Shown: positions 1 to 64,000 of the stretch, piece by piece
Numbering within the stretch: the stretch's first letter is position 1
Layout of the letters: every line of letters begins with the position of its first letter
Source of the DNA: Spongiivirga sp. MCCC 1A20706
GTDB lineage: Bacteria > Bacteroidota > Bacteroidia > Flavobacteriales > Flavobacteriaceae
Length of the DNA stretch: 64,000 bases
Assembly: GCF_046524175.1 (NCBI RefSeq)
Contig: NZ_JBEFZF010000002.1
Coordinates: 107,304 to 171,303 of the forward strand
Reading direction: 5' to 3'
The notes under the pieces: generated by a model
What the model saw: the letters and a program-made list of their open reading frames with translations, nothing else
Database searches by the model: none
What the model was told of the DNA's origin: nothing
Made by a program: the position numbers and the translations under genes

Positions 1-624
1 GTAAGTTTCTACGCCGCGAAATGGATTATATACTGAATCAAAAATCAATGCTTGAAGTGGCTCTTCAGGCTTACCTTCAGGCGCAGGTACACGGTCGATA
101 ATCGCTTTTAAGATATCTTCAATACCAATACCGGTTTTAGCACTAGCAGGAATTACTTCTTCTGCATCGCATCCAAGAAGATCAACAATATCATCCGTTA
201 CTTCTTCTGGATTAGCACTTGGTAAATCGACCTTATTTAAAACCGGAATAATCTCCAGATCGTTTTCAAGCGCTAAGTACAAATTAGAGATGGTCTGTGC
301 CTGAATACTCTGTGCGGCATCAACAACCAGCAACGCACCTTCACAAGCTGCGATTGATCGGGATACTTCATAAGAAAAATCTACATGACCCGGGGTGTCA
401 ATTAAATTCAGAATATATTGCTCTCCTTCATATTCATATTCCATTTGGATCGCATGCGATTTTATGGTAATACCACGTTCACGTTCCAAGTCCATACTGT
501 CCAAAAGCTGCTCTTGTTTTTCACGCTCCGTTACAGCGCCCGTAAAATCCAGCAGCCTATCTGCCAAAGTACTTTTACCGTGGTCAATATGGGCGATAAT
601 GCAAAAATTCCTGATGTTCTTCAT
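1..624 (-). CDS. lepA: Translation elongation factor 4 (LepA), N-terminal part; gene continues past window start
   Basis: Minus-strand translation from ATG at 624..622 reads [25 protein letters not shown]...[15 protein letters not shown]...NKVDLP, the G1-G4 GTPase motifs and characteristic LepA N-terminus. The six-frame track lacks it because no stop is in the window. Confidence 0.9.
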
Positions 625-680
625 AGCACATTTTGTGGTTTGCAAATATAGTGCTTTATTCAAAGTGTTTGTAATGGAAC

Positions 681-708
681 CAAGAATCTAGAGCCAAGAA
701 TCTAGACT
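681..708. repeat. Perfect tandem duplication of a 14-bp unit (ccaagaatctagag / ccaagaatctagac), 60-85 nt upstream of the lepA start
   Basis: Read directly from the sequence. Contains the palindrome tctaga. Its reverse complement carries tcttggctct, which also occurs twice just upstream of the VOC gene at 9030-9052. Confidence 0.6.
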
Positions 709-907
709 GATTAAAGTTTATTTAGAAGTAAGGTTTTGAATGGTCAAATTGCAAATAGGCACCACTTAGGCTTGCTATTTTTTCCTAGTGTTACTGCTAG
801 CAAGAATTTTCATAGTCAAACCTACAAGGAGCCCTTGTATTCGTACTTCATTTCAGGCAACACCTTGCAGGTTAACTGCGCACTGCTACTGCAAACTGAA
901 GACTAAA

Positions 908-2014
908 TCAATCAACCCACTCCGCCATAAATAGGTTGGTGTCGCGACCACCTCCGTTATTTCTGTTGGAAGAGAACAATAGTTTTTTGCCATCATTCGA
1001 AAATACAGGAAACGCATCAAAAGTCTCGCCATGAGTAACACGTTCGAGGTTCTTTCCATCAATATCAATTAAATAAAGATTGAAAGGAAATCCACGCTCA
1101 GCTTCATAGTTAGAAGAGAATAAGACTTTCTTTCCACTAGGGTGAAAAAACGGACTCCAATTGGCGTTACCTAAGAACGTAAGTTGCTTTAGGTCGCTTC
1201 CATCGGCATTGCAAATAAACAGCTCCATGTCAGTGGGTTCGACTAGGCCTTGGGCTAATAGGTCTTTATATGCTTTGATTTCTTCATCGGTCTTAGGCCG
1301 GCTCGATCTAAAAATAAGTTTAGTGCCATCAGGGCTAAAAAAGGCACCACCATCATACCCTAATTCATCCGTTATTTGTTTTACATTACCGCCATCAATA
1401 TCCATTGTGTACAACTCTAAATCGCCACTACGGGTTGAGGTGAATACTATTTTATCTCCTTTTGGTGAAACCGTTGCCTCCGCGTCATATCCCTTTTCGG
1501 TAGTCAATTGCTTCACAATATTTCCTTCAAGATCGGCAACAAAAATGTCAAAATCGTCATAGACAGGCCAGACGTATTTCCCATTTTTTCGTAGCGGAAC
1601 TTCAGGGCATTCCTTGTCGCCTAAATGGGTAGAAGCATATACAAAATGCTTATTATCTGGAAGGAAATATGCGCATGTAGTGCGTCCCATTCCGGTACTA
1701 ATCATAGGGGGCTGCTTGTCTTTAAACGTTTCGTCAATATTCATTAAGAACATCTGATCACAGTTAACACCCCACTCTTTAAAGTTTGATTGAAATACAA
1801 TTTGTTTATCATCGAAACTCCAGTATGCCTCTGCATTATCGCCACCAAATGTAATCTGTCTGATAGACTTAAAATGTTTTTCTTCTGGATATATCAGGGA
1901 ATCTTTGGTGGCTTGAACTTGGGTTTCTGAGGTTTGAGACCTCTTTTCTTTTTCCGATTTACAACCAATAGAAAGTGAAGCGATAAATGCAATGAAGAGG
2001 ATTCTTACCCGCAT
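908..2014 (-). CDS. PD40/WD40-like beta-propeller repeat lipoprotein (TolB-like periplasmic protein)
   Basis: Long minus ORF with repeated PD40-like motifs (VSPKGDKIVFTS, FSPDGTKLIFRS, FHPSGKKVLFSS, FSNDGKKLLFSS). Likely true start MRVRILFIAFIASLSIGC, a lipoprotein signal peptide, at 2014. Confidence 0.8.
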   Translation of the reverse strand: MRVRILFIAFIASLSIGCKSEKEKRSQTSETQVQATKDSLIYPEEKHFKSIRQITFGGDNAEAYWSFDDKQIVFQSNFKEWGVNCDQMFLMNIDETFKDKQPPMISTGMGRTTCAYFLPDNKHFVYASTHLGDKECPEVPLRKNGKYVWPVYDDFDIFVADLEGNIVKQLTTEKGYDAEATVSPKGDKIVFTSTRSGDLELYTMDIDGGNVKQITDELGYDGGAFFSPDGTKLIFRSSRPKTDEEIKAYKDLLAQGLVEPTDMELFICNADGSDLKQLTFLGNANWSPFFHPSGKKVLFSSNYEAERGFPFNLYLIDIDGKNLERVTHGETFDAFPVFSNDGKKLLFSSNRNNGGGRDTNLFMAEWVD

Positions 2015-2046
2015 GAGAATTATTATTTTTATACAAAAATAAGGTA

Positions 2047-3279
2047 ATGAGGGCATTCATAGTAACATTTGGTTTTTTGGCGGTTTTAAGCAGTTGTAAA
2101 AAAGAGGTTGTTGTTCCGGAAAATACCATGAAGGCTGATGTAATATTGCTTGCAAGCGACTCTCTTGGAGGGCGACAAACAGGATCGAAATTTGAACTAA
2201 AAGCAGCATCTTTTATTGCAAAACGATTTGAAGATTTAGGCCTAACACCCAAGGGTAATGCAAACACCTATTTACAAACCTTTAGCTTTAAGCCTAAAAC
2301 TGACCCACATCAGGAAATTACCTATACCGAATCTGGTGGTGATAGTATTACTACAGGAACGAACGTTATCGGATTTTTAGATAACAAAGCAGATAAAACG
2401 ATAGTGATAGGAGCACATTACGATCACTTAGGTCTTGGCGGAGAAGGCTCTTTGCATCGAGAGGGGTCGGCCATTCATAATGGGGCTGATGATAATGCCA
2501 GTGGTACTGCGATTATGATGCATCTTGCAAAACGTCTTCAAGGAAAACACACCCAAAACAACTATTTGTTTATGGCATTCTCGGGAGAAGAAATGGGATT
2601 GCTAGGAAGTAATTTCTTTGTAAAAAACAGCACAATTCCTATAGAAAGCATCAACTATATGATCAATATGGATATGGTTGGTCGGTTAAAAAATGAAAAT
2701 ACCCTCGCGGTTTACGGAGTGGGTACCTCACCAGTATTTAACCAAACAGTGAATGCTACCAACACCAATTTTAAGTTAATTATAGAAGAGTCAGGAGTAG
2801 GACCTTCTGACCACACCTCTTTTTACTTAAGTGACATCCCGGTGCTGCATTTTTTCACAGGGCAGCATGAAGATTATCATAAGCCAGGAGACGATGCTGA
2901 AAAATTGAATTATGAAGGCATGAAAATGATTGCTGATTATATTGAAGCGATTATTAAAGATTTAGATGATAATGGCAAACTAGCTTTTAGAAAAACCAAA
3001 AATGAAAGTCAAGATGTGCCTCGTTTTAAAGTTGCTTTAGGTGTGGTACCGGATTATCTATTTGATGGAAAAGGTATGCGTATCGATGGAGTGAGCGAAG
3101 ATAAACCGGCTCAGAAAGCAGGCCTTCAAAAGGGGGATGTCGTCATACAATTAGGTGATAGTACAGTGGTCGATATGATGAGTTATATGCGAGCACTATC
3201 AATTTTTGAAGAAGGAGATGCTACTAAAGTTGTAGTTAACAGAAATGGCGAACAGATAGAGGCTGAGATTAAATTTTAA
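2047..3279 (+). CDS. M28 family zinc aminopeptidase lipoprotein with C-terminal PDZ domain
   Basis: Signal/lipobox LAVLSSC. HYDHLGLGG...DNASGTA...SGEEMGLLGS...HKPGDD are M28 metal-binding motifs. C-terminal GMRIDGVSEDKPAQKAGLQKGDVVIQLGD is PDZ-like. Confidence 0.85.
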   Translation: MRAFIVTFGFLAVLSSCKKEVVVPENTMKADVILLASDSLGGRQTGSKFELKAASFIAKRFEDLGLTPKGNANTYLQTFSFKPKTDPHQEITYTESGGDSITTGTNVIGFLDNKADKTIVIGAHYDHLGLGGEGSLHREGSAIHNGADDNASGTAIMMHLAKRLQGKHTQNNYLFMAFSGEEMGLLGSNFFVKNSTIPIESINYMINMDMVGRLKNENTLAVYGVGTSPVFNQTVNATNTNFKLIIEESGVGPSDHTSFYLSDIPVLHFFTGQHEDYHKPGDDAEKLNYEGMKMIADYIEAIIKDLDDNGKLAFRKTKNESQDVPRFKVALGVVPDYLFDGKGMRIDGVSEDKPAQKAGLQKGDVVIQLGDSTVVDMMSYMRALSIFEEGDATKVVVNRNGEQIEAEIKF

Positions 3280-3360
3280 GTGGCAAAATGTCATTCTTGC
3301 GACCGCTTGTCGCATTAGCATTAGCGGTTTCACAAAGTAGGAATCTGATCTCTTTAATAA

Positions 3361-3573
3361 TCAAAACCCACCGACTAGAGCTCCGCAAACGCCCAAGCTA
3401 ATGAGTTGATATACTGCTGCGATAATGAAGAGCACTTTTGCCGCTTTCTTATTTCTTTTTCTAACAATCAATCCGATAATTACTAAAAGTAATGCCGGAC
3501 CGAACATGATAAGGAATATCAGTATGATGATTCCGCTATAGTCTGCATTAAAAGCTTCTAAAGGTAGCGTCAT
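3361..3573 (-). CDS. Small membrane protein (about 70 aa), tandem paralogue A
   Basis: Shares the core GPALLLVIIGLIVRKRNKKAAKVLFIIAAVYQLI with the adjacent ORF. Two predicted TM helices. Confidence 0.55.
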   Translation of the reverse strand: MTLPLEAFNADYSGIIILIFLIMFGPALLLVIIGLIVRKRNKKAAKVLFIIAAVYQLISLGVCGALVGGF

Positions 3574-3583
3574 AATTATAAAT

Positions 3584-3790
3584 TTAAGAAAGCATGGTAC
3601 CGCAAAAACCTGCTCCGATTACAAAATAAACAGCAGCAATTATGAATAAGACCTTTGCCGCTTTTTTATTGTTCTTTCTTATTATCAACCCGATAATAGT
3701 AAGCAACAATGCGGGCCCTACTACAAACATTAACGACATAATAACCACAGGCCAAAAAAGGTTTCCAGGTTCAAAAAATAGTAAGATCAT
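3584..3790 (-). CDS. Small membrane protein, tandem paralogue B (start may be internal, at MSLMFVV)
   Basis: Core GPALLLTIIGLIIRKNNKKAAKVLFIIAAVYFVI is nearly identical to paralogue A. 4-nt overlap with the downstream radical-SAM ORF start region. Confidence 0.55.
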   Translation of the reverse strand: MILLFFEPGNLFWPVVIMSLMFVVGPALLLTIIGLIIRKNNKKAAKVLFIIAAVYFVIGAGFCGTMLS

Positions 3791-5181
3791 ACACTTTCAG
3801 CTTTTAGTTCTTCCAGTATTTCTTTTTTATCATCTCTATACAACAAATTCATGGTTTCGAAAGGAATAATTTTATTATCCTTATCTACAATATGAACACA
3901 GGATTTTTTAATGGAACGAACATCAAAATTATACGCATCTATAAACTGCATAATGATAATTCTAAACAAGTTATCATATCCTAATTCGGGAGCATCAATT
4001 TGAGGCAAACAACACATGATCGATTTTAAATTTTCTTCGGCATGTTCGACGTTATTTCCTGTACTAAATAACTCAATCATTTTGCCGTGTAAGGCTTCAT
4101 CTTGTTCATAAACAATGGTGTTTTTACTATTGTCTAATAGATCAGACGGATTTATATATCTGGTAAGCGGGAACACCTCATCTTCTAATTTCAACGCATA
4201 ACCCATTACCAATGCATCAGGGTTGCAGGGAACAGGCACTAAATCATCGCCATTAAAAATAGGACTTTGTTCCAATATTTTTCTGCGAACCTCTGTGAGT
4301 GTAATCCGATCAGTTTCCGGATTAAAATCATCCAGTCTTCCTGCTATTTGTGTGGGTTGTAGCGTAACCCCACGAACGCATTTTTGTTTTAAGGCGTATT
4401 GAATTATTTTACCAATCTCATTATCATTTAATCCTTTTTGAACGGTTACAACAAGCGTGGTTGAAAGGTTCAGTTCGTTAAGGTTGTTAACCGCTTCCTT
4501 TCTAACATCAGCCAAGTCTGCTCCCCGCATTTTTTGAAGCACATTATTATCAAATGAATCAAACTGCAAGTAGATTTCAAAATCTGGCGCATAGGTTGAC
4601 AATCGCTTAGCAAATGCTTTGTCCTTGGCAATTTTTATTCCATTAGTATTGACCATTAAATGCCTGATGGGAAGGGTCTTTGCATAATCAAGAATTTCGA
4701 AAAACGCTGGGTGAATGGTCGGCTCACCACCACTTATTTGAACCACATCAGGCTCTTTTTCGTTTTTGACAATAGTGTCTAACATCGCCTTCACTTCATC
4801 CAATGTTCTATGCCTGCCATAATGAGGCGATGAACCTGCATAACAGGTAGGGCAAGTAAGGTTACAGCGATCCGTTACCTCAACTACAGTAAGGCATGAA
4901 TGCTGTTCGTGATCCGGACACAACCCACAATCGTAAGGACACCCATAATGGGTTTTAGTGTTAAAAGTATAAGGAGTTTCTGAAGGCTTATTATAGTTTC
5001 TGATGTTTTTGTAGTACGCTACATCATCAGCAATTAACACCTTACTGTTCCCATGATCAGGACAGCGCTTTAACATAAAAACCTTGTCATCTTCAAACAC
5101 GATTTTTGCATCAACGCGCTTTAAACATTCAGGACATAGACTTAAGGTAAAGTCATAATAGGTGTATTTTCTTGTAGGCAT
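3787..5181 (-). CDS. Radical SAM enzyme with an N-terminal Cys-rich (zinc-ribbon-like) extension; function unknown
   Basis: Canonical CNLTCPTCY (CxxxCxxC) radical-SAM cluster motif followed by ISGGEPT (SAM-binding Gly-rich). The N-terminus carries CPEC...CPDHG...GCPYDCGLCPDHEQHSC, additional Cys/His clusters. Confidence 0.8.
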   Translation of the reverse strand: MPTRKYTYYDFTLSLCPECLKRVDAKIVFEDDKVFMLKRCPDHGNSKVLIADDVAYYKNIRNYNKPSETPYTFNTKTHYGCPYDCGLCPDHEQHSCLTVVEVTDRCNLTCPTCYAGSSPHYGRHRTLDEVKAMLDTIVKNEKEPDVVQISGGEPTIHPAFFEILDYAKTLPIRHLMVNTNGIKIAKDKAFAKRLSTYAPDFEIYLQFDSFDNNVLQKMRGADLADVRKEAVNNLNELNLSTTLVVTVQKGLNDNEIGKIIQYALKQKCVRGVTLQPTQIAGRLDDFNPETDRITLTEVRRKILEQSPIFNGDDLVPVPCNPDALVMGYALKLEDEVFPLTRYINPSDLLDNSKNTIVYEQDEALHGKMIELFSTGNNVEHAEENLKSIMCCLPQIDAPELGYDNLFRIIIMQFIDAYNFDVRSIKKSCVHIVDKDNKIIPFETMNLLYRDDKKEILEELKAESV

Positions 5182-5254
5182 TTAACCCGGATTATGTATT
5201 AAAAAATCTATTACTGCTTGAAACTGCTTCAAAACCTGTTGCTCTGCTAAGTTT

Positions 5255-5291
5255 CTAAGTTTAAGCGTAGCATCGCTACGGTTAAACTTAG
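5255..5291. promoter_or_regulatory. 37-bp near-perfect palindrome (ctaagtttaagcgtagc-atc-gctacggttaaacttag) upstream of the radical-SAM gene and downstream of lgt
   Basis: 17-bp arms with one mismatch. Preceded by a direct repeat of ctaagttt. Candidate operator or terminator. Confidence 0.35.
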
Positions 5292-5310
5292 AAAACATCA
5301 GCTTTTATTG

Positions 5311-5360
5311 CATTTTCAACCCTCATTACGAAGTTCTAATACATAATACGGGTTGAAAAG
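5311..5360. repeat. Repeat element copy 1 (cattttcaaccNtcNttacgaagttctaatacataat) forming a 10-bp-stem hairpin; overlaps the lgt stop
   Basis: ttttcaaccc...gggttgaaaa inverted repeat. A 37-nt near-identical copy lies at 32630-32666. Confidence 0.6.
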
Positions 5361-6085
5361 AATTGTCGAATGGTTTTATGATAGTAAGTTAAGCAAATTA
5401 TACAGAGCCACTGAATGCTGCTTAGTCCAAAAGTGAAAAAAACATTGGGTTTTATGAACTCAATCAGAAAACGAAAGCTGAAATAGCTGATCATAAAATA
5501 TTGAAATAGCAATCCACTTTCCCTTGATTGGTGTTTCAACATTCCTTTAAAAATGAAGAATAAAGGAACAAGAAAAATAAGTTCATACAATGCTAAAGGA
5601 TGTCTTAGCAGTCCGTCACCCAAATCCATACCAGTAAAAAAGGCTGTTTCTTTCCCGTAGGTGAATTCATTAATACCGTATAAAAAACAACCGACTCTAC
5701 CCACAAAGATTCCTATGATTATTGGAAGAACAAAAAGATCACCTGAAGACCGTGTTTCGCCAATCATTTTTTTGGTAAGTTCTACTCCGATTAATCCACC
5801 AAAAAGCCCCCCCATAATAGTTTTGGTGTTAAGAAGTTGAATCACTGCTTCTATGGAATTTGGAAGTATTGGGTTTTCAAAAAAACCTATTAATCGAGAA
5901 CCTATAAGTGCCCCGATTGCCGCGCCTAAAATGATAGAAAGACGGTTATTAGATGAAATATGGTCGGCAGATTTTCTTCTTAAAACCACATAATATCGAA
6001 AAGCAATAAAAAAAGCGGTATACTCTAAAATAAGATGAATATTGACTTTGGTGCCAAATAATATGGGTTCGAAAGGAATTTCCAA
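5336..6085 (-). CDS. lgt: Prolipoprotein diacylglyceryl transferase
   Basis: Multi-TM protein with the Lgt signature region GRVGCFLYGINEFTYGKET (compare GRLGNFINGE) and the upstream GGLFGGLIG block. Confidence 0.7.
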   Translation of the reverse strand: MEIPFEPILFGTKVNIHLILEYTAFFIAFRYYVVLRRKSADHISSNNRLSIILGAAIGALIGSRLIGFFENPILPNSIEAVIQLLNTKTIMGGLFGGLIGVELTKKMIGETRSSGDLFVLPIIIGIFVGRVGCFLYGINEFTYGKETAFFTGMDLGDGLLRHPLALYELIFLVPLFFIFKGMLKHQSRESGLLFQYFMISYFSFRFLIEFIKPNVFFTFGLSSIQWLCIICLTYYHKTIRQFFSTRIMY

Positions 6086-6169
6086 ATGTGAGATATACTT
6101 TGGTTAAAGGTATCATTTTTGTGTATATCTGTTTGATATATGTAATTTTGCAAGATCAAATGAATTGCT

Positions 6170-7162
6170 TTGGTGAAAATTGCTGACATAGAACTTCCTG
6201 ATTTTCCATTATTACTTGCACCTATGGAGGATGTAAGCGATCCGCCTTTTCGTGCTTTGTGTAAAGAAAACGGCGCTGATGTGGTATATACAGAATTTAT
6301 ATCAAGTGAAGGCTTAATTCGTGATGCTGCAAAAAGCACCATGAAACTAGATATTTATGAAAAAGAACGTCCGGTAGGTATTCAGATTTTTGGTGCCAAT
6401 TTGGACAGCATGTTAGAAGCGACGGAGATCGTTGAAAAATCGAATCCTGATATTATTGATATCAACTTTGGCTGTCCAGTTAAGAAGGTGGTAAGTAAAG
6501 GAGCCGGTGCAGGTATTTTAAAAGATATCTGTCTGATGGAAAAATTAACAGGAGAGATTGTAAAGCGAACCAAACTACCGGTTACTGTAAAAACCCGTTT
6601 GGGTTGGGATCATGATTCGATTAAAATTGTTGAGGTGGCTGAACGCCTTCAGGATGTTGGTATAAAAGCGATCTCAATTCACGGTCGTACTCGAGCACAG
6701 ATGTATAAAGGCCATGCTGATTGGAAGCCGATAGCAGCAGTAAAAAACAATCCAAGAATGCATATTCCGGTATTCGGCAATGGCGATGTTAATACACCGG
6801 AAAAAGCAATGGAAATGCGAGATTCATATGGACTTGATGGGGCTATGATTGGGCGAGCATGCATCGGCTACCCTTGGTTTTTTAATGAAGTAAAGCATTT
6901 CTTTGAAACAGGAGAGCATCTTCCCGGCCCGACTATTGAAGAGCGAGTTGAGGTAGCCCGTCGCCACTTAGAAATGTCAATTGCTTGGAAGGGAGAAAAG
7001 CTCGGCGTTTTTGAAACACGACGTCATTACACAAATTACTTTAAGGGGATAAGAGATTTTAAACCCTACCGAATGAAAATGGTGACTAGCGACCATTCTG
7101 TAGATGTTTTTGCTGCTTTTGATGAGGTGTTGGAAAAGTTCGCCGGGTACGAGTTTGTTTAG
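6170..7162 (+). CDS. dus: tRNA-dihydrouridine synthase (DusB-like)
   Basis: LAPMEDVSDPPFR...IQIFG...DINFGCPVKKV...VKTRLGWD...HGRTR are Dus family FMN/TIM-barrel motifs. Confidence 0.9.
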   Translation: MVKIADIELPDFPLLLAPMEDVSDPPFRALCKENGADVVYTEFISSEGLIRDAAKSTMKLDIYEKERPVGIQIFGANLDSMLEATEIVEKSNPDIIDINFGCPVKKVVSKGAGAGILKDICLMEKLTGEIVKRTKLPVTVKTRLGWDHDSIKIVEVAERLQDVGIKAISIHGRTRAQMYKGHADWKPIAAVKNNPRMHIPVFGNGDVNTPEKAMEMRDSYGLDGAMIGRACIGYPWFFNEVKHFFETGEHLPGPTIEERVEVARRHLEMSIAWKGEKLGVFETRRHYTNYFKGIRDFKPYRMKMVTSDHSVDVFAAFDEVLEKFAGYEFV

Positions 7163-8370
7163 ATTTCAATCAGCCTTTTTCCTACAGCATTCGAGGCAAT
7201 TTTTGAAGCAATAATTCCTAAAATAGTAATTGTCAGGAAAACGATAAGGTAGTTCTCTAATTTCAGTTCCATAGGGTATGGTAGGTTCGTTCCGGGCACC
7301 GCAATAAGACCAAAAACCATTTGGAGCCCCGTTATAATAGACCCAAGAACAATTCCGAGTAATCCACCAAATACAGAAAGCAATGTGCCTTGTACAAAGA
7401 AAATACGACGTATTTGCTTTACTGTTGCCCCCATGCTAAACAGGGTTTTTAGATTGGCTTTTTTATCAAGTATGGTCATGATAGTACTCCCAACAACATT
7501 GAACAATGCAATGATCAAGATCAAGGTAAAAATGAGATAAATAGCAATATTTTCAGTGTTGAGCATTTTATAAAGCGAATCGTTAAGTTCCGCTCTGTTT
7601 TTTACTAAAACATCGGTTCCGAGGACGCGAGAAATTTTAGTTCTGATGATTTCCTCGTCGGTATTCGCCGAAAGTTTAAACTCAACTCCGCTAATCTGAT
7701 TGGCTTTTAGTTTTAGCAGGTTTTGGGCGAGTTGCAAATCAGAAAAAACATATTTACTGTTGTTCTCTAAATCGATATTAAACATCCCTACGGTTACCAC
7801 TAATTTGTTGTAATACGGTTTTGCTTCCTGCAAACTAGAAATAGACGCTTTTCCGGGTTTAGGAACAATAATTTCAAGCAGATCACTGTAGTCATTAATG
7901 ACTATTCCCAGTTGAGAAGCGATCGTTTGACCCACAACGACTTCGTCTTGTCCAGGTTGCAACCAACTACCTAAGCGAATAATGCTATCAATACCAGTTA
8001 CTTTATTAAAGTTAGTATCAACCCCTTTAATAAATGGTGTATAATTTTTGTTGTTGTAGTTTAAGAAAACACGCTCTTCCAGTACTTTGCTAAAGTGTGC
8101 AACACCATCTATTGACGAAAGACTTTGTTCTTGGTCCGGAGTAATGGTAAAAACCTTTCCAGTCGCTGGAACAGCTTTTAAATCTGGATCAAAAGCATTA
8201 CTAAACGAAAGGCTAAATGTTTTAAGACCTGCAAAACCAGCAAGTACAATAAACAATGCGAGTGCTGCTACAACGACCACAGCAGCAGTAATAAAGTTGA
8301 TAATATTAATAGCGTTTTGACTGCTCTTGGTGAAGAGGTATCGCTTCGCTATATAGAGGGAGAAATTCAA
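7159..8370 (-). CDS. FtsX-like ABC transporter permease, LolC/LolE family (lipoprotein release)
   Basis: N-terminal MNFSLYIAKRYLFTKSSQNAINIINFITAAVVVV is the LolC/E N-terminus. About 400 aa with 4 TM helices and a periplasmic domain. Confidence 0.8.
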   Translation of the reverse strand: MNFSLYIAKRYLFTKSSQNAINIINFITAAVVVVAALALFIVLAGFAGLKTFSLSFSNAFDPDLKAVPATGKVFTITPDQEQSLSSIDGVAHFSKVLEERVFLNYNNKNYTPFIKGVDTNFNKVTGIDSIIRLGSWLQPGQDEVVVGQTIASQLGIVINDYSDLLEIIVPKPGKASISSLQEAKPYYNKLVVTVGMFNIDLENNSKYVFSDLQLAQNLLKLKANQISGVEFKLSANTDEEIIRTKISRVLGTDVLVKNRAELNDSLYKMLNTENIAIYLIFTLILIIALFNVVGSTIMTILDKKANLKTLFSMGATVKQIRRIFFVQGTLLSVFGGLLGIVLGSIITGLQMVFGLIAVPGTNLPYPMELKLENYLIVFLTITILGIIASKIASNAVGKRLIEI

Positions 8371-8372
8371 GG

Positions 8373-8765
8373 TTACAATTTCTTTCTTTTATCCAGAAGA
8401 TCACGATTTTTCACAGGGTCATCAACACCTTTTAGAGACTTTTCTATATTTTCAATATACGCTAACGAATCGTCTATGTAAAAAATAAGATCGGGCACTT
8501 TCCGAAGCTGATTTTTTACTCGTTGCGCAAGATCGTGTTTGATTAATGGTGTATTTGAAGAAATACCGTCGAGCAGTTCCTGTGCTTTGTCATTAGGAAA
8601 AATACTCAAATATACTTTAGCAATAGATAGATCGACAGTAACCGAGACCTTACTTACTGATATGATCACATTTTTGAGCCCACCTTCACGCACTGCTCCT
8701 TGAAGAATATCGACAAGGTCTTTTTGAATAACGCTGGCGATCTTTTTCTGTCTATTACTTTCCAT
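8373..8765 (-). CDS. rbfA: Ribosome-binding factor A
   Basis: Size 130 aa with the KH-like RbfA core (KKIASVIQKDLVDIL...VSVTVDLSIAKVYLSIF). Confidence 0.8.
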   Translation of the reverse strand: MESNRQKKIASVIQKDLVDILQGAVREGGLKNVIISVSKVSVTVDLSIAKVYLSIFPNDKAQELLDGISSNTPLIKHDLAQRVKNQLRKVPDLIFYIDDSLAYIENIEKSLKGVDDPVKNRDLLDKRKKL

Positions 8766-9057
8766 ACCGCAAAGGTACGTTATACCAACTAAAACATAAA
8801 AATAGACTTTACTACTCGATCATTTCCCCTTTTTCTTTATTGAAAAAGAATTCCGTAGCTATTGCTACGCAACACTTTTACGGCTTCGAAAAAGAAAAAA
8901 GCATCTTCGTATTTTTAGTCTATTCTTATATTCCATTTGGTATTTTTTAGGCGGATAGTTTTATATTTACCCTTGTTAGAAACAAGATTAAAGAAGCAAG
9001 AAAAAAGACGTAATCTGGTCTTGGCTCTTGGCTCTTGACTCTTTCATCTTTTTGATC

Positions 9058-9468
9058 ATGAATAAGATAGAACACATAGGTATTGCAGTTAAAAGTATCA
9101 AGAACTCCAACGCCCTATTTGCTAAGCTTTTTGGTGAGCCACATTATAAAATAGAAGAAGTGCTGACCGAGGGAGTGAATACTTCTTTTTTTATGATTGG
9201 CCCGAATAAAATAGAACTGTTAGAAGCAACGAAACAGGATAGTCCGATAGCTAAATTCATAGAAAAAAAGGGTGAGGGCATTCATCACATTGCTTTTGCC
9301 GTCGATGATATAGTAGCTGAAATAGCACGATTGAAAGATGAGGGCTTTACCGTACTAAATGAGACTCCAAAAAAGGGAGCTGACAATAAGCTGGTGGCCT
9401 TTTTGCACCCAAAAACGACGAATGGGGTTTTGGTAGAGCTGTGTCAGGATGATCCGGATAATAATTAA
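9058..9468 (+). CDS. VOC/glyoxalase-family protein, methylmalonyl-CoA epimerase-like
   Basis: IEHIGIAV...GIHHIAFAVDDI...VLVELCQ. Start taken at MNKIEHIG (9058) because tcttggctct repeats occupy the upstream extension. Confidence 0.75.
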   Translation: MNKIEHIGIAVKSIKNSNALFAKLFGEPHYKIEEVLTEGVNTSFFMIGPNKIELLEATKQDSPIAKFIEKKGEGIHHIAFAVDDIVAEIARLKDEGFTVLNETPKKGADNKLVAFLHPKTTNGVLVELCQDDPDNN

Positions 9469-9487
9469 CATTTATGGAGCTTTAAGG

Positions 9488-9530
9488 AACACCCCTCTAA
9501 ATCTCCCCTTAAAGGGGAGACTTATAATGA
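9488..9530. repeat. Small hairpin-containing repeat (aacacccctctaWatctcYcctYaaRggggagacttWtaatg), copy 1
   Basis: Near-identical 43-nt copy at 24941-24983. Internal stem tctcccc/ggggaga. Confidence 0.6.
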
Positions 9531-9602
9531 TGATAAGTTAAAATTTGTTTGGGATGTGGTTTTTAAATATGTAAATTTGCCGACTGTTTTGAAGAAAAAC
9601 GG

Positions 9603-9650
9603 GGTCCTATAGCTCATCCCGATAGTTATCGGGAGGTTAGCGCACCTGAC
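9603..9650 (+). pseudogene. Degenerate 5' half of the tRNA-Met gene carrying an 18-nt hairpin insertion
   Basis: ggtcctatagctca[tcccgatagttatcggga]ggttagcgcacctgac matches positions 1-31 of the intact tRNA 110 bp downstream, then diverges. Confidence 0.55.
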
Positions 9651-9711
9651 GTAATAGTTAAGGCGCTTTAGGACTTGCAAAATACAATAAGTTAGTTTTC
9701 TACTAACAATA

Positions 9712-9785
9712 GGTCCTATAGCTCAGCTGGTTAGAGCACCTGACTCATAATCAGGGGGTCCATGGTTCGAGCCCATGTGGGACCA
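9712..9785 (+). tRNA. tRNA-Met (anticodon CAT; elongator-type stem, could alternatively be lysidine-modified tRNA-Ile2)
   Basis: Hand-folded cloverleaf: acceptor ggtccta/tgggacc, D stem gctc/gagc, anticodon stem cctga/tcagg with loop ctCATaa, T arm catgg-ttcgagc-ccatg. CCA not encoded. Confidence 0.85.
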
Positions 9786-9794
9786 CATTATTAA

Positions 9795-9828
9795 AAATCC
9801 AACCTATTAGTTAGGTTGGATTTTTTTG
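9795..9828 (+). terminator. Rho-independent terminator after the tRNA
   Basis: atccaacctattagttaggttggat hairpin followed by ttttttt. Confidence 0.75.
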
Positions 9829-9868
9829 TATAACCCAATGCACTGCTTAAGTATGTGTCAAAGAAACA

Positions 9869-11224
9869 TTAGAAATTTTTCTTAAACGACCTTGACAATG
9901 GTATGATTTCTTTATTCATTAGAACTAGGTAGTCCTTATTTATTTGTTTGATAAAGTTAGAGTTGACTATAAATGATCTATGACATTGAATAAAGTTTGG
10001 TGGTAGCTCTTCTTTGATTTTGCTTAACTTCCCCCTAACGAAATGGTTTTTCCCATTAGAAGTGAAAATATTCAAGTAGTGGTCATCTGACTTGAGATAG
10101 ATCAAATCTGAACTATAAATCTTGGTTTTATCTTTTAGAACCACATGATTTTTTATCACAATATTTTTAAGCTCATCAAGTTTTTGCAAGGTTTCGAATT
10201 TTTCAATTTTTAATGACCTAGACTTATTTAGATATTTTTTGTATCTGACAAAAACGATGATTAAAACAATGCTGATTGTAACCATTATTAAGAAAACAAA
10301 AATGTATCTATTCCTAAGGCGATTAATATTGTTATAAGCCTTTAAAAGACTTGCTTGGTTTCCTAAGTTTGGAGTTGTTCCGTTTTTTTTTAGTTCTTTC
10401 AATTCTAAATTTCTCAGGGCAATAGTCTTTTTTAGAAAGAAATACGCACTATCAATTTTATTTATTTTTTCATAGCTTTCTGTTAACCATTTTAAAGATG
10501 TTATTTGAACTGATTTCACCGTATCACGAGCTATATGTTTTTTTAAATATGGAACGGCTTTTTCATATTGTTTGTTAGCTAGATAGTTTAACCCAGTGCC
10601 CAAATCAATACTTTTTATTCCAGAATACTCATACCAAATAGGGTATTGTTCATATATTTCAGCTGCTATTGAATAGTGATGTGCTGCATTATCATACTCT
10701 TTAAGCCAATGGGATAAGTAGAATGCCAAAAGTTCATGATACATCCCCCTCGCAACACTTTTTTCACCGGAATATTTAAGCATTTGATCAAAACTTAATG
10801 ATACTTTTTCTTTACTGATACCGTCAGTATAATTCTCGGTAAAAATCAAACTAACGACAACAATTTTATAACTACGACGAAACTCTTCTGGTTGGAAATC
10901 ATAATATTTATTATTGGGAGAATAAAGAGTTGGTGAGTTTATTTTAAACCAAACTACTTTGTTCAGTGAATCACGAACTGAGTCTGTTATGTAATCTATG
11001 TTATTGTCTAAATATCCAAGGAGGTCAGAATACCTTAGACTTATTCCATAACCAGAGTTTAATGAGTCTCGTATTTTAAAATAGTCTAAGGAATCCTGTT
11101 GTTTTTTTGTAAGAGTCTTTTGGTTTTGATATGGTTCAACTAACCTTTTTGAATTTAAATTAGTGTTATATAAAACAGATGAAAGAAATAATCCTAAAGC
11201 ATAACCAGTTAGTAACTTAAACAT
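9869..11224 (-). CDS. Transmembrane one-component regulator: periplasmic TPR-like sensor region, one TM helix, cytoplasmic LytTR DNA-binding domain
   Basis: N-terminal signal/TM. Internal TM IFVFLIMVTISIVLIIVFV. C-terminal DDHYLNIFTSNGKNHFVRGKLSKIKEELPPNFIQCHRSFIVN is the LytTR signature. Confidence 0.75.
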   Translation of the reverse strand: MFKLLTGYALGLFLSSVLYNTNLNSKRLVEPYQNQKTLTKKQQDSLDYFKIRDSLNSGYGISLRYSDLLGYLDNNIDYITDSVRDSLNKVVWFKINSPTLYSPNNKYYDFQPEEFRRSYKIVVVSLIFTENYTDGISKEKVSLSFDQMLKYSGEKSVARGMYHELLAFYLSHWLKEYDNAAHHYSIAAEIYEQYPIWYEYSGIKSIDLGTGLNYLANKQYEKAVPYLKKHIARDTVKSVQITSLKWLTESYEKINKIDSAYFFLKKTIALRNLELKELKKNGTTPNLGNQASLLKAYNNINRLRNRYIFVFLIMVTISIVLIIVFVRYKKYLNKSRSLKIEKFETLQKLDELKNIVIKNHVVLKDKTKIYSSDLIYLKSDDHYLNIFTSNGKNHFVRGKLSKIKEELPPNFIQCHRSFIVNSNFIKQINKDYLVLMNKEIIPLSRSFKKNF

Positions 11225-11251
11225 TAAATAAAGTTAGATAATTAATTAAAA

Positions 11252-12910
11252 TCAGTTTTTATTTTTTAGAGACTTAGCTTTCCCTAAGTTATAGGTTAAT
11301 CCAAAAAATTGTCCGATACCAAGCTTTTCAACAGTAGGAATAGTCTCATTACTTGAAAATTGGTATCTGGTGTTTCCATCAGCGACAAATGAATCTTGAA
11401 TTGTAGTTGTTCTACCAACAGATATTCCATAATGAAAAACAAAACGAGACATTTTCCCAACAATGAAACCGCCTCCTAGCAGGAATTGAAATTTTTGTTC
11501 ATCAGTAAACATTGCTCCAAAGCTAAATGTTGGTTTAATCCATGTGCCGGTTCTATAAGATAGGTTGGCAACACTTCCAAAACCATAATTTAGCGAACCT
11601 AAATTTTTTTCATTTATAATTTGATATTCTTCATTTACACCGTTAAATTCTTCTGACATAGTTTGTATTGAGTATTCTTTGTTTGTCAGGGTAGATAAGA
11701 AGACACCAGCGCTGATATCAATTTTAAAACCACCTTTTATCCATATGTTATATTTTTTCTCATCTAAAAACGAGCTACTCTCTTTCTTAGCTCTTCTTTT
11801 CAATGTAAATTCCAATGCGTCAATATTTTTTCCGTCAAACTCATAAGGCAGAGTGTAGTGTTCAGTTTTAAATGAATACAATTTATCAATTGACTTGGAT
11901 GCTAACTCTACCAGAGGGATAAATTTGTTTTTTAGGGTTTCATTAAATAAGCCTGAATACTCTATATTTAAAGTATTTTCAGCCTTATGAGTGACTTTAT
12001 TGGTAGCATCAATAATGGCATCATATCTTTTTTCTAACGAGGTTCTTTTGTCCTTGTGTTTTTCAATAATTAGGTAATCTTTTGCCTCTAATTCGGACAA
12101 ATACAATTCAGCTTCTTTATTGACTTTTCTCATTCGAATGGAATTAGCTTCAATTTGTAATCTAAACCCTCTAAATTTTGCTTTGTTATCTATTTTTTCT
12201 TGCTTTTTTGCCTTATCATTAATTGGCTTTAAATCATTTTGAAGGGTTTCATATTTTTTATTTAAATCTTCTTTTTTTCTCCTATTTTGTTCTAAAGCAA
12301 TTTGTCCTTTTTGAATTTTTTGATTTAACTCAGATATTAAATTTTCCTTATCCTTGATTAATTTTTTGTTAGTGCCAATTAAACTCTGAATTTCAAAGTC
12401 AAAGCTTGTGTATTCAATTAGTTTTGTCTCACTGCTTAATTCTTGATTTCTAACCTTAATCTCTGAGATTTCATCACTCAAATTTGAGACAGTAGTTTTT
12501 AGCGTATCAATCTTCGAAGTGAAAGCCTCTATAGTTGTTACCCCGTTTATGGCTTTCCCTGCCTCTGACTCTTGATCAGTTGGTGAAGTTTTTTTTATCA
12601 AATCAATAACCCCCTCTTGTTTTTTTTCAAATCTTGCTTTTGAGTCTGAAAATAGATCTAAAGTTTTTTTATTGAGTTCATAGGTATATTTAAATGGATT
12701 TGCATTTTTTAACTTGAATGCCAAAAGTTGATTCGTTTTCACACTCAGCTTTTCTTTCAAACAGTCGGCTGAATCGTTTTCAATACAAATACTAGCAAAG
12801 CTATTAACTTTTGGGCTTGCCATGTCTAAAACAAAAACCTTTGTTTCTTGACAATAACTCTGAACACTAAATAAGATGAAAATAACAGACAATGAAATAC
12901 GTATAATCAT
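11252..12910 (-). CDS. Secreted coiled-coil protein with a beta-rich (possible outer-membrane barrel) C-terminus; hypothetical
   Basis: Signal peptide MIIRISLSVIFILFSVQSYCQ, long Lys/Glu heptad-rich centre, Gly/aromatic-rich C-terminal third. AT-rich codon usage. Confidence 0.55.
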   Translation of the reverse strand: MIIRISLSVIFILFSVQSYCQETKVFVLDMASPKVNSFASICIENDSADCLKEKLSVKTNQLLAFKLKNANPFKYTYELNKKTLDLFSDSKARFEKKQEGVIDLIKKTSPTDQESEAGKAINGVTTIEAFTSKIDTLKTTVSNLSDEISEIKVRNQELSSETKLIEYTSFDFEIQSLIGTNKKLIKDKENLISELNQKIQKGQIALEQNRRKKEDLNKKYETLQNDLKPINDKAKKQEKIDNKAKFRGFRLQIEANSIRMRKVNKEAELYLSELEAKDYLIIEKHKDKRTSLEKRYDAIIDATNKVTHKAENTLNIEYSGLFNETLKNKFIPLVELASKSIDKLYSFKTEHYTLPYEFDGKNIDALEFTLKRRAKKESSSFLDEKKYNIWIKGGFKIDISAGVFLSTLTNKEYSIQTMSEEFNGVNEEYQIINEKNLGSLNYGFGSVANLSYRTGTWIKPTFSFGAMFTDEQKFQFLLGGGFIVGKMSRFVFHYGISVGRTTTIQDSFVADGNTRYQFSSNETIPTVEKLGIGQFFGLTYNLGKAKSLKNKN

Positions 12911-13222
12911 GACAATTGTTTTTATGGTTGACTGTGTAAAACTATCTGTGAATCAATGATTAAAACAAAAAAATGTCGTGAATGACACCACAAATGACGT
13001 GAGTGGTATTAAAGAAATAAGAGAGGCTTTGTCTAATATTTTTTTTACAAACTTTTTGAGAGAAAGATGGATTTATAAATAAATCATTCTTACTATTTTT
13101 TAAAATAAATACTTAAAATCAGTAAGTCTTGTCTTCTGACATAAGAAACTGCTAGTAAACAAGAAATGCGTATTTTCTGAATATAAGTAGTAAGTTTACA
13201 TCTGTTCGGTTAATAGGATAAA

Positions 13223-13810
13223 ATGATTAAAAAAGGTAAAATGGATATAGTTGCAGGTGTATTTATATTAGTTGGCACTGCCATTGGGATTTGGGCTAAT
13301 GAAATAAACAAAAGAGAATCTGATAATCTCGAAAAAAAGAATAGTATACTTAGAAAGGAATTAAAAGAAATTTCTGAGGAAAATCTTCGGCTTTCAAAAA
13401 AGATGGAAAACTATGTAGAGTCATCAAACTATTTTAATAAAACTAATTTCTCTTATTTAAAAAAAGATTTCCCTTTGGGTTATACAGTTGTTAAGCAGAA
13501 TGAGGATTTTGATGATTTCGTTCAAGCTTTTGGCGAACATAGAGACTATGAATATTATGGCTCTAGAATATATCGTGATAAGGAAACCCAAGATTATTTA
13601 ATTGTACTTAAAGATTTTAAAATTAATATTAATGGGGTATCTATCTCGGGAGGAGAAACGGGGGTTAAAATTGATCCGGATAATTACAAAGACTATCAAT
13701 TACTTATGCCTCAACAACCTCTTTTAGATGTTAATATGGTAATACTAATGATCGATAGTAAACAAAAGTATACATACGCAATCGGTTTAATACCGAAGAT
13801 AAATAAATAG
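13223..13810 (+). CDS. Hypothetical membrane-anchored protein
   Basis: ORF with an N-terminal TM helix and a coiled-coil segment. No recognisable domain. Confidence 0.45.
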   Translation: MIKKGKMDIVAGVFILVGTAIGIWANEINKRESDNLEKKNSILRKELKEISEENLRLSKKMENYVESSNYFNKTNFSYLKKDFPLGYTVVKQNEDFDDFVQAFGEHRDYEYYGSRIYRDKETQDYLIVLKDFKININGVSISGGETGVKIDPDNYKDYQLLMPQQPLLDVNMVILMIDSKQKYTYAIGLIPKINK

Positions 13811-13845
13811 AATATTTAATATTATTTGGAAGTATGCGTTTAAGT

Positions 13846-15330
13846 TTATTTAAAATCCAAAATCCGAATACACTCATTAATTCTTCCTTCAAGAACTTTC
13901 TTATGTTGCGGATATCCAATATAAAGTTGTTTAGCTATTTCTGCTTTTTCCTTTGCTAACCTGAGACTTTTATTTTTGTTGGATCTCATATAAAGTAAGG
14001 CAAAAGCTAAATAAGAATCTGCTAACCTAGCCGCAGAGTTGACATCAGGTCTTTTGCTATTAATATTAGTTAGAATTTCTATAGCATCTTCGTAAAAAGT
14101 TTTTGCGTTTTTATAGTCATTTAGATCAGTATGAATCATACCTAAAAAATGTAGATTATTTGCATATCCAACCTTATCAAACGTGCTTCTGAGAGGTAAT
14201 ATTTGCTTAAAATATTTGTCAGATTGTAAAAAAAACGATTTAGCTTTCTTAAATTCCTTATTTCCTTTAATTACAATAGCGTAACTAGATAATATTGCAG
14301 CGTATCTTAATTTGTATATATATTCAGATTTATTGGGATAATGATTTAGTATTTTTTCTGCTTTTTTAAAATATACATCTACTAATTCATAATTTTTCTG
14401 ATGACCAAAATGATTTATTGAAGATATAATAGTTGTCATTAGTTCACTAAAATATGTGTTGTTTTTTTTGTAGGCTTTTTCTTTTAGTTTTAGTGCATTT
14501 AGAAGATAATCTTCCTTATTTGTAGCAATTTCAAATTCTATATTTGGGTTATTTAAAAGCGCAAATATATTTTGATTTATTGCCCCTAATTCCGCATCAT
14601 ATCCTTTATTATTATTTTCTTTTTTTAATTTATTATAAATATCTATCGCCTTTTGATAATTATGGAACGATTTTTCACCTAAACCTTTTGTCCTGTAAAA
14701 TATACCTAAATCCCTTAAGGTTTCCGCTTCATTTGCTAAGAGAAAGTTATCCTTATTAGAAATTTTACTAAAGGATGCTAGGGATTTTTTAAGATATGGT
14801 TCAGGATTTCTTTTAGTAGAAGCTAACCCTTGTAGAAATATATGTCCAATATAAGAGTTAGCGATTGCAATAATTTTATGGTCAAAAACTTCCTTTAGAA
14901 CAACTTCAAAAGAACTCAAAGACTCATTATACTCTTCTGAGATAAAATGAGCTATTGCCTTTTGAGTATTTGAAGCATTTTTGGATTTGGATTTTTCGAG
15001 AAATAACTTCAATCCTTTTATATCTAAGTTATATTGATTTTGTATATATATTTCAAATGCTTCATCTGGGTTGTTTATATCTACATCATTTTCTTTGAAA
15101 TATCTTGCTAACCCTAGAAGGGGCTTTAATTCTTTAAGAGTTTTGTCTTGTTCTTGGTTTTTTGTAATACCATTATTTCGATATAAAAGTCCCGCAACAG
15201 CTGCAATTACCACACAAATAAAAATAATCCAACTTAACATTTTTTGATTTTTGCTTGAATTCATAGACACAAATCTAAATAAATTGTTATTAAAATAGGC
15301 ATACAATTCGGTTGCCAGAAAAGTTGACAA
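13846..15330 (-). CDS. TPR-repeat protein with N-terminal membrane anchor
   Basis: TM WIIFICVVIAAVAGLLY followed by multiple degenerate 34-aa TPR-like repeats (..AIDIYNKL.., ..AEKILNHY..). Confidence 0.6.
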   Translation of the reverse strand: MSTFLATELYAYFNNNLFRFVSMNSSKNQKMLSWIIFICVVIAAVAGLLYRNNGITKNQEQDKTLKELKPLLGLARYFKENDVDINNPDEAFEIYIQNQYNLDIKGLKLFLEKSKSKNASNTQKAIAHFISEEYNESLSSFEVVLKEVFDHKIIAIANSYIGHIFLQGLASTKRNPEPYLKKSLASFSKISNKDNFLLANEAETLRDLGIFYRTKGLGEKSFHNYQKAIDIYNKLKKENNNKGYDAELGAINQNIFALLNNPNIEFEIATNKEDYLLNALKLKEKAYKKNNTYFSELMTTIISSINHFGHQKNYELVDVYFKKAEKILNHYPNKSEYIYKLRYAAILSSYAIVIKGNKEFKKAKSFFLQSDKYFKQILPLRSTFDKVGYANNLHFLGMIHTDLNDYKNAKTFYEDAIEILTNINSKRPDVNSAARLADSYLAFALLYMRSNKNKSLRLAKEKAEIAKQLYIGYPQHKKVLEGRINECIRILDFK

Positions 15331-15361
15331 GCTATTAATAGACTGTAAGTAAAGAAATTAT

Positions 15362-15392
15362 GGTCCATGGTTCGAGCCCATGTGGGACCACA
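15362..15392 (+). repeat. Direct repeat of the last 30 nt of tRNA-Met (attachment-site-like scar), followed by a diverged copy of the tRNA terminator
   Basis: ggtccatggttcgagcccatgtgggaccac is identical to 9757-9786. A further ~45 nt is near-identical, including the terminator hairpin at 15400-15432. Confidence 0.85.
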
Positions 15393-15399
15393 CTATTAA

Positions 15400-15432
15400 A
15401 AATCCAATCTAACTCAATAGATTGGATTTTTT
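15400..15432 (+). terminator. Rho-independent terminator (diverged copy of the tRNA terminator)
   Basis: atccaatctaactcaatagattggat hairpin followed by tttttt. Confidence 0.6.
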
Positions 15433-15642
15433 GTTTAAAATAGAAAGCGCCAGTATTGCTACTGGCGCCAACTTGAGTAAGACAGGGGAACTGCAGTTTA
15501 ACCAACCGCATGATAGATCATGGTAAGCGGAATAAGCATCAACATTGCAACGAGCAATACGTTTAATAATCTTACAAAATTTAAAAATCCGATTCGGTAG
15601 AATGTGTTTAACGTGTTCATAATAGTATGTTTTAAAAAGTTA

Positions 15643-17589
15643 TTATTGTCCTATTTGGTTAAATGATGATGTGTCGATTGCATTAGGGTTAGAGGCTTCA
15701 ATTTGAAAAATAGCATCGTTAAAATCGTTGTCTCCGTTAGGTACTGAAATGTCTTCGAATGCAATGACCGTAGACTGACAGGTTTGATCGTAAAACAGAA
15801 TACTTTGCTGTCGTCCGCTTAAATTAAAATTGATGTCGGTGTGTTGAGAATAATATCCATCAGTGATACTTCCGTTTCTCCATCCGTTGGCGATCAGGAA
15901 AAATCCAACTACCGTACCTGATTCAAAACTACCTAGTAATCGCATTGTATTACCTCGAATGAGTCCGCCACCGGATCCTTGTGCCGAAGCATTTGGAAAT
16001 ATGACAGTTTTATCCAGGTCATTTACACTTGCCGGAGGATTATCCTGATTATAGGTATAGTAGCCTAGCACATTTTTATACCCTGCGCCTTCATCAATAA
16101 ATGTTAAGTATAGATCGGTTTCTTCACTTATATATAATTCTTTTACTGGGTTTGTAAAGTACTCGGGATGTGCTTGCATCGCATTTTGTCGTTCCGGAAG
16201 AACATTTTGGTAGATATTAGGGAGTAATGTACTGCACACTTCAACATCTTCTTCCATTCCGTCTGGCACTCCTTTTTCATCATAGGTAGTAACCGTTTTG
16301 TATTCGTCCTTTTCTCTTTTGCGCAGAATTTTGAATCCGCCACCACCTTTGGCAACAAAAACCCATTCACCATCAGCCATGATAAAGTTAGCAGAGGCGT
16401 CATCTTCCTGCATATCCCAGAAAAATACCGGATTTATTTCTTCGCCTTCGACCGTAGGGTGCTTCGCAATAGCAATACCGTCTGCACCATTGGCCATATA
16501 GATATAGTCATTATCGGTAGTAATTCCGTTTGTATTACCAACAACTAGCATTAACCCTTCAGATTCATTTAAGATCGTGCCAGAATTGACATCAACATTG
16601 GCCAAACCATACTTGCCCTTAGCGACATATAGTTGATTACTATGTATTGGGGAAAATTCCATCGTAGATTTACCGCGATATGTTTCTACTACATTTTGAT
16701 GAAAAATGCTGCCTATAGGAAAGCTAGTGGTATTCAATGCATCATTTACATCGGCAACCCTTATAAAAGCCTCATCTCCTGTGATCAGACTTGCTACTTT
16801 CGAGTTGTCGGAATTAAGCGCCAAGTACTTCGCATTGGCATATACTTCGTGGTCTAAGGCATTGAGATTATCCTTATTTAGAATAACGGTACCACCATGT
16901 GTTTTTCCCGAAGTGATATAGATATAATTATCAGTAGAAGCAATACCATTTGCTGAGGCAGAAACTCCTGAGTTTTCAAATACATTTGACAAATTAACCC
17001 GTTTGAAATCGGAGTTGAACTGCCCATTTGTTGTTGTGAGTTCAAATAATTGAGCTCCGTGCACATTATCCGACATGGCAGTCCAAATTTTCCGCAGACT
17101 ATTTGATCCTTCAAAGTCAGACGTCAACGCATTGACATCGGCATTATTAAAGTAAACCTGACTTATTATTTCAGGAAAATTAGGATTGGAAAGATCAATG
17201 ATTTCAACCGCACCCTTGTGTAAATCACCTTGCTTGTGATAGCTTACATATGCCTTGTCGTCAGCCAAGGTAATATGTGTCGCGCTTAGGGTAAACCCTC
17301 CAAGAACCAGAGGGTCTACTTCTGCAACATGCTCCCAGAAGTAATTTTCTTGCGCACCATTTACTTTAGCGGTTGAAAATTTTCCGGTCTTTGTTTTTAC
17401 AACTGGTTTAATAGTGGCAGTTCTATTAATAAAACGCAGCCGTTTTGTTAACTCATTTCTGTCATTGTTTACCGAAAAAGGATTTTCATCGATTGGTGCT
17501 TCAATTAATTCAGCTGTATTTTCTTCTGTACTACAACTTAGGAATCCTATAATAAGGACTATTTTAAATAGTATTTTTACTGTCTTCAT
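15643..17589 (-). CDS. Lipoprotein with LVIVD-type beta-propeller repeats and a C-terminal DUF4114-like region
   Basis: Lipobox IGFLSCS. Repeated ..YIYITSG.., ..YIYMANGADGIAIAK.. motifs. C-terminal GFFLIANGW...DGYYSQ...NDFNDAIFQIE. Confidence 0.55.
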   Translation of the reverse strand: MKTVKILFKIVLIIGFLSCSTEENTAELIEAPIDENPFSVNNDRNELTKRLRFINRTATIKPVVKTKTGKFSTAKVNGAQENYFWEHVAEVDPLVLGGFTLSATHITLADDKAYVSYHKQGDLHKGAVEIIDLSNPNFPEIISQVYFNNADVNALTSDFEGSNSLRKIWTAMSDNVHGAQLFELTTTNGQFNSDFKRVNLSNVFENSGVSASANGIASTDNYIYITSGKTHGGTVILNKDNLNALDHEVYANAKYLALNSDNSKVASLITGDEAFIRVADVNDALNTTSFPIGSIFHQNVVETYRGKSTMEFSPIHSNQLYVAKGKYGLANVDVNSGTILNESEGLMLVVGNTNGITTDNDYIYMANGADGIAIAKHPTVEGEEINPVFFWDMQEDDASANFIMADGEWVFVAKGGGGFKILRKREKDEYKTVTTYDEKGVPDGMEEDVEVCSTLLPNIYQNVLPERQNAMQAHPEYFTNPVKELYISEETDLYLTFIDEGAGYKNVLGYYTYNQDNPPASVNDLDKTVIFPNASAQGSGGGLIRGNTMRLLGSFESGTVVGFFLIANGWRNGSITDGYYSQHTDINFNLSGRQQSILFYDQTCQSTVIAFEDISVPNGDNDFNDAIFQIEASNPNAIDTSSFNQIGQ

Positions 17590-17595
17590 AGTTAT

Positions 17596-17820
17596 TTAAT
17601 TTGAGGTATTTTGTATATGACGAATCATGGTTTGTTGTGCTTTTACTTGTGCCTTTTTCAATGTTGGTTGAAAATCGGTTTCGTCTCTTGAAACACGAAT
17701 CATTTGATTGCCTTTGTATACAATCCACCAAAATTTTGAAGGTTTTAAAAATTCAGCTTTAAGGTGATATCCGTCTCCTGTTTTGACGTGTTTCCAGTCT
17801 TTATTTCCTGTCCATTGCAT
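17596..17820 (-). CDS. Small hypothetical protein (74 aa), immediately upstream of the lipoprotein gene
   Basis: ORF only. Trp/Lys-rich. No recognisable motif. Confidence 0.35.
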   Translation of the reverse strand: MQWTGNKDWKHVKTGDGYHLKAEFLKPSKFWWIVYKGNQMIRVSRDETDFQPTLKKAQVKAQQTMIRHIQNTSN

Positions 17821-17936
17821 AATACTTGGGGTTTAATTACAATGATAAATTTAGCGTTAGATTACCCTTTAGTGAGTTGTTTTTCGGCGGGTGGACGTTT
17901 GCTGTAGATGGATGGAAAAAAGAAGAGGATTATTGG

Positions 17937-19256
17937 TTATAAGCCTGCTTTCTTTGCTTGGATAGAAGATTTGTAAGGGTTCCATGTATCTTCAAAAGAC
18001 CGCTTAAAAAAGAATTCTTTATAGTAGGCAGCTGTACGAACGATTCTTAAGTATGTGCCAGTATAAATGGTCATCAAAGAAACATATGGCCATAAGTACA
18101 GTTCTTCTTTTCTGCGTTCTGAAAAAACGTAAATACTACACATTTGCACATAGCTCATTACAAAATATAGGGTAAAGTTCATGGGAATGACAAATTGCAG
18201 TTGACTGCTGTAATTAACAATAATATCAATAATGTAAAACCACCATAGTATATCAAGTACTACATTGTAAAATACATTTTCGGCAAGCGAAAAGAAGGTC
18301 GACCAGTTGAAGTTAGCGTTGGGGAAGTATACATCTTTGTGTTTGCGAACTCTAAATCGTATGATCGATTTATCCCAGCGCAATCGTTGTTTGGTTAATA
18401 CTTTAAATTTGGAAGGCGCATTGGTTAAGCAAATAGCACTGGGCTCAAAACAAACTTTATAACCTGATTTTCTAATTTTAACGGTAATGTCTCCGTCTAA
18501 ACCGGGGCCAATATCCCAACCTCCTATAGCATCAATGACATCTGCTCTAAAAGCGCCAAATGCTCCTGAAATAATTTTATAAATTCCTAAATATGAGGTG
18601 ATGATTCGGCCTACTGAAACGGTTTTTAGATACTCAATTGCCTGCAATCTGGCGCATAAACTTTCCTTATAATTTCTAACTTTTACATTGCCACCCACGG
18701 CTGCAATTTTTTCGTTCATGTAAAAAGGAACCAATACATTTTCGATAGCATCATAATCAAAAGAACAATCGGCGTCAAGATGTACAATGTATTTGCCGCT
18801 ACTATATCGCAACGCTAAATTGGCAGCAGAGGCTTTACCTCCTCGCATTTCGTTTCTAATAAATTTATCGATTAAACCTAGGCGTTCTAAGTTTTTACCG
18901 ATAATTGGGGTGTCATCGTCAGAGCCATCATCAACAATAATGAGTTCAAAGTTTGAAAAAGTTTGTTCTGCTAATGATTTTGTTAATTTGTAAAGATGTT
19001 TTCCTTCGTTCTTACCCGGAATTATAACTGAAACAAATGGATTTTCAAGACGTAATAATTGCCTGGCTTTTTCGAATTTTTTAGCGCGCTTTTTTCTGTT
19101 AATCCAAAATATTAATGCCACTATATAATCAATAATGATGTATCGGGTAAACTCAAACAAAATGAAATACCAAAAAACCCGAATGAATTTTGGTAACCCT
19201 ACTTCATTCCAATAGTTAATATATTCAGGTACTATATTTTCTAATTGTAATGACAT
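17937..19256 (-). CDS. Processive family-2 glycosyltransferase (membrane-embedded polysaccharide synthase; PgaC/NodC/HasA-like)
   Basis: VSVIIPGKNEG...LIIVDDGSDD (DxD) ...QRLRW (QxxRW processivity motif). TM helices at both ends. 439 aa. Confidence 0.85.
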   Translation of the reverse strand: MSLQLENIVPEYINYWNEVGLPKFIRVFWYFILFEFTRYIIIDYIVALIFWINRKKRAKKFEKARQLLRLENPFVSVIIPGKNEGKHLYKLTKSLAEQTFSNFELIIVDDGSDDDTPIIGKNLERLGLIDKFIRNEMRGGKASAANLALRYSSGKYIVHLDADCSFDYDAIENVLVPFYMNEKIAAVGGNVKVRNYKESLCARLQAIEYLKTVSVGRIITSYLGIYKIISGAFGAFRADVIDAIGGWDIGPGLDGDITVKIRKSGYKVCFEPSAICLTNAPSKFKVLTKQRLRWDKSIIRFRVRKHKDVYFPNANFNWSTFFSLAENVFYNVVLDILWWFYIIDIIVNYSSQLQFVIPMNFTLYFVMSYVQMCSIYVFSERRKEELYLWPYVSLMTIYTGTYLRIVRTAAYYKEFFFKRSFEDTWNPYKSSIQAKKAGL

Positions 19257-19260
19257 GCAA

Positions 19261-20643
19261 TTAGTTGAATTGTTTTAAAATATCATCAATTGTTTCACCT
19301 GATTTAGGCTGATGTGTTTGGATATTAATAGCTAACAACTGCTCTTGTAAATTATCACCTAGAAGTTTTCCTAAGTTATATTGAATGGTTTCAAGGCGTT
19401 GAGGTAGTGGTTCTTTTGTGTCGGGCAGTAATAGGTAATATGAATTATAAGCGTCTGCGGCCAAAACATCACTTGGTAATAAATAGGATTGAATAATTGT
19501 TCCTATTTCCTTTACTAATGCCTTTTTTGTGTCATCATCAAAATGACCTAAGCGGTTGTTTTCAAAACGGATAGAAGCCATTTGACTTGTTGCTTTACTT
19601 ATAGTTATTCTTTTTAACTCTTGTCCTGCAATAATTTTAAACAAAGACAAGGTCATTATGCCATCGGGAGAAATAGATATTTGGCTGTTTTGTTGCACAT
19701 TTCCTAGTAACCATTCTTCTCCTAACGATGTGATACTGTATGTGCCAATGGTCTTTTTTATTAAGGCGGAAAGTTCATTTTCCGTTTCGCAATCAATGCA
19801 TTTAGCCACCATATTCGGTGTTTGAAATTCATGGTTACAACAGTTGCAGTTATACATGGATGATGGCTTGTCATAATCGATACCAATATGCCTTAATTGC
19901 TTATCGCACTTAGGGCAAGATAATCCCTCTTTTGTTTTAAAGTCTTTTTCCGGGGCAACATGGGCACAAACGAAGTGATGTACAATGTCTTGTGCTTTGA
20001 TATCGATACTATCACACTTAGGGCAGGTTTCAATAAAATTCAAGTAATTACCGTGACAATTTTTACATAAATGAACATGGTCATGTAGTTTCATCGTCAG
20101 ATGACCAGATGCCACGCTTTTTTCAAGCATTAATAATTTAGGCAGTACTTCCTCCTTTTTATAAAAAAGATCAATTAATGGAAGGATATACCCAATTAAG
20201 CTTGTTCTATCTGCAATCGGTTCTATTGGATGATTTCTGGTGAAAAGAAAAGCCAAGATTTTGTATTGCAATTGGTCATCGTGGGCTCCATTTTTTGTAA
20301 GCGATATCCTTTTAAGACGCTTGCTGATCACGTCAATACGGTTGACAGCTATTGGGAGCTGATCGATATCAATATATCCATCAGTATGTATGCCAACAGT
20401 CTTATGTAATTGGCAAGTAGCGTTTATAAAAATGGGTTTTAACGCAATTGCCAAATCGGCGTTTTTGCGAATATGAAAGACCAAGTCTGTTGCATGTTCT
20501 TTGTTTTCCGTGTTGATAATAACAGCATCGATATAGGTTAAAGGCTCATGCAGCAGCACCGATAGGTGATCAACTTTTAGCATGGTGTAACCTGAGAACT
20601 GAATCTTATTGGAACGGTCGTTATGTCGTAGAACATTTAACAT
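19261..20643 (-). CDS. Cys-rich protein with five Cys pairs (zinc-ribbon-like); possible TackOD1-like output/regulatory domain
   Basis: CKNC...CPKC...CPKC...CNCC...CIDC within about 90 aa, flanked by non-membrane domains. 4-nt spacing to the GT2 gene. Confidence 0.6.
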   Translation of the reverse strand: MLNVLRHNDRSNKIQFSGYTMLKVDHLSVLLHEPLTYIDAVIINTENKEHATDLVFHIRKNADLAIALKPIFINATCQLHKTVGIHTDGYIDIDQLPIAVNRIDVISKRLKRISLTKNGAHDDQLQYKILAFLFTRNHPIEPIADRTSLIGYILPLIDLFYKKEEVLPKLLMLEKSVASGHLTMKLHDHVHLCKNCHGNYLNFIETCPKCDSIDIKAQDIVHHFVCAHVAPEKDFKTKEGLSCPKCDKQLRHIGIDYDKPSSMYNCNCCNHEFQTPNMVAKCIDCETENELSALIKKTIGTYSITSLGEEWLLGNVQQNSQISISPDGIMTLSLFKIIAGQELKRITISKATSQMASIRFENNRLGHFDDDTKKALVKEIGTIIQSYLLPSDVLAADAYNSYYLLLPDTKEPLPQRLETIQYNLGKLLGDNLQEQLLAINIQTHQPKSGETIDDILKQFN

Positions 20644-20676
20644 GACTTGGTCTATTGTCAGGGGACTAGTTTAAAA

Positions 20677-22041
20677 TTAAAGCGACATATATACGCTTGC
20701 AGGGATTTTATCTTTCATATTCCCTTTAATATCAAAGATGATGGCGTCGTCTTTTGCATTTTTCAACAAATCGAAATAGCCTAAGTCTTGATAATCTGTA
20801 TGATCAACGGCTAGCACGATCGCATCAAAACGTTCAGAAGTGCTTTTAGTAAGTTCAATCCCATAATGCTGCTTTACTTCATCAGCATTAGCCATATAAT
20901 CTTGTACGCAAACTTGAAATCCTTTTTCTTTTAGAGCAAGGCAAAGTTCAGCAGCTTTTGAGTTACGAATATCATTGACGTTTTCTTTAAAGGTGATTCC
21001 CTTTACCAGAATAGTGTGTTGCTTTTTTTGCAAACCGTTTCTATATACTCGTTTACTAATTTCGCTTACAATATGTGGAACCATACTTTCATTGACTTTG
21101 CGAACTTGTTCAAGAAGTTTGGGTTCGATTTTATGCTGCTTTGCTTTATGAATTAGATAATAAGGATCTACACCAATACAATGACCTCCGACTAAACCTG
21201 GATAGTAGTGATGAAAATTCCACTTACTTCCTGCAGCTTCTAAAACTTCTTTTGTATTAATATCCAATTTGTTAAATATCTGAGAAAGCTCATTCATTAA
21301 ACCGATGTTTACATCTCGTTGAATATTTTCAACAACTTTTGCGGCTTCTGCAACTCGAATGGTAGCTGCCCGGTATACGCCCGCTTTCACAGCACTTTCG
21401 TAAACATCAGCAATAACTTCTAAAGCTTCTGGAGTACTTCCGGAAACGATTTTCTTAATACTTGTAAACGTATGTTGTGTATCCCCTGGATTAATTCGCT
21501 CAGGAGAGTATCCGATGGTAAAGTCTTCATTATATTTTAGGCGTGAAATACGCTCTAAAATGGGTACGCACACTTCTTCTGTACAGCCCGGATATACGGT
21601 AGATTCGAAAACAACACAATCGCCCTTTTTTAAATGACGAGCTACGGTAGCAGTAGCAGCCATTATCGGTCTTAGGTTCGGTTTTTTTAAATGATCTATA
21701 GGAGAAGGTACCGCTACAATATAAAACTTTGCGCTAGCCAGTACCTTATCGTTTGCACTAAAAGCAATGTCTTTTCCTTTAAATTCGTCAGCGGCTAGTT
21801 CGCCACAGGGATCTTGATGTTGTGCAATTTGAACAACTTTTTCTTCGCTAATATCAAAACCTACTACCTTAAAGTGAGCAGCCATATGTACCGCTAAAGG
21901 AAGCCCTACATATCCCAGACCAACGACAGCGATTTGTTCTTCTTTGTTTTTTAGTTTTTTGAAAAGATCACTTTGCTTGTAACCAAGTGTAGGTTGATCA
22001 AAATCATTTACATGTAGGTTGTATTTTAATTGTGTGTTCAT
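20677..22041 (-). CDS. UDP-N-acetyl-hexosamine 6-dehydrogenase (TviB/WbpO/Cap5O family nucleotide-sugar dehydrogenase)
   Basis: IAVVGLGYVGLPLAV Rossmann motif typical of the UDP-HexNAc dehydrogenase subfamily. GGHCIGVDPYY catalytic-Cys region. Confidence 0.85.
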   Translation of the reverse strand: MNTQLKYNLHVNDFDQPTLGYKQSDLFKKLKNKEEQIAVVGLGYVGLPLAVHMAAHFKVVGFDISEEKVVQIAQHQDPCGELAADEFKGKDIAFSANDKVLASAKFYIVAVPSPIDHLKKPNLRPIMAATATVARHLKKGDCVVFESTVYPGCTEEVCVPILERISRLKYNEDFTIGYSPERINPGDTQHTFTSIKKIVSGSTPEALEVIADVYESAVKAGVYRAATIRVAEAAKVVENIQRDVNIGLMNELSQIFNKLDINTKEVLEAAGSKWNFHHYYPGLVGGHCIGVDPYYLIHKAKQHKIEPKLLEQVRKVNESMVPHIVSEISKRVYRNGLQKKQHTILVKGITFKENVNDIRNSKAAELCLALKEKGFQVCVQDYMANADEVKQHYGIELTKSTSERFDAIVLAVDHTDYQDLGYFDLLKNAKDDAIIFDIKGNMKDKIPASVYMSL

Positions 22042-22169
22042 AATAGTAAGATTTAATGGGTTATAATTTCTGATACTAAATTAGTTTTGATATTGTTGTA
22101 AAGAGCTGCTTTTTAGTTTGATAGAAGACTCTTGTAGATGAATGGTCGTTATCCTTAGACGGATGGTTT

Positions 22170-23222
22170 TTAGCGGAAAGTCTTGTTTAATGAAATGGAA
22201 ACGTTTAACATATGATAAGCTCCCCAGCGATCTTTCTGTTCCGCTCGCAAAGGGATTATTTCTGCAAGAATATTTCGTTCTGTGGGCTCATACTTTTTCT
22301 GGAATTCTATAGGAGCCGTATAAGTGGATACATATAATTTATTAATAACCCCTTTTTCTTTTGTTTGATCCGGAAATAGTATATCGACGATGTCCCCCTC
22401 GTCAAGATGTGCCGCGTCTTTAAGATCAAAATATCCTTTTATAAATACTTTTTCGGTGTTGTGTATGGTCATTACCCGCTCTCCTTTATAACAAGACTCT
22501 TCTCTATTTTTGTGAATTTGACCAATAATACCATTAATAGGAGATAGGTAACTGCTTCTATGGCTGGAATAACCACCAGTACTTAGGTCGAAAATAGTAG
22601 GTTGTGTTGCGTGATTATTGTTGTTTCTTAATAGGGAAGTCTGGGAAAGCAAAAAACGTATCTCGTTATTAAGCAATGAAATCTTGTTTTTGGCAAGTAG
22701 AATTTGATTCCTAATCCCTTCTAATTTTTCTTTGGTATACACATCTAATAACACCAGTTTTATCATCTTTTCTAGTTGTTGATCTAACTGATTTGTATGA
22801 TTGTATAGGTTGTTTCGTTCTATTCTCTTTTGGGCTATTTTGAAAGCTAAATCCTGCAAGGCATCATTTTTTTTCTCGTTTTTCCCCTCAGATCGTAATA
22901 AGACAGCTGCTTCATTGTCAAACTCATTTTGTTGATATGAAAATAGGTTCTGATCTATTTGTACGGAATCACCTTCTTGAACAGATAGTTGTTTAATCCG
23001 AATATCTTGTGTAAAATTTACATCTATTTTATCCATAACAACCATACCATTTGCTTTAACGATAGCCACTTTGGTATATAGATATTTTGCTAAGAAACCA
23101 AAGGCGATTAATACAAGAATAAAATATACTAACCTATCGAAGTTGAATTTCTTCTTCTTCACTACCGGTTCTTTAAGGGTTCGAATCTTTGCGGTTTCTT
23201 TTTGATAAGAAAATGTCCTCAT
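22170..23222 (-). CDS. HlyD-family periplasmic adaptor (membrane fusion protein)
   Basis: N-terminal TM LVYFILVLIAFGFLA, long coiled coil, C-terminal beta-barrel-like region. About 350 aa. Confidence 0.75.
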   Translation of the reverse strand: MRTFSYQKETAKIRTLKEPVVKKKKFNFDRLVYFILVLIAFGFLAKYLYTKVAIVKANGMVVMDKIDVNFTQDIRIKQLSVQEGDSVQIDQNLFSYQQNEFDNEAAVLLRSEGKNEKKNDALQDLAFKIAQKRIERNNLYNHTNQLDQQLEKMIKLVLLDVYTKEKLEGIRNQILLAKNKISLLNNEIRFLLSQTSLLRNNNNHATQPTIFDLSTGGYSSHRSSYLSPINGIIGQIHKNREESCYKGERVMTIHNTEKVFIKGYFDLKDAAHLDEGDIVDILFPDQTKEKGVINKLYVSTYTAPIEFQKKYEPTERNILAEIIPLRAEQKDRWGAYHMLNVSISLNKTFR

Positions 23223-23226
23223 GTTC

Positions 23227-24753
23227 TTATTTTTTAGAGATTAATTCTAACTCGTTTGAAATCAAGTCTTTTAAAAAAACAGCATTAGGAGTTGGTTGTT
23301 CAAATGAGACCTGGATGCCTTCTTTCTTCAGTAGGTTTTCAAAAGCACCATCTTGAAAGGTCATCTGAATACGTTGTATGTTTTTCGCTTTTAGAAATTG
23401 TAGTTGTAGTCTTTGCGAAAAAGAACTTTTTGTAATTACCACAGGGTCTAAACTAATACCTGTGTTGAATGCAACAGATGAGATAAATTGATGAATATTG
23501 GATTCCGGACTAAGCTCGATAATATGAGAAACAATCGTATACAATTGTTTTTTTAGCTGTAATACATTTTCTATAATATCATATTGCTCCTTAGTATACT
23601 GTAACAAAAGTAAACCGCAGTTATAGGTATTTAGTTCTTCCTTTATAATTTGGGTGATGGTTTTTCGCTGTTGGATGATCAACCATTTTTTATGAAGGGT
23701 GTATAGATCGTTAATTTTTTCTTGATGTGCATTTAAATAAGTGACAAGCTGATTCTGTTTACCCACTAATCGATCATCTTCTTGAGCAGTAGCTTGTTGT
23801 ATTTTTGTTTGAATAATTTTTTTCCGATTGTTAAAACGAATAGGAGCACTGAATCTGGCACCAATTAAAGGGCTACTAAATTGCCTCGTTATGGTCTCCG
23901 TCCAGTTATAATTAGCATAAATCGAAAACTTAATGTCTCTGAATGCTCGATTTTTTAGCTTAATAATGTGTTGCTTCCATATTTTTTTGTCTTCGTTTTT
24001 AGGCGATTTGAAAATATCATCTTTATTTAAATCAATCTTTATTAATGGAAGTTTCTCATTTAAGAACAATGCAGGAATACTATCTGCTACATGATCTTGA
24101 TAAAATTGTATTTGCTTAGATTGTTCTCTACTGTTATATAACTCATTAGATATTTTGATAACCTCTTCTCTTTTGATCATTTTTTGAGAGTAGAGTTCAT
24201 TTAAAATGTCAAAGTATTTTTCTAGAAATTTACTTTTGCTTGTATAATGGTTTAAGAGTTCTTGATTAATAGCATAATTGTAATGCAACCGAAATTGGCG
24301 CCGCCAAATAATTTTGTTTTCTCGCTCTAAAGCGTCATTCAATAGTTGTTTTTCGAGTAGCGCGGTTGTTGCTTTCGTTCTATTTGCAAAGAATCCGCCC
24401 TTTAATATATCCCATTCTAATTCCGCATTAAATCTAGATACCGTTATGTTATTTGTTTCATCATCAAGAACTCCTTGGAAATTGCGATAGCTATTAGCTT
24501 TTATTTGCAAGCCCCAGTCTTTTTTGTATTCATTTGATTCTAAATCTTTTATTCTTATTTCATGCCATGTAGGACTAATGGAATCAAGCATTTTGAAAAT
24601 ATCAAAGTTGATATCTTCATATGAATAAGGAAAATGAAGGAGCGTGTTTGCATCCTGATAAATAACATGACTCTTCATCAGCAAAGAGTCAATTTCTTGG
24701 GGTTTAGCTAATGTAGAGACTAGTAAAAGTGCTATGAAAATTGGGGCTTTCAT
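23227..24753 (-). CDS. TolC-like outer-membrane factor
   Basis: Signal peptide. Repeated helix/strand architecture with ILKGGFFANRTKA, compare the TolC LFDGG motif. Confidence 0.55.
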   Translation of the reverse strand: MKAPIFIALLLVSTLAKPQEIDSLLMKSHVIYQDANTLLHFPYSYEDINFDIFKMLDSISPTWHEIRIKDLESNEYKKDWGLQIKANSYRNFQGVLDDETNNITVSRFNAELEWDILKGGFFANRTKATTALLEKQLLNDALERENKIIWRRQFRLHYNYAINQELLNHYTSKSKFLEKYFDILNELYSQKMIKREEVIKISNELYNSREQSKQIQFYQDHVADSIPALFLNEKLPLIKIDLNKDDIFKSPKNEDKKIWKQHIIKLKNRAFRDIKFSIYANYNWTETITRQFSSPLIGARFSAPIRFNNRKKIIQTKIQQATAQEDDRLVGKQNQLVTYLNAHQEKINDLYTLHKKWLIIQQRKTITQIIKEELNTYNCGLLLLQYTKEQYDIIENVLQLKKQLYTIVSHIIELSPESNIHQFISSVAFNTGISLDPVVITKSSFSQRLQLQFLKAKNIQRIQMTFQDGAFENLLKKEGIQVSFEQPTPNAVFLKDLISNELELISKK

Positions 24754-24810
24754 ACAGCCAAACTAACCCCATAAAGTTGTTTATATCATATTAATCGATA
24801 GAAGGGTAAA

Positions 24811-24858
24811 TTAGTGTCGACGAGAGGAGTTTTTAGTTCGGTGATTAGAAATTATATT
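24811..24858. promoter_or_regulatory. Conserved upstream box (ttagtgtcgacga-N-agtttt-N-tcg-N-ga-taNaaatta), copy 1, 60-100 nt upstream of the polysaccharide operon start
   Basis: 13/13 identity plus extended similarity to 28656-28700 upstream of the H-NOX operon. Confidence 0.5.
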
Positions 24859-24940
24859 TCAAATATTTAGGGATCAAGAGGTAGACTGCTCCCTTCCTTT
24901 GAGGGAAGGGTGTTCAATTACATTTTAATATCCTGAAGAG

Positions 24941-24983
24941 AACACCCCTCTATATCTCTCCTCAAGGGGAGACTTTAATATGG
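24941..24983. repeat. Hairpin repeat copy 2, nested in a highly structured region at 24880-24990
   Basis: Same 43-nt element as 9488-9530. Adjacent stems cccttcc/ggaaggg and gggtgttc/gaacaccc. Confidence 0.6.
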
Positions 24984-25010
24984 CGCTTACAAGGGTATTG
25001 AAAACGTATT

Positions 25011-25712
25011 TTACAACAAATTCAACCGCTTTCTAAGTTCTGGACGATTTGCACGACTCACAGGTATGATATCTTGTTTAATAAGAACGCTATTATCTTC
25101 GATATCGATAATTTTATTGGTATTAATTACGTATGATCGATGTACTTTTAGGAATAGCGTATCAGGTAGTTTTTCTTCTATTTTCTTTAAAGTCGAATGA
25201 ACAATGTAATTTTTTTGTTCAGTTTTGATATTGATATAATCCCCTTTGGCTTCGACTAAATAAATATCAGGAATGTTTATTTTAACTAAACGACGATCAA
25301 TATTCACAAAGAGGTCATTGTTATTATCTTGTTTCTCGACTGAGGTTTTTTCTTCACTTATGGTTGTTTGCTCAGCTTTTTCAATCGCCTTTTTAAACCG
25401 CAAGAGTTCAATAGGTTTTAGTAAATAGTCAACAATACAATCATATTCAAAAGCTTGTATGGCAAAATTGGCATCAGAAGTTGTTAGTATTATTTTAGGA
25501 GGGGATTTTAATGTCTGAATAAAATCAAAACCCGTAAAATCGGGCATGTGAATATCGAGAAAAATCAGATCGATCTCATTTTGATTTAGGAACTTTATGG
25601 CTTCTATAGCATTTGAAAATTCAGATACCACCTTTAATTGTGATATTTGATCACATAAATGGTTAATAATTGCTCTAGCGGTTGCTTCATCATCAATAAT
25701 TATACAATTCAT
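25011..25712 (-). CDS. Response regulator, receiver (REC) + LytTR DNA-binding domain
   Basis: MNCIIIDDE...LIFLDIHMPDFTGFDF (REC). C-terminal LVEAKGDYINIKTEQKNYIVHSTLKKIE...VHRSYVIN (LytTR). Confidence 0.85.
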   Translation of the reverse strand: MNCIIIDDEATARAIINHLCDQISQLKVVSEFSNAIEAIKFLNQNEIDLIFLDIHMPDFTGFDFIQTLKSPPKIILTTSDANFAIQAFEYDCIVDYLLKPIELLRFKKAIEKAEQTTISEEKTSVEKQDNNNDLFVNIDRRLVKINIPDIYLVEAKGDYINIKTEQKNYIVHSTLKKIEEKLPDTLFLKVHRSYVINTNKIIDIEDNSVLIKQDIIPVSRANRPELRKRLNLL

Positions 25713-25720
25713 AGTGTAGG

Positions 25721-26041
25721 TTAAAGTGTATTTAGGTAGTTTTCTATGGTATTTAATAACTTTCTAAAGCGATCATTCAAGGAGGTATTTTCATTTTTAA
25801 GGTCGTTTTCGAAGTTTTTGGCCAACACGTAACCTTTTTGCAAACCAAGAATATTGATTTTATGCTTTAGTTTGTGTACCTGTTCTGACGCTTTGTTATA
25901 TTCAGATGATTGCATATAAATAGCAAACTCAGCACGTTCTTCAGGAAATTCATTTTTCATAATATTAATGAGCTTTGTCTTGATACCTAAATCTCCTGCA
26001 GCAAGCTCATTAATATAATTAAGATTGGGTGTTTCACTCAT
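25721..26041 (-). CDS. Histidine phosphotransfer (Hpt) protein
   Basis: 106 aa. HKLKHKINILGL fits the Hpt HxLKGxxxxLG phospho-His motif. Overlaps the kinase stop by 4 nt. Confidence 0.7.
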   Translation of the reverse strand: MSETPNLNYINELAAGDLGIKTKLINIMKNEFPEERAEFAIYMQSSEYNKASEQVHKLKHKINILGLQKGYVLAKNFENDLKNENTSLNDRFRKLLNTIENYLNTL

Positions 26042-27630
26042 TTTTTAATGGTAAAGTAAAAAGTACTGCCTTCACCCACTTGCGAAGTAAGCCAAATTCT
26101 ACCACCATAAAAATCGACAATTTTTTTGACAATTGACAATCCTATTCCAGTTGAATTATCCTCATTTTCAAGACTTTGAAAAACATTAAAGATCTTTTCG
26201 AAATACTTTTTTTCAACACCTATACCGTTATCTTCAATAGAAAACTCCCAAAAACGTTCTTTTTCTTCACAGCTAATTTTGACAACGCCCTTTTGTTTGT
26301 CATTGTATTTGATGGCATTACTTATTAAGTTTTGAAAGAGCTGTTGCAGTCTAAACTCATCCCCTTGAACAGTTGGTAGCGTATTCGTTATTTTTACTGA
26401 TATATGCTCTGGTACATAAATGACCTCAATAACATCCTGTACAATCTGGTTGAGGTTAATACTATAAATTTTCTTTTCAATTCGGTCTACACTGGCATAC
26501 TCTAGCACTCCATTAATTAGTTGGTCCATTTTATCTACTTTTTTATGCAACATGTCAAAAGTAGTATTGGCTTTTTTATCGAAGACATCAGCATAGTCTT
26601 CTTGTAACCAAGAAATTAGGCTACTAATACTTCTAAGAGGTGATTTTAGATCGTGCGAAACGATGTGAGCATAATCGTTTAGCTCTTGGTTACTTTTTTC
26701 CAGATCGCTTAACAGCTGTTTTTCCTTTAGTTGTTGTTTAAGCTGTTCGCTCATGTCTTCAATAAGTGCAACCTGATACTTTATATTTCCCAAATCATTT
26801 CGTACGGCACTTACACTTGTTTTGGCCGTTAAGATGCCTCCGTCTTTTTTACGGTATTTTTTTTGAATGGTGAAATTATCAATATCTCCATTATTTAGGG
26901 CTTCCATTTTTTCTTTAGAAGCATTGTATTCATCTTTGACAGAAATGTCTTTAACCTGCATTGTATTTAGCTCATCAGCAGTAAACCCTAATAACTGTTG
27001 AAAAGCACTGTTTGTTTGTAAAATTTTTCCATGTTGTGTTAAGGCAATCCCTAAAGAAGAGTTTTCTACAATAACACTTAACTGTTTTTTTTGCTCTTCA
27101 AAAACTTGTTGATTTTTAACCTGCTCTGTAGTATCTCGTACGATACCTTGTGCGGCTATGGGCTCTTTTTTAGCGTTGAAGACTAAACTGGCATTAATTT
27201 GCACATTTCTCACCTCCCGTTGTTTTGTATATACCCTGGCATTGTAGTTGGTAAAAGCACCTTTTTTCACTAGTTCTTGAAAAGACTTCATCGCATAAGG
27301 GATATCTTGCTTGTAGATAAGACCAACAACGTTTAAAGGTTCTTTGTCAATATCATACCCGAACAGTGTTTTTGCAGCATCATTCATTTTAAGGACATCA
27401 CCAGATAAGTTCATAACCACATAGGCGTCTACAATATTTTCAAAAACACCTTGCAACTCTGAAGTTCGTTCGCTTACTAAACTTTCGAGCTTTTCATTGG
27501 CCGTTCGGAGCTCTGTTGTTAATTGAAATAGATCAGAGGCTTTTTCTTCAAGTATTTTTTCAGCTTGTTTCCTAGCATTCTTTTCTCGGGCTAAAGCACG
27601 TTTTAATATGTCTGTTTCTTTGGACATCAA
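26038..27630 (-). CDS. Soluble PAS-domain sensor histidine kinase
   Basis: HisKA H-box SHDLKSPLRSI. HATPase N/G boxes (NAIKYN..., DNGIGV, GTGIGLSIVKK). PAS-like repeats. No TM helix. Confidence 0.85.
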   Translation of the reverse strand: MMSKETDILKRALAREKNARKQAEKILEEKASDLFQLTTELRTANEKLESLVSERTSELQGVFENIVDAYVVMNLSGDVLKMNDAAKTLFGYDIDKEPLNVVGLIYKQDIPYAMKSFQELVKKGAFTNYNARVYTKQREVRNVQINASLVFNAKKEPIAAQGIVRDTTEQVKNQQVFEEQKKQLSVIVENSSLGIALTQHGKILQTNSAFQQLLGFTADELNTMQVKDISVKDEYNASKEKMEALNNGDIDNFTIQKKYRKKDGGILTAKTSVSAVRNDLGNIKYQVALIEDMSEQLKQQLKEKQLLSDLEKSNQELNDYAHIVSHDLKSPLRSISSLISWLQEDYADVFDKKANTTFDMLHKKVDKMDQLINGVLEYASVDRIEKKIYSINLNQIVQDVIEVIYVPEHISVKITNTLPTVQGDEFRLQQLFQNLISNAIKYNDKQKGVVKISCEEKERFWEFSIEDNGIGVEKKYFEKIFNVFQSLENEDNSTGIGLSIVKKIVDFYGGRIWLTSQVGEGSTFYFTIKK

Positions 27631-28166
27631 AGTCTTTTAATATTAAACCTTACTTCGGTTCCGTCTTTGGCTATATTTTCCGTATCGATACTACCTTTTT
27701 CATCAAAATGAAGAAATGTTTTGCGCATTAATCCAAGCCCAAACTGATGTAAAGCCCTGTTCGATCGGTAGATCATTATGAGGGAATTTTCTTTTTTCTC
27801 AATAATTTCAAAAGTAGGTAATTCGGCATCAGGATATATTTTCCGCACCTCTACATGAATGTGATTTTCGATAGAAGAGAGCATTTCCAAAGGATCATCA
27901 TATAAAGCGATAAATTGAGGGTAATCTCTTTTAAGAACATCAAAAAAATGTTCTCCATAAACACAGAGTAGTTGATCAACTGCAATGGAAGTATTTTTAC
28001 TTAGATTTGATACTAAACTTAGCATTTCTGCGAAATCATAAGTGCCGACAGCGGTATATATTCCTTTTGATTTAAGATCAGATTCCTGAATGAGTTGATC
28101 GACCATTTCCAATCCGAATTTATCTTCAACAAGTTCTAAAAACTCTGTAAATACAATTCCTTTCAT
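27627..28166 (-). CDS. hnoX: H-NOX (haem nitric oxide/oxygen-binding) sensor domain protein
   Basis: Starts MKGIVF. Proximal His at residue 102 (ENHIH) and the Y133-x-S135-x-R137 haem-propionate motif (IYRSNR) at the canonical spacing. 4-nt overlap with the kinase gene. Confidence 0.85.
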   Translation of the reverse strand: MKGIVFTEFLELVEDKFGLEMVDQLIQESDLKSKGIYTAVGTYDFAEMLSLVSNLSKNTSIAVDQLLCVYGEHFFDVLKRDYPQFIALYDDPLEMLSSIENHIHVEVRKIYPDAELPTFEIIEKKENSLIMIYRSNRALHQFGLGLMRKTFLHFDEKGSIDTENIAKDGTEVRFNIKRL

Positions 28167-28577
28167 TTATAATTTAATTAGTTCGTTATTTGACCAATAC
28201 GCAACAGCAATTTTTATTTTTTCCTTGTAGTCTTCATAACGTAAAGGTTTTAATATGTAGCCAGCAATTCCGATGGTATAGCATTCTAAAATATCCGTTC
28301 GGTTATTTGATGTGGTAAGTATCATAGCCGGAATATATTTTAGGGCTGCGTTCTTTTTAAGAATTTTCAGAAATTCTGTTCCGTTCATCTTAGGCATGTT
28401 AAGATCTAAAAAGATCACATCGGGGGTTTTGTTTTCTTCTTGTAAAATAGTAAGAGCCTCTTCACCATTTTTTGATAGCGTTAGATTGTATTTTATATTC
28501 ATGCTATCCAGCACTCTTTTAAATTTAATAGTTTCTATTTCATCATCTTCAATTAATAAGATCGACAGTGTTTTCAT
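28167..28577 (-). CDS. Single-domain CheY-like response regulator (receiver only)
   Basis: LLIEDDE...VIFLDLNMPKMNG...ILTTS...GIAGYILKP. Confidence 0.85.
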   Translation of the reverse strand: MKTLSILLIEDDEIETIKFKRVLDSMNIKYNLTLSKNGEEALTILQEENKTPDVIFLDLNMPKMNGTEFLKILKKNAALKYIPAMILTTSNNRTDILECYTIGIAGYILKPLRYEDYKEKIKIAVAYWSNNELIKL

Positions 28578-28655
28578 TTTTAAATAGACATAAGGTTTTT
28601 ATAAAGATGTCTATTGTCTTTATAATTTGACATTAAATTTCGGTGAATAGATGCT

Positions 28656-28700
28656 TTAGTGTCGACGAATGGTAGTTTTCAATCGCCGAATAAAATTACG
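28656..28700. promoter_or_regulatory. Conserved upstream box copy 2, 80-120 nt upstream of the H-NOX operon start
   Basis: See 24811-24858. Confidence 0.5.
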
Positions 28701-28780
28701 AAAATTAACTAGCTTTTTATAGCTCTTTGACTCCAAAAAATGGTGTTGTTTCGTTTTTTACGATTGATTAAAATTGTTTT

Positions 28781-29698
28781 TTAGAGTACCCACTTAAAGT
28801 ATTTATCCTTTATAACATCCTTTTCTTCTTGTAAGTAATCAAGAAATGCTTCAGCTACAGGTGAGAGCTTCTTTTGTTTTAACCACACCAAATTCCATTG
28901 AGTATGTATGGGTAAACCTTTGTAAGGGATCACTTTTATAAGTCCCATATCTATAGCGTTTCGTATACCGATCATAGGCATAATTGAGTATCCTAAGCCC
29001 GCTATAACTGCTTGTTTGAGTGCTTCGTTACTGGTTAGTTCGATTTTCTTTGAGACAGGAAAGTTCTTTCCTTGAATAAATGTTTCCATCGCATTTCTGG
29101 TAGCCGATCCTGGTTCTCTATACAATAAAGGTTGTTCATTAAATATTAACGAGGACGTTCCTTTTCTATTTCGTTCAAGTTCGCTACCCCCAACTAAGTA
29201 CAAACTGTTTTTTAAAAGCGGAAACCGATTTAACTCAATATGATCGGGCAAAACAGATACTAATGCAAAGTCCACTAGATTGTTCTCTAAATCATTAACA
29301 ACTTTAAGCTTATTGGCAACATCCATGCTAAAATCGATACCGCTGTGTTTTTGCACAAAGCCTGATAGGTAATACGGCATAACATACTTTCCGGTAGAAA
29401 CTACAGAAATCGATAATTTTCCTGCGAGTTTTCCTTGATATTGTTTGGTTTTATGATCCAGACTAGAAACATCATTCAAAATTTTCTTTGCTAAATGGGC
29501 TATTTCCTCTCCAAATGAAGTGACGTATAGCTTTCTTCCTATTACCTCGGTTAAGGGAAAAGGAAACTGGTCTTGAAATTTTTTTAGTTGTATCGATACA
29601 GCAGGCTGTGTTAAAAACAGTGCTTCTGAAGCCTTGGTAATACTCTTTTTATTTACCACTTCAATGAATACTTGTAGCTGGTGCAACGTATAATTCAT
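28781..29698 (-). CDS. LysR-family transcriptional regulator
   Basis: N-terminal HTH LHQLQVFIEVVNKKSITKASEALFLTQPAVSIQLKKFQ. LysR substrate-binding fold length. Confidence 0.85.
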   Translation of the reverse strand: MNYTLHQLQVFIEVVNKKSITKASEALFLTQPAVSIQLKKFQDQFPFPLTEVIGRKLYVTSFGEEIAHLAKKILNDVSSLDHKTKQYQGKLAGKLSISVVSTGKYVMPYYLSGFVQKHSGIDFSMDVANKLKVVNDLENNLVDFALVSVLPDHIELNRFPLLKNSLYLVGGSELERNRKGTSSLIFNEQPLLYREPGSATRNAMETFIQGKNFPVSKKIELTSNEALKQAVIAGLGYSIMPMIGIRNAIDMGLIKVIPYKGLPIHTQWNLVWLKQKKLSPVAEAFLDYLQEEKDVIKDKYFKWVL

Positions 29699-29788
29699 AA
29701 ATAATATTTATGTATATAATAATAAATATAAATAAAAATATATGAAATTTCTGTTTAACCTTTGCTCAGAATTTGAACATACCATAAA

Positions 29789-30043
29789 ATGACACAGTTA
29801 ATATCCACATTGAATAAAACAGTTCATTTGCGCAAAACAGCGGGAGTTTTATTAATAAGCATACAGTTAAAAGAACTTGTCAAGTACGCTAGAATTATGT
29901 TTATCATTCTTCTAGCCATTGTCTTCTTAGTTTCACTGCTATCTGCTTATAGCCTAAGCACGGTTCTTTTTTGGAACTTGGTTAAAGTAGGGATAATAAC
30001 CAGTATCGTGACATTTTTAGCGCTGGCTAACAACAAGAAATAA
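29789..30043 (+). CDS. Small membrane protein (84 aa), hypothetical
   Basis: Two TM helices. Divergent from the LysR gene. Confidence 0.4.
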   Translation: MTQLISTLNKTVHLRKTAGVLLISIQLKELVKYARIMFIILLAIVFLVSLLSAYSLSTVLFWNLVKVGIITSIVTFLALANNKK

Positions 30044-30060
30044 TTAAAAACAATAAAATC

Positions 30061-30351
30061 ATGACAACAGTAGACATTCAACATCAGGTAAAATTAGTCG
30101 AGGGTAAGTTTAGTGCCATTGAAGCACTCGATTTGGTCAATGCATTAATAAGAGAAAAGATCAACTTTCATAAGTTGCATAGACTTTCCGTTTGTGAAGG
30201 AAATGAAAATAGCGATACGAGTTATGACGATGGTCGTGTAGCTCAATTACACAGGGATCGAGAACAATTTGTTGAATTTTTTCAAGAAGTAAAGGCTTCA
30301 GGGAAAAACTTAAGAATTAGCGGCACTTTAGAAATAGAAGTTGTCGACTAA
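30061..30351 (+). CDS. Hypothetical 96-aa protein
   Basis: ORF only. Not PII-like. Confidence 0.4.
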   Translation: MTTVDIQHQVKLVEGKFSAIEALDLVNALIREKINFHKLHRLSVCEGNENSDTSYDDGRVAQLHRDREQFVEFFQEVKASGKNLRISGTLEIEVVD

Positions 30352-30369
30352 ATAGCGATCAATTAACGA

Positions 30370-31332
30370 ATGGATTTACACTTATTGGTTGATAATTTAA
30401 CCAACCCAGCACTACTTTTTTTCGTGTTGGGATTATTTGCATCACAGGTAAAAAGTGACTTAGAAATTCCTCCAAATTCCTCTAAATTTATTTCGTTATA
30501 CCTCCTGTTTGCTATTGGTTTTAAAGGCGGACAGGAGTTAGCCCATAGCGCTTTTAGCGCAGACATTGTATGGGCGATTGTAGCGGGACTTTTGTTAGCA
30601 GCCTTAGTACCAGTTTATACCTATTATATTTTACGTTTAAAGTTTAGTGTTGAAAACTCCGGTGCAATTGCGGCAGCGTACGGTTCAGTAAGTGCAGTTA
30701 CCTTTGTTACCGCTATTAGTTTTCTGGAAATGGAGGGTATTTCATTTGGAGGACACATGGTAGCTGTCATGGCACTCATGGAAGCTCCATCAATTATTGT
30801 AGGTGTATTATTAATGCGATTTTATGCCAACGGCAAAAAATCGTGTAAAGACATGGGTCCGATACTAAAACACGCCCTTACTAACGGTAGTGTTTTATTA
30901 ATACTGGGTAGTTTAATTATAGGATTTATGGCGAATGACGCTCAAGCCCAGGGGATTAAACCTTTTACTACTGATATTTTTAAAGGTTTTCTAGCGGTCT
31001 TTCTGTTAGACATGGGTATTACCAGCGGAAAGAAAATAGGGGCATTTCTAAAAAAAGGTTGGTTCGCATTGTTATTTGCCATTATTGTACCCTGTATCAA
31101 TGGATTGATGATAGCGAGTGCCTCAGGATCATTTTTAACACAGGATGGAGATCGGTTTTTGCTGGCCATTTTAGCAGCAAGTGCTTCGTATATAGCAGTG
31201 CCCGCAGCGATGCGCATAGTCGCACCCAAAGCAAATCCAAGTTTGTATTTACCAATGGCTTTGGCCATTACATTCCCTTTTAATATTACGTTAGGCATGC
31301 CATTGTATTTGCAGGTAATACAAATGACCTAA
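30370..31332 (+). CDS. SbtA-like (DUF897 family) permease; putative Na+-dependent bicarbonate transporter homologue
   Basis: About 10 TM helices. N-terminal LEIPPNSSKFISLYLLFAIGFKGGQEL resembles the SbtA N-terminal block (..LEIPEAIYKF..LLLKIGLGGG..). LysR regulator adjacent. Confidence 0.5.
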   Translation: MDLHLLVDNLTNPALLFFVLGLFASQVKSDLEIPPNSSKFISLYLLFAIGFKGGQELAHSAFSADIVWAIVAGLLLAALVPVYTYYILRLKFSVENSGAIAAAYGSVSAVTFVTAISFLEMEGISFGGHMVAVMALMEAPSIIVGVLLMRFYANGKKSCKDMGPILKHALTNGSVLLILGSLIIGFMANDAQAQGIKPFTTDIFKGFLAVFLLDMGITSGKKIGAFLKKGWFALLFAIIVPCINGLMIASASGSFLTQDGDRFLLAILAASASYIAVPAAMRIVAPKANPSLYLPMALAITFPFNITLGMPLYLQVIQMT

Positions 31333-31367
31333 GTTTTATTCATATTTAGTAGAGTTTTATAATCCAG

Positions 31368-31449
31368 CATTAATGAAAATTGGTGTTGGATTATTTTCAT
31401 ATGATTTTTTATAAATTAAAAAATGCGTTAACAACCGTCAACGCATTTA
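31368..31449. terminator. Convergent terminator pair between the SbtA-like and SPFH genes
   Basis: Hairpin ataatccagca/tgttggattat followed by a T-run on the + strand. Hairpin aatgcgttaac/gtcaacgcatt followed by a T-run on the - strand. Confidence 0.55.
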
Positions 31450-31450
31450 T

Positions 31451-32605
31451 CTATTTATTCACCGAAAAAATCTCCTTCAACTGTTTGACTACACCACCGT
31501 TTCCGGTAACACTAATCTCACCAATTTTATCAGCGATTTTTTCTACATACTCCATTTCCTTTAACTTGAAGAGCATTTCGTTTTCTTCCATAAGCCTTGC
31601 TGTATTTAGCAAACTTCTGGTAGAAGCAGTCTCTTCTCGTCGGGTAATGACGTTGGCCTGTGCTCTTTTCTGGGCAACAAGCACCTGGTTCATAATATCC
31701 TTCATCTCACCCGTAAGGATGACATCTCGAATACCAATGCTCAATACGCCAACACCTAATTTTGCGATGTCTTTTTTAACAGTTTCCAATACGGCATTGC
31801 CAATACCTTCTTTCTGTTCCAACAATTCGTCCAAGGTGTATCCGCCTATGTAGGCACGCAATACCAATTGCAAAGCAACATACAATTGCTTTTCGTAATC
31901 TTTATTGCTCAACAAAGCTTTTTCAATATCGATAACCTTGTATTGTGCATACAAACTCATTCTAATTGCAGCCTTGTCTTTTGTCAACAATTCCTGACCA
32001 GCAATTTCTAATTGTCGCATACGTAAGTCGGCTTTTGCAACTTTAATTGATGTACTGTTTTTCCAAAACCTGTAGACACCAGGCCCAAGTGTTTTTTCAT
32101 ATTTGTCATCAATTATAAGTACGGCCTTTTCGTAAGCGGCAACCTCAAACATGCGCACATATTGGTTGACCTTGTAGGTACTCAAAGTCGTCTTATCAAT
32201 CTGCTCGGTAATGTAAATTTTGTTCAAATCTGCAATTACGTAACTGTGGTCAATAAGCCCCTTCCAAAAAAAGTATCTACCAGCGGTAAGCACGTCTTTA
32301 AAATTACCATTTTCAAAACGCAATGCAATGTTACCATCCTTAACTTCAATAACTTCAAGCATGGCCTCCAACTCCGTATCTTTTAATAAGAGTTCAATCG
32401 CAATGGGTGCTAAAAATTGTTTAGCAAGATTAAATATCATCACAGAGTTATTCAATGGCAGCCAATGCGTACCAGCTTTAACTAACTTACGATAATCACC
32501 TCTTTTAAAAACTAAACCAATGTTTCCTGCATTAATTCTTACTCGTTTCATCGTTTTCATTTTTTGGTTTGATAATTCAAACCTGTTCAACATTAATAAA
32601 GCCAA
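31451..32605 (-). CDS. SPFH/band-7 (stomatin/flotillin-like) domain protein with N-terminal triple repeat
   Basis: C-terminal VAQKRAQANVITRREETAS...coiled coil typical of SPFH. N-terminal repeats GDYRKLVKAGTHW / GNFKDVLTAGRYFFW / GPGVYRFW. True start probably MKTMKRV. Confidence 0.7.
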   Translation of the reverse strand: MALLMLNRFELSNQKMKTMKRVRINAGNIGLVFKRGDYRKLVKAGTHWLPLNNSVMIFNLAKQFLAPIAIELLLKDTELEAMLEVIEVKDGNIALRFENGNFKDVLTAGRYFFWKGLIDHSYVIADLNKIYITEQIDKTTLSTYKVNQYVRMFEVAAYEKAVLIIDDKYEKTLGPGVYRFWKNSTSIKVAKADLRMRQLEIAGQELLTKDKAAIRMSLYAQYKVIDIEKALLSNKDYEKQLYVALQLVLRAYIGGYTLDELLEQKEGIGNAVLETVKKDIAKLGVGVLSIGIRDVILTGEMKDIMNQVLVAQKRAQANVITRREETASTRSLLNTARLMEENEMLFKLKEMEYVEKIADKIGEISVTGNGGVVKQLKEIFSVNK

Positions 32606-32629
32606 GATTAAGTATTAGAAAATCTATTT

Positions 32630-32666
32630 CATTTTCAACCTTCTTAACGAAGTTCTAATACATAAT
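32630..32666. repeat. Repeat element copy 2 (cattttcaaccttcttaacgaagttctaatacataat) in the 5' leader of the SPFH gene
   Basis: 35/37 identity to 5311-5347. The reverse complement reads ...ATG TAT TAG, the same tail as the lgt C-terminus (IMY*). Confidence 0.6.
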
Positions 32667-33151
32667 CTTGACAAAGACATGCGCTGTAACGGAGGCTATG
32701 TCATATTTTTGGGCGTTTCCATGATACTTGTTTAATTGCTCGATCATGGTCGGGCCTGCCTGTCTGCAGACAGGCTTTCGCCGGTCGCTTTTTTAATTTA
32801 AAAACAGCATAAATAACCCATCTTTCCATCGCGGAAATCTCATTTTTTGTATAATCGCTACAATCAGTATTTAATAGTTGAGTTGGCAGCTGATATCAAA
32901 TTAAAACCCTATATCGTTTGCAAAGCCGCATACTAAAAAGTAATTGCTTAAACCATCAATAAAATGGCTATTTCAGGCATTTTCAAGACTGTTTTTAAGG
33001 TGCTTTAACCTAAAAAACCGAGTTACAAATGCTGTTCTTTTTTGCTGTTTTATGCCCAGCGTGGCTTGGAGACCAGTTTTACAAGATGGTCAGCTTAAGT
33101 TGCCATATCCTTAATATGGTGCGTTTACCAATTTCGCCATTCCGATTTTTC

Positions 33152-33295
33152 GGAAGCAGGACTCGAACCTGCAAGTCTTCAATTGTTCTAACCAAACTGA
33201 ACTATCTCAAAAATGGATTGAGAGTGGGATTCGAACCCACGACCTATTGACAGTGACTGTTAACTACAGTCTAGGTATCAAGCCTCGTTGCATAT
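33152..33295 (-). other. Two tandem tRNA-like 3' fragments (T-arm plus acceptor 3' strand) without matching 5' acceptor strands
   Basis: On the minus strand: gcagg-ttcgagt-cctgc and gtggg-ttcgaat-cccac T-arms. The second also has a gactg-tagttaa-cagtc anticodon-like hairpin. No complementary 5' acceptor strand found by eye. Confidence 0.4.
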
Positions 33296-33561
33296 AAATT
33301 CATCATACAAAAACTGCAATGATTTATACATTGGTGCTATACCGAAACACCTAACCGGACTTAACTTGATATATTCCCGCGAAGGCGGGAATCTCTTATG
33401 TCCCGCAATCACGATTTACTTTTTCATTTTTTCAAAATCCCTGCAACACTCCTCGTTGCTGCAGGGAATACTAGTAAACCCTTTACCAGCTTAGGTTTAC
33501 CCTAACAACACCACAAACCTCTACATTAACTACGCAATTATTGTGCGTAGTTAAAAATTAT

Positions 33562-33636
33562 TGGTATCTATGGGGAATCGAACCCGTTCATCTTAGAAGA
33601 TATACTTCTCGTGCTAGCCAGTACACTATAGATACC
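33562..33636 (-). pseudogene. tRNA-like element with perfect 7-bp acceptor stem but aberrant anticodon loop and T-arm (probable tRNA pseudogene)
   Basis: Minus strand: ggtatct...agatacc acceptor, D-stem gtgt/gcac. Anticodon stem agaag/cttct with a 5-nt loop tatat (or 4-bp stem with loop gtATAtc). T-stem has only 3 GC pairs. Confidence 0.4.
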
Positions 33637-33705
33637 ATTTTAAAGCTTCCCTCTTTAATAAAGATGGGAATGAATTCAAATTCAGCTTTGCTTAAGAAAG
33701 GGGAG

Positions 33706-34242
33706 TTAAAGGCTACTTTTTTTTGCCCTCTTCTTCTTTTTGGGCTTTCTTTTTTTCTTAGCCCCCAACTTCTCTTTTACTCGGCTTATCTCATCATTAA
33801 CAAAGCGCTTAAAGTGGTTGTTCAAAGCCGACTTTTTAGCCTTTTTGAATTGAACTAAAGCTTCTTTAAATCGCTTTTGTACTTCAAAAAGCTGGCCCTG
33901 TATCAACATCAAATATACTTTGTCAACTCCCTTAATTTTCATTGCAAAGTCTAGTAATTTTTGAGCTTCCTTTAAATCTTCATTTCGGATTAACGTGTAT
34001 AAATAATCCAGATAAATACTTGGATTTTCTAAGTTGCTCGCCATGGCCTTTTCAAAACATGATTTTGCCAATTCATATTCATTTAAATCATTAGCATAGA
34101 CTTTGCCTAATAAACAAAGGGCTTGTACGTTTTGATCGTCATATGATAATGCATAATTCAATGCCTCCATCGTTTCCTCTAAATCATAGGGGTAGGCTGC
34201 CAACGCCTTAAATAAATATGGGTTATGTATTAAATTTTCCAT
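33706..34242 (-). CDS. TPR-repeat protein with Lys-rich C-terminal tail
   Basis: Three to four TPR-like units (AKSCFEKAMASNLENPSIYLDY...). C-terminal KKRKPKKKKRAKK. Confidence 0.55.
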   Translation of the reverse strand: MENLIHNPYLFKALAAYPYDLEETMEALNYALSYDDQNVQALCLLGKVYANDLNEYELAKSCFEKAMASNLENPSIYLDYLYTLIRNEDLKEAQKLLDFAMKIKGVDKVYLMLIQGQLFEVQKRFKEALVQFKKAKKSALNNHFKRFVNDEISRVKEKLGAKKKRKPKKKKRAKKSSL

Positions 34243-34253
34243 TTTGTTATCAT

Positions 34254-34934
34254 TTAAAACTCGATTTCATCATTTAAAAGCTGATGAATCGGGTATTGTT
34301 TTAGCGTTCTTATTTTTTGCTCGTCAATTCTTCTTCGTTTTCTCTTTTGATTTATACTCCAATAGTCTTTCCAACCATCCACTCGTTCGCGAGCTTCATA
34401 AAATCCTGATTTTAAAAATCGCTGCCATATCAAATCGATTTCACTTTCTATTAAAGGATCAATTCGTTTGCTATGCGTCACATAGGCTCGGGTAAATTTT
34501 ATCCTATAACTTCCCAGAGGCAGATTTACATAAAACCGTAATCGAAGTTTTTTCTTCTCATTGTAATACTTAAAAGGAACGCAAAGTCGTTTAGCTGCAT
34601 CGCTCAAGCGGTTGTATTGTTTACGGCTAATGGTGGGTAAATTTTTATTTGAAATATATTTACTCGTCATCGCCAACCACTTTTCGTTCGCCTCGTCCTT
34701 TGTTCTTCCCCAGACTTGTTTTTCTAAAATTTTATAAACCTCTTTTATCGCATCTTCATTTTTGTACGCTTCGACCTCCCGAACAATAATCGCTTCTTTA
34801 AACCAACCGTTTCGTATTGGTTTTTCTAATTCGATATAGCCCAGATCTCTGCGTCTCCAATGAAGCTCTCCCAACCGTTTTAAATCATTTCGAATCTGAT
34901 TTTCGAGCTGTTCTTTTTTGTGTTTCGGTTTCAT
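34254..34934 (-). CDS. Hypothetical basic protein (226 aa)
   Basis: ORF with coding-like composition. No recognisable motif. Confidence 0.45.
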   Translation of the reverse strand: MKPKHKKEQLENQIRNDLKRLGELHWRRRDLGYIELEKPIRNGWFKEAIIVREVEAYKNEDAIKEVYKILEKQVWGRTKDEANEKWLAMTSKYISNKNLPTISRKQYNRLSDAAKRLCVPFKYYNEKKKLRLRFYVNLPLGSYRIKFTRAYVTHSKRIDPLIESEIDLIWQRFLKSGFYEARERVDGWKDYWSINQKRKRRRIDEQKIRTLKQYPIHQLLNDEIEF

Positions 34935-35958
34935 TACAACCGTTCTAAAATTTGTATTATCTAATTTTTATGTTGATGTTTAGACTGATTTATAAACCCA
35001 GAGACACTTTCAAAAGCCTAAATTTTTGACATGAGTTGTCTGGCTTGTTTTTTACTACGAGCACTACTTTTTTAAAATTTGAGTATAAAAAAAGTCCGAA
35101 ACATTCGCTTGGAACACTTCGGACTTTCTACTACCAGAGAATCTGGTTATGGAAGGTGCCGAAGTATCGATCTTGACGTTTTGTCATTTTCTTGTATGTG
35201 ATAAAATCGCATGACTTCGTTTTTAATTTAGTGAAACACTGTTTTGAAAAGCCTTTTTTGGCGTATTCAAAATTGATTGTTGAACTAATCCCACTGCATA
35301 GCGGGATCTCATCCTGTTGTTGAATTTTCAACGGTGCAAATATGAAATCCTTTTTTCAATTATCCAAATAAAATTTTAATTTAATTTGTTGATTTTCAGG
35401 TAGTTAAATTAAAAATGGGCAATAGAAATCCTGTCCGCTTTATAGCAGATAATCGCTTTTTTAGTAACCATTTGTCCATCAATTACTTGACCCAAAAGCT
35501 TGCTTGTTTATGTGTTATTCTTCGTTCGATATTTTTTTATTTTTTATTGCATCAAAATGGATTCCCGATCTGGCAACCCATAAAAAAAGCGTCCAAGAAA
35601 TTGGACGCTTTAGTACTATAATGGTTGGTTTATTTTGTATTCAACTTCGTTTTAATATAGTACTATAACATCCTTGTCCATCTGTATTTACTGATGGAAA
35701 ATCGTTCAGGCAATATGCCCTACGTTCAATGCTATGGTTCTGTATTGTTTTCATTTTTGTTGGTGCAAATATGGTGTTTTTATTTTATTACTCCATAAAA
35801 TTATGTTTTACTTCTTTCCATACCTCTTTTATAAATGGTGTAATTGAAAACTCCTCTTCAGTTTCATCTTCAATTAAACTCCAATAATGAATAGTTGAAA
35901 AATGCAAGAAACATTCCTTAACAAGAATGGTTTTACAGACATCCCAATTTTTCTTTGC

Positions 35959-36204
35959 TTAGTTGGGATATTCAGATATACCATCATCCAATGAAGAAAC
36001 GATCAAACCCATTAGAGTAAATTTTTCGTTATCATCAGATAGTTCATTTTTATATAGTTTTAGAAATTCTTCTATCCTTTGAAAATCGGATACAACTATT
36101 TCCCAATCTTGTTCATTTTTATTCCAATACAAACCAAGCCGTTTAGATAGCTTTTCTTCCGAACTTATACTTGAGTGTCTTACATATTGTTTTGAATAGC
36201 TCAT
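35959..36204 (-). CDS. Small hypothetical protein (about 81 aa) translationally coupled to rtcB (TAAtATG junction)
   Basis: ATG at 36204 lies one nt after the rtcB stop (36208..36206). Acidic, helical. Confidence 0.45.
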   Translation of the reverse strand: MSYSKQYVRHSSISSEEKLSKRLGLYWNKNEQDWEIVVSDFQRIEEFLKLYKNELSDDNEKFTLMGLIVSSLDDGISEYPN

Positions 36205-36205
36205 A

Positions 36206-37639
<1,434 letters not shown>

Positions 37640-37759
37640 CTACTTGTAAAGTCTTATAAATTGACTTATTCATAATTCCAATACAAATGTTATTTTTATG
37701 TACGCAATAGTTTTGCGTAGTTGTACTTTTACATTGTGTTAGTAATATAGATATTAAAA

Positions 37760-38767
37760 ATGGCTCTTAACAAAAATGCACTCATCCGATATAAAACAAT
37801 CGACAAATGCCTTCAAAATATATACAGAAAATGGACTTTAGACGATTTGATCACTGCTTGTTCCGATGCGCTGTACGAATATGAAGGTAGAGAAGTAAAT
37901 GTGAGTAAGCGGACTGTTCAATTGGATATCCAGCTAATGCGAAGTGATAAATTAGGATACAATGCACCTATAGAGGTGTATGAGAAAAAATATTATCGCT
38001 ATGAACATCCAAATTATTCTATTACCGATATCCCAATTACGGAAAATGATATGAACGTCTTATCTGAAACCGTAGAAATGTTAAGACAATTTAAAGATTT
38101 TTCATTGTTTTCTGAATTAGGTGGCATTATACAACGTTTGGAAGATAAGGTATATACTGAGAAGACACATCAATCATCAATTATTCATTTAGATAAAAAT
38201 GAACGCTTGAAAGGACTAGAACATTTGGATGTGTTATACCAAGCTATTTTGAAAAAACTAGTTCTTAAAATATCTTATCAGTCATTTAAGGCACGACATC
38301 CATCCGTATTAATATTTCATCCTTTTATATTGAAGGAGTTTAACAATCGATGGTTTTTAGTGGGTAAAAATGCGGCTGACAAGCCTATTATTACCTTGGC
38401 TTTAGACCGAATAATTTCTATTGACTATGATCTTGAAATCCCATTTTTGAAAGAGGATTTTGATGGGGATTCTTACTATGAAAGCACCATTGGAGTAACA
38501 GTGCTTAATGAAGAACAACTGCAGGAAGTTGTTATTAAAGTCGATCATAAAAACGCACCATACGTGCTTACGAAACCATTCCATAGCTCACAAGAATTGG
38601 TAGAAAAAACCCCGGATAACGGAATTGTTTTTAAGATGAAAGTCCACCTTAATTTTGAATTAGAGCGATTGATACTTGGTTTTGGTGATAGCATTGAAGT
38701 TTTGCAACCAAGACAACTAAGAAAACGAATTCGGAAGAAATTGGAGCGAGCCTTGGAAAAATATTAA
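37760..38767 (+). CDS. WYL-domain transcriptional regulator (wHTH-WYL-WCX; BrxR/CapW/YafY-like)
   Basis: N-terminal wHTH (NALIRYKTIDKCL...RTVQLDIQLMR). Central ...HPFILKEFNNRWFLVGKN (WYL core). Conserved C-terminal extension. 335 aa. Confidence 0.75.
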   Translation: MALNKNALIRYKTIDKCLQNIYRKWTLDDLITACSDALYEYEGREVNVSKRTVQLDIQLMRSDKLGYNAPIEVYEKKYYRYEHPNYSITDIPITENDMNVLSETVEMLRQFKDFSLFSELGGIIQRLEDKVYTEKTHQSSIIHLDKNERLKGLEHLDVLYQAILKKLVLKISYQSFKARHPSVLIFHPFILKEFNNRWFLVGKNAADKPIITLALDRIISIDYDLEIPFLKEDFDGDSYYESTIGVTVLNEEQLQEVVIKVDHKNAPYVLTKPFHSSQELVEKTPDNGIVFKMKVHLNFELERLILGFGDSIEVLQPRQLRKRIRKKLERALEKY

Positions 38768-38823
38768 GTAGATGCAGCTTGGAGCACGCCAATTTCACTT
38801 AACTTACATCAAAAATTTTCGTC

Positions 38824-39201
38824 ATGTTAGTTACAATAATTGATCAAACCATTTCAGGAGAAACCAAAAATCAGATTAAGGTTGATCTAAACGAATCGGT
38901 TACCGCGGAAGATATTATCAAAGCGAGAGTTACTCAAGAAGTAGAAAACTATAACAGCCGAGCTGCAAATGTTTTTAAAGGTTTGGTACAGCCGACTAAT
39001 CGAGAACAACAACTAAACGATAAAAAGTTTAAACCAATAGATGTCGAAAAACAGGTGTACGTTGCTTTGGATGCTTTCCAAAAAAACGGCTTTTTCATTT
39101 TAGTGAATGACCATCAATTGTCCGAAATAGATGAAAAAGTTACCATTAATGAAAACACCGAAATTAGTTTTGTTAAACTAACGCCTTTAGTTGGAGGATA
39201 A
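38824..39201 (+). CDS. Hypothetical 125-aa protein ending in Gly-Gly (possible beta-grasp/ubiquitin-like C-terminus)
   Basis: C-terminus ...ISFVKLTPLVGG-stop. 56 nt downstream of the WYL gene. 4-nt gap to the next ORF. Confidence 0.5.
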   Translation: MLVTIIDQTISGETKNQIKVDLNESVTAEDIIKARVTQEVENYNSRAANVFKGLVQPTNREQQLNDKKFKPIDVEKQVYVALDAFQKNGFFILVNDHQLSEIDEKVTINENTEISFVKLTPLVGG

Positions 39202-39205
39202 TACA

Positions 39206-41791
39206 ATGATAGAGATTTTCAAAAAACTTTTTAAAGACCCTGCATCAGAAACTGATCACCAGTTTTACCGGCTTGTGACAGATATTATAAGAGAGATTAA
39301 AAAATCTAAACAAAGCAATTACTTTTCAGTGTATGATGTGAAGTTTGGGGAACTTTCTGAGTACAAAAAACTCAAAACCGCTAATACGGCCTACAAGAAA
39401 AAGTTTGTTAATTGGCTAGTTAAAGATATTGTTAGGATTGGGAAGCGAAATTCTGGAATGCGCACCTATCCTAAAAAATATGAAAATGATGCTTTTTTAG
39501 TAGAACAAGAGCTACTACCGCTACTGTTTCGGTCTAATCTGGACCTTACAGAAGAGGAATTTATGTACTACTTATCGTATTTTAAAAAGAATAAGTTTCA
39601 TCAACGAAATGACTTGTCGTATTGGCCAATAGGGTTTTTAGTGCAGCAACTAGATCGTCATGTTAAAAAATCTGGTTGTAGTGATACTTTGAAAAAGTAT
39701 TTAAATGAAATGATAACATGGTCTGAACTTGATGCTGGAAAATCATATTATGGATCAGATTTGGGAAAAGTAAAAAGACGAATTGAAGAAATACTATTTT
39801 CTGTAAGTGGCCAAGAGGGAGCGATCAATCCATTTTCATTTAGAAAAGATGAGTTTGGTCAATATGCCAATACGCAATTAGCAAAAAGTAGCGATTCATT
39901 ACAAAAGGTGCTACATCCTGTTTTACATAATTGTATAAAGATTTCAGGTTCTAAACCCACCAAAAAGTTTCTAAAACAGACGGACGAGCTTTTATCAAAG
40001 GAAAATTATAAAGTATATAAAGAGTTTATAGCATCCTTGTGCGAAAAAGTGATCGATCTTGACCCTGTCAGAAAAACCCAGTCATATACATACCAAAATG
40101 AGGAACAGTTTTATTATACATACCAGTTTATTGATGCGAGTAACCTAAATACTTTAAAGGGGCTGGTTTGGACCATGGTCAAATTTCATGATAGTAAATC
40201 GCTTGCTTTATTGTCTAAGTTGACTGAAAAGTGCTTTAAAAAAATTCCAGGAGAGGGTCCTACTGCTGCCGCTCTTGGCAATGCTTGTATTTATGTGTTG
40301 GCAAATACCAAAGGGACTGAGGGTATTGGACATTTGACCGTTTTAAAACAGCGAATCAAACAAACATCAACTAAGAAACTGATTGAAAAATACATTGTAG
40401 AGCTTTCGAACAAGCTTGGTATGAGTAAGTCGGATATAGAGCAAACTGTTGTTCCGGAGTTTGGCTTAGAAAACGGATATAAAATAGTTGTATTTGACGA
40501 TTACAATTTTGAAATTAAAATTGAACGCATCGGTAAAGTCGCCAATGCTTGGATTAAACCGGATGGTAAAATCCAAAAATCAATTCCTGCATTTGTAAAA
40601 AGCAATAAATCACTTTCAAATAGGCTAAAAAAGTCCAAAGCTGAGATAAAGGAGATTCAAAAATTTGTGACCTCGCAGCGAGATCGATTGGATGATTTAT
40701 TTATTGAAGAAAAAGAGATTTCGTATGAAGCGTTTTATCAATATTATTTCAATCATGGTCTGGTCTCTTTCATTGCTAGAAAGCTAATTTGGAGGATTTC
40801 TAAGAAAGAAAAAAGTGTTGATGCAATATGGATTGAAAACAAGTGGGTTGATCAATATAACAAAGAAGTTGATTTTATTGATAACAACTGTACGTTTCAA
40901 CTATGGCATCCTATCTATGCTGAAACTGATGAGGTATTACGTTGGAGACAGTTGTTAATCGATCATCAAATTGTTCAACCACTAAAACAAGCCTTTAGAG
41001 AAATTTACATCTTGACTCCTGCCGAGGTAAATACAAAAACCTATAGCAATCGGATGGCTTCTCATATTGTTAAGCAGCATCAATTTAATACGCTAGCCAA
41101 GCTTCGTAACTGGCAATACCAATTAATTGGCGCTTGGGATCATGGGTCAGATTGTATCGCAAGAAAGCACCTGGATAAATGGAACCTCACTGCGGAATAT
41201 TGGACCAATGAAATTTATGATGATGGTCAAATAAATGATGCTGGGATTTTATTATACATGAGTACAGATCAAGTCCGTTTTACTAAGGGTGAAGAGCCTT
41301 TGGATTTAATTGATGTTCCGAAAATAGTCTTTTCTGAAATTATGCGCGATGTCGACCTTTTTGTTGGAGTTTGCAGTGTAGGTAATGATCCCGAATGGCA
41401 AGATAATGGAGGGCTACCCCAATATAGGGACTACTGGCAATCATATTCATTTGGCGATTTAACGGAAGTTGCAAAAACCAGAAAAACAATCCTCGAAAAC
41501 TTAGTGCCTAGGCTCAAAATTAAAGATGTAAGTACCATAGAAGGCCGGTTTTTGAGGGTAAAAGGAAAACTTCGTACGTATAAAATACACATAGGAAGTA
41601 CCAATATTCTCATGGAACCAAATGACCAGTATTTATGTATAGTACCATCCGGTGTTAAAAATACAACAGACAAATTGTATTTACCCTTTGAAGGAGATCG
41701 AGGATTGTCGGTAATTCTCAGTAAGGCATTTTTATTGGCAGAAGATGATACGATTATTGATCCTACTATTACGAGACAAATCAAAAAATAA
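39206..41791 (+). CDS. Large (about 860 aa) uncharacterised cytoplasmic protein, possibly DUF4132/MolR-like
   Basis: Long ORF with no TM helix or signal peptide. No enzymatic motif recognised by eye. Trp-rich C-terminal half (WDHGSDCIARKHLDKWN...YKIHIGSTNILMEPNDQYLCIVP). Confidence 0.6.
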   Translation: MIEIFKKLFKDPASETDHQFYRLVTDIIREIKKSKQSNYFSVYDVKFGELSEYKKLKTANTAYKKKFVNWLVKDIVRIGKRNSGMRTYPKKYENDAFLVEQELLPLLFRSNLDLTEEEFMYYLSYFKKNKFHQRNDLSYWPIGFLVQQLDRHVKKSGCSDTLKKYLNEMITWSELDAGKSYYGSDLGKVKRRIEEILFSVSGQEGAINPFSFRKDEFGQYANTQLAKSSDSLQKVLHPVLHNCIKISGSKPTKKFLKQTDELLSKENYKVYKEFIASLCEKVIDLDPVRKTQSYTYQNEEQFYYTYQFIDASNLNTLKGLVWTMVKFHDSKSLALLSKLTEKCFKKIPGEGPTAAALGNACIYVLANTKGTEGIGHLTVLKQRIKQTSTKKLIEKYIVELSNKLGMSKSDIEQTVVPEFGLENGYKIVVFDDYNFEIKIERIGKVANAWIKPDGKIQKSIPAFVKSNKSLSNRLKKSKAEIKEIQKFVTSQRDRLDDLFIEEKEISYEAFYQYYFNHGLVSFIARKLIWRISKKEKSVDAIWIENKWVDQYNKEVDFIDNNCTFQLWHPIYAETDEVLRWRQLLIDHQIVQPLKQAFREIYILTPAEVNTKTYSNRMASHIVKQHQFNTLAKLRNWQYQLIGAWDHGSDCIARKHLDKWNLTAEYWTNEIYDDGQINDAGILLYMSTDQVRFTKGEEPLDLIDVPKIVFSEIMRDVDLFVGVCSVGNDPEWQDNGGLPQYRDYWQSYSFGDLTEVAKTRKTILENLVPRLKIKDVSTIEGRFLRVKGKLRTYKIHIGSTNILMEPNDQYLCIVPSGVKNTTDKLYLPFEGDRGLSVILSKAFLLAEDDTIIDPTITRQIKK

Positions 41792-41896
41792 AAGCTTGGC
41801 TATCAAAACTTCTGATTTTAAAGATCCAAACTCCTATGATGTGCGTATATCTAAAAATTTCTTGCGGATCTTAACCTAATTTATGTGCCTAAAAAG

Positions 41897-41932
41897 CAAA
41901 ACGCCAACTGAATGCAGTTGGCGTCTTTTTTT
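41897..41932 (+). terminator. Rho-independent terminator after the 866-aa gene (probably bidirectional)
   Basis: cgccaactg-aatg-cagttggcg hairpin followed by tcttttttt. A-run upstream allows minus-strand function. Confidence 0.8.
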
Positions 41933-41947
41933 ATGTGGCTAGATGGT

Positions 41948-42277
41948 TTAGTTTTTTATGACAATTTTTAAAGGAATTCGAAAGACCTGACCATTTTCAA
42001 TCACATTGTAGTCTACTTTTTTATAGTTTAATCTTGCTTTTACAAAACTATCCATTAGTTTGTTTTCTGATTTAACAGAAAGTACGACCAACTCTCTTTC
42101 AGTAGTAATTGTAAAACTAATTACTGCCTGAGCTTCATTATTTTCTAGCTCCATTCTTGGAGATTGCAATAACTTAACGATTTCGTTTCTTAATTGTTCT
42201 GCGGGCTTAGCGTCGTCAGAAGCGATAGCAATGTGTAATCCCAAAGAAACAAGGATAATAAAAGTTAACTTTCTCAT
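41948..42277 (-). CDS. Small secreted hypothetical protein (109 aa)
   Basis: Signal peptide MRKLTFIILVSLGLHIAIA. Confidence 0.5.
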   Translation of the reverse strand: MRKLTFIILVSLGLHIAIASDDAKPAEQLRNEIVKLLQSPRMELENNEAQAVISFTITTERELVVLSVKSENKLMDSFVKARLNYKKVDYNVIENGQVFRIPLKIVIKN

Positions 42278-42580
42278 GATTTGAAGTTTTAAAGGTTTTT
42301 AATTACACACCAAAATTACTTCATGACCATGTTTACAACCGGATATCATTCATTACCAAATGGTAGTGAAAATATCAATTAAGTGCATATTTTTTTCGAC
42401 TTAATATTTAGGTAACAATCATTGCTTACATAAAGATTAACAGTGATTTAATAAAGAAAATGTTGTTCTTTTTAGCTTTAATTGAAAAAGAAGAATGATT
42501 TTAAAATAAATTAGTACAGAAAATGCAATTTTTATTCTTAGCCATGTTAAAAAAAGATTGATTCTGTTATGCTTAGATTA

Positions 42581-43942
42581 TTAAAACACCAATCTAAACA
42601 CAGTTTCTTTATTAGGTATAGAATACACATTTAAACTTCCTCCATGTAACTGCATAATTTGTTTAGATAGACTTAAACCTATACCAGTACCTTGTTCTTT
42701 AGTTGTAAAAAAAGGAACAAAAATCTGATCTAAAACATCCTGCGGAATTCCTGGCCCGTTGTCTTTAATGGTAATAAATTTGTAGCCTTCACTACTCATT
42801 CCCGATTCAATATGAAGCTGTGCGTTTGCTGTTGTGGCCATTGCTTGTATGGCATTTTTGCAAAGATTGAGAAGCACTTGCGAAAGTTGCTTTTCATCAG
42901 CAAAAAGCTCTAATTCCGGATGGTGATTGGTAATGGTACAAGCATCTTTATTAAAACCGGCTTCCTGAATGGCAAGCATTTTAATTCGTTCAAGCAGTTC
43001 TTTTACCAAAATTATTTTTTTATCAGGTTTAGGGACGCTTAAAAAACTACGGTACGATTGTACGAAATTCATTAAATCTTTACCCTGATCTTTAATTACA
43101 CCTAGCCCTTTTGCTGTATTGTCTAGTTTAGTTTGATCAAAGTTTTCAACGGTTGTAGTGTCATCACCAACTTTAAAATAGTTTAATATCGATTCTGATA
43201 TTGAAGTAATTGGCGCGACCGTATTCATGATCTCATGTGTTAACACCCGAATTAATTTTATCCAAGAATCGGTTTCTTTTTCCTCGAGCTCACTTTTAAT
43301 ATCCTGAACAGTAATCAATCGAAGCAACTGCTTGTCTACATTAATCTCAGTCGATTTGATAGCTAATTGCACAGTTTCGCGTTCATTGGTAAGTTGAAAC
43401 ACTTTTCGCTCAAAAGGTTTCATTTCTTCAAACAACTCATACAGATTATTGTCAACTTTTTTTAGCTGTTTAATGTGATTTAAAGGAGTATAGTTTAAAA
43501 GTTGCTCAACTCTAGGGTTTACAAATAAAATGTGGCCTTTGTCATTGTGCGTTAAGACCCCTATTTGCGCTTGTTTTAAAATTTCTAAATAGTACTGTTC
43601 CTGCTCTTGCTTTTTAATGTGAACTTCTTGTATTAATGAATTAAGGCGATTAATACTTTTGTTTAGTTCCTTGAAACTGGTCACATTTTTTTGATCGGGA
43701 AATTTTAGTGTAAAATCTTCGTTTTTAATAGCATTAAAAAAATAGGCGATTTTTCGGTTAGTACTATCAATATATTTAACAAGTGAAATCGTTTGCACGA
43801 TCACTACAGCCAACAATATGATTACAAATAAGTACTCTGTTTTAGTAAAGAAATAGGCGGCTAAAAATATAGTAACGACCATAAATAGCACTCGGATGGT
43901 AATTCGCGTGTAAAAGTTTTCTCCAATCATGACATCCCCCAT
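42581..43942 (-). CDS. Membrane sensor histidine kinase
   Basis: Two N-terminal TM helices. H-box LTHEIMNTVAPI. G-box GTGIGLSLSKQIMQLHGG. Confidence 0.85.
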   Translation of the reverse strand: MGDVMIGENFYTRITIRVLFMVVTIFLAAYFFTKTEYLFVIILLAVVIVQTISLVKYIDSTNRKIAYFFNAIKNEDFTLKFPDQKNVTSFKELNKSINRLNSLIQEVHIKKQEQEQYYLEILKQAQIGVLTHNDKGHILFVNPRVEQLLNYTPLNHIKQLKKVDNNLYELFEEMKPFERKVFQLTNERETVQLAIKSTEINVDKQLLRLITVQDIKSELEEKETDSWIKLIRVLTHEIMNTVAPITSISESILNYFKVGDDTTTVENFDQTKLDNTAKGLGVIKDQGKDLMNFVQSYRSFLSVPKPDKKIILVKELLERIKMLAIQEAGFNKDACTITNHHPELELFADEKQLSQVLLNLCKNAIQAMATTANAQLHIESGMSSEGYKFITIKDNGPGIPQDVLDQIFVPFFTTKEQGTGIGLSLSKQIMQLHGGSLNVYSIPNKETVFRLVF

Positions 43943-45294
43943 TTTTTAAGTTTGTTATACAAGGTTTGTCGGGAAACACCCAACTGATCAGCTGCAGCGC
44001 TATAATTCCCGTCATGAGCTTGTAGTGCACTTTTGACCATTTGTTTTTCCATCTCATCTAAGGTTGCGGGATTATTATCGGGTATATCATTTTTCGAAGG
44101 ACTTAATAAAAAGTCTTCTGGTTTCAGTACATTTCCGTCAGATAGAATTACAGCACGTTCCATCGTATGTTGAAGCTCTCTAATATTACCAGGCCAACGG
44201 TAGCCAAGTAATTTTTCTTGCGCAGTTTGATTCATCCTTAGCTGAGGTTTGCCATATTTATTACTGAACTTATTTAAGAAGAATTCTGCCAGTACAATAA
44301 TGTCATTTTCGCGATCTCGAAGAGGAGGCACTTCAATGTGAATGGTATTGATACGGTATAATAAATCTTCTCTAAAAATACCATTTGAAACCATTTCAGG
44401 AAGGTTGCAATTGGTAGCGCAAATGAGCCGAATATCAACAGGAATATTTTTGTTTGATCCTACACGAACAATCGACCGGTTTTGAATAGCCGAAAGTAGT
44501 TTAGCTTGGGTTTGTAATGATAAATTTCCTATTTCATCAAGAAACAACGTTCCGGAATTCGCCGCTTCAAATTTTCCTGCCCGATCTTCTTTTGCATCGG
44601 TAAAAGAGCCTTTGGTGTGACCAAATAATTCACTTTCAAAAAGTGTTTCGGAGATCGACCCCATATCAACTCCGATAAATACCTCCTTTTTACGGGTTGA
44701 TTCGCGGTGTAATTCTCTAGCTATAAGCTCTTTTCCTGTTCCATTTTCTCCGGTGATTAAAACATTTACATCAGTCCTCGCTACTTTTCGAACAAGATTC
44801 AGCACATCATGCAATGCTTTCGAATTGCCGACAATTAAATTTCTGTCTTGATTGATGACTTGTTTTAAATTCTTTTGGCTGCTTTTAAGCTGTTGTACTT
44901 CTTTTTTAGATTTTCTGAGTTCAATTGCCGACTTAATAGTCAGTAATAGTTTCTCATTTTTCCAGGGTTTTAAAATAAAATCCAATGCGCCTTCTTTTAC
45001 TGCAGTAACAGCAAGATCAATCGCACCATAAGCAGTCATCATAATTACCGAAATACCAGGAGCTTTTTTCTTGATTTCCTTTAACCAGAACAAACCCTCA
45101 TTTCCGGTATTGACCCCTGCAGAAAAGTTCATATCGAGTAATACAATATCAAACTCTTCTAATTTAGGGTATGATGATATCTGATTTGGATTGGAGATTG
45201 CCTCAACTTTTTCAAATTCAAATTGAAGAAGGATCTCAAGTGCACTCAAAACACTTTTATTATCGTCTACAATTAATATGTTCGCTTTTTGCAT
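43927..45294 (-). CDS. Sigma54-dependent response regulator (NtrC/ZraR-like: REC + AAA+ sigma54 activator + Fis HTH)
   Basis: MQKANILIVDD (REC). LITGENGTGKELIARELH (Walker A). ESELFGHTKGSFTDA (GAFTGA variant). C-terminal QTLYNKLKKWG HTH. Confidence 0.9.
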   Translation of the reverse strand: MQKANILIVDDNKSVLSALEILLQFEFEKVEAISNPNQISSYPKLEEFDIVLLDMNFSAGVNTGNEGLFWLKEIKKKAPGISVIMMTAYGAIDLAVTAVKEGALDFILKPWKNEKLLLTIKSAIELRKSKKEVQQLKSSQKNLKQVINQDRNLIVGNSKALHDVLNLVRKVARTDVNVLITGENGTGKELIARELHRESTRKKEVFIGVDMGSISETLFESELFGHTKGSFTDAKEDRAGKFEAANSGTLFLDEIGNLSLQTQAKLLSAIQNRSIVRVGSNKNIPVDIRLICATNCNLPEMVSNGIFREDLLYRINTIHIEVPPLRDRENDIIVLAEFFLNKFSNKYGKPQLRMNQTAQEKLLGYRWPGNIRELQHTMERAVILSDGNVLKPEDFLLSPSKNDIPDNNPATLDEMEKQMVKSALQAHDGNYSAAADQLGVSRQTLYNKLKKWGMS

Positions 45295-45516
45295 ATTTTC
45301 ATCATTTTCTGACACCGGCAGGAAGAGCTCCTTTCCTCTCAATTCCTATCGAGACAATATCAGTTAGGAGCTTAAGGTGTATCGATTGTTTAAAACTACA
45401 ATTCTTATCGCAGCAATTTTTAAAACTGTAAAAAAAATAGACACTATTTGTATAAAATTTTTACACAGTATAATAAAACCCAAAAACAAATAATATTTAA
45501 AAGACTGATAATCAAC

Positions 45517-45531
45517 AATATAATTTTGTGG
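45517..45531 (+). promoter_or_regulatory. Candidate sigma54 (-24/-12) promoter upstream of the efflux operon
   Basis: TGGCACggcgaTAGT, about 45 nt upstream of the ATG. The -24 TGGCAC is perfect. The -12 element is weak (TAGT versus TTGC). Confidence 0.25.
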
Positions 45532-45573
45532 CACGGCGATAGTATATAGTTTGGCATCATATACAATCAATAA

Positions 45574-46932
45574 ATGAACAGTAAGTATTTATACACGATC
45601 ATCCTTACCCTACTAACAATCAATGTTGGGTATTCTCAGCAAATGTGGAGTTTGGATGATTGTGTTTCTTATGCTCTCGAGCATAACCTGCAATTAAAGG
45701 ATTTTGAATTCAACAAAGACTCTGGTAAAGAGACATACAGACAATCAGTTCGAAATTTATTACCAACAGTTGATGCATCCTCTAACTATTTTGTAAGATA
45801 TGGCCGATCGATTGACCCGAATAACAACGCCATTGTATTTACCGATTTTTTCTCGAACAACTATTCGGTAGATGCTAATTTAGACTTGTTTAGAGGGTTT
45901 CAAAAATTAAACGCTATTAAGGCTTCGAAGCTCATTTATAAAGCGACCCAAGAAGAGGTGCAACAACAAAAGTACCTACTCGCTTTTAGAGTAATGGCAG
46001 CGTTTTATGATATCCAATTCATGGAAGGCCTACTTCAGATTTCTAAAGAGCAAGTTGAAGTATCACAAACAAATTACAATCTGGTAAAGAGGCAAGTTGA
46101 ATTAGGACAACGAGCAGGAGCTGATTTGTACGAAGCGGAGTCAGCCTTATTGGCAGATAAATTATTAGTTACCCAAAATGAAAATACATTAAAAACAGCA
46201 AGGCTTACCTTAATGCAAGAAATGAACTTAGAGGGTCAATCTACCATAGAAATAAATAGTATTTCTGCTTATGACCCAGACCAAAGTAATGAGGCAAAAG
46301 TCGTTGATCAAGATTCTATTTTTACAAACGCTAAAGGGTTTATTCCCATTGTAAAAGCGCAAGAATTAAGAGCAGAGGCCGCTAGAAAGCAACTGGCTGT
46401 TGAAAGAGGAAATTTATATCCTTCGTTGCGATTATTTGCCGGTTATGGTACCGGTTATTTCGAAACCAATACGAATGATGATGGTAGCGTTATACCATTT
46501 AATACTCAGATTACGGATAATGCTTCACAATTTGTTGGGGTTGCACTTAATATTCCTATCAGTAATGGCTGGTCGGGAAGGTCAAGAGTGAAGCAACAAA
46601 AAGTGGAATTGATGAGGGCTCAGAATAACTATGAGGTGCAGAAGCAAGAGTTATTTCAACTTATACAACAATTAGTTCAAGACGGTGCTGCATTGACAAC
46701 CGAATCTGATCAAAGTGCGCAGCGTGTAAAATCACAAGAGCTATCTTTTAAAATCGCACAGAAACGCTATGAAAAAGGTTTAATAAATGCTATTGAACTT
46801 AATCAAGCAAAAAACTTATTTGCGACAGCGCAAAATGAAAACCTGCAGGTAAACCTGCGATTAAAAGTAAATAAAAGTACGTTGGATTTTTACAACGGAC
46901 TACCGGTGTTTAATATTGATAATACAAAGTAA
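45574..46932 (+). CDS. TolC-family outer-membrane efflux protein
   Basis: Signal peptide. Two-repeat OEP architecture. LDLFRGFQKLNAIKA and NLYPSLRLFAGYG motifs. Confidence 0.85.
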   Translation: MNSKYLYTIILTLLTINVGYSQQMWSLDDCVSYALEHNLQLKDFEFNKDSGKETYRQSVRNLLPTVDASSNYFVRYGRSIDPNNNAIVFTDFFSNNYSVDANLDLFRGFQKLNAIKASKLIYKATQEEVQQQKYLLAFRVMAAFYDIQFMEGLLQISKEQVEVSQTNYNLVKRQVELGQRAGADLYEAESALLADKLLVTQNENTLKTARLTLMQEMNLEGQSTIEINSISAYDPDQSNEAKVVDQDSIFTNAKGFIPIVKAQELRAEAARKQLAVERGNLYPSLRLFAGYGTGYFETNTNDDGSVIPFNTQITDNASQFVGVALNIPISNGWSGRSRVKQQKVELMRAQNNYEVQKQELFQLIQQLVQDGAALTTESDQSAQRVKSQELSFKIAQKRYEKGLINAIELNQAKNLFATAQNENLQVNLRLKVNKSTLDFYNGLPVFNIDNTK

Positions 46933-48182
46933 TGGACATAAAAATAGAAAAGAAAAAAGGACTTAGACCAAAGCACTACTTATATATAGGAATTGCCGCT
47001 CTTGTGCTGTTCACCGTGTGGAAATTGGCCTCAGGAAGTTCAGGATCTACCTATAGAGCTGAGAAAGAAAAGGTGTCTATTGCGGCTGTTTCCTTCGGAA
47101 AGTTTGATGATTATATCACCATTAATGGGTCGGTTGCGCCAATTAGCACGATTTATATGGATGCTTATGAAGGAGGTCGCGTCAGTGAAAAATTGATCGA
47201 AGAAGGCGCGATGGTGAAAAAGGGAGATATTATATTAAAATTAGAAAACAGTAGTTTATACGAGCAGATTTTGGCCAGCGAAAGTAACCTTGCCTTAAAG
47301 CAGAATGACCTGCGTTCTACCAAATTGAATTTTGATTCTAGACAGGTGGAGGGAAGACGGTCATTAGCGACTGCTGAATACGATTTACAAAGAAACAAAA
47401 GAGCGTACGATCAAAATAAAACCTTGTTCGATGAAGAATTGATTTCTAAAGAAGTGTATTTGACTGCTAAGGAAAACTATGAACTATCGAAAAAGCAATA
47501 CGAAATTGCTAAAATTCAAACAGAACAAGATGATAAATTACGTAAAACGTCATTAGCTGGTTTAGATACCGATCTTGACAGAATGCAGAAAACACTTTCT
47601 ATGGTATATGAACGACTCGACCATTTAAATGTTCGTGCTCCTGCTGATGGACAACTAGGGTTTCTAGATGCAGAAATTGGGCAAAATATTGGTCAAGGAC
47701 AACGTATAGGTCAGGTGAATGTGTTGACCAATTACAAAATTGAGGCGGAGATTGACGAACATTATATTGATCGAGTAAAGCGCGAATTAAATGCTTCTTT
47801 CGAAAGAAACGGTAAAGAATATGAGCTAAGAGTTCGTAAGGTGTATCCGGAAGTTAGAAACGGGAGGTTTAAAGTAGATCTTGTATTTACATCAGATAAA
47901 CCAGAAACCATCCGTACGGGTCAGAGTTACAATATTAAATTACAGCTAGGGGCGTCTAATGAAGCTTTATTATTACCAAAGGGAAGCTTCTTTCAAAGCA
48001 CCGGTGGTCAGTGGATTTTTGTAGTAGACGCTGCTGGAAGTGAAGCCTTTAAAAGACCTATTAGAATAGGAAAACAAAACTCAAGATATTATGAGCTGTT
48101 GGAAGGAGTAGAGGCTGGCGAACAGGTAATTACATCAGGTTACGATAGCTTTGGTGATGCAGAACGAATCGTTTTAAAATAA
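46932..48182 (+). CDS. Efflux periplasmic adaptor (HlyD/MFP family)
   Basis: N-terminal TM, lipoyl-like hairpin, coiled coil, beta-barrel. ATGA overlap with the outer-membrane factor gene. Confidence 0.85.
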   Translation: MDIKIEKKKGLRPKHYLYIGIAALVLFTVWKLASGSSGSTYRAEKEKVSIAAVSFGKFDDYITINGSVAPISTIYMDAYEGGRVSEKLIEEGAMVKKGDIILKLENSSLYEQILASESNLALKQNDLRSTKLNFDSRQVEGRRSLATAEYDLQRNKRAYDQNKTLFDEELISKEVYLTAKENYELSKKQYEIAKIQTEQDDKLRKTSLAGLDTDLDRMQKTLSMVYERLDHLNVRAPADGQLGFLDAEIGQNIGQGQRIGQVNVLTNYKIEAEIDEHYIDRVKRELNASFERNGKEYELRVRKVYPEVRNGRFKVDLVFTSDKPETIRTGQSYNIKLQLGASNEALLLPKGSFFQSTGGQWIFVVDAAGSEAFKRPIRIGKQNSRYYELLEGVEAGEQVITSGYDSFGDAERIVLK

Positions 48183-48201
48183 GCTAAGCAAAATAAAAAA
48201 A

Positions 48202-48858
48202 ATGAAATCAGGTCAGTTTTTAATAGTATCATTTTTAATGTTGTTGCATTGGAATAGCGTTATATCCCAATCAATAAATATAGGCGAGAAGCAAAATGAA
48301 AAGAAAGTTAGTGCTGTTAACAGAGATATTCAGGTGGATGAAAAAAACCGCGATGCAATAGTGTTTAATGCGCAAGAAGGAGATGGTCTCGGTATATTAG
48401 AAGATCAATCATTTGAACATGGCAAATTGATGTTGTCAATAAAAGGAGAGAATAAACCAGGAAGAAGTTTTGTAGGCTTCGCTTTTAATATTCAAAATGA
48501 CTCCGTGTACGAAGCAATTTATTTTCGCCCATTCAATTTTGTTGCTAAAGAACAAATAAGAAAATCTCATATGGTTCAATACATATACCATCCTGAGTTT
48601 ACCTGGAAAAAATTAAGAGAAGAGCGAACAGGTGAGTTTGAGAATGAAATAGTAAATCCGCCGAATCCAGACGAATGGTTTAAGGCAATAATTGATATTG
48701 ATAAGAACTATGTAACTGTTTTTGTAAATGATTCAAAAACACCCTCACTTAAAGTTAAACGCCTTACCAAGACAAAATCACATAAAGTTGGGCTTTGGAC
48801 CGGCTTTAACTCAGCAGGAAAATTTAAAGATTTAGAATTCATAACAATCAAGAAATGA
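48202..48858 (+). CDS. Secreted hypothetical protein (218 aa) inserted between adaptor and ATPase genes
   Basis: Signal peptide MKSGQFLIVSFLMLLHWNSVISQ. Overlaps the ATPase start by 4 nt. Confidence 0.55.
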   Translation: MKSGQFLIVSFLMLLHWNSVISQSINIGEKQNEKKVSAVNRDIQVDEKNRDAIVFNAQEGDGLGILEDQSFEHGKLMLSIKGENKPGRSFVGFAFNIQNDSVYEAIYFRPFNFVAKEQIRKSHMVQYIYHPEFTWKKLREERTGEFENEIVNPPNPDEWFKAIIDIDKNYVTVFVNDSKTPSLKVKRLTKTKSHKVGLWTGFNSAGKFKDLEFITIKK

Positions 48859-49559
48859 TACAGACAAAGAACTTAAAAAAGAGTTTTAGAACCGAAGAAG
48901 TTGAAACTTTAGCGCTTAACAACGTAAACCTAAGTGTGGCCGAAGGCGAGTTTGTCGCAATTATGGGACCTTCAGGATGTGGGAAATCTACCCTGCTAAA
49001 TATTATAGGGATGTTAGATAACCCTACAGAAGGAACCTATCATTTTGCAAATCATGAAGTGGGTGGGTTAAAAGAAAATCAGCGTACAGGAATTAGAAAA
49101 GGAAATCTTGGGTTCGTTTTCCAGAGTTTTAACCTAATCGATGAATTAACGGTTTTTGAAAATGTAGAGTTGCCACTTATTTATTTAAATATGAAAAAAA
49201 GTGAGCGCAAGGAGAAGGTACTTAAGGTCCTTGAGCGAATGAAAATTGCACATCGCGAAAAGCATTTTCCGCAGCAGTTATCTGGAGGGCAGCAACAGCG
49301 TGTGGCTATTGCAAGAGCTGTGGTAACTAACCCTAAGCTAATTCTTGCTGATGAGCCAACAGGAAACCTTGATTCTAAAAACGGAATTGAGGTAATGAAC
49401 TTATTAACCGAGCTTAATCAAGAAGGGACTACCATAGTAATGGTAACACACTCTGATCGTGATTCGCATTACGCCCACCGAGTGATCAACCTTTTTGATG
49501 GACAAATTGTAACAGAAAGTCAGAACAAACCATTTGCAGCTGCGGCTCCATCAGCCTAG
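48855..49559 (+). CDS. ABC transporter ATP-binding protein (MacB/LolD-type)
   Basis: Walker A GPSGCGKST. Signature LSGGQQQRVAIARA. Walker B LILADEPT. H-loop VTHS. Confidence 0.9.
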   Translation: MIQTKNLKKSFRTEEVETLALNNVNLSVAEGEFVAIMGPSGCGKSTLLNIIGMLDNPTEGTYHFANHEVGGLKENQRTGIRKGNLGFVFQSFNLIDELTVFENVELPLIYLNMKKSERKEKVLKVLERMKIAHREKHFPQQLSGGQQQRVAIARAVVTNPKLILADEPTGNLDSKNGIEVMNLLTELNQEGTTIVMVTHSDRDSHYAHRVINLFDGQIVTESQNKPFAAAAPSA

Positions 49560-49735
49560 CGCAGTTTTTTAAAAAAGACATCAATCAACCAATTAAATCA
49601 GGACTTACAAGGTTTTAAAAATCTAAACATCATCAATCAAAAATCAATCAACCACAACCATAAACCTTGTAAGTCTTTTACCTATTAACCACTTGTGCTG
49701 AACATGTTTCAGTATCATCAAAAAACGAGTCAGTT

Positions 49736-52126
49736 ATGTTTAAAAACTATATCAAGATAGCCTTTAGAAACCTTTGGAGAAGAAGAGGGTTTTCTGCAAT
49801 TAACATTATCGGGCTTGCCGTAGGTTTAAGCGCAACGTTTCTTATTGTATTATACATCAGTTTTGAGCTAAGCTATGATACTTTCCATACTAAAAAAGAT
49901 AATATTTATCGTTTAATAGCTGATGTCGAAGTCCCAAATGATGTTTTAGAAATTGATCGCCCAGCACTGGCCGTTCCTTCTCATTTAAAAGATGACTTTG
50001 AAGAAATAGAAGACGCCGTTCGCGTAATGGGTCTATCCTTGGCGGTTCGAAATGGGGATTTAAAATTTAAAGAGGAAAATGCAGTTGCTGTAGACGCCAC
50101 TTTTTTCGACATGTTCGATTATAACCTAATACAAGGAGATCAAGTAACTGTTTTAAAAGAACCATATTCTGTAGTACTAACCCCCGAGACATCAAAGCGA
50201 TATTTTGGTACTGAAAACAGCATAGGCAAAACCTTAAAAATAAAAAATGAAGATATAAATGATTTAAGTTTTACGGTCACCGGCATTATGGAAGCGGCAC
50301 CACAAAACTCACGTTTTCGACCGGAGTTACTTATTTCTTTTTCTACTTATTTTGATGGGGTCATGACCAACATAAATGATATGTGGGGAACTTATGATCC
50401 CGAGGCGTATGTCCGGATAAACCCCAATGTAAATGTGGCACAACTACAATCGAAGTTTCCTGCTTTTTTAGAGAAACATACCGGGGACCAAATGCGTCAA
50501 GATAAATCGTTGGTTACCTTAAAAATGGAGCCATTTCAAGATGTGTATTTGCGGTCTAATCGTAATCAAGGATTGAGTGGTGACATGAATTCTATTTATA
50601 TTTTTTCAATAATTGCCATTTTTATACTGCTCATCGCTTGTATTAATTTTATCAATTTAACTACAGCCCGATCGGTAGAACGGGCAAAAGAAGTTGGAGT
50701 AAGGAAAGTAATTGGTGCAGAAAAAAGCCAACTGTCAAGACAGTTTATAGGCGAATCAATTATCATAGCGATATTAGCATTTTTTGTGTCAGTTGTTTTT
50801 TCGGCTATTGCCTTACCAGCTTTTAAGGAACTAGTGGGGAAGGAAATTAGTGAGGGAATTTTCTCAAATCCAAACTACATACTGGCCTTATTTATAACCT
50901 CATTGTTAATTGGCGCGCTTGCCGGAATTTATCCAGCGTTTGTACTTTCTTCTTTTAAGCCAGTTAATGTATTAAAGGGTAATTTTTCAACCGGAACTCG
51001 AGGTATTTTATTACGAAAAGGATTGGTAATTGCCCAGTTCACCATTTCTATTGCGTTGATAATAGGTACGATTGTAATCTATAAGCAAATGGATTATATG
51101 AGTAATCAAGAACTTGGTTTTAATAAAGAACATGTCGTTGTTTTAGAAACCGGTTATGTGCCGGAAAGAAAAATCCTTCAGCAAAAATTAAATAGAATAC
51201 CAGGGATAAAATCAACTAGTTATACCTCTAGTATTCCCGGGGTTCAAAGCAATGTAGCATATTCATTAATTGAAGATAGCACCAATGAACAGTTGGTGGT
51301 GCATATCGATGCTTTCTTTGTTGACTATGATTTTATGAATCAATACGGCTTAAAAGTCTTAGCAGGAAGACCATTCTCTGAAGATTTTGCAAAAGACTCT
51401 ACGTCTTCAATGATTATTAATGAACGAGCAGTAGCGCTATTGGGTTATGCCTCTCCAGAAGATGCGCTGGGGGCAAGTTTTTCTCAGTGGGGGAAAAAAG
51501 GAGAAGTGATTGGTGTGGTTCAAGATTTTCACTTTAAGTCACTACAGGAGAACATTAACCCTATGAGCATTACGGTTTCGCCATCAGGGGGAGATTTTTT
51601 ATCCGTTACCGTGAGCTCAAATGATATCGCCCAAACGATGGCTGGTATTGAGAAAGAATGGAATGAGGTCTTGCCAACAAACCCATTTAACTACTATTTT
51701 TTAGATGAAGCTTTTGACAGGCAATACAGAACTCATGAACGTTTTGGGAAGATATTTGTCAATTTCGCCGTATTGGCAATATTCATTTCGTGCCTTGGCT
51801 TATTGGGCCTTGCTGCTTATAGCATGTTGCAACGCCGTCGCGAAATAGGCATTCGTAAAGTACTTGGTGCTTCCGTTAGCACCGTGGTGAATTTACTTTC
51901 AATAGAATTTATGAAACTTGTAGGGATTGCATTTTTAATCGCTGCGCCCATTGCGTGGTTCGCGATGCGATCATGGTTAGACAATTTTGCTTATAAAATA
52001 GATCTGCAGTGGTGGATATTCGTTCTTGCAGGAATAACAGCATCAATCATAGCCTTAGCAACAGTTGGTTTTCATGCGGTTAAGGCATCATTAGCTAACC
52101 CTGTTCATAGTTTACGAGCAGAGTAA
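49736..52126 (+). CDS. FtsX-family ABC permease, MacB-like double-FtsX (paralogue 1 of 7)
   Basis: About 800 aa. MFKNYIKIAFRNLWRRRGFSAINIIGLAVGL N-terminus. Two 4-TM FtsX modules each followed by a periplasmic domain. Conserved C-terminal ANPVHSLRAE. Confidence 0.85.
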   Translation: MFKNYIKIAFRNLWRRRGFSAINIIGLAVGLSATFLIVLYISFELSYDTFHTKKDNIYRLIADVEVPNDVLEIDRPALAVPSHLKDDFEEIEDAVRVMGLSLAVRNGDLKFKEENAVAVDATFFDMFDYNLIQGDQVTVLKEPYSVVLTPETSKRYFGTENSIGKTLKIKNEDINDLSFTVTGIMEAAPQNSRFRPELLISFSTYFDGVMTNINDMWGTYDPEAYVRINPNVNVAQLQSKFPAFLEKHTGDQMRQDKSLVTLKMEPFQDVYLRSNRNQGLSGDMNSIYIFSIIAIFILLIACINFINLTTARSVERAKEVGVRKVIGAEKSQLSRQFIGESIIIAILAFFVSVVFSAIALPAFKELVGKEISEGIFSNPNYILALFITSLLIGALAGIYPAFVLSSFKPVNVLKGNFSTGTRGILLRKGLVIAQFTISIALIIGTIVIYKQMDYMSNQELGFNKEHVVVLETGYVPERKILQQKLNRIPGIKSTSYTSSIPGVQSNVAYSLIEDSTNEQLVVHIDAFFVDYDFMNQYGLKVLAGRPFSEDFAKDSTSSMIINERAVALLGYASPEDALGASFSQWGKKGEVIGVVQDFHFKSLQENINPMSITVSPSGGDFLSVTVSSNDIAQTMAGIEKEWNEVLPTNPFNYYFLDEAFDRQYRTHERFGKIFVNFAVLAIFISCLGLLGLAAYSMLQRRREIGIRKVLGASVSTVVNLLSIEFMKLVGIAFLIAAPIAWFAMRSWLDNFAYKIDLQWWIFVLAGITASIIALATVGFHAVKASLANPVHSLRAE

Positions 52127-52181
52127 TCAATCAATCAATCAAAAAGCTGAACTTGTTTCAGCATCAAAAAACGAATTAGTT

Positions 52182-54611
52182 ATGTTTAAAATATATCTTA
52201 AAGTAGCCTGGAGAAACTTAGTAAAAAATAAGCTTCAGTCGTTCATAAACATATTAGGTCTAACCGTTGGAACACTTAGTTGTTTATGCATATTAGTTTA
52301 TGTTTCCGGTCAATTGGGGTACGATAAACATTATGCAGACGCAGATTCAATTTACCGAATACAAACTCATATTAATATGAGTGGTGAAATTGTACAAAAT
52401 ACGCATACAGCTACTAGCGGACCTCCAATAGCATTTGCGATGAAGGAAGATTTTCCTGAGGTAGCGGAAGCCTGCCGACTTGTTTACTTCGGTGAAGGAA
52501 ACGAAAGTTTAATGCGAGCAGCAGATAGTAATACAGGCTATTATGAGCCCAGAGGATATGTAGCAGATTCTACTTTCTTCAATATTTTTAACTATCCGCT
52601 TATAGAAGGAACAGCAAAAGATGCATTGTCATCGCCAAGTTCAGTGGTTCTATCATCAGAACTGGCAAAAAAGATATTTGGTAATGAAAAATCGCTGAAC
52701 AAAGTACTAGTATTGGGGGCGGGCGAAAACGCAATGAACGTAACTGTAAAAGGTGTTTTTGATGAAAATTTTGGAAAAACACATCTGAACCCAAACTATG
52801 TTTTAACGATGAATTCTCCTGGCTTAGGAGAGTTTGTGCGTAATGAAGATAATTATGCGACTCAAAACTTCACTCATTCATATGTAAAGCTAATTCCCGG
52901 TGCAAACGAAGTCTCTTTAGAAAAGAAACTTCCGGCATTTTTGCAAGAGCGTGGTGCTGAAGATTTGGCACAAGTGGGGTTCGATAAGAGACTAAGCTTA
53001 CACCCTTTAACTGAAATTCATTTATACTCAAAGGGAATTGCCAACCAAATAGACAAAGTGTCCAATATTCAAACGCTATATATCATGTTGATACTAGCAT
53101 TGATTATTCAGGTAGTTGCATGTATCAATTTTATTAATCTAAGCACCGCAAGAGCCAATAAAAGAGGTAAAGAAATAGGTGTAAGAAAAGTCGTTGGGGC
53201 AAAAAAGAGCTCTTTGGTGAGACAGTTTTTAGGCGAGTCATTGTTTTTATCACTTTTTGCGACATTAATCACAATACCACTGACCATTATTCTGCTTCCT
53301 TTTTTAAATGAAATTACTCAGGGGAGTGCAACTATAATGGATGTACTAAATGTCAAAATCCTTATTGCGCTTTTGGTACTTGGGGTGATTACTGGATTGG
53401 TAGCCGGTTTTTATCCGGCACTTGTTTTATCATCGATAAAACCGATCAAGGTATTGAAAGGTGTGGTGAACCTTAAGTCTTCTAATGGAAACTTCAGAAA
53501 AGCACTAGTTGTTTTTCAGTTTATAGTTTCTATTGGGCTCATTACGACGGTAATTATAGTCTCTCAGCAAATAAAATATGTACAAACTAAGGACATTGGT
53601 TTTGACAAAGAGAATTTACTGGCAATTCGTTTAGGAACAGATGAGCTTTCTAATAAGTACGATGCTATCAAAACTCAAATCTCTAAGGTTGCAGGTGTTT
53701 CAGAAGTTACAGGGAGTAATCATTACCCTTCAGAATTTATATTGGGCGATTTAGGGATGCATCTTCCCGGTGGTGACCCTTCGCAGCAAACACTTGTGCA
53801 TTATACAGGAGTATCTGAAAATTACTTCAATACGGTAGGCACTCCTTTGCTAACAGGTAGAAGGCTTCGCGCTAACGACAGTACCCAAGTATTAGTAAAT
53901 AAATCGACCATTGATGCCTTTAATATTCCGCTTGATAAAGCCGCCGGTGCCAAACTGGTGCAAAGCTATGAAGGTCAAAGTACCGAATATGAAATAGTAG
54001 GCGTTGTAGAAGATTATCACTTTGCAAGCCTAAAAGAAAGTATAGAACCCATGCTGTTGTTTTATGAAGATGAACCCAACTGGGTGGTTTTAAAAACCGA
54101 AACAAAAGATTTAGCCTCTTTGCTGTCGAATTTAGAAACAAGCTGGAAATCAGTGAATCCCTACGCTCCTTTTGAATATACATTTATTGATGATAATGTA
54201 CAGAAAATGTTTGCTGAAGAGCAACGTCTTAGTAAGATAGCCAAGGTGTTTACGTTCCTTGCAATTTTAATTAGTTGTCTGGGCTTATTAGGACTTATTT
54301 CGTACATCGCCGAACAAAAGAAAAAGGAAATAGGAATTCGAAAAGTTTTAGGAGCCAGCGTGCAAAGTGTGGTGAAATTAATCACTAAAGATTTTGTGAA
54401 GTTAGTGGTCATTGCTTTCGTAATTGCATCGCCTATTGCATATTTTTTAATGAATCAATGGCTAGAAGAATTTGCCTATAAAATAGACATCAGCTGGTGG
54501 GTTTTTGCCTTAGCCGGAGGAGCAGCAATGATCATAACACTGTTTACTGTAGGATTTCAATCCATTAAATCTGCAGTAGCCAACCCAGTGAAGAGTTTGC
54601 GTACAGAATAA
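52182..54611 (+). CDS. FtsX-family ABC permease (paralogue 2)
   Basis: Same architecture. Ends NPVKSLRTE. Confidence 0.85.
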   Translation: MFKIYLKVAWRNLVKNKLQSFINILGLTVGTLSCLCILVYVSGQLGYDKHYADADSIYRIQTHINMSGEIVQNTHTATSGPPIAFAMKEDFPEVAEACRLVYFGEGNESLMRAADSNTGYYEPRGYVADSTFFNIFNYPLIEGTAKDALSSPSSVVLSSELAKKIFGNEKSLNKVLVLGAGENAMNVTVKGVFDENFGKTHLNPNYVLTMNSPGLGEFVRNEDNYATQNFTHSYVKLIPGANEVSLEKKLPAFLQERGAEDLAQVGFDKRLSLHPLTEIHLYSKGIANQIDKVSNIQTLYIMLILALIIQVVACINFINLSTARANKRGKEIGVRKVVGAKKSSLVRQFLGESLFLSLFATLITIPLTIILLPFLNEITQGSATIMDVLNVKILIALLVLGVITGLVAGFYPALVLSSIKPIKVLKGVVNLKSSNGNFRKALVVFQFIVSIGLITTVIIVSQQIKYVQTKDIGFDKENLLAIRLGTDELSNKYDAIKTQISKVAGVSEVTGSNHYPSEFILGDLGMHLPGGDPSQQTLVHYTGVSENYFNTVGTPLLTGRRLRANDSTQVLVNKSTIDAFNIPLDKAAGAKLVQSYEGQSTEYEIVGVVEDYHFASLKESIEPMLLFYEDEPNWVVLKTETKDLASLLSNLETSWKSVNPYAPFEYTFIDDNVQKMFAEEQRLSKIAKVFTFLAILISCLGLLGLISYIAEQKKKEIGIRKVLGASVQSVVKLITKDFVKLVVIAFVIASPIAYFLMNQWLEEFAYKIDISWWVFALAGGAAMIITLFTVGFQSIKSAVANPVKSLRTE

Positions 54612-54659
54612 TCAATCAAACTTAGCCGAACTTGATTCAGCATCAAAAACGAATACGTT

Positions 54660-57044
54660 ATGTTTAAAAATTATCTAAAAATAGCTTGGAGAAATCTTCG
54701 CAAGCGCAAAGTGTTTGCCTTTATCAATATTTTTGGTTTAGCACTTGGATTTGGAAGTAGTATTTTGATTTATATATTTCTTAATTACCATCTTTCCTTT
54801 GATAAGTTTCATGAAAATTCGGACAGAATTTACAGAGTTAATACCGAAGAACATCGTGATGAGATTGAATACGAAGCAAGTGTCCCTCCTGCTTTTGCTA
54901 AGGTGTTTCGAGAAGATTATCAGTATGCAGAAAAGGTTGCAAAAATTGTATTTCAAGATGGTCTGACCATTAATGCCGAGGCAAATGGGAGAACTACAAA
55001 GCTAAAGGAAGATATCGCATTTGTAGAGGCCGATTTCTTTCAAATTTTCAATTTTCCACTTTTAAACGGACAAAAAGTTACGGGGCTTGAGGCTCCAAAT
55101 ACTGGTGTTTTGACAGAGAAAGCTGCTGCACGTGTTTTTGGTAAAACTGATGTAGTTGGCGAGACATTTGTTCTTGATAATAACAAAACGATAGAGGTTG
55201 TCGGGGTGTTAAAGGATCTTCCTAAAACAACCTTCTTAAATTCTGAAATGTTTGTATCCTTTCAGAATGTGAATGACATTTTTGAGTTCGCAGGAGGTGA
55301 AAATTGGGGAGGCATTACCAGTAATTTACAATGCTATGCGCTACTTAATCCGGGACAAAATGTTAGTGCAATTGAAAAGGCGCTTGAAGAACTTCCGGCA
55401 AAACACAGACCAAAAAGTAAGAATCGTCATGTATATAAGCTACAGTCTATTTCAGACATTCATCTAAACCCCGATTATACAGGGATTGATCCTGTGATTT
55501 TATGGGTTTTCGGCATCATAGGGGTTTTTCTGTTAGCAATAGCCTGTATTAATTTTGTAAATATATCAACAGCTCAAACCTTTTACCGCTCAAAGGAAAT
55601 AGGAGTGCGTAAAGTACTGGGGAGCTTTAAAACGCATCTATTTTGGCAGTTTTTATCTGAGACCTTTGTAATTAGCCTATTTGCAATATTAGTTGGGATT
55701 GGACTTGCGCTGGTTTTTTTACCATCATTTAATAGTCTTTTCGAGCTCCAACTGTCATTTCAAGACATTTTAGACTATAAGTTTTTCGCATTCTTGATGG
55801 GAGCATTAATGCTGGTTTCATTTTTATCAGGTAGTTATCCGGGTATCATCATGTCTCGTATTGTTCCCGTTCTAGCATTAAAAGGGAAGGTGGATCATAA
55901 TGATACAGGAGGTGCGTCAATCAGAAAGTTTTTAGTAGTGGCTCAGTTCGCAATTTCTATTGTTTTAATTGTGGCAACGCTTATTATTTCAAGACAAATA
56001 GACTATGCAATTAATACAGATTTGGGCTTCGATAAAGAGTCTATTGTAATGTCTGAAATTCCTGCAGATATCGAACCAGCTAAATTTGAAAGCTTAAAGC
56101 TAAGGCTGGCTAAAATTCCCGGAGTACAAAATGTTTCGGCTTGCTTAAGTAGTCCTGGCGGAGCGGTAAATAATTGGGGCACCAGTGTAAAATACAATAA
56201 CAGACCAGAAGCTGAAGAGTTCAGTATTCAAGCCAAAATAGCCGATGTAAATTATCTGGAAACTTTTGATATAGAACTGGCTGTTGGCCGCAACTTTTTT
56301 AAAAGCGACTCGATTTCTGAGGTATTAGTTAATGAAAAATTTGGACAAAAGATCGGAGTGGCATCTTCTGATGAATTAATAGGTAAAAAAATAGAAGCCA
56401 ATGGGGGAGATATTAATGCAACAATTGTAGGAGTCGTTAAAGACTTTCACGATGCAAACTTCACTCAAGAGATCCGACCCGTGATGATTGTAGCAAATCA
56501 TAATTGGTATGGTGAGATCGCATTAAAGATCAATCATCAAAGTACAAAAGCGACCCTAGGGGCAATCGAAGCTGAGTGGCTTACTGCCTTTCCTGATTAT
56601 ATTTTCGACTATCGTTTCTTAGATGAGCGTGTTGCCGAGCAGTACGAGACTGAGCAACGCTACCTTGCACTTTCTAAAATTTTTGCAGGCTTAGCTATTT
56701 TCATTGGTTGTTTAGGGTTGTATGGACTCATCCTATTTTTTGTAGGACTACGCACCAAAGAAATTGGGATTCGAAAGGTTTTAGGAAGCAATGTAGTAAA
56801 CATCTTAACCTTGTTTACAGTTGACTTTTTTAAGCTTATTCTTATCGCAGGAGCTTTGGCAACTCCGTTTGCTTGGTATTTGATGGAACAATGGCTTCAA
56901 GGATATGCCTATAGAACCAAAATACATTGGTGGTACTTTGTGTTAGCAATTGCTGCGGTAATGCTTATTACGCTTATAACTATCAGCTATCAAACGTTAA
57001 AGGCGGCCACAACAAGCCCAATTAAAAGTTTACGCACTGAATAA
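54660..57044 (+). CDS. FtsX-family ABC permease (paralogue 3)
   Basis: Same architecture. Ends SPIKSLRTE. Confidence 0.85.
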   Translation: MFKNYLKIAWRNLRKRKVFAFINIFGLALGFGSSILIYIFLNYHLSFDKFHENSDRIYRVNTEEHRDEIEYEASVPPAFAKVFREDYQYAEKVAKIVFQDGLTINAEANGRTTKLKEDIAFVEADFFQIFNFPLLNGQKVTGLEAPNTGVLTEKAAARVFGKTDVVGETFVLDNNKTIEVVGVLKDLPKTTFLNSEMFVSFQNVNDIFEFAGGENWGGITSNLQCYALLNPGQNVSAIEKALEELPAKHRPKSKNRHVYKLQSISDIHLNPDYTGIDPVILWVFGIIGVFLLAIACINFVNISTAQTFYRSKEIGVRKVLGSFKTHLFWQFLSETFVISLFAILVGIGLALVFLPSFNSLFELQLSFQDILDYKFFAFLMGALMLVSFLSGSYPGIIMSRIVPVLALKGKVDHNDTGGASIRKFLVVAQFAISIVLIVATLIISRQIDYAINTDLGFDKESIVMSEIPADIEPAKFESLKLRLAKIPGVQNVSACLSSPGGAVNNWGTSVKYNNRPEAEEFSIQAKIADVNYLETFDIELAVGRNFFKSDSISEVLVNEKFGQKIGVASSDELIGKKIEANGGDINATIVGVVKDFHDANFTQEIRPVMIVANHNWYGEIALKINHQSTKATLGAIEAEWLTAFPDYIFDYRFLDERVAEQYETEQRYLALSKIFAGLAIFIGCLGLYGLILFFVGLRTKEIGIRKVLGSNVVNILTLFTVDFFKLILIAGALATPFAWYLMEQWLQGYAYRTKIHWWYFVLAIAAVMLITLITISYQTLKAATTSPIKSLRTE

Positions 57045-57065
57045 TCATCATCAAAATAATCAATC

Positions 57066-59480
57066 ATGTTTAAAAGTTATCTAAAAATTGCTTGGAGAAG
57101 CCTCCTAAAGAACAAGGGGTTTACGTTCCTCAATATTATTGGACTTTCGGTTGCATTTGGTGCTGCTATACTACTCAGTATGGCCGCACTTTTTGAGTTA
57201 TCGTACAATCAGTTTCATGAAAATACCGACGATATTCAGCAAGTGTATATCACTTCTCAGCGAATCAAAGGACCCGAAGCAAATACCTCACATCCTATTC
57301 CACTTGCATCAACCTTAAAGGAAGAAATACCTGGAATTTCAAAAATTACGAGGCATTTAGAAGAAAACACCTTGCTCGCCTATAAAGACAAGGAGTTAGG
57401 AGCTGATCTTACATGGGTAGATCCCGATTTTTTCTCAATTTTTTCATTTCCGATACTTGAGGGAAACAGCCAAAACCCTTTTGAAGAAGGAAATACCGCT
57501 GTATTAGCTAGGGAATTAGCAACTGCCGTTTTTGGTGATGACAATGCAATTGGTAAGACCATAAATTTAATGGTTGAAGGCCAGGCAAGACCTTTTCAGG
57601 TAACTGCTATTATTGAAGATGCACCACAAAACAGTACAATGGATTTTGAGGTTTTAGTCAATTTCAAAAATATACCGGGTCATGATGAAGCAATGGACGA
57701 TTGGGGATCTAGCAATCATCAAGTATTTTTAATATTAGATGAAGGTGTTACCACGGCACAATTTGAGACTGCCACAAATTCATTTGTCAATTTACATTAC
57801 ACCAATGAAATTGAGAATGCAAAGCGTGATGGCGTTTCAGTAGATAAGGAAGGTCAATATGTAAACTTAAGCTTATCTCCTTTTAAGGATGCTTATTTTA
57901 CCGGTTACTCAAGAGGTACTGCGACCACTAATAAAAGTCTTCCATATATCGTTTTAGGAATCGCTTTTTTAATCCTGTTTATCGCTAGTGTGAACTTCAT
58001 TAACATGAGCATCGCCAAAAACACAGGGCGACTGCAAGAAATTGGAATGCGAAAAACATTAGGTGCAGCAAAACGACATGTATTCTTTCAATTTTGGAAT
58101 GAGAGCATTTTAATATTTCTGGCAACTATTATTATAGGAACCTTATTAAGTGCATTGTTACTAGACGACTTTAAAATCTTATTCAGAACAGGAGCGACCT
58201 ACAGTAATACCTTTTCTCCAGCGATTTTAACCGGCGCGTTTATCATATTTTTTATCATAACATTAATTGCTGGGGGTTATCCCGCACTGTTGCTTACTAA
58301 ACTAGGAACACTTCAAGCCCTAAAAGGAAAGTTAGAAGTAAAAAGCGGTAACGCTTTGCGCAATGTGTTAATGGTCGTGCAGTTTGCAATTGCAATTTTG
58401 TTAATCAGTGGCACATTTGTGCTGTGGGGGCAACTGGAGTATATGCGTACCAAAGATCTTGGTTATAATAAGGAGCAAGTTGTATCAGTGCCTTTAAACG
58501 GAAAGAAAAACTCGTACACCGCGGTTCAGTTATTACGGGAAGAGCTTTCAGGAAATAGTAATATTCTAAGCGTTTCAGGATCAGATAATGCCTTGGGGCG
58601 TGGTAAAGATGGAAGCGCCTATATAAGTCGATTAGGCTTCGATTATAAGGACCGTTCAGTCAAAACTCATATGTTGGTGGTAGACTATGATTACCCAAAA
58701 ACACTCGATCTAGAATTGATCAACGGACGAACTTTTAATAGAGATTTTGCTGCCGATAGCTTATCGGTAGTGATTAACGAGGCAATGGCGAAAGAACTTG
58801 GAGAAGAAGATCCTGTAGGAAAGCGTTTCATTCTTAGTGATAGTATCAATTATACAATCGTTGGACTTGTTAAAGATTATCACTTCCATAAATTGGATAA
58901 AACAATAGAACCTCTCACTCTTTTCATGAATAATGATTGGGATCTATACTATGCATATATCAAAGTAGCACCTGAAAATCTCGCTTCATCATTTAGTGCA
59001 ATTGAAACCGCATGGAAGGCCATAGAACCGAATGCGGAGTTTTTGGGTTCTTTTTTAGATGAGAATATCGACCGTGCATTGCGTCGTGAAAAAATAATGA
59101 TCACCATCATCACTAGTGGGGCAATTGTAGCAATTATTCTTAGCTGTATCGGATTGTTGGCAATTTCACTTCTGGTGGTTAACCAACGCACCAAAGAAAT
59201 TGGGGTTAGAAAAGTGGTAGGAGCCAGTGTCGCTTCGCTTGCAGTATTACTAGCGAAAGACTTTGTAAAGTTGGTTGTTATAGGATTTGTACTAGTGGTG
59301 CCTTTTGCTTGGTTCGCTGCAAAAAATTGGCTAGAGGGCTATACCTATCATGTCGACCTTTCTATTTGGTTTTTTATTGCCGCAGGAGCATTGGCGGTTC
59401 TGATCGCATTAGCAACCATTAGTACAGGGACAATTCGGGCGGCATTGCAAAACCCAGTTAAGAGTTTGCGTACAGAGTAG
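57066..59480 (+). CDS. FtsX-family ABC permease (paralogue 4)
   Basis: Same architecture. Ends NPVKSLRTE. Confidence 0.85.
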   Translation: MFKSYLKIAWRSLLKNKGFTFLNIIGLSVAFGAAILLSMAALFELSYNQFHENTDDIQQVYITSQRIKGPEANTSHPIPLASTLKEEIPGISKITRHLEENTLLAYKDKELGADLTWVDPDFFSIFSFPILEGNSQNPFEEGNTAVLARELATAVFGDDNAIGKTINLMVEGQARPFQVTAIIEDAPQNSTMDFEVLVNFKNIPGHDEAMDDWGSSNHQVFLILDEGVTTAQFETATNSFVNLHYTNEIENAKRDGVSVDKEGQYVNLSLSPFKDAYFTGYSRGTATTNKSLPYIVLGIAFLILFIASVNFINMSIAKNTGRLQEIGMRKTLGAAKRHVFFQFWNESILIFLATIIIGTLLSALLLDDFKILFRTGATYSNTFSPAILTGAFIIFFIITLIAGGYPALLLTKLGTLQALKGKLEVKSGNALRNVLMVVQFAIAILLISGTFVLWGQLEYMRTKDLGYNKEQVVSVPLNGKKNSYTAVQLLREELSGNSNILSVSGSDNALGRGKDGSAYISRLGFDYKDRSVKTHMLVVDYDYPKTLDLELINGRTFNRDFAADSLSVVINEAMAKELGEEDPVGKRFILSDSINYTIVGLVKDYHFHKLDKTIEPLTLFMNNDWDLYYAYIKVAPENLASSFSAIETAWKAIEPNAEFLGSFLDENIDRALRREKIMITIITSGAIVAIILSCIGLLAISLLVVNQRTKEIGVRKVVGASVASLAVLLAKDFVKLVVIGFVLVVPFAWFAAKNWLEGYTYHVDLSIWFFIAAGALAVLIALATISTGTIRAALQNPVKSLRTE

Positions 59481-59503
59481 TTTTTAACCAAAAAATTAAA
59501 AAA

Positions 59504-61912
59504 ATGATTACTAGTTATTTGAAAACAACATTTCGATCATTAATAGCCAACCCAGTATTTACTGGTTTAAATGTTTTTGGTTTGATAGTAGGATTCTCTG
59601 TAATGTATTTAGCATCTGGGTATTTAATTTTTGAAAATAGCTATGATACATTTCATGAAAACAGCGAAGAATTATACCGTGTTGCAAGAAAGATAAGGTC
59701 CCAAGACTATGCAGTTGTGGGCTTTAATGATAGCACTGCCGAGGAGCAAGAAAAGCAAATAGAGACAATTAAGAACATCACCGGAATAAAGAATGCTACT
59801 CAATTTATGGTTTTCAATGAGGTTGAATACCTAAATAAGGATGGGAAAAATTATGAAATAAAGCAAGTATTACATACCAACACCCCAGAGTCATTTGTGA
59901 AAATGTTTTCTTGGCAAATTTTGTCCGGCTCATTGGATAGTTTCTACGATAGTCCAAACACCGTTATGTTAACTGAATCGGAAGCGAAAAGGATTTTTGA
60001 ACAGGATATTTCGCAAGTCGTAGGTGAAACTGTTGAAATCGATGGTATAAACTTTCGCATCGCAGCAGTGATAAAAGATGTTCCTAAAAATTCTCATTTC
60101 GACTTTCAACTTGCTTTAAATCAGAAAACGATCAACTATTGGGGGAGTCATTTATATGTACAGCTAGCACCTAAGATTGATTTAGCTGGCCTTAAAACAA
60201 CGTTTGACTCTGAAATGAAAAAAATAATACCTCGTTTGGCCAATTCTGAAATACACAAAGGGCATTTTTTTCAACCAATAACTGATATCCATTTAAAGTC
60301 TAATATTCTATATGAATTAAAAACACCCGGTAACATTCAGTATATATACATTATTGGGATAGTGGGTTTTTTGATTTTAGTAATCACCATTTTTAATTAT
60401 ACCAATTTCACGCTGGCGCTTAAAGCGAAAAAATCAAAAACAATTGGGGTAAGAAAAGTAATGGGGGCATCTAGTAACAACATAGTCAAACAGTTTGTGG
60501 TAGAAGCAATAGTATTAGTCATTTTGTGTATGCCAGTTACTTTTTTACTAATAAGTGTTATCACTCCAATTTTTAATGAATTTATGGGAGTACAGTTGGC
60601 CTCCAATATGCTAACAGAACCATTAACCCTGCTGTATTTTGTTATTCTTGCATTGGTATTTGGAGTTTTGTCCAGCATTGCTCCTGCATTTTTGTTATCA
60701 AAAAGAAAGGCAATAACGTTATTCAACGAAAAATTAAAAGAAAAGAGCTTTCAACAGTTTTCGCTAAGAAAATATCTTGTGATCAGCCAATTTTCAATTT
60801 TAATTGGTGTTACCTGTGTTTCCTATTTCATGTATCAACAAATAAAATATATAGAAGATAAAGATGTAGGGTATAACAGCAAGAATTTAATTTACACCTA
60901 TTCCTCAGAGGAGACGTTAGACTTGTTTCAAAAAGAAATAAGAGCAATACCAGGAGTTAATTATGTGGGTAACGGGTCCTCTTTCGCGATAGAAACATTC
61001 AACAACATTAATTATAAAATTGAAGATTCTGATGAAGTTTTTTCAGATTCAAATCAGTTTTATCTTGATTATGATGCCATTCAGGCTTATCAATTAAAAA
61101 CCACATTGTCGCCTGAAATTTTTAATTCAACTGAAAAGCGATTTAGGCGAACACTAATAAATAGATCGGCAGCTGAACGCTTTGCGGCTATTAGGCAAGT
61201 TAGTCCTGACAATATTATTGGAATGACTGTTGTTACAGAACCTTCTTACCAAAATGAAGATGGTACTATGGGGTTTCCTTTTACAGTAGATGGTATTTAT
61301 GAAGACATTAATGTGTTTTCATTAAAGGAAAACATTACCAGTTATTTTATTACTGTTTCTGATAGAGTTAGAATGTCTGGGCGCAGTATAGTTTCGGTTG
61401 ATGCTTCAATAATGCCAGAAGTAGTTAACAAAATAAAGGCCATACACAGTGATCTTGATGAAAAAAACCCTTTACAAATAGAATACGCAGATAATAGCTT
61501 TCAAGAATTACATAAACAGGATTCAAAAACTGCTAATCTCATTTTTATTTTAAACTTCTTGGCGACATTTTTAGCGTTCTCAGGAATAATTGGTATCACT
61601 TTACTCTTAGTAGTAGGGAAGACTAAGGAGATCGGGATTCGGAAAATATTAGGTGCTTCATTGTATGCGATACTTAAATTATCGGTAAAAGAATATATCT
61701 CTTTTATTATTGTTTCTTTCCTAATAGGAGCGCCCATAGCTTGGATTGTAATTAGAAAGTGGCTTTCAAACTTTGCTTATAAAGTGCAAATACAGCCGAC
61801 CGTTTTTTTGTTGGTACCGCTATTTACTTTTTTACTGATAGCTTTAGTAGTTGGAGGAGTATCCTTTCAAGCAGCTCGCGCAAATCCTGTAAAAAGTTTA
61901 CGAACCGAATAA
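59504..61912 (+). CDS. FtsX-family ABC permease (paralogue 5, most diverged)
   Basis: MITSYLKTTFRSLIANPVFTGLNVFGLIVGF. Ends NPVKSLRTE. Confidence 0.8.
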   Translation: MITSYLKTTFRSLIANPVFTGLNVFGLIVGFSVMYLASGYLIFENSYDTFHENSEELYRVARKIRSQDYAVVGFNDSTAEEQEKQIETIKNITGIKNATQFMVFNEVEYLNKDGKNYEIKQVLHTNTPESFVKMFSWQILSGSLDSFYDSPNTVMLTESEAKRIFEQDISQVVGETVEIDGINFRIAAVIKDVPKNSHFDFQLALNQKTINYWGSHLYVQLAPKIDLAGLKTTFDSEMKKIIPRLANSEIHKGHFFQPITDIHLKSNILYELKTPGNIQYIYIIGIVGFLILVITIFNYTNFTLALKAKKSKTIGVRKVMGASSNNIVKQFVVEAIVLVILCMPVTFLLISVITPIFNEFMGVQLASNMLTEPLTLLYFVILALVFGVLSSIAPAFLLSKRKAITLFNEKLKEKSFQQFSLRKYLVISQFSILIGVTCVSYFMYQQIKYIEDKDVGYNSKNLIYTYSSEETLDLFQKEIRAIPGVNYVGNGSSFAIETFNNINYKIEDSDEVFSDSNQFYLDYDAIQAYQLKTTLSPEIFNSTEKRFRRTLINRSAAERFAAIRQVSPDNIIGMTVVTEPSYQNEDGTMGFPFTVDGIYEDINVFSLKENITSYFITVSDRVRMSGRSIVSVDASIMPEVVNKIKAIHSDLDEKNPLQIEYADNSFQELHKQDSKTANLIFILNFLATFLAFSGIIGITLLLVVGKTKEIGIRKILGASLYAILKLSVKEYISFIIVSFLIGAPIAWIVIRKWLSNFAYKVQIQPTVFLLVPLFTFLLIALVVGGVSFQAARANPVKSLRTE

Positions 61913-61937
61913 TCAATCATCATAAATCAATCAAAGA

Positions 61938-64000
61938 ATGTTTAAGAATCACTTAAAAATAGCATGGCGAAGTATTTTAAAAGATAAACTGTTTACGAGT
62001 ATAAAAATTGGCGGTTTTGCCGTTGGTATCGCCGCCTGTTTACTCATTACCTTTTTTATAAAAGATGAGTTAAGTTACGATAAGCATTACGAGAAAAAAG
62101 ATCAGATTTACAGAGTTGTTTTTCAGGGGATGTTCAATGGTGAGGTAATGAAAAGTGTTCATTTTCCATTGCCCTTTGCAGAAGCACTTCAAAACGACTT
62201 TCCTGAAATAACAAAGGCAGGAAAGGTAAACGCTTCAGAACTTTTCGGAGCCGGCAAACGTTCTTTAAAAGTTAGTGGCAAGTCAAGAAATAACTTAGAA
62301 GATGGGTTTTTACTGGCGGATCAGAATGCACTAGAGGTACTAGAAATATCACTCGGAGAAGGCGACCTTGAAAGCGCAATGACGCAGCCTAAAAGCATGG
62401 TAATGTCACACGAAAAAGCAAAAATCTACTTTCCTAACGGTAATGCTGTTGGTAAAACAGTGGTTTTAGATGACAATCCTGACGAAACGTATACCGTAAC
62501 TGGGGTGATAAATCCTTCATTACATAAATCGCATTTAAACTTTGATTTCTTGTTGAGGATTGAGGATCAAAACATGAATTGGACGCATCAAAATTATTAT
62601 ACCTATATACAAGTTGCTCCTAACACAAATGTCGCCGATTTAGAAAAAAAGATGTTTTCGATAATGGAAGATTACATCATTCCCGCACAAATTGAACGAA
62701 GTAGATCGGCAGATTTTATAGAAGTTTTAAAAACCATTGAGTATAAGCTACAGCCAATCGCAGATGTACATTTAAAATCTGATATAAGAATGAACGACGG
62801 ATTGCGGCATGGAGATATCAGATTTGTTTGGTTGTTTGGTGCTATCGCAATTTTTATATTGTTATTGGCTTGCATCAATTTCATCAACTTATCAACTGCA
62901 AAATCGGCTAACCGAGCAAAAGAAGTCGGATTACGAAAAACGGTGGGAGCCTTCAAGCGAAATCTCGTTACCCAGTTTTTAACGGAGTCGGTGCTGTTTA
63001 GCATCGCTTCGTTCGCACTGGGAATTTTATTGACATGGTTGTTGCTTCCTACATTCAATGAAATAGCAGGAAAAAGCATTAGTATGCCTTGGGGACAAGT
63101 ATGGTTTGTTACCATTCTTCCTTTAGCCGCTTTAGTAGTAGGGCTTGTTGCCGGGCTATATCCGGCATTTTATTTATCGGCATTTAGACCGGTCAATGTA
63201 TTAAAAGGGAGTTTACAAGTAGGAGCTAAAAGCGGGAAACTGAGAAGTGGCCTTGTCATATTTCAGTTTACGACCTCGGTTGTTCTGATCATAAGTACAT
63301 TGGTTATTTATAAGCAAATGGACTTTATCCTTCAAAAGGAATTGGGTTATGAAAAGGAGCAAGTACTGGTAATTAACGGGGCTGAATCGCTTGGAAAAAA
63401 GGTGGAGAGCTTTAAAAATCAGTTAAGTGAGTTATCATTTGTAAGCCAAGTATCTCAAAGCGGGTATTTACCAGTAGATGGTTACGAGCGCAATGGGAAT
63501 ACATTTAAAAATGAAGGAGAGGGAGCGGAAACAAGGGGTGTACCAGGTCAAATATGGCGAGTTGATTATAGCTATCTAAATACGCTTGGAATTAAATTAA
63601 AACAGGGGCGAGATTTTTCAGAAGAATATGCCTCTGATGCCTCCGAAGCCATTATTATTAACGAGAAAATGGCTGGCCAATTAGGTCTTGAAAATCCGAT
63701 AGGTAAGTTTATTAATAACAACTATGCCACTTGGAAGATTGTTGGGGTTATTGAAGATTTTCATTTTAAATCGCTAAAAGAAGATATTCAACCGCTGTCT
63801 CTAGTGATCGGCAGAAATTACGGCGCCATCATGATTAAGTTAAAAGGAAACTCCATCAATGAAGCGGTTTCATCGGTAGCGTCTGTTTGGAATAAAAATA
63901 TGCCCGATCAAAATTTCAGCTATACCTTTTTAGACCAAGACTTTGCAACGATGCATCAAGATGTAAAACGAATGGGAGTGATTTTTAACAGCTTTGCATT
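61938..64000 (+). CDS. FtsX-family ABC permease (paralogue 6 of the tandem set, seventh transporter-related gene in the operon); 3' end beyond window
   Basis: ATG at 61938 opens MFKNHLKIAWRSILKDKLFTSIKIGGFAVGIAAC..., in frame to the window end. Absent from the ORF track because it has no stop. Confidence 0.8.
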   Translation, partial: MFKNHLKIAWRSILKDKLFTSIKIGGFAVGIAACLLITFFIKDELSYDKHYEKKDQIYRVVFQGMFNGEVMKSVHFPLPFAEALQNDFPEITKAGKVNASELFGAGKRSLKVSGKSRNNLEDGFLLADQNALEVLEISLGEGDLESAMTQPKSMVMSHEKAKIYFPNGNAVGKTVVLDDNPDETYTVTGVINPSLHKSHLNFDFLLRIEDQNMNWTHQNYYTYIQVAPNTNVADLEKKMFSIMEDYIIPAQIERSRSADFIEVLKTIEYKLQPIADVHLKSDIRMNDGLRHGDIRFVWLFGAIAIFILLLACINFINLSTAKSANRAKEVGLRKTVGAFKRNLVTQFLTESVLFSIASFALGILLTWLLLPTFNEIAGKSISMPWGQVWFVTILPLAALVVGLVAGLYPAFYLSAFRPVNVLKGSLQVGAKSGKLRSGLVIFQFTTSVVLIISTLVIYKQMDFILQKELGYEKEQVLVINGAESLGKKVESFKNQLSELSFVSQVSQSGYLPVDGYERNGNTFKNEGEGAETRGVPGQIWRVDYSYLNTLGIKLKQGRDFSEEYASDASEAIIINEKMAGQLGLENPIGKFINNNYATWKIVGVIEDFHFKSLKEDIQPLSLVIGRNYGAIMIKLKGNSINEAVSSVASVWNKNMPDQNFSYTFLDQDFATMHQDVKRMGVIFNSFA

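Follow-up and report, generated by a model that had tools for sequence, protein, structure and literature searches.

The H-NOX operon and its conservation

The window, by which we mean the whole stretch of 64,000 nt analysed here, derives from Spongiivirga (Flavobacteriaceae), in agreement with an earlier note on this DNA, made from its letters alone, which had assigned it to the Bacteroidota. On its minus strand lie genes for a receiver (REC), an H-NOX protein, a soluble PAS kinase, a phosphotransfer protein (HPt) and a REC-LytTR regulator, as follows:

28167..28577, minus strand: REC1, stand-alone receiver, 136 aa (Pfam Response_reg 1.9e-21)
27627..28166, minus strand: H-NOX haem sensor, 179 aa (Pfam HNOB 4.4e-40)
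26038..27630, minus strand: soluble PAS-PAS histidine kinase, 530 aa from TTG, likely start ATG 27627 (Pfam PAS twice, HisKA, HATPase_c)
25721..26041, minus strand: HPt, histidine phosphotransfer protein, 106 aa (weak Pfam Hpt match; fold; invariant H56)
25011..25712, minus strand: REC-LytTR response regulator, 233 aa (Pfam LytTR 1e-21, Response_reg 1.8e-18)

All five open reading frames are present, and together with the Pfam profiles they bear out the five-gene minus-strand operon with the domains described in the earlier note. Among the profiles by which that note proposed to check the domains, HNOB scores 137.7 bits (cut-off 25.5), and HisKA, HATPase_c and LytTR were likewise found, Hpt being the exception considered below. 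The 4-nt overlaps described between the genes are, however, reduced to a single certain case, the kinase/HPt junction (ATGA). The REC and H-NOX genes abut (TAA/ATG), the HPt and REC-LytTR genes are separated by 8 nt, and at the H-NOX/kinase junction (TGATG) the overlap is 1 nt with the ATG start of the kinase, which is the start used in relatives, and 4 nt only with the TTG start.

Of 80 related loci from many Flavobacteriaceae genera, 72 keep the order REC-HNOX-HK-HPt-REC/LytTR; REC1 is the first gene in all 80, and the kinase gene directly follows that of H-NOX in all of them. In 47 of the 80 the operon has an inserted FIST_N/FIST_C protein followed by a second, sensor-less kinase, a gene-pair layout which is that of NosP-NosK (PMC12570481). 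The sole NCBIfam match of this FIST protein is NosP, at 58.8 bits, and because this is far below the equivalog cut-off of 450 bits we call the protein NosP-like, not a demonstrated NosP. Neither the window nor the related locus L001 has this module.

The haem sensor

The key residues of the H-NOX protein are H104, P117 and Y133-S135-R137, the last being the haem motif that the earlier note had correctly recognised. The same note had named His102 as the proximal ligand, but alignment puts the proximal histidine at H104, which corresponds to H102 of the Caldanaerobacter (Tt) H-NOX (PDB 1U4H/1U55; the organism was formerly Thermoanaerobacter tengcongensis) and to H104 of PDB 6OCV, and which precedes Y133 by 29 residues, a spacing as in the Tt protein. 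H102 of the window, a neighbouring histidine whose counterpart in 6OCV is Phe, was rejected. The closest solved relative is the H-NOX protein of Kordia algicida (PDB 6BDD/6BDE; E 4.8e-76 over residues 1-177), which also comes from the Flavobacteriaceae, is of equal length and has the same haem motifs, and which differs at the glycine hinge, where Ala71 in Kordia (6BDD) stands against Gly71 in the window. The literature found on the Kordia protein concerns the sensor alone, namely its structure and gas migration, and signalling partners are not described there.

On the distal side of the haem F9, F74 and F142 correspond to W9, N74 and Y140 of Tt H-NOX. A non-polar distal pocket is that of the NO-selective H-NOX proteins; the pocket in the window should not stabilise O2, and the ligand is probably NO, which would be bound at the ferrous iron of a haem anchored through H104 and Y133/S135/R137. 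It seems to us very improbable that the protein reports a different signal to the kinase, such as the oxidation or redox state of the haem, or O2. Some H-NOX proteins do respond to oxidation as well, and the two PAS domains of the kinase could add other inputs, but the Trp/Asn/Tyr triad which stabilises O2 in the Tt protein is replaced by the three phenylalanines, the close Kordia relative is treated as a gas-binding H-NOX, and in 47 of the 80 relatives the NosP-like protein places a second kind of NO sensor within the same operon.

The phosphorelay proteins

The presumed phospho-acceptor of the kinase is H326, within SHDLKSP. The maximal 19-residue Kyte-Doolittle mean of this protein is 1.03, which we read as too low for a transmembrane helix and which, together with the Pfam domains, agrees with the soluble PAS histidine kinase of the earlier description. 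Pfam revealed no REC domain in it, so that it is not a hybrid kinase, and none in the kinases examined in relatives. The NO-bound sensor inhibits the kinase in characterised H-NOX/kinase pairs; here H-NOX would, on binding NO, alter autophosphorylation of the adjacent kinase at H326.

For the HPt protein the sequence evidence is weak, the Pfam Hpt match of 18.7 bits failing the gathering cut-off of 24.6 and the NCBIfam profiles giving no match. The identification of an Hpt gene is nevertheless confirmed by the fold, the AF2 model being a helical bundle (pLDDT 95.1) with HPt proteins as 10 of its 14 best PDB fold matches (for example 3MYF, TM 0.73, probability 1.00), and by H56, in VHKLKHK, which is invariant across 47 homologues and aligns with the RcsD-HPt histidine. 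A protein of Spongiivirga sp. MCCC 1A20706 shows 100% identity to this HPt. In REC1 the residues D11, D12, D58, T88/89 and K110 align with those of the CheY active site. The corresponding search of REC-LytTR identified D7, D8, D53 and K99; its best NCBIfam matches are BtsR and LytR, and it shares 25% identity over REC and LytTR with an AlgR sequence that was entered by hand.

Since the kinase lacks a receiver domain, the phosphate would be expected to go first to the stand-alone receiver, and we propose REC1 as the first phospho-acceptor of the relay; direct transfer from kinase to HPt was rejected on this expectation. By the same domain logic, because no kinase among those examined contains a REC domain, the single stand-alone REC and the HPt would complete a His-Asp-His-Asp path, with phosphate passing from the kinase to D58 of REC1, from there to H56 of HPt and finally to D53 of REC-LytTR. 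One could alternatively envisage a branched two-component system, in which the kinase phosphorylates REC-LytTR directly, REC1 and HPt serving as a phosphate sink, as a route for back-transfer or as a link to other pathways. A HisKA kinase of the ordinary, non-hybrid kind could act on a DNA-binding regulator in this way, single-domain receivers often act as sinks, and the second kinase that also feeds the system in 47 of 80 relatives implies that the wiring is flexible. We consider such branching unlikely, given that 72 of the 80 loci keep REC1 and HPt together with kinase and regulator, at tight or overlapping junctions, that no role is known for an HPt without an upstream receiver, and that the phosphoryl-group carriers of the operon number four, just as a His-Asp-His-Asp relay requires. 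We retain that relay in what follows.

The neighbouring polysaccharide cluster

The earlier note had placed an exopolysaccharide synthase locus beside the operon, and the genes found there, including a processive GT2, a TviB-like dehydrogenase, an HlyD-like adaptor and a TolC-fold protein, uphold that description:

23227..24753, minus strand: TolC-fold outer-membrane factor, 508 aa, predicted target (AF2 fold)
22170..23222, minus strand: HlyD-like periplasmic adaptor, 350 aa (Pfam HlyD_3, HlyD_D23; NCBIfam EmrA-family adaptor 2.2e-10)
20677..22041, minus strand: nucleotide-sugar dehydrogenase, TviB-like, 454 aa (Pfam UDPG_MGDP_dh N, central and C domains)
19261..20643, minus strand: TackOD1-domain protein, 460 aa (Pfam TackOD1 7.5e-55)
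17937..19256, minus strand: processive family-2 glycosyltransferase (polysaccharide synthase), 439 aa (Pfam Glycos_transf_2, Chitin_synth_2)
15643..17820, minus strand: 74-aa ORF (17596-17820) and DUF4114 lipoprotein (15643-17589), predicted targets

The TolC-like protein, for which only 11 homologues were found, matches nothing in Pfam or NCBIfam; its AF2 model has a pLDDT of 76.4, and all 39 of its 39 PDB matches with E <= 1e-3 are channels of the TolC, OprM or CusC type. The dehydrogenase exceeds the cut-off of the NCBIfam profile NDP-sugDHase (383 bits) and falls under the equivalog cut-off of TviB (2.2e-122). The TackOD1 protein has no NCBIfam match. The synthase carries a QRLRW motif and hydrophobic termini, its best NCBIfam match, PgaC_IcaA (3.5e-49), being under the cut-off, and the DUF4114 protein (Pfam 1.5e-13) has a lipoprotein-type N-terminus with GFLSC. 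Among the related loci only Spongiivirga has the operon adjacent to this cluster. The window also encodes a second LytTR protein (9869-11224) and a LysR regulator (28781-29698).

A tandem-repeat operator

Upstream of the operon in most loci lie copies, exactly 21 bp apart, of a candidate operator unit, ACCATTCGTC(G/T)ACACTTAA. This conserved operator is a new observation, and in the window four sites were found:

28632..28695, minus strand: H-NOX operon operator, phased direct repeats R1 28654-28674 (TACCATTCGTCGACACTAAAG), R2 28632-28652 and weak R0 28675-28695
24788..24850, minus strand: copy upstream of the TolC-like gene, with a strong unit 24809-24829 (CTCCTCTCGTCGACACTAATT) and weak flanking units
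22106..22168, minus strand: weaker operator-like array of three phased degenerate units upstream of the dehydrogenase-TackOD1-GT2 genes
17876..17917, minus strand: copy upstream of the 74-aa ORF and DUF4114 lipoprotein gene (PWM 17.1 bits)

In the operon operator, R1 scores 30.8 and R2 12.7 bits, and R2 ends 54 nt upstream of the REC1 ATG; no clear TAnnTTTG box was found at this promoter in the window. The orthologous tandem repeat with 21-bp spacing precedes REC1 in 62-71 of the 80 loci. The copy at the TolC-like gene (20.0 bits; 24.0 bits at the same place in L001) shares with the operon operator an exact 13-mer, TCGTCGACACTAA, which occurs nowhere else in the window, and has a -7-like box, TTAGTTTGG, at the canonical distance. 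The copy at the DUF4114 promoter, with a proximal CCGAAAAACAAC unit at +21 and an TAAATTTA box, is kept in L001 (21.3 bits). Least certain is the array at the dehydrogenase promoter, the weakest of the four, with units of 9.8 and 4.1 bits and a proximal CAAACTAAAAA, followed by TAATTTAG and ATCAGAA, as at polysaccharide-gene targets of other genera.

Where 0.025 would be expected, the window holds 3 sites scoring 17 bits or more, each of them on the minus strand, between genes and in front of minus-strand genes; the first is not independent evidence, since orthologous REC1 promoters served to train the PWM, while the others are independent. Of the 208 sites of at least 17 bits in 1.55 Mb scanned, 202 share the strand of the operon; the ATG follows the end of the site at a median distance of 76 nt, and a partner site of at least 5 bits occurs only at +21 (32%), the other offsets from 12 to 33 giving 0% (0.5% at +22). 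In other genera the operator precedes other genes for surface components and polysaccharides, among them those for a glycosyltransferase, a Wzx-like flippase, a sugar dehydrogenase, a T9SS-sorted DUF6923 protein and a lipoprotein with a CAP domain.

The form of the repeats suggests what kind of protein binds them. LytTR regulators bind direct repeats of 9-10 bp with spacers of 11-12 bp, that is 21 bp from start to start (PMC2766830), and the repeat core CCATTCGTC is identical at 8 of 9 positions to the 9-bp site CCGTTCGTC of the LytTR regulator AlgR (PMC4064291), a single position being different. Were the repeats bound by a regulator other than that of the operon, the polysaccharide cluster would not be an output of the H-NOX relay, a case for which one could cite the second LytTR protein and the LysR regulator in the window as well as the restriction of the cluster adjacency to Spongiivirga. 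We regard this as quite unlikely: neither protein is a conserved neighbour, no DNA-binding protein except REC-LytTR accompanies the repeats from genus to genus, direct repeats phased at 21 bp and a core like that of AlgR are characteristic of LytTR regulators, and the sites cluster within ~10 kb of the operon, on the operon strand and at fixed promoter positions. REC-LytTR is the probable ligand of the repeats, and their presence at both sets of promoters, which lends substance to the link with matrix genes drawn in the earlier note, suggests that this regulator switches on the polysaccharide-export genes next to it as well as the operon that encodes it.

Comparison with known systems and the proposed circuit

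The HnoX/HnoK network of Shewanella oneidensis (HnoB, HnoC, HnoD) likewise has a stand-alone H-NOX gene beside that of a cytoplasmic non-hybrid kinase and a biofilm or surface output, one of its outputs, HnoC, being a transcription factor. There phosphate reportedly goes straight from the kinase to its regulators, with c-di-GMP turnover as the main output, whereas the window interposes a stand-alone REC and an HPt and has LytTR as its only output domain. A four-step His-Asp-His-Asp relay of separate proteins is that of Kin-Spo0F-Spo0B-Spo0A in Bacillus subtilis, where several kinases feed one receiver, comparable to the two kinases in 47 of the 80 flavobacterial relatives, although Spo0B is no monomer of the HPt fold, and neither the sensors nor the output domain are related. 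AlgR of the Pseudomonas aeruginosa AlgZ/AlgR system is also a REC-LytTR regulator of exopolysaccharide (alginate) genes, but its kinase is a membrane protein, the system has neither haem sensor nor HPt, and the AlgR sites are scattered and not in fixed 21-bp tandem.

The kinase-to-HPt-to-regulator order recurs in the H-NOX/HqsK-LuxU-LuxO circuit of Vibrio harveyi and V. parahaemolyticus and in the H-NOX hybrid kinase-Hpt-diguanylate cyclase relays of Silicibacter and Pseudoalteromonas. The kinases of these systems are hybrids and include a receiver domain, whereas in the window the receiver forms a protein of its own; their output lies with LuxO, a sigma-54 activator, or with c-di-GMP enzymes instead of a LytTR DNA-binding domain. 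Because H-NOX circuits with HPt relays are already known (PMC6759604, PMC4436077), the non-textbook architecture claimed in the earlier note holds for the LytTR output and the split relay, not for the HPt. Our literature search found neither an H-NOX protein coupled to a LytTR output nor experimental work on any flavobacterial H-NOX relay, and the five-protein relay operon has a known sensor type in a wiring of which we found no earlier description.

Taken as a whole, we think it rather probable that the operon encodes an NO-modulated His-Asp-His-Asp relay whose LytTR regulator controls both its own synthesis and the adjacent exopolysaccharide locus. The system would be a cytoplasmic, haem-based NO-sensing phosphorelay split over five proteins, in which the phosphorylated regulator would bind the 21-bp-phased direct repeats just upstream of Bacteroidota-type -7 boxes and so activate transcription of its own operon as feedback, of the TolC-like and HlyD-like genes, of the dehydrogenase-TackOD1-GT2 synthase genes and of the small-ORF/DUF4114 lipoprotein unit. 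The outcome for Spongiivirga would be an export system for an acidic exopolysaccharide that is coupled to NO.

Organisation of the operon

The earlier note had described five consecutive minus-strand ORFs at 25011-28577, and all of them are present in the window, encoding the components of a split phosphorelay that would lead from a haem sensor to a LytTR-type transcriptional regulator.

Genes of the H-NOX operon (window coordinates, strand, product and Pfam matches)
28167-28577, minus: receiver REC1; Response_reg 1.9e-21
27627-28166, minus: H-NOX, 179 aa; HNOB 4.4e-40
26038-27630, minus: histidine kinase, 530 aa; two PAS, HisKA and HATPase_c domains, receiver domain absent
25721-26041, minus: HPt, 106 aa; Hpt 18.7 bits, cut-off 24.6
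25011-25712, minus: REC-LytTR regulator (RR), 233 aa; Response_reg and LytTR, both above cut-off

Among the domains for which Pfam searches had been proposed, HNOB, HisKA, HATPase_c and LytTR were matched, whereas Hpt stayed below the cut-off. The junctions, in gene order, are TAA immediately followed by ATG, TGATG, ATGA and finally an 8-nt gap, such that the 4-nt overlaps claimed previously apply, strictly read, to the kinase/HPt junction (ATGA) but not to the others. In relatives the kinase starts at an ATG overlapping the H-NOX stop codon by one base.

The kinase (HisKA 5.9e-08, HATPase_c 3.7e-26) carries its phospho-accepting histidine at H326, and its description as a soluble PAS kinase agrees with a maximal 19-residue hydropathy mean of 1.03, which we read as too low for a transmembrane helix. 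In REC1 the residues D11, D12, D58, T88/89 and K110 align with the acidic pocket, threonine and lysine of CheY, while in the terminal regulator, which comprises Response_reg (residues 4-110) and LytTR (141-230) domains, the residues D7/D8/D53/K99 were identified. CheY, AlgR and the Caldanaerobacter (Tt) H-NOX served as reference sequences for comparison, the Tt alignment being in agreement with the match to PDB 1U4H.

The haem sensor

The HNOB profile bears out the identity of the H-NOX protein: the score is 137.7 bits, where the cut-off is 25.5, and the match spans positions 1-161 out of 163. The proximal histidine had been placed at position 102, but the homologous residue is H104, two residues away: it aligns with Tt H102 and with H104 of PDB 6OCV, in which position 102 is occupied by phenylalanine, and it keeps the 29-residue distance to the tyrosine of the YxSxR motif. 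The haem motif itself was numbered correctly, a direct count giving Y133, S135 and R137, which correspond in the alignment to Tt Y131/S133/R135; the conserved proline P117 lies opposite Tt P115.

In the Tt protein W9, N74 and Y140 stabilise O2. Opposite these positions the H-NOX of the window has F9, F74 and F142, so that the Trp/Asn/Tyr triad is absent and the distal pocket contains no hydrogen-bond donors; a non-polar distal pocket is typical of NO-selective H-NOX proteins. Among solved proteins, the nearest is the flavobacterial H-NOX of Kordia algicida (PDB 6BDD/6BDE; E 4.8e-76, residues 1-177). These two entries bear the molecule name "2,4-dihydroxyhept-2-ene-1,7-dioic acid aldolase", which looks like an annotation error inherited from the genome record.

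The HPt protein

The fourth gene product has a counterpart of 100% identity in Spongiivirga sp. MCCC 1A20706 (Flavobacteriaceae). By sequence alone its assignment is marginal, for besides the sub-threshold Pfam score the PDB profile match to the RcsD HPt domain reaches only E 0.012, and an NCBIfam search gave no match. Because this support was insufficient, structure prediction and a fold search were used, and these resolved the identity of the protein. The AlphaFold model (pLDDT 95.1) is a helical bundle, and HPt domains or proteins account for 10 of its 14 best PDB fold matches, among them Shewanella 3MYF (TM 0.73), BarA, ZmHP2, RcsD and HptB. In an alignment of 47 homologues H56 is invariant within the motif VHKLKHK. 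Judged from the predicted fold, the 106-aa protein is clearly acceptable as an HPt.

Conservation of the pathway and proposed signal flow

When one genome per species was scanned, relatives of the H-NOX protein were found to be encoded in 445 stretches. The best 80 of these 445 loci all belong to Flavobacteriaceae and span many genera; in every one of the 80 the H-NOX gene adjoins the kinase gene, as it does, with an overlapping junction, in the window. The order REC1, H-NOX, kinase, HPt, REC-LytTR is kept in 72 of the 80; of the eight loci that depart from it, three are truncated at the end of a contig.

In studied systems NO-bound H-NOX inhibits its kinase. Here H-NOX would bind NO and modulate the adjacent kinase, and phosphate would pass from H326 to D58 of REC1, on to H56 of the HPt and finally to D53 of the regulator. 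This order of transfer (kinase, REC, HPt, RR) is suggested by the domain logic and by the co-conservation of the components in 72 of the 80 loci. The chief alternative is branched: the kinase would phosphorylate the regulator directly, with REC1 and HPt serving as a sink. We infer, for the linear relay as the preferred reading, the sign of the NO effect and the order of transfer as well as the binding of DNA by the regulator.

In 47 of the 80 loci a protein with FIST_N and FIST_C domains and a second, sensor-less kinase are inserted between the first kinase and the HPt (for example, at 12501-14698 of related locus L004 and 12140-14407 of L042). The sole NCBIfam match of the FIST protein is NosP, at 58.8 bits, far below the equivalog cut-off. 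NosP is a FIST-domain haem sensor of NO that is paired with a kinase (PMC12570481). Were the NosP-like module also a sensor of NO, two different haem NO sensors would be housed in one operon. The module is absent from the window (tblastn of the whole window, best E 0.18) and from L001, the closest related locus, also of Spongiivirga. The notion that the single kinase of the window is a remnant of deletion or fusion of this module is unsupported, and the Aquimarina loci argue otherwise, as they contain a full-length orthologue of the kinase (56-62% identity) beside the FIST protein and the second kinase.

A phased operator

An exact 13-mer, TCGTCGACACTAA, occurs upstream of REC1 and of the next gene downstream of the operon, these being its only two copies in the window. 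A chance estimate for this shared 13-mer allowing two mismatches was the wrong test, and was replaced by a position weight matrix (PWM) from other genera combined with Markov simulations. When the sequences upstream of REC1 in the 80 loci were aligned, a strongly conserved unit, (A)CCATTCGTC(G/T)ACACTTAA, emerged; most loci have two copies of it with a spacing of exactly 21 bp, some 92-130 nt ahead of the REC1 start. The PWM was built from 110 such sites, with the window and L001 left out, and its training sites are thus orthologues of the first site of the window, that of the REC1 promoter. At a threshold of at least 17 bits it finds three sites in the 64 kb of this genome that the window covers, where 200 Markov simulations lead one to expect 0.025. 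Each of the three falls between genes, on the minus strand, and upstream of a gene on that strand.

Operator sites in the window (coordinates, strand, description)
28654-28674, minus: site upstream of REC1, 30.8 bits
24809-24829, minus: site of 20.0 bits
17897-17917, minus: site of 17.1 bits
22106-22168, minus: weaker array with the architecture of the strong sites

Across 1.55 Mb of related loci the matrix finds 208 sites of 17 bits or more, 202 of them on the strand of the operon, and the distance from the site end to the ATG has a median of 76 nt. Partner sites appear at an offset of +21 only, where 32% reach 5 bits, compared with 0% at the other offsets between 12 and 33 (0.5% at +22). The target promoters share an order of elements: a weak unit is followed by a strong one and by a proximal CGAAAA-type unit, and then come some 21 nt, a TAnnTTTG box of the Bacteroidota type, and the ATG. 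A reading of the repeat as an ECF-sigma promoter (AAC...CGTC) was rejected, the spacing being about 7 nt and not 16-17. Scans for sigma-70 promoters and intrinsic terminators gave counts that did not differ from those of shuffled sequences and are uninformative for Bacteroidota promoters.

An additional element, ATCAGAA, directly follows the -7 box in polysaccharide-type target promoters, both in the window (22060-22090, minus strand; TTTAGTATCAGAAAT) and in the related loci L025, L033, L037, L043 and L052. It is absent from the promoters of the DUF6923 and CAP-domain genes considered below. The region 3' of the regulator gene gave a marginal RNA fold (z -1.85). GC-rich stem-loops (GAGGGGTGTTC...GAACACCCTTC) lie after the LytTR gene at 24860-25015 on the minus strand, lack a U tract, and may represent a terminator or a repeat element.

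What binds this operator? LytTR regulators bind paired direct repeats of 9-10 bp separated by 11-12-bp spacers, a geometry with which the 21-bp phasing is in accord (PMC2766830), and the repeat core CCATTCGTC is one position away from the AlgR site CCGTTCGTC (PMC4064291). AlgR, itself a REC-LytTR regulator acting on the alginate genes, shares 25% identity with the regulator of the window. Moreover, the REC-LytTR regulator is the sole DNA-binding protein conserved together with the repeats. The comparison of sequences thus argues strongly that the regulator of the operon is the protein that would bind them. A LysR regulator gene (28781-29698) is situated directly upstream of the operon and is not conserved there in other genera.

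Predicted target genes

The exopolysaccharide synthase locus that the earlier note had seen beside the operon is indeed found, with genes for a GT2 synthase, a dehydrogenase, an HlyD-like protein and a TolC-fold protein.

Genes associated with the predicted polysaccharide cluster in the window
23227-24753, minus: 508-aa protein with a TolC-type outer-membrane factor fold
19261-20643, minus: TackOD1 ("Thaumarchaeal output domain 1") protein, between the dehydrogenase and GT2 genes and 4 nt from the synthase gene
downstream predicted target gene: HlyD-like adaptor, with profile matches
downstream predicted target gene: TviB-like nucleotide-sugar dehydrogenase
74-aa ORF followed by a DUF4114 lipoprotein gene

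The GT2 protein matches Pfam GT2 and Chitin_synth_2 and has the processive-synthase motif QRLRW (QxxRW) together with hydrophobic N- and C-terminal segments; its assignment as PgaC was rejected, the PgaC_IcaA match (3.5e-49) falling below the cut-off. The HlyD-like adaptor and the TolC-fold outer-membrane protein provide export partners for the predicted polymer. The latter has no match in Pfam or NCBIfam and is rare, with only 11 homologues in 5.8 billion clusters. The NCBI protein identical to this ORF starts 25 residues later, a start that would take away the signal-peptide-like N-terminus; the -7-like box is only about 5 nt before the ATG of the longer ORF.

Among the best 80 loci, synteny of the polysaccharide cluster beyond the window is found only in L001 and is thus limited to Spongiivirga. 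It is thus the operator, copies of which are conserved in L001 at the promoters of the cluster, and not synteny, that supports the regulatory link. Across the loci 163 clusters of operator sites were assigned to downstream genes.

Operator site clusters by downstream gene
REC1: 73
T9SS-sorted DUF6923 protein: 42
CAP-domain lipoprotein: 11
small ORF preceding REC1: 8
GT1 glycosyltransferase: 4
nucleotide-sugar dehydrogenases: 4
STAS proteins: 3
Wzx-like flippase: 2
TolC-like gene (window and L001): 2
74-aa ORF (window and L001): 2
no ORF within 300 nt: 12

Outside the operon, the commonest predicted target is a protein that combines DUF6923 repeats with a T9SS C-terminal sorting domain (for example, at 16575-19190 of L004, with equivalents in 42 loci). 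It has about 810-1340 aa, mostly about 860, and its gene is usually located just downstream of the LytTR gene; this protein is absent from the window. From the positions of the operator, the predicted regulon would consist of local, cell-surface genes. The phosphorylated regulator, bound to the phased repeats, would activate its own operon as well as the neighbouring polysaccharide and surface genes.

Other genes in the window

A second LytTR protein (451 aa; 9869-11224, minus strand) has its LytTR domain at the C-terminus and is devoid of a REC domain. It adjoins a 552-aa protein without a family match (11252-12910, minus) and a TPR protein (13846-15330, minus), in a stretch with a G+C content of 0.29-0.31 against about 0.37 elsewhere. 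A large efflux-type cluster occupies 42581-61912. Within it, five paralogous ORFs, each of about 800 aa, follow one another in tandem (49736-61912); a scan identified the first as a MacB/FtsX-type permease, the other four being assigned by their size. Genes for an OEP outer-membrane protein, an HlyD adaptor and an ABC ATPase precede them, and a divergent sigma-54 response regulator and histidine kinase lie upstream (42581-45342). Ordinary neighbours at 30370-31332 (plus strand) and 36206-37594 (minus strand) encode an Sbt_1 Na+-dependent bicarbonate transporter family protein and an RtcB RNA ligase.

Implications for proposed NO signalling in Flavobacteriaceae

Pairs of H-NOX proteins and kinases, and H-NOX relays via HPt proteins, are already known. 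To our knowledge, nearly all that has been worked out on H-NOX signalling concerns Proteobacteria, where its end point is mostly a c-di-GMP enzyme or a quorum-sensing regulator. In the searchable literature (H-NOX with LytTR, Flavobacteria, Bacteroidetes or FIST; NO with Flavobacteriaceae and LytTR) the present pathway is not described, nor did we find there a LytTR output of H-NOX, a fully split four-protein H-NOX relay, an H-NOX and a NosP-like module in one operon, or a defined operator for an H-NOX relay. The predicted H-NOX-LytTR pathway is widespread, testable and moderately surprising to a specialist.

We tentatively propose, while placing our confidence in it somewhat short of even, a pathway from NO to transcription in marine Flavobacteriaceae, in which one or two haem sensors with their own kinases, H-NOX being joined in many genera by a NosP-like FIST protein, feed a split REC-HPt relay, and an AlgR-like LytTR regulator acting on a 21-bp-phased operator serves as a local master switch for the synthesis and export of surface polysaccharide and for T9SS-secreted surface proteins. 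If true, Bacteroidota would thereby gain their first H-NOX regulon defined at the DNA level, with an H-NOX sensor wired to a direct transcriptional output via a fully split phosphorelay, the c-di-GMP step being absent. The operator is conserved sufficiently for targets to be predicted from sequence alone, and among the targets so predicted are genes for making and exporting exopolysaccharide, as well as those of a T9SS-sorted surface protein and of a CAP-domain lipoprotein. Genes of such kinds decide whether marine flavobacteria become attached to algae, sponges and particles, all of them NO-producing habitats. The hypothesis that emerges, with the residues H104, H326, D58, H56 and D53 named, is that NO may control the remodelling of the cell surface in an ecologically dominant group of bacteria.

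Follow-up and report, generated by a model that had tools for sequence, protein, structure and literature searches.

Locus Organization

The analyzed window is a 64,000-nt stretch of Spongiivirga sp. MCCC 1A20706 (assembly GCF_046524175.1; contig NZ_JBEFZF010000002.1, positions 107,304–171,303 of the forward strand). The genes and features of the interval studied here are listed in Table 1. All three same-strand ORFs and the closing terminator that had been described in a sequence-only reading of this DNA were present. The large gene was described there as an 866-aa ORF, which corresponds to the mechanical ORF from a TTG codon (39191–41791, + strand); this ORF is real, but the public annotation and the homologues indicate that the protein is most likely 861 aa, probably starting at the ATG at 39206. 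Therefore, the Ubl gene and the large gene are separated by a gap of 4 nt and do not overlap by 11 nt. The terminator is a G + C–rich hairpin of 10–13 bp located 107 nt past the DUF4132 stop codon. It has T runs on both strands and also serves a convergent gene encoding a 109-aa protein (41948–42277).

Table 1. Genes and sequence features of the interval (positions within the window).
Feature	Position	Strand	Basis or remark
RtcB-family RNA ligase, 462 aa	36206–37594	-	Pfam RtcB, E value 5e-37; divergent from WYL gene
Operator-like palindrome TACGCAATAGTTTTGCGTA	37701–37719		RtcB–WYL intergenic region
WYL–WCX transcription regulator, 335 aa	37760–38767	+	ORF list; Pfam WYL and WCX
Ubl beta-grasp protein (predicted), 125 aa, free C-terminal ...TPLVGG	38824–39201	+	Family without a Pfam model
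DUF4132/DUF7737 partner, probably 861 aa	39206–41791	+	Start codon according to public annotation (P0121) and homologues
Bidirectional intrinsic terminator	41898–41927		Closes the Ubl–DUF4132 pair

The best explanation of the interval, which is put forward tentatively and jointly with the reading of the Ubl module given below, is that two units are juxtaposed: a WYL/RtcB unit and a Ubl–DUF4132 module.

WYL Regulator and the Divergent RtcB Gene

Pfam analysis of the regulator identified a WYL domain (E value, 7.8e-10) and a WCX domain (E value, 1.3e-15), as had been read from the sequence, while the winged helix-turn-helix (wHTH) reported with them corresponded to a sub-threshold HTH_11 match at the N-terminus (E value, 0.12). 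The sequence-only reading suggested a possible defense or stress system; in its defense version, the Ubl and DUF4132 proteins would make up a phage defense system that a BrxR/CapW-like WYL regulator keeps silent until a phage infects the cell. The WYL–WCX architecture and the absence of a terminator between the WYL gene and the Ubl pair are in line with this proposal, but the distribution of the regulator argues against it. Among 80 metagenomic loci containing WYL orthologues (61–79% identical), a divergent RtcB gene was located upstream in 61, and the Ubl/DUF4132 pair was adjacent in none. A WYL gene was likewise found near the Ubl pair in just 5 of 80 Ubl loci, so the Ubl family has no general WYL linkage. 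The WYL regulator is part of the divergent RtcB RNA ligase operon, and its position upstream of the Ubl pair is a local feature; the view that it heads a defense operon is not supported. The RtcB of the window scored below every NCBIfam cut-off, and its orthologues in L016, L041, L049, L057, and L073 were 72–77% identical.

The palindrome TACGCAATAGTTTTGCGTA overlaps a Bacteroidota-type −7 box (TAGTTTTG) approximately 45 nt 5′ of the WYL start codon and occurs twice in the window, compared with an expectation of 0.02. The same ACGCAAT-N4-TTTGCGT motif was found at about −44 to −57 in 20 of 76 WYL orthologous loci. The regulator probably binds the palindrome over its own −7 promoter box. BrxR/CapW, PafBC, and DriD similarly combine WYL and WCX domains with a gene divergent to the likeliest target operon and a palindrome over their own promoter. 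The regulator of the window differs in that its conserved partner is RtcB instead of a defense operon and in that its wHTH has no profile match above threshold.

The RtcR–RtcBA and Rsr–YrlA systems of Proteobacteria also combine RtcB with a dedicated regulator, and in both cases the operon ends with elements resembling tRNA or Y RNA. However, the regulator in the window is a WYL protein and not the sigma-54 CARF activator RtcR, and no RtcA or Ro/Rsr was observed. At the end of the RtcB operon studied here, the YrlA match was far under the Rfam threshold (33 versus 69 bits).

A Ubiquitin-Like Protein With a Gly-Gly End

The 125-aa protein ends in ...KLTPLVGG directly before the stop codon. The search for homologues returned 1131 sequences at E ≤ 1e-3 and, in a set clustered at 50% identity, 2006 representatives; therefore, the ORF at 38824–39201 is not a chance ORF. 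It had no Pfam match even at E ≤ 5, no NCBIfam or PADLOC match, and no sequence match in the PDB. At the sequence level, the protein resembled neither ThiS nor MoaD nor ubiquitin, and hhalign comparison with E. coli MoaD and ThiS gave probabilities below 1%. The structure was predicted to be a beta-grasp fold with a flexible or disordered tail and an insert of approximately 45 residues, and the best structural match of the model was MoaD. The most conserved surface is an internal helix–strand segment, ALDAFQKNGFF, in addition to the tail.

Of 120 close homologues, 119 retain the C-terminal Gly-Gly, as do 143 of 149 representatives of clusters formed at 50% identity. One homologue carries six residues beyond it and thus resembles a precursor. 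The predicted fold and the conserved terminus support the earlier suggestion that the small protein is a Ubl beta-grasp protein with a functional Gly-Gly end. A Gly-Gly that stays strictly at the terminus in over 140 clusters (50% identity) is the signature of C-terminal activation.

The DUF4132/DUF7737 Partner

The large protein was predicted to contain a DUF4132 domain (E value, 2e-37; score, 129 bits; cut-off, 27), as the sequence-only reading had guessed, and a DUF7737 domain (E value, 5e-39). DUF4132 was found in all 31 aligned homologues. The protein is composed of a variable N-terminal HEAT-like helical solenoid, DUF4132 at residues ~454–636, and DUF7737 at residues ~756–859. Conservation climbs from 0.34 in the first 150 residues to 0.79 in DUF7737, the most conserved domain, in which 32 of 106 columns are invariant. 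The invariant residues of the protein include H795, C811, E829, and D831; C811 is the sole invariant cysteine, and one further cysteine, C361, is kept in at least 90% of the sequences. The structural model (pLDDT 77) matched only helical-repeat folds.

No WGR domain, as present in MolR, was detected in 31 members of the partner family at E ≤ 10, and no UBC or Prok-E2 Pfam match was found in the family. The idea that DUF7737 is E2-like was unsupported by hhalign against canonical E2s (probability 0.3%), a weak test, as bacterial E2s are generally very divergent.

Tandem DUF4132 paralogues flank a single Ubl gene in three loci (L060, L010, and L014). Together with the variable N-terminus, this arrangement is compatible with target-recognition modules that share one Ubl. 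More distant DUF4132 proteins, namely E. coli YehI, an Acetobacter protein, and a Nonomuraea protein, had no Gly-Gly Ubl neighbor; therefore, the core activity of the partner may be Ubl-independent. E. coli MolR/YehH and YehI of the yehF–yehQ cluster have DUF4132 in common with the partner, but YehI contains no DUF7737 by Pfam and has no Gly-Gly Ubl, as the neighboring YehK ends in ...NQEIE. These yeh DUF4132 genes are located among WGR, MoxR AAA+, VWA, DUF5682, and SWIM genes.

Distribution and Genomic Neighborhood of the Pair

In 78 of 80 species genomes, the Ubl gene was directly followed by the DUF4132 gene, mostly with a gap of 0–20 nt, and the two genes are probably translationally coupled. 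The module is present in hundreds of bacterial species; it is widespread in Bacteroidota and also occurs in Deinococcus, some Proteobacteria, and Planctomycetes. Examples are Novosphingobium (Ubl end ...TPLKGG), Chondrinema (Ubl end ...TPLVGG), and two MAGs, one from Planctomycetes and one labelled Pseudomonadota; in these two MAGs, the pairing was seen as a small upstream ORF with a tblastn match to the Ubl.

Apart from the Ubl, DUF4132, and E1 genes themselves, ORF clustering of the 80 Ubl loci revealed no conserved neighbor gene, and no conserved E2, JAB/DUB, rhodanese, or cysteine desulfurase gene was found in these neighborhoods. The RtcB genes beside the pair belong to two distinct subfamilies in three architectures.

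These data also bear on the phage defense proposal. Ubl-based bacterial defense systems such as Bil and CBASS Cap2 are known. The contexts of the pair vary, some neighbors appeared by eye to be toxin/antitoxin-like, restriction-like, or SUKH immunity-type, and the paralogue expansion in L060 also fits a defense locus. However, the pair had no PADLOC match, and the module was absent from IMG/VR viral contigs. Bil, CBASS Cap2/Cap3, and 6A/6E-MBL systems resemble the Ubl–DUF4132–E1 loci in combining a Ubl with an E1-type adenylating enzyme, but they have an E2 (or a fused E1–E2) and a JAB/DUB, neither of which is conserved here. Taken with the linkage of the WYL regulator to RtcB, we consider a defense function released upon infection very improbable.

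An E1 Gene Adjacent to the Pair in Related Genomes

A gene for a dedicated, minimal ThiF/MoeB-type E1 was found directly 3′ of the pair in 25 loci; among the 61 informative loci, 24 (~40%) carried it. Of the co-occurrences that the sequence-only reading had proposed to check, the one with E1 was seen in the family, whereas E2 genes were not conserved and WYL genes were rare. The E1 start often overlaps the DUF4132 stop codon by 1–4 nt in many genera, indicating one operon. The E1 proteins matched Pfam ThiF (E value, 1e-65) and scored best against ThiF and MoeB models, yet did not reach the equivalog cut-offs for ThiF, MoeB, or UbaA and thus form a distinct subfamily. They keep the GxGGLG, NLxRQ, and DCxDN motifs and a crossover-loop cysteine equivalent to ThiF C184, and they lack both Zn CxxC pairs and a rhodanese domain. 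The match to the 6A-MBL Cap2 model was weak (E value, 1e-13; cut-off, 320 bits).

Strong coupling of the Ubl to its partner and weaker coupling to E1 mirrors the coupling of ThiS to ThiG (~80%) and to ThiF (~20%) (PMC1779556). This pattern fits an alternative in which the Ubl is a sulfur carrier: E1 would form a C-terminal thiocarboxylate on the Ubl, and the partner, in a role like that of ThiG, MoaE, CysM, or TtuA, would take the sulfur and thiolate a small molecule or nucleic acid without tagging any protein. The structural match to MoaD, the ThiF/MoeB affinity of E1 with its retained cysteine, and the lack of a peptidase and an E2 point in the same direction. However, no sulfur-mobilizing gene is conserved with the module, and the partner, with its single invariant cysteine, has no PP-loop, radical-SAM, or known sulfurtransferase signature. 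The existence of DUF4132/DUF7737 relatives without any Ubl would be odd if the thiocarboxylate were an obligatory substrate, and the variable N-terminus and paralogue arrays resemble target recognition more than a metabolic enzyme. We therefore regard a sulfur-carrier function as unlikely.

No E1 gene was found by tblastn within the 64-kb window, and approximately 60% of related Ubl loci also lack an adjacent E1. This facultative association, compared with the near-obligate partner coupling, would be expected if the Ubl served the DUF4132 protein as a non-covalent subunit, in a structural or regulatory role, with its tail held in a pocket of the partner and never activated, and if E1 served another purpose. 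The position of the most conserved Ubl surface in an internal segment, and not in the tail alone, is consistent with such a subunit. Nevertheless, the strictly terminal Gly-Gly, the operonic overlap of the E1 and DUF4132 genes, and the separation of this E1 subfamily from the housekeeping ThiF/MoeB equivalogs all speak for activation, which makes a purely non-covalent role quite improbable.

Deinococcus Homologue and DNA Damage

The same gene pair was identified in Deinococcus radiodurans as drA0165–drA0166. DRA0165 is a 134-aa protein that ends in ...LTALAGG and is encoded 2 nt upstream of the DUF4132 protein; hhalign related it to the Ubl family (probability 97%; E value, 6e-11). DRA0166 is approximately twice the size of the partner in the window (1626 aa), and its C-terminus aligns through the DUF7737 region with ~25–27% identity over 380–440 residues. 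A YeeE/YedE sulfur-transport-like gene and trxC lie immediately upstream of the D. radiodurans pair, a context that would suit the sulfur-carrier alternative.

The drA0165–drA0166 operon belongs to the DdrO/IrrE-controlled radiation–desiccation response regulon: depletion of DdrO strongly induced the operon, and mitomycin C raised DRA0166 protein levels only when IrrE was present (10.1101/2021.07.07.451423). Both proteins are described there only as being of unknown function, and E. coli molR is cited there as a LexA-regulon gene, so that a DNA damage theme recurs among DUF4132 proteins. The regulator of the Deinococcus pair is DdrO/IrrE and not a WYL protein. Membership in a DNA damage regulon argues further against phage defense; of the sequence-only suggestion of a "defense or stress system," it is the stress part that fits.

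Proposed Function of the Module

We tentatively favor, as a possibility somewhat short of even, a module in which an E1-activated Ubl and its DUF4132/DUF7737 partner act in a nucleic acid damage response. The proposal starts from the established fold, Gly-Gly end, gene coupling, intact E1 adenylation motifs, and damage induction of the Deinococcus homologue. E1, which in Spongiivirga would be encoded outside the window, may adenylate the terminal glycine of the Ubl, which would then probably be held on the invariant crossover-loop cysteine. The activated Ubl could reach the obligate partner with no classical E2 involved, in the manner of Urm1, SAMP, and TtuB. Covalent tagging is the favored outcome; the DUF7737/DUF4132 core would serve as acceptor or as ligase platform, and the HEAT domain, being variable, would pick the target. 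Facing the tagging reading are the missing E1 in the window and in most related loci, the lack of a conserved E2 or DUB, and the occurrence of RtcB beside the pair in just 6 of 80 loci.

ThiS–ThiF–ThiG, MoaD–MoeB–MoaE, TtuB–TtuC, SAMP–UbaA, and Urm1–Uba4 have a beta-grasp protein, a free Gly-Gly, and a minimal ThiF/MoeB-type E1 in common with the Ubl–DUF4132–E1 loci. The module differs from these E1-only systems in that its Ubl has no sequence similarity to ThiS, MoaD, or ubiquitin and carries the insert, its E1 lacks the Zn-binding and rhodanese elements, and its HEAT–DUF4132–DUF7737 partner is no known sulfur-accepting enzyme. In both cases, E2, E3, and peptidase are dispensed with, and the Ubl is tied more closely to its partner than to E1.

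Gene Layout and the Small Protein

The three open reading frames (ORFs) described by the sequence-only reading were all present at their described positions (see the table of features), as was the strong terminator closing them, which is bidirectional. The last ORF, which had been taken as an 866-aa protein, is real and its end was correct, but the start in the public annotation and in all homologues is the ATG four bases past the stop codon of the small gene, giving 861 aa. Pfam analysis bore out the suggested DUF4132 assignment of this protein and added a DUF7737 domain.

Features of the window discussed in the text
Feature	Position	Strand	Basis or remark
G + C-poor stretch	10001-16000		G + C 0.29-0.31
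SPFH/Band-7 protein	31451-32605	-	RtcB side
Degenerate tRNA-like cluster	33100-33640	-	3' of TPR gene
tRNA match	33148-33211		Rfam, 34 bits
Y RNA-like YrlA match	33177-33248		Rfam, sub-threshold (33 bits vs gathering score 69), E 1e-4
Second palindrome copy	33531-33549		WYL-operator-like; between tRNA-like pieces
"tRNA-Tyr"	33562-33636		ARAGORN; odd ATA anticodon
TPR protein	33706-34242	-	RtcB side
226-aa protein	34254-34934	-	No family match
ORF-poor interval	34935-35958		About 1 kb, no ORF >70 aa
Small ORF	35959-36291	-	Overlaps RtcB 3' end
RtcB-family ligase	36206-37594	-	Upstream, divergent from WYL gene; Pfam
Palindrome	37701-37719		About 45 nt before WYL start codon
WYL-WCX protein, 335 aa	37760-38767	+	Pfam WYL, WCX; N-terminal HTH as sub-threshold HTH_11 match only
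TAATTTTG box	38650		Candidate promoter
Ubl, 125 aa	38824-39201	+	ORF call; C-terminus ...KLTPLVGG
DUF4132/DUF7737 partner, 861 aa	39206-41791	+	Pfam DUF4132, DUF7737
Terminator	41898-41927		Bidirectional

The 125-aa protein belongs to a large family, with 1131 homologues at E ≤ 1e-3 in a word-indexed search and 2006 clusters in a profile search of a library clustered at 50% identity. The terminal Gly-Gly, pointed out earlier as a possible ubiquitin-like hallmark, is conserved: Gly-Gly formed the very end of the chain in 119 of the 120 closest homologues (TPLVGG in 92), the one exception having six further residues after it, and in 143 of 149 cluster representatives, the rest of which resemble frameshifts or truncations. 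The beta-grasp fold proposed for this protein was recovered in the AlphaFold model (pLDDT 80), which has a beta-beta-alpha...beta-beta-beta order, a helical insert some 45 residues long and a tail of five disordered residues. As modeled, the 125-aa protein is of the ubiquitin-like (Ubl) beta-grasp type and has a functional-looking tail. No kinship with ThiS, MoaD or ubiquitin was found at the sequence level, and the Ubl is therefore a new family at the fold level only. Plasmid pFA1 of Fulvitalea axinellae carries, back-to-back with a canonical pair of Ubl and DUF4132 genes, a second, divergent relative (3413-3886, minus strand) that ends in ...LTFLAGSTY, without the terminal Gly-Gly, and lies immediately upstream of the gene for a giant DUF5724 protein (1-3312, minus strand). 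Members of the small-protein family may thus also have large DUF proteins other than DUF4132 as partners.

The DUF4132/DUF7737 Partner

In the model of the partner (pLDDT 77), helical repeats span approximately 400 residues and precede mixed alpha/beta domains. Neither a profile search against PDB sequences nor Pfam at E ≤ 10 contributed anything further. Conservation climbs steeply along the protein: the commonest residue of a column has an average frequency of 0.34 at the N-terminus and 0.79 in DUF7737, of whose 106 columns 32 are invariant. Invariant polar residues of the protein include H568, R598, E599, H620, H795, E829 and D831, and C811 is its sole invariant cysteine. DUF7737 was considered as an E2-like (UBC) domain because it has an H...N...C motif and its elements follow the order alpha-beta4-alpha-alpha. 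An hhalign comparison with five canonical E2s gave a probability of 0.3% and Pfam gave nothing, and the idea was dropped for want of support, which falls short of strict exclusion.

In several genomes, a single Ubl gene is surrounded by two to six DUF4132 paralogues in tandem: two DUF4132/DUF7737 copies each at relatives' loci L010 and L014, and five or six in Rapidithrix thailandica (1264-15838). In the literature searched, no description of a Ubl with DUF4132 was found, and DUF7737 was not mentioned among the matches listed.

Coupling of the Pair and a Dedicated E1

With each species represented by one genome, scanning detected a Ubl relative in at least 507 species, nearly all Bacteroidota, toward which the peptide patterns used biased the scan. 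Locus analysis, based on simple ORF calls, covered the best 80 of these at least 507 loci. The next gene after the Ubl was a same-strand DUF4132 gene in 78 of the 80, typically at a spacing of 0-20 nt. ORF clustering revealed a single further conserved neighbor, a protein of about 235 aa encoded directly 3' of the DUF4132 gene and often overlapping its stop codon by 1-4 nt. It was identified as a ThiF-family E1 (Pfam E 1e-65) scoring under the equivalog cut-offs of ThiF, MoeB, MoeZ and UbaA. Compared with an approximate E. coli ThiF sequence, it retains the nucleotide-binding and Mg-binding motifs and the invariant crossover-loop cysteine and is devoid of both Zn CxxC pairs and of a rhodanese domain. 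The sequence-only reading had advised looking for E1-like genes beside homologues; this one occurs in 25 loci, including 24 of the 61 with enough sequence, from Flavobacteriia, Sphingobacteriia, Chitinophagia, Cytophagia and Saprospiria. The 64 kb of the window contain no E1. That the Ubl is a purely non-covalent subunit of its partner appears quite unlikely to us.

According to Iyer et al. (PMC1779556), coupling is about 80% for ThiS-ThiG and about 20% for ThiS-ThiF, and the present module is alike in its strong partner coupling and weaker E1 coupling. A pure sulfur-carrier role of the Ubl is regarded as unlikely. We consider C-terminal activation of the Ubl, which would act through its partner, to be probable.

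Upstream of the Ubl gene, neighbors were heterogeneous with none conserved across the 80 loci, and no common operator or promoter motif was found across 77 loci. BLAST with E. coli YehF, a search of low sensitivity, detected no WGR-domain genes near the pair. Occasional conflict- or ADP-ribose-like neighbors, none conserved, were judged from sequence alone: an apparent ADP-ribosylglycohydrolase 12 nt past the DUF4132 gene (L072, 7394-8431), a DarT-like protein upstream (L046, 7141-7788) and apparent SUKH/SMI1-type proteins (L057, 10892-11614; L010, 7301-7930).

The WYL Regulator Belongs to RtcB

The WYL regulator had been placed at the head of the pair. Among 80 metagenomic loci with WYL orthologues (61-79% identity), 61 had a divergent upstream RtcB gene of one of two subfamilies, and none had a Ubl, DUF4132 or E1 gene downstream (within 6 kb, contig permitting). 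Conversely, this WYL gene occurred in only 5 and an RtcB gene in 6 of the best 80 Ubl loci. The palindrome TACGCAATAGTTTTGCGTA, whose pattern has two copies in the window versus 0.02 expected, overlaps a Bacteroidota-type -7 box before the WYL gene. ACGCAAT-N4-TTTGCGT was found at the equivalent position in 20 of 76 orthologous WYL loci, and 22 of its 40 matches in 716 kb fall within those 250-nt windows. These results indicate that the WYL regulator belongs to RtcB and not to the Ubl-DUF4132 pair, and Flavobacteriaceae WYL regulators of this type are better read as RtcB (RNA-repair) regulators than as defence-operon markers. Since no terminator separates the WYL and Ubl genes, read-through into the Ubl gene is possible; equally, the TAATTTTG box could be the pair's own promoter.

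The suggested membership of the pair in a WYL-controlled phage-defence system also found no support in PADLOC, which matched neither the Ubl nor its large partner, and neither RtcB nor the 226-aa ORF, or in viral contigs, on which there were no relatives. We consider such a defence system very improbable.

RtcB adjoins the pair in three arrangements. It is divergent, across the WYL gene, in the window and in L016, L041 and L057, and co-directional (RtcB-Ubl-DUF4132) in L049 and L073. In the third arrangement, that of L018, the RtcB comes from the other subfamily (28% identity to that of the window) and lies directly upstream of the Ubl gene, with an E1 downstream, the RtcB and Ubl ORFs overlapping as mechanically called. 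This minority pattern is suggestive of a functional connection.

The Pair Beyond Bacteroidota and Its Link to Damage

The Ubl-DUF4132 pair was also found in metagenome-assembled genomes labelled Pseudomonadota and Planctomycetes, in Novosphingobium humi, where the small protein ends in ...LTPLKGG, and on a Chondrinema plasmid. In Deinococcus radiodurans, a 134-aa protein ending in ...LTALAGG is encoded 2 nt upstream of a 1626-aa DUF4132 protein (drA0165-drA0166) and aligns with the Ubl family through the terminal Gly-Gly (hhalign probability 97%, E 6e-11). A published study reports strong up-regulation of this operon upon depletion of the DdrO repressor and an increase of DRA0166 protein after mitomycin C in wild-type but not irrE mutant cells, and cites membership of E. 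coli molR in the LexA regulon (10.1101/2021.07.07.451423). At the D. radiodurans locus, a YeeE/YedE family gene and trxC (1-611) precede the pair on the same strand, and a DUF99 family gene (6089-6673) follows it, with molybdate-transport and thiamine genes nearby. No Gly-Gly Ubl accompanies the distant DUF4132 proteins of E. coli (YehI), an Acetobacter plasmid and Nonomuraea; YehK, the small E. coli protein adjoining yehI, does not end in Gly-Gly and was rejected as a Ubl.

Overall, the data are consistent with an E1-activated Ubl whose obligate partner is the DUF4132/DUF7737 protein, and the setting points to nucleic-acid damage over phage defence because of the DdrO/IrrE regulon in Deinococcus, LexA control of molR in E. 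coli and the RtcB neighborhood here. For the mode of action, we lean slightly and tentatively to covalent tagging without an E2, given that the N-terminus is variable and recognition-like, that paralogues occur in arrays and that some DUF4132 relatives have no Ubl. Adenylation and transfer are inferred, as are the substrate and what DUF7737 does. It is conceivable, though rather doubtful, that the pair and its E1 constitute a pathway not recognised before, devoted to the DNA/RNA damage response and working by protein tagging or a thiocarboxylate independently of an E2. In that case, the DUF7737/DUF4132 core would act as a Ubl ligase or acceptor of a new kind, with the damaged target chosen by the variable HEAT domain. 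The large DUF4132 (MolR/YehI/DRA0166) superfamily would gain its first biochemical function, and bacteria would have, apart from the Pup system, an analogue of the ubiquitin-like signalling that damage induces. DUF4132 proteins, such as E. coli MolR and YehI and D. radiodurans DRA0166, are widespread and recur in DNA-damage regulons, and a dedicated Gly-Gly Ubl with its own E1 offers an experimentally tractable handle on them. This large unannotated Ubl family also joins the few E1-only bacterial Ubl systems.

Genes and tRNA-Like Elements on the RtcB Side

The small ORF at the RtcB 3' end is conserved in loci L085 and L120, and the 226-aa gene adjoins RtcB in L016, L057, L073, L094 and L109. 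Some related loci that have the 226-aa and TPR genes contain an additional RtcB paralogue ("type B", with 28-30% identity), which adjoins the 226-aa gene in L016, L073, L094 and L109 and which the window does not have. Either a deletion scar or a non-coding RNA might account for the ORF-poor interval between the 226-aa gene and the end of the RtcB operon, the sole Rfam hint being a weak Phe_leader match (E 0.009).

The degenerate tRNA-like cluster ends the RtcB-side gene set. Arrays of real tRNA genes occupy the equivalent position in the orthologous RtcB/WYL loci of Zobellia (L041, 11-582, minus strand; Glu-ttc, Pro-tgg, Asp-gtc, Tyr-gta, Cys-gca and Ser-gct), L120 (40-364, minus strand; Ser, Asp and Tyr) and L109 (2297-2465, minus strand; Glu and Asp). 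The combination of RtcB with spare tRNAs suggests a locus answering tRNA damage, for example, anticodon-nuclease attack. Elsewhere in the window, the G + C-poor stretch, compared with about 0.36 in the remainder, may be a foreign island.

What the first reader, a model, noticed from the sequence alone, without database searches (positions are those of the whole stretch)
49736..64000. Seven tandem MacB-like double-FtsX permease paralogues served by a single ATPase, adaptor and outer-membrane factor
- **Seen in sequence:** after one outer-membrane factor, one adaptor and one MacB-type ATPase come seven consecutive permease genes of about 800 aa each. All share the N-terminus MFKNYLKIAWRNL..., double 4-TM FtsX architecture and the C-terminal NPVKSLRTE, but have diverged periplasmic domains.
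- **Established knowledge:** Bacteroidota genomes contain many such permeases.
- **Inference:** a seven-fold array behind one ATPase suggests combinatorial substrate specificity (peptide, bacteriocin or lipid extrusion), with the periplasmic domains acting as interchangeable specificity modules. This would be under control of the divergent sigma54 two-component system.
Basis: partly seen in the sequence, partly recalled or inferred. Interest (0 to 1): 0.5.

Follow-up and report, generated by a model that had tools for sequence, protein, structure and literature searches.

The report
Tandem array of fused MacB-type permeases
A marine flavobacterium carries one set of efflux-pump parts (outer-membrane channel, adaptor, ATPase) followed by a very long row of old, diverged double-FtsX permease genes; this kind of locus has been reported before, but what it does is still unknown.

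Summary
The region is real, but the count is wrong. The window (Spongiivirga sp. MCCC 1A20706) holds five complete permease genes and one truncated one, not seven. Protein accession numbers run in sequence along the locus. They show 15 protein genes between the ATPase seen in the window and a second ATPase beyond its end. Related genomes carry 12 and at least 15 consecutive permeases.

Each permease is a direct 4+4 fusion: periplasmic domain–FtsX–periplasmic domain–FtsX, with 8 TM helices. It resembles the ADOP and DarB families and has the MacB (type VII ABC) fold.

The paralogues are ancient, at 21–36% identity. Periplasmic domains are about 24% identical between paralogues but 80–94% between same-genus orthologues, under purifying selection. 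The best-conserved segments lie where MacB-type permeases contact their ATPase.

The arrays differ between close relatives by whole-gene gain, loss and reordering. One 2,432-bp cassette (P5) is missing from a 95–98% identical relative, and the breakpoint lies inside the conserved C-terminal motif.

The divergent sigma-54 two-component system, a conserved palindrome and a TGGCAY-N5-TAG element recur in three genera.

The idea of shared pump parts with alternative permeases is plausible but untested. A ten-paralogue cluster of this kind was published for Psychroflexus torquis in 2014.

The parts
42581..43942 (-). Sensor histidine kinase (453 aa). It has two N-terminal TM helices joined by a loop of about 5 residues, so no periplasmic sensor domain, followed by a PAS domain and HATPase_c.
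43927..45342 (-). Sigma-54-dependent response regulator (471 aa): receiver domain, Sigma54_activat AAA+ domain and HTH_8. The GAFTGA loop reads GSFTDA.
   Evidence: Sigma54_activat E 3.5e-67. It lies divergent to the outer-membrane factor gene in the window, MAG L009, Croceitalea L003 and Aquimarina L007.
45449..45465 (+). Conserved palindrome TGTATAAAATTTTTACA in the divergent intergenic region. It is a candidate enhancer (binding site for the response regulator).
   Evidence: Alignment A1 of three genera. The assignment as a binding site is inference.
45529..45543 (+). Candidate sigma-54 promoter TGGCACGGCGATAGT. The -24 element is canonical; the -12 element reads TAGT instead of TTGC. It begins 45 nt before the outer-membrane factor start codon.
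   Evidence: It is the only match in the window (0.4 expected by chance). The form TGGCAY-N5-TAG is conserved in Croceitalea and Aquimarina.
45574..46932 (+). TolC-family outer-membrane factor (452 aa; MFP2995196.1).
   Evidence: Pfam OEP E 4.9e-45.
46932..48182 (+). Membrane-fusion (periplasmic adaptor) protein (416 aa; MFP2995197.1).
   Evidence: TIGR01730 scores 145 bits, above its 94.9-bit cut-off. The best named match is DarC, 198 bits, below its cut-off. HlyD_3. MacA and RND adaptors are the closest solved structures by sequence.
48202..48858 (+). Secreted 218-aa protein with a concanavalin-A-like / DUF1080 beta-sandwich fold (MFP2995198.1, ABN763_04780, annotated hypothetical). Its stop overlaps the ATPase start by 4 nt.
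   Evidence: Weak PF06439 hit; 30 of 41 family members match PF06439. AF2 model pLDDT 94.6. Foldseek finds DUF1080 'glycosyl hydrolase', galectin-like and CBM66 structures. A 219-aa counterpart lies at the same place in MAG L009.
48855..49559 (+). ATPase1, a MacB/LolD/DarD-type ABC ATPase (234 aa; MFP2995199.1). All catalytic motifs are present.
   Evidence: It is 89-90% identical across three genera.
49600..49677 (+). 16-bp stem with a 46-nt A/C-rich loop, followed by UUUU, inside the 176-nt spacer between ATPase1 and P1.
   Evidence: MFE -28.8 kcal/mol, z -4.3. The arms are conserved in MAG L009 with one G-U-compatible change. Function unknown.
49736..52126 (+). P1, fused double permease (796 aa; orthogroup A; MFP2995200.1).
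   Evidence: AF2 model pLDDT 85 with 8 TM helices. Foldseek finds YbbP, MacB and LolCE. Orthologues are 86% identical in Croceitalea, 63% in Aquimarina and 54% in Arcticibacter.
52182..54611 (+). P2, fused double permease (809 aa; orthogroup F; MFP2995201.1).
   Evidence: Present in L010 and the MAG. No orthologue among the 11 fully read S. citrea permeases.
54660..57044 (+). P3, fused double permease (794 aa; orthogroup C; MFP2995202.1).
57066..59480 (+). P4, fused double permease (804 aa; orthogroup B; MFP2995203.1). The P3/P4 order is inverted relative to S. citrea and the MAG.
59504..61912 (+). P5, fused double permease (802 aa; orthogroup P; MFP2995204.1). It is the most divergent paralogue (21-28% identity to the others) and has the lowest G+C (0.334).
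   Evidence: No orthologue in any other locus read here. The best relatives found are 48% identical.
59468..61899 (+). 2,432-bp one-cassette indel (last codons and stop of P4, the P4-P5 spacer, and P5 up to its last four codons). It is absent from the 95-98.5% identical contig L010. The crossover lies in AGTTT, within the sequence coding the conserved NPVKSLRTE motif.
   Evidence: blastn and three-way junction alignment A5.
61938..64000 (+). P6, fused double permease, truncated by the window end (687 of 805 aa; orthogroup D; MFP2995205.1).
   Evidence: It is 100% identical to P0121; accession.

Best explanation
**What it is (shown).** This is the front part of one very long gene cluster in Spongiivirga sp. 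MCCC 1A20706 (Flavobacteriaceae).
- A divergently transcribed sigma-54 two-component system faces an operon.
- The operon first encodes the shared parts of a MacAB-TolC-like (type VII ABC) envelope exporter: a TolC-family channel, a membrane-fusion adaptor, a secreted lectin-fold accessory protein and a MacB/LolD-type ATPase.
- A tandem array of fused-dimer permeases follows (periplasmic domain-FtsX-periplasmic domain-FtsX, 8 TM helices, ADOP/DarB-like).
- The window shows 5 complete genes and 1 truncated gene. The genome has 15 protein genes between ATPase1 and a second ATPase. Seven of these are shown to be permeases, and three more are inferred from a near-identical contig.

**How it most likely works (inferred).**
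- Each permease is a pseudo-heterodimer that does the job of a MacB dimer.
- It binds two ATPase subunits through its N-terminal helix, two coupling helices and C-terminal helix. These are the best-conserved segments in all paralogues.
- It docks to the common adaptor and outer-membrane channel.
- The alternative permeases therefore build a family of pumps that share an engine and an exit duct. They differ in their periplasmic domains, which take different substrates from the periplasm or the outer leaflet of the inner membrane and expel them.
- Expression is probably driven from a sigma-54 promoter upstream of the outer-membrane factor gene, under the neighbouring kinase and regulator.

**How it evolves (shown for one event).** The repertoire changes by gain, loss and reordering of whole genes, through recombination at the conserved gene ends.
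For: **Parts and architecture**
- Pfam and NCBIfam assignments.
- 8 TM helices from hydropathy and from the AF2 model (pLDDT 85, pTM 0.79).
- Foldseek matches YbbP (E 2e-20), MacB, Spr0695, LolCE and BceB.

**Operon character**
- All genes lie on one strand. Gaps are -4 to 55 nt, apart from one 176-nt spacer.
- No excess of terminator-like sites.

**Array size**
- Accession numbers run in sequence: MFP2995196-205 for the outer-membrane factor through P6, 207 for an 807-aa permease, and 215 for ATPase2.
- L010, 95-98.5% identical, continues after P6 with genes of 811, 807, 794 and 816 aa.
- S. citrea has 12 permeases followed by ATPase2. The MAG has at least 15.

**Conserved design**
- Aquimarina muelleri: sigma-54 regulator, divergent from outer-membrane factor-adaptor-ATPase1-Toastrack protein-5 permeases-ATPase2.
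- Croceitalea marina: two-component system, divergent from outer-membrane factor-adaptor-ATPase1-permeases.

**Shared interface, divergent periplasmic part**
- Among 29 non-redundant paralogues, conservation is highest in the N-terminal helix (0.73), the two cytoplasmic coupling loops E(V/I)G(V/I)RKV.GA (0.64 and 0.69; peaks 0.75 and 0.91) and the C-terminus (0.73; peak 0.87). It is lowest in the periplasmic domains (0.38).
- That these segments contact the ATPase is taken from published MacB and YbbP structures (PMC5985334, PMC12646458).
- ATPase1 is 89-90% identical across genera in which the permease orthologues are about 63% identical.

**Distinct, maintained specificities**
- Periplasmic domains are 24% identical between paralogues. 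Between orthologues they are 80-94% identical within the genus and 54% to Aquimarina.
- dN/dS is 0.02-0.08 in both periplasmic and TM parts.
- 25 orthogroups occur in nine loci.

**Regulation**
- A conserved palindrome and TGGCAY-N5-TAG are present in three genera.
- A published computational survey found sigma-54 promoters enriched upstream of FtsX-type permease genes in Bacteroidia (PMC12316311).

**Cassette turnover**
- P5 indel with its junction in the conserved motif.
- Order and content differ between loci.
Against: - No experiment shows that these permeases bind ATPase1, the adaptor or the outer-membrane channel.
- The conserved cytoplasmic segments are conserved across the whole family, including copies that are not next to pump genes. 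They are necessary for sharing but do not prove it.
- There are two ATPases, 54% identical and both with complete motifs. The engine may therefore be a heterodimer, or each ATPase may serve a subset of permeases.
- ADOP-type permeases are, as I recall the TIGR03434 description, typically found away from ATPase genes. The Arcticibacter locus has an adaptor and an ATPase but no Pfam-recognisable outer-membrane factor or two-component system in the region read. The link to the outer-membrane channel is therefore not universal.
- The 176-nt spacer holds a strong hairpin followed by UUUU. It could separate the pump genes from the permeases at the transcript level.
- The -12 element of the candidate sigma-54 promoter is non-canonical. 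The pattern has a 34% chance of occurring at least once somewhere in a window of this size.
- The genes MFP2995206 and 208-214 could not be read directly.
- Substrates are unknown, and no biosynthetic genes lie nearby.
Confidence: 0.55

Rival explanations
1. The permeases are stand-alone type VII ABC 'extractors' or mechanotransducers, like LolCDE, FtsEX-EnvC or YbbAP-TesA. Each one, with an ATPase dimer, would act on inner-membrane lipids, lipoproteins or a periplasmic partner enzyme. None would use the adaptor or the outer-membrane channel, which would serve only one or a few of them.
For: - The best full-length structural match is YbbP, which is not an efflux pump.
- The family is very large and many copies lie away from pump genes. 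Dyadobacter genomes carry 28-33 copies. The arrays in L001 and L002 were not shown to have pump genes beside them. The Arcticibacter locus has no Pfam-recognisable outer-membrane factor.
- Secreted accessory proteins sit inside the operons: the ConA-like 218-aa protein here and Toastrack/DUF2807 proteins in Croceitalea and Aquimarina. This recalls the TesA partner of YbbAP.
Against: - The outer-membrane factor-adaptor-ATPase genes head the array in the window and in three related loci, spanning three genera, with tight gene spacing.
- The best named NCBIfam matches of the adaptor and the ATPase, and the second-best match of the permease, are to the DarBCD trans-envelope exporter.
Confidence: 0.2
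2. The array exports the cell's own products (lipids, glycolipids, pigments or peptides) rather than defending against external toxins. This would resemble DarBCD for darobactin or DevBCA-HgdD for heterocyst glycolipids.
For: - Similarity to DarB, DarC and DarD. darBCD deletions lower the darobactin titre 2- to 4-fold (PMC8442675).
- The homologous Psychroflexus torquis cluster is highly translated under ordinary culture conditions. Its authors considered deliberate release of products (PMC3914696).
Against: - No biosynthetic genes adjoin the operon in the window or in the related loci.
- Fifteen or so different exporters for endogenous products, in one operon under one stress-type regulator, would be unusual.
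- All Dar matches fall below the curated cut-offs.
Confidence: 0.15
3. The permeases act mainly as sensors or co-receptors for the neighbouring kinase, as in Bce-type flux sensing. The many periplasmic domains would widen the range of signals rather than the range of substrates.
For: - The kinase has two TM helices joined by about 5 residues and no periplasmic sensor domain. It must therefore sense from within the membrane, from the cytoplasm, or through a partner.
- BceAB is a structural relative.
Against: - The kinase has a cytoplasmic PAS domain and is NtrB/AtoS-like, not BceS-like. The regulator is NtrC-type, not OmpR-type.
- BceB has 10 TM helices and one extracellular domain, unlike these proteins.
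- Sensing would not need an adaptor and an outer-membrane factor.
- This role could also exist alongside efflux.
Confidence: 0.08
4. The array is functionally redundant: gene dosage, or duplicates that are decaying.
For: Copy number and content vary between close relatives.
Against: - All reading frames are intact.
- Paralogues are 21-36% identical, and each has orthologues across genera or classes.
- dN/dS is 0.02-0.08.
Confidence: 0.03

Closest known systems
ADOP-family permease cluster of Psychroflexus torquis ATCC 700755 (genomic island 43; Feng et al. 2014, PMC3914696)
   Same: It is also in the Flavobacteriaceae. It is a 42-kb cluster with about ten paralogous duplicated permeases carrying the MacB periplasmic domain, next to other transporter genes that include ATP-binding ones. 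The proteins are abundant and their function is unknown.
   Different: I could not compare the P. torquis sequences directly. That paper does not describe the design with an outer-membrane factor, an adaptor, two ATPases and a sigma-54 two-component system. It also does not describe the 8-TM fusion, the orthogroup turnover or the cassette indel found here.
ADOP family, TIGR03434 (Acidobacterial duplicated orphan permease)
   Same: It is the best-scoring NCBIfam family, aligned end to end (P1 residues 6-796 on model positions 5-803). It has the same duplicated PCD-FtsX architecture.
   Different: Scores fall below the curated cut-off (323.8 and 174.4 against 622.3 bits). The permeases here are not 'orphans', because ATPase genes flank the array. 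The organism belongs to the Bacteroidota, not the Acidobacteria.
DarBCD darobactin exporter (Photorhabdus)
   Same: It has the same three-part design: a fused double permease of about 780 aa (DarB), an adaptor (DarC) and a separate ATPase (DarD). DarC and DarD are the best named matches of the adaptor and the ATPase, and DarB is the second-best match of the permease. Function is described in PMC8442675.
   Different: DarBCD has one permease and sits in a RiPP gene cluster. All scores here are below the equivalog cut-offs. There are no darA or darE neighbours. Here there are many permeases and a dedicated outer-membrane factor.
MacAB-TolC (E. coli), the type VII ABC tripartite pump
   Same: It shares the FtsX 4-TM unit with a periplasmic domain, the MacA-type adaptor, the TolC-type channel and the MacB-type nucleotide-binding domain.
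   Different: MacB is a homodimer with its nucleotide-binding domain fused at the N-terminus. Here two permease units are fused into one chain, the ATPase is a separate protein, and many alternative permeases follow one set of pump genes.
YbbAP-TesA (E. coli) and BceAB (Firmicutes), fused type VII permeases
   Same: Each permease is a single-chain pseudo-dimer that binds two separate ATPase subunits. YbbP also has two periplasmic domains, and it is the best full-length structural match.
   Different: YbbP and BceB have 10 TM helices (4+2+4), with two linker helices. These proteins have 8 (4+4), joined by a short cytoplasmic linker. Sequence identity is 14%. YbbAP is not part of a tripartite pump.
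DevBCA-HgdD glycolipid exporters of cyanobacteria (from my own knowledge; not tested here)
   Same: It is a MacB-type permease with an adaptor, an ATPase and a TolC-like channel, and it occurs as several paralogous sets per genome. DevA and DevB models match the ATPase and the adaptor weakly.
   Different: DevC is a single 4-TM unit. The paralogues occur as complete three-gene sets, not as a permease-only array behind one set.

Membership tests
Type VII ABC (MacB/FtsX) superfamily | FtsX 4-TM unit with a large periplasmic domain between TM1 and TM2 | tested here: met
   MacB_PCD and FtsX are present in every gene, mostly twice each. The AF2 model has two TM1-PCD-TM2-4 units.
Type VII ABC (MacB/FtsX) superfamily | Fold similar to solved MacB, LolCE or YbbP structures | tested here: met
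   Foldseek finds YbbP at E 2e-20, MacB at 2e-14 and LolE at 3e-11. The periplasmic domain matches 3is6 with TM-score 0.78 normalised to the target.
Type VII ABC (MacB/FtsX) superfamily | Partner ATPase of the MacB/LolD/FtsE clade | tested here: met
   ATPase1 matches DarD, MacB, LolD and FtsE models. The closest solved chains are Spr0694, MJ0796, the MacB nucleotide-binding domain and LolD.
Type VII ABC (MacB/FtsX) superfamily | Mechanotransmission: work is done on the periplasmic side, with no transport across the inner membrane | not testable with these tools
   Requires biochemistry or structures in different nucleotide states.
MacAB-TolC-type tripartite efflux pump | Membrane-fusion adaptor and TolC-family channel encoded together with the permease | tested here: met
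   Outer-membrane factor: PF02321, E 5e-45. Adaptor: TIGR01730 above its cut-off. The same order is found in three related loci.
MacAB-TolC-type tripartite efflux pump | MacB architecture: nucleotide-binding domain fused to a single 4-TM permease that forms a homodimer | tested here: not met
   The ATPase is a separate 234-aa protein, and the permease is a fused double unit of about 800 aa.
MacAB-TolC-type tripartite efflux pump | Physical assembly with the adaptor and channel, and efflux activity | not testable with these tools
   Not addressed by sequence.
ADOP (TIGR03434) | Full-length match above the curated cut-off | tested here: not met
   P1 scores 323.8 bits and P5 174.4 bits, against a cut-off of 622.3. 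The alignment is end to end.
ADOP (TIGR03434) | 'Orphan': no ABC ATPase gene nearby (recalled from the family description) | tested here: not met
   ATPase1 lies directly upstream. ATPase2 lies downstream in this genome and in relatives.
DarBCD exporter | Equivalog-level match of the permease, adaptor and ATPase | tested here: not met
   DarB 156.8 bits against 700, DarC 198.2 against 450, DarD 297.1 against 375.
DarBCD exporter | Placement within a darA/darE RiPP gene cluster | tested here: not met
   No precursor or radical-SAM gene lies next to the operon. The only radical-SAM gene (3787-5181) is 40 kb away and of another type.
YbbP/BceB-type fused permeases | 10 TM helices (4+2+4) | tested here: not met
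   8 TM helices by hydropathy and in the AF2 model. The YbbP topology is taken from PMC12646458.
Sigma-54-dependent (NtrC-type) two-component regulation | Regulator with receiver, sigma-54-interaction AAA+ and HTH_8 domains | tested here: met
   (Sigma54_activat E 3.5e-67, Response_reg, HTH_8).
Sigma-54-dependent (NtrC-type) two-component regulation | GAFTGA sigma-54 contact loop | tested here: inconclusive
   The loop reads GSFTDA, which keeps the F-T core. I did not check whether this variant is functional.
Sigma-54-dependent (NtrC-type) two-component regulation | -24/-12 promoter (TGGCAC-N5-TTGC) upstream of the target operon | tested here: inconclusive
   The site reads TGGCAC-N5-TAGT at 45529-45543. 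The -24 element is canonical and the -12 element is not. It is conserved as TGGCAY-N5-TAG in three genera, together with an upstream palindrome.

The most novel reading that the evidence does not exclude
The locus is a modular 'plug-in' efflux system. One engine (possibly an ATPase1-ATPase2 heterodimer matched to the asymmetric fused permease), one adaptor and one outer-membrane duct would be shared by about 15 alternative single-chain permeases. The repertoire would be reshuffled between strains by whole-cassette gain, loss and reordering. Recombination at the conserved gene ends (the NPVKSLRTE-coding motif and the conserved 5' end) would drive this. The array would then behave like an evolvable library of efflux specificities, rather than a fixed set of paralogues.
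Probability: 0.3. Interest if true: 0.65.

Novelty: new member of a known kind. Interest (0 to 1): 0.45.

Why it matters
Fused 8-TM 'ADOP-type' permeases are one of the largest uncharacterised transporter families in the Bacteroidota.

No member has a solved structure or a known substrate. The main review of the MacB family lists only the 10-TM fusion.

This locus offers a clean, testable arrangement: one regulator pair, one outer-membrane channel, one adaptor, two ATPases and about 15 permeases in a culturable sponge-associated flavobacterium. Near-identical relatives differ by single cassettes.

If the permeases share one set of pump parts, this would be a new way for a cell to widen its efflux range. 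It would also explain why Bacteroidota carry so many of these genes. If they do not, the array points to many separate envelope 'extractor' machines.

Tried and rejected
- **Fetching the source contig beyond the window.** Exact look-ups of P5, ATPase1 and P6 found nothing. I used accession order and the near-identical contig L010 instead.
- **Genome-contig scan with P5.** It returned only relatives at 48% identity. They showed four-gene arrays but not the source genome.
- **Sigma-70 promoter and terminator scan of 45000-64000.** Counts were at or below the shuffled expectation, so the scan was uninformative. Bacteroidota promoters are also not covered by it.
I rejected this because at 21-36% identity the synonymous sites are saturated. 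I computed dN/dS between orthologues instead. Even there dS is 0.6-2.7 or saturated, so the ratios are rough.
- **A conserved 'last permease plus ATPase2' pair.** The genes next to ATPase2 in S. citrea (orthogroup T) and Aquimarina (orthogroup K) are not orthologous.
- **The 234-aa ORF at L002:21434-22138.** I first took it for an ATPase. It aligns poorly and lacks the ABC motifs, so I dropped it.
- **Horizontal transfer of P5 from base composition.** G+C is 0.334 against 0.374-0.388 for the other permeases, but close to the window average of 0.356. This is suggestive only.
- **Literature searches for functional work on this family in Bacteroidota**. Apart from the P. torquis and Dyadobacter mentions and the sigma-54 regulon survey, they found nothing.
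- **Sequence search of the PDB with the 218-aa protein** gave nothing. A fold search was needed.

Full report
**1. What is in the window**

Between 45574 and 64000 all genes lie on the + strand:
- a TolC-family outer-membrane factor (45574-46932, 452 aa);
- a membrane-fusion adaptor (46932-48182, 416 aa);
- a 218-aa ORF (48202-48858);
- an ABC ATPase (48855-49559, 234 aa);
- five complete ORFs of about 800 aa: P1 49736-52126, P2 52182-54611, P3 54660-57044, P4 57066-59480, P5 59504-61912;
- a sixth ORF, P6, which starts at 61938 and runs off the end of the window.

Every one of the six matches Pfam MacB_PCD and FtsX, mostly with two stretches each. The window therefore holds five complete permease genes and one truncated one, not seven.

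The shared N- and C-terminal motifs are real but only approximate.

Gene spacing is -4 to 55 nt, apart from a 176-nt gap between the ATPase and P1.

**2. Source and true size of the array**

P6 is 100% identical to an 805-aa protein of Spongiivirga sp. MCCC 1A20706. That contig could not be fetched. Exact look-ups still gave its protein accessions, and these run strictly in gene order:

| Accession | Gene |
|---|---|
| MFP2995196 | outer-membrane factor |
| 197 | adaptor |
| 198 | 218-aa protein |
| 199 | ATPase1 |
| 200-204 | P1-P5 |
| 205 | P6 |
| 207 | an 807-aa permease |
| 215 | a second ABC ATPase of 220 aa |

Fifteen protein genes therefore lie between the two ATPases.

A Logan contig (L010) is 95-98.5% identical in DNA to the window. 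After P6 it continues with permease genes of 811, 807, 794 and 816 aa. This fits accessions 206-209.

In relatives:
- Spongiivirga citrea has 12 consecutive permeases followed by the second ATPase.
- A related MAG has at least 15, and its array continues beyond what I could read.

The real array is therefore much longer than seven, and it is bracketed by two ATPases rather than served by one.

**3. Architecture of the permeases**

- Hydropathy predicts eight TM segments.
- An AlphaFold2 model of P1 (pLDDT 85, pTM 0.79) shows eight long helices: 17-45, 284-315, 330-367, 379-405, 421-456, 656-699, 714-748 and 759-786. It also shows two beta-rich periplasmic domains, two short cytoplasmic coupling helices (317-326 and 701-709), and N- and C-terminal amphipathic helices.
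- Foldseek against the PDB finds E. coli YbbP first (E 2e-20, 14% identity, TM-score 0.44). MacB, Spr0695, LolCE, BceB and HrtB follow. The periplasmic domain resembles the Porphyromonas gingivalis domain 3is6.
- YbbP and BceB have ten helices, with two linker helices between the duplicated halves. These proteins are a direct 4+4 fusion.
- Neither the sequence search nor the fold search found a solved structure of that form.
- The best NCBIfam family is ADOP (TIGR03434), followed by DarB. Both align end to end, and both score below their curated cut-offs.
- The adaptor and ATPase score best against DarC and DarD, also below cut-off. The adaptor passes the general TIGR01730 cut-off.

**4. Age and pattern of divergence**

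The six window paralogues are 21-36% identical to one another. By region, mean identity is as follows:

| Region | Mean identity between paralogues |
|---|---|
| Periplasmic domain 1 | 24% |
| Periplasmic domain 2 | 24% |
| First TM block | 35% |
| Second TM block | 44% |
| N-terminal helix plus TM1 | 44% |

Each paralogue has its own orthologues far outside the genus:
- P1 is 86% identical in Croceitalea, 63% in Aquimarina and 54-55% in Chitinophagaceae and Sphingobacteriia.
- P6 is 64-69% identical across many genera of Flavobacteriaceae.

Between orthologues the periplasmic domains are well kept: 72-94% within the genus (80-94% in all but one pair) and 54% to Aquimarina. dN/dS is 0.02-0.08 in both periplasmic and membrane parts. 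dS is near saturation, so these ratios are rough.

There is also no sign of diversifying selection. Each periplasmic domain looks like an old, stable and distinct entity.

**5. Conserved surfaces**

I compared 29 non-redundant paralogues (below 70% identity) from six loci. The most conserved segments are:
- the N-terminal helix (MFKNY.KIA.R);
- the two cytoplasmic loops E(V/I)G(V/I)RKV.GA;
- the ends of TM2 and TM6;
- the C-terminus NPVKSLRTE.

The periplasmic domains are the least conserved.

By analogy with the MacB and YbbP structures (PMC5985334, PMC12646458), the conserved segments are those that touch the ATPase. This fits a common ATPase partner. It does not prove one, because these segments are conserved across the whole family.

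ATPase1 is 89-90% identical between Spongiivirga, Croceitalea and Aquimarina. It is much more conserved than any permease. ATPase2 is 80% identical between S. citrea and Aquimarina, and 54% identical to ATPase1. Both carry complete Walker A, Q-loop, signature, Walker B and H-loop motifs. ATPase2 has GNLN where ATPase1 has GNLD in the D-loop.

**6. Conserved design and regulation**

The same layout recurs in several genomes:
- Aquimarina muelleri: sigma-54 response regulator, divergent from outer-membrane factor-adaptor-ATPase1-Toastrack (DUF2807) protein-five permeases-ATPase2.
- Croceitalea marina: kinase-regulator, divergent from outer-membrane factor-adaptor-ATPase1-P1 orthologue-Toastrack protein-permeases.
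- The MAG: the window's own arrangement, including the 219-aa protein.
- Arcticibacter: only adaptor-ATPase-four permeases.

An alignment of the regulator/outer-membrane-factor intergenic region from three genera shows two conserved blocks:
- a palindrome, TGTATAA..TTTTACA (window 45449-45465);
- TGGCAY-N5-TAG (window 45529-45543).

The second block has a canonical -24 element and a non-canonical -12 element. It is the only such match in the window, but the pattern is expected by chance 0.4 times per window.

The regulator has the full NtrC-type domain set, with a GSFTDA loop. The kinase has two TM helices with a loop of about 5 residues and a cytoplasmic PAS domain.

A 2025 survey reported that predicted sigma-54 promoters are enriched upstream of FtsX-type permease genes in Bacteroidia (PMC12316311). 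Control by the divergent two-component system is therefore well supported as an inference. It has not been shown.

**7. Cassette turnover**

I grouped permeases into orthogroups at 50% identity or more. This gave 25 groups across nine loci. Gene orders are related but differ:

| Locus | Order of orthogroups |
|---|---|
| Window | A F C B P D |
| L010 | F C B D G E H |
| MAG | A F B C G J D E I H U ... |
| S. citrea | [A] B C G J D E H Q R S T |
| Croceitalea | A I V K |
| Aquimarina | B I A E K |

P5 (orthogroup P) has no orthologue in any other locus read here. It is absent from the near-identical L010.

At the junction, L010 reads as window P4 up to ...AAGAGTTT. It then continues with the last codons of window P5 and the P5-P6 spacer. 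This is a 2,432-bp indel of exactly one cassette. The crossover lies in AGTTT, inside the sequence coding the conserved C-terminal motif.

DNA-level repeats with a period of about 2.4 kb exist at the gene starts, at the coupling-helix codons and at the gene ends. They could serve as substrates for such events.

The unit I saw being exchanged is the whole gene, not the periplasmic domain.

**8. The accessory protein**

The 218-aa protein has a signal peptide. About 960 cluster representatives match it, and 30 of 41 sampled members match PF06439 (DUF1080, 3-keto-disaccharide hydrolase).

Its AF2 model is confident (pLDDT 94.6). It is a concanavalin-A-like beta-sandwich that resembles Bacteroides DUF1080 proteins, galectin-like proteins and CBM66.

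Its role is unknown. There are precedents for periplasmic partners of type VII systems: TesA with YbbAP, and YbjP with MacAB-TolC (PDB 9qgy, listed).

**9. Interpretation**

Shown:
- the gene content;
- the 8-TM fused architecture (by prediction);
- the age of the paralogues and the domain pattern of their divergence;
- purifying selection on orthologues;
- the conserved operon design;
- the second ATPase;
- the cassette indel.

Inferred:
- that the permeases alternately use the same ATPase dimer, adaptor and outer-membrane channel to form pumps with different substrate ranges;
- that a sigma-54 promoter drives the operon;
- that the substrates are external or envelope-derived amphiphiles.

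I put about 0.55 on the shared-parts model. The main rival is that most permeases work as stand-alone extractors or mechanotransducers (0.2). Export of endogenous products (0.15) and a sensing role (0.08) are not excluded, and either could coexist with efflux.

**10. Novelty**

Clusters of ADOP-type paralogues in a member of the Flavobacteriaceae were published in 2014: Psychroflexus torquis, about ten paralogues in 42 kb, highly translated, function unknown (PMC3914696). High copy numbers in Bacteroidota genomes have also been noted (PMC11573002).

This locus is therefore a new member of a known, uncharacterised kind. The analysis here adds:
- the two-ATPase bracket;
- the conserved sigma-54 two-component context and its promoter and enhancer candidates;
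- the 8-TM direct-fusion topology;
- the orthogroup picture;
- a cassette indel mapped to the base pair.

I give 0.45.

Noticed in passing
window 49600-49677 (inside the 176-nt spacer between ATPase1 and P1): A 16-bp stem with a 46-nt A/C-rich loop rich in ATCAA repeats, followed by UUUU. MFE is -28.8 kcal/mol and z is -4.3. Both arms are conserved in MAG L009, with one G-U-compatible change. It could be an attenuator, an RNA-processing site or a stabiliser that sets the ratio of pump parts to permeases.
   Followed up: partly
window 49694-49722, 52145-52170, 54624-54649: A short hairpin motif, GCTGAAC-(A/T)TGT-TTCAGC followed by ATCA(A/T)CAAAAA, recurs in the spacers just upstream of the P1, P2 and P3 start codons (repeat families D10 and D17). 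Function unknown.
   Followed up: no
L006:17355-18017 and L007:17404-18066 (ATPase2 of S. citrea and Aquimarina); MFP2995215.1 in the source genome: The second ATPase, which closes the array, has Asn in place of the D-loop Asp (GNLN against GNLD in ATPase1). All its other motifs are intact. This may hint at an asymmetric ATPase1-ATPase2 heterodimer that matches the asymmetric fused permease.
   Followed up: partly
L003:12417-13175 and L007:4320-5069: In Croceitalea and Aquimarina the accessory gene inside the operon is a DUF2807 (Toastrack) protein, not the ConA-like 218-aa protein. PMC11237479 links Toastrack domains to envelope-stress signalling and to ABC transport operons.
   Followed up: partly
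window 38824-41791: A 125-aa ORF and an 866-aa DUF4132/DUF7737 protein sit between the WYL/WCX regulator (beside RtcB) and the small gene downstream of the kinase. This pair is absent at the same place in MAG L009, so it is a strain-specific insertion.
   Followed up: partly
window 41948-42277 (-): A 109-aa protein with a signal peptide and no Pfam match lies downstream of the kinase on the same strand. A 109-aa ORF occupies the same position in MAG L009; I did not compare the two sequences. It may belong to the two-component operon.
   Followed up: no
window 7159-8370 (-): A separate single-unit FtsX/MacB_PCD permease (403 aa, LolC/E-like size) lies elsewhere in the window and is unrelated to the array.
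   Followed up: no
window 25011-28166 (-): An H-NOX (haem-NO-binding) protein, a multi-PAS histidine kinase and a LytTR response regulator lie in a row. This is a likely NO- or O2-responsive signalling module.
   Followed up: no
window 17937-22041 (-): A family-2 glycosyltransferase, a TackOD1-domain protein (E 7.5e-55) and a UDP-glucose/GDP-mannose dehydrogenase lie together. TackOD1 is a little-studied output domain.
   Followed up: no
window 10001-16000: A low-G+C stretch (0.29-0.31, against a window mean of 0.356) holds a 451-aa protein ending in a LytTR domain, a 552-aa ORF with no Pfam match, and a TPR protein. It may be an acquired island.
   Followed up: no
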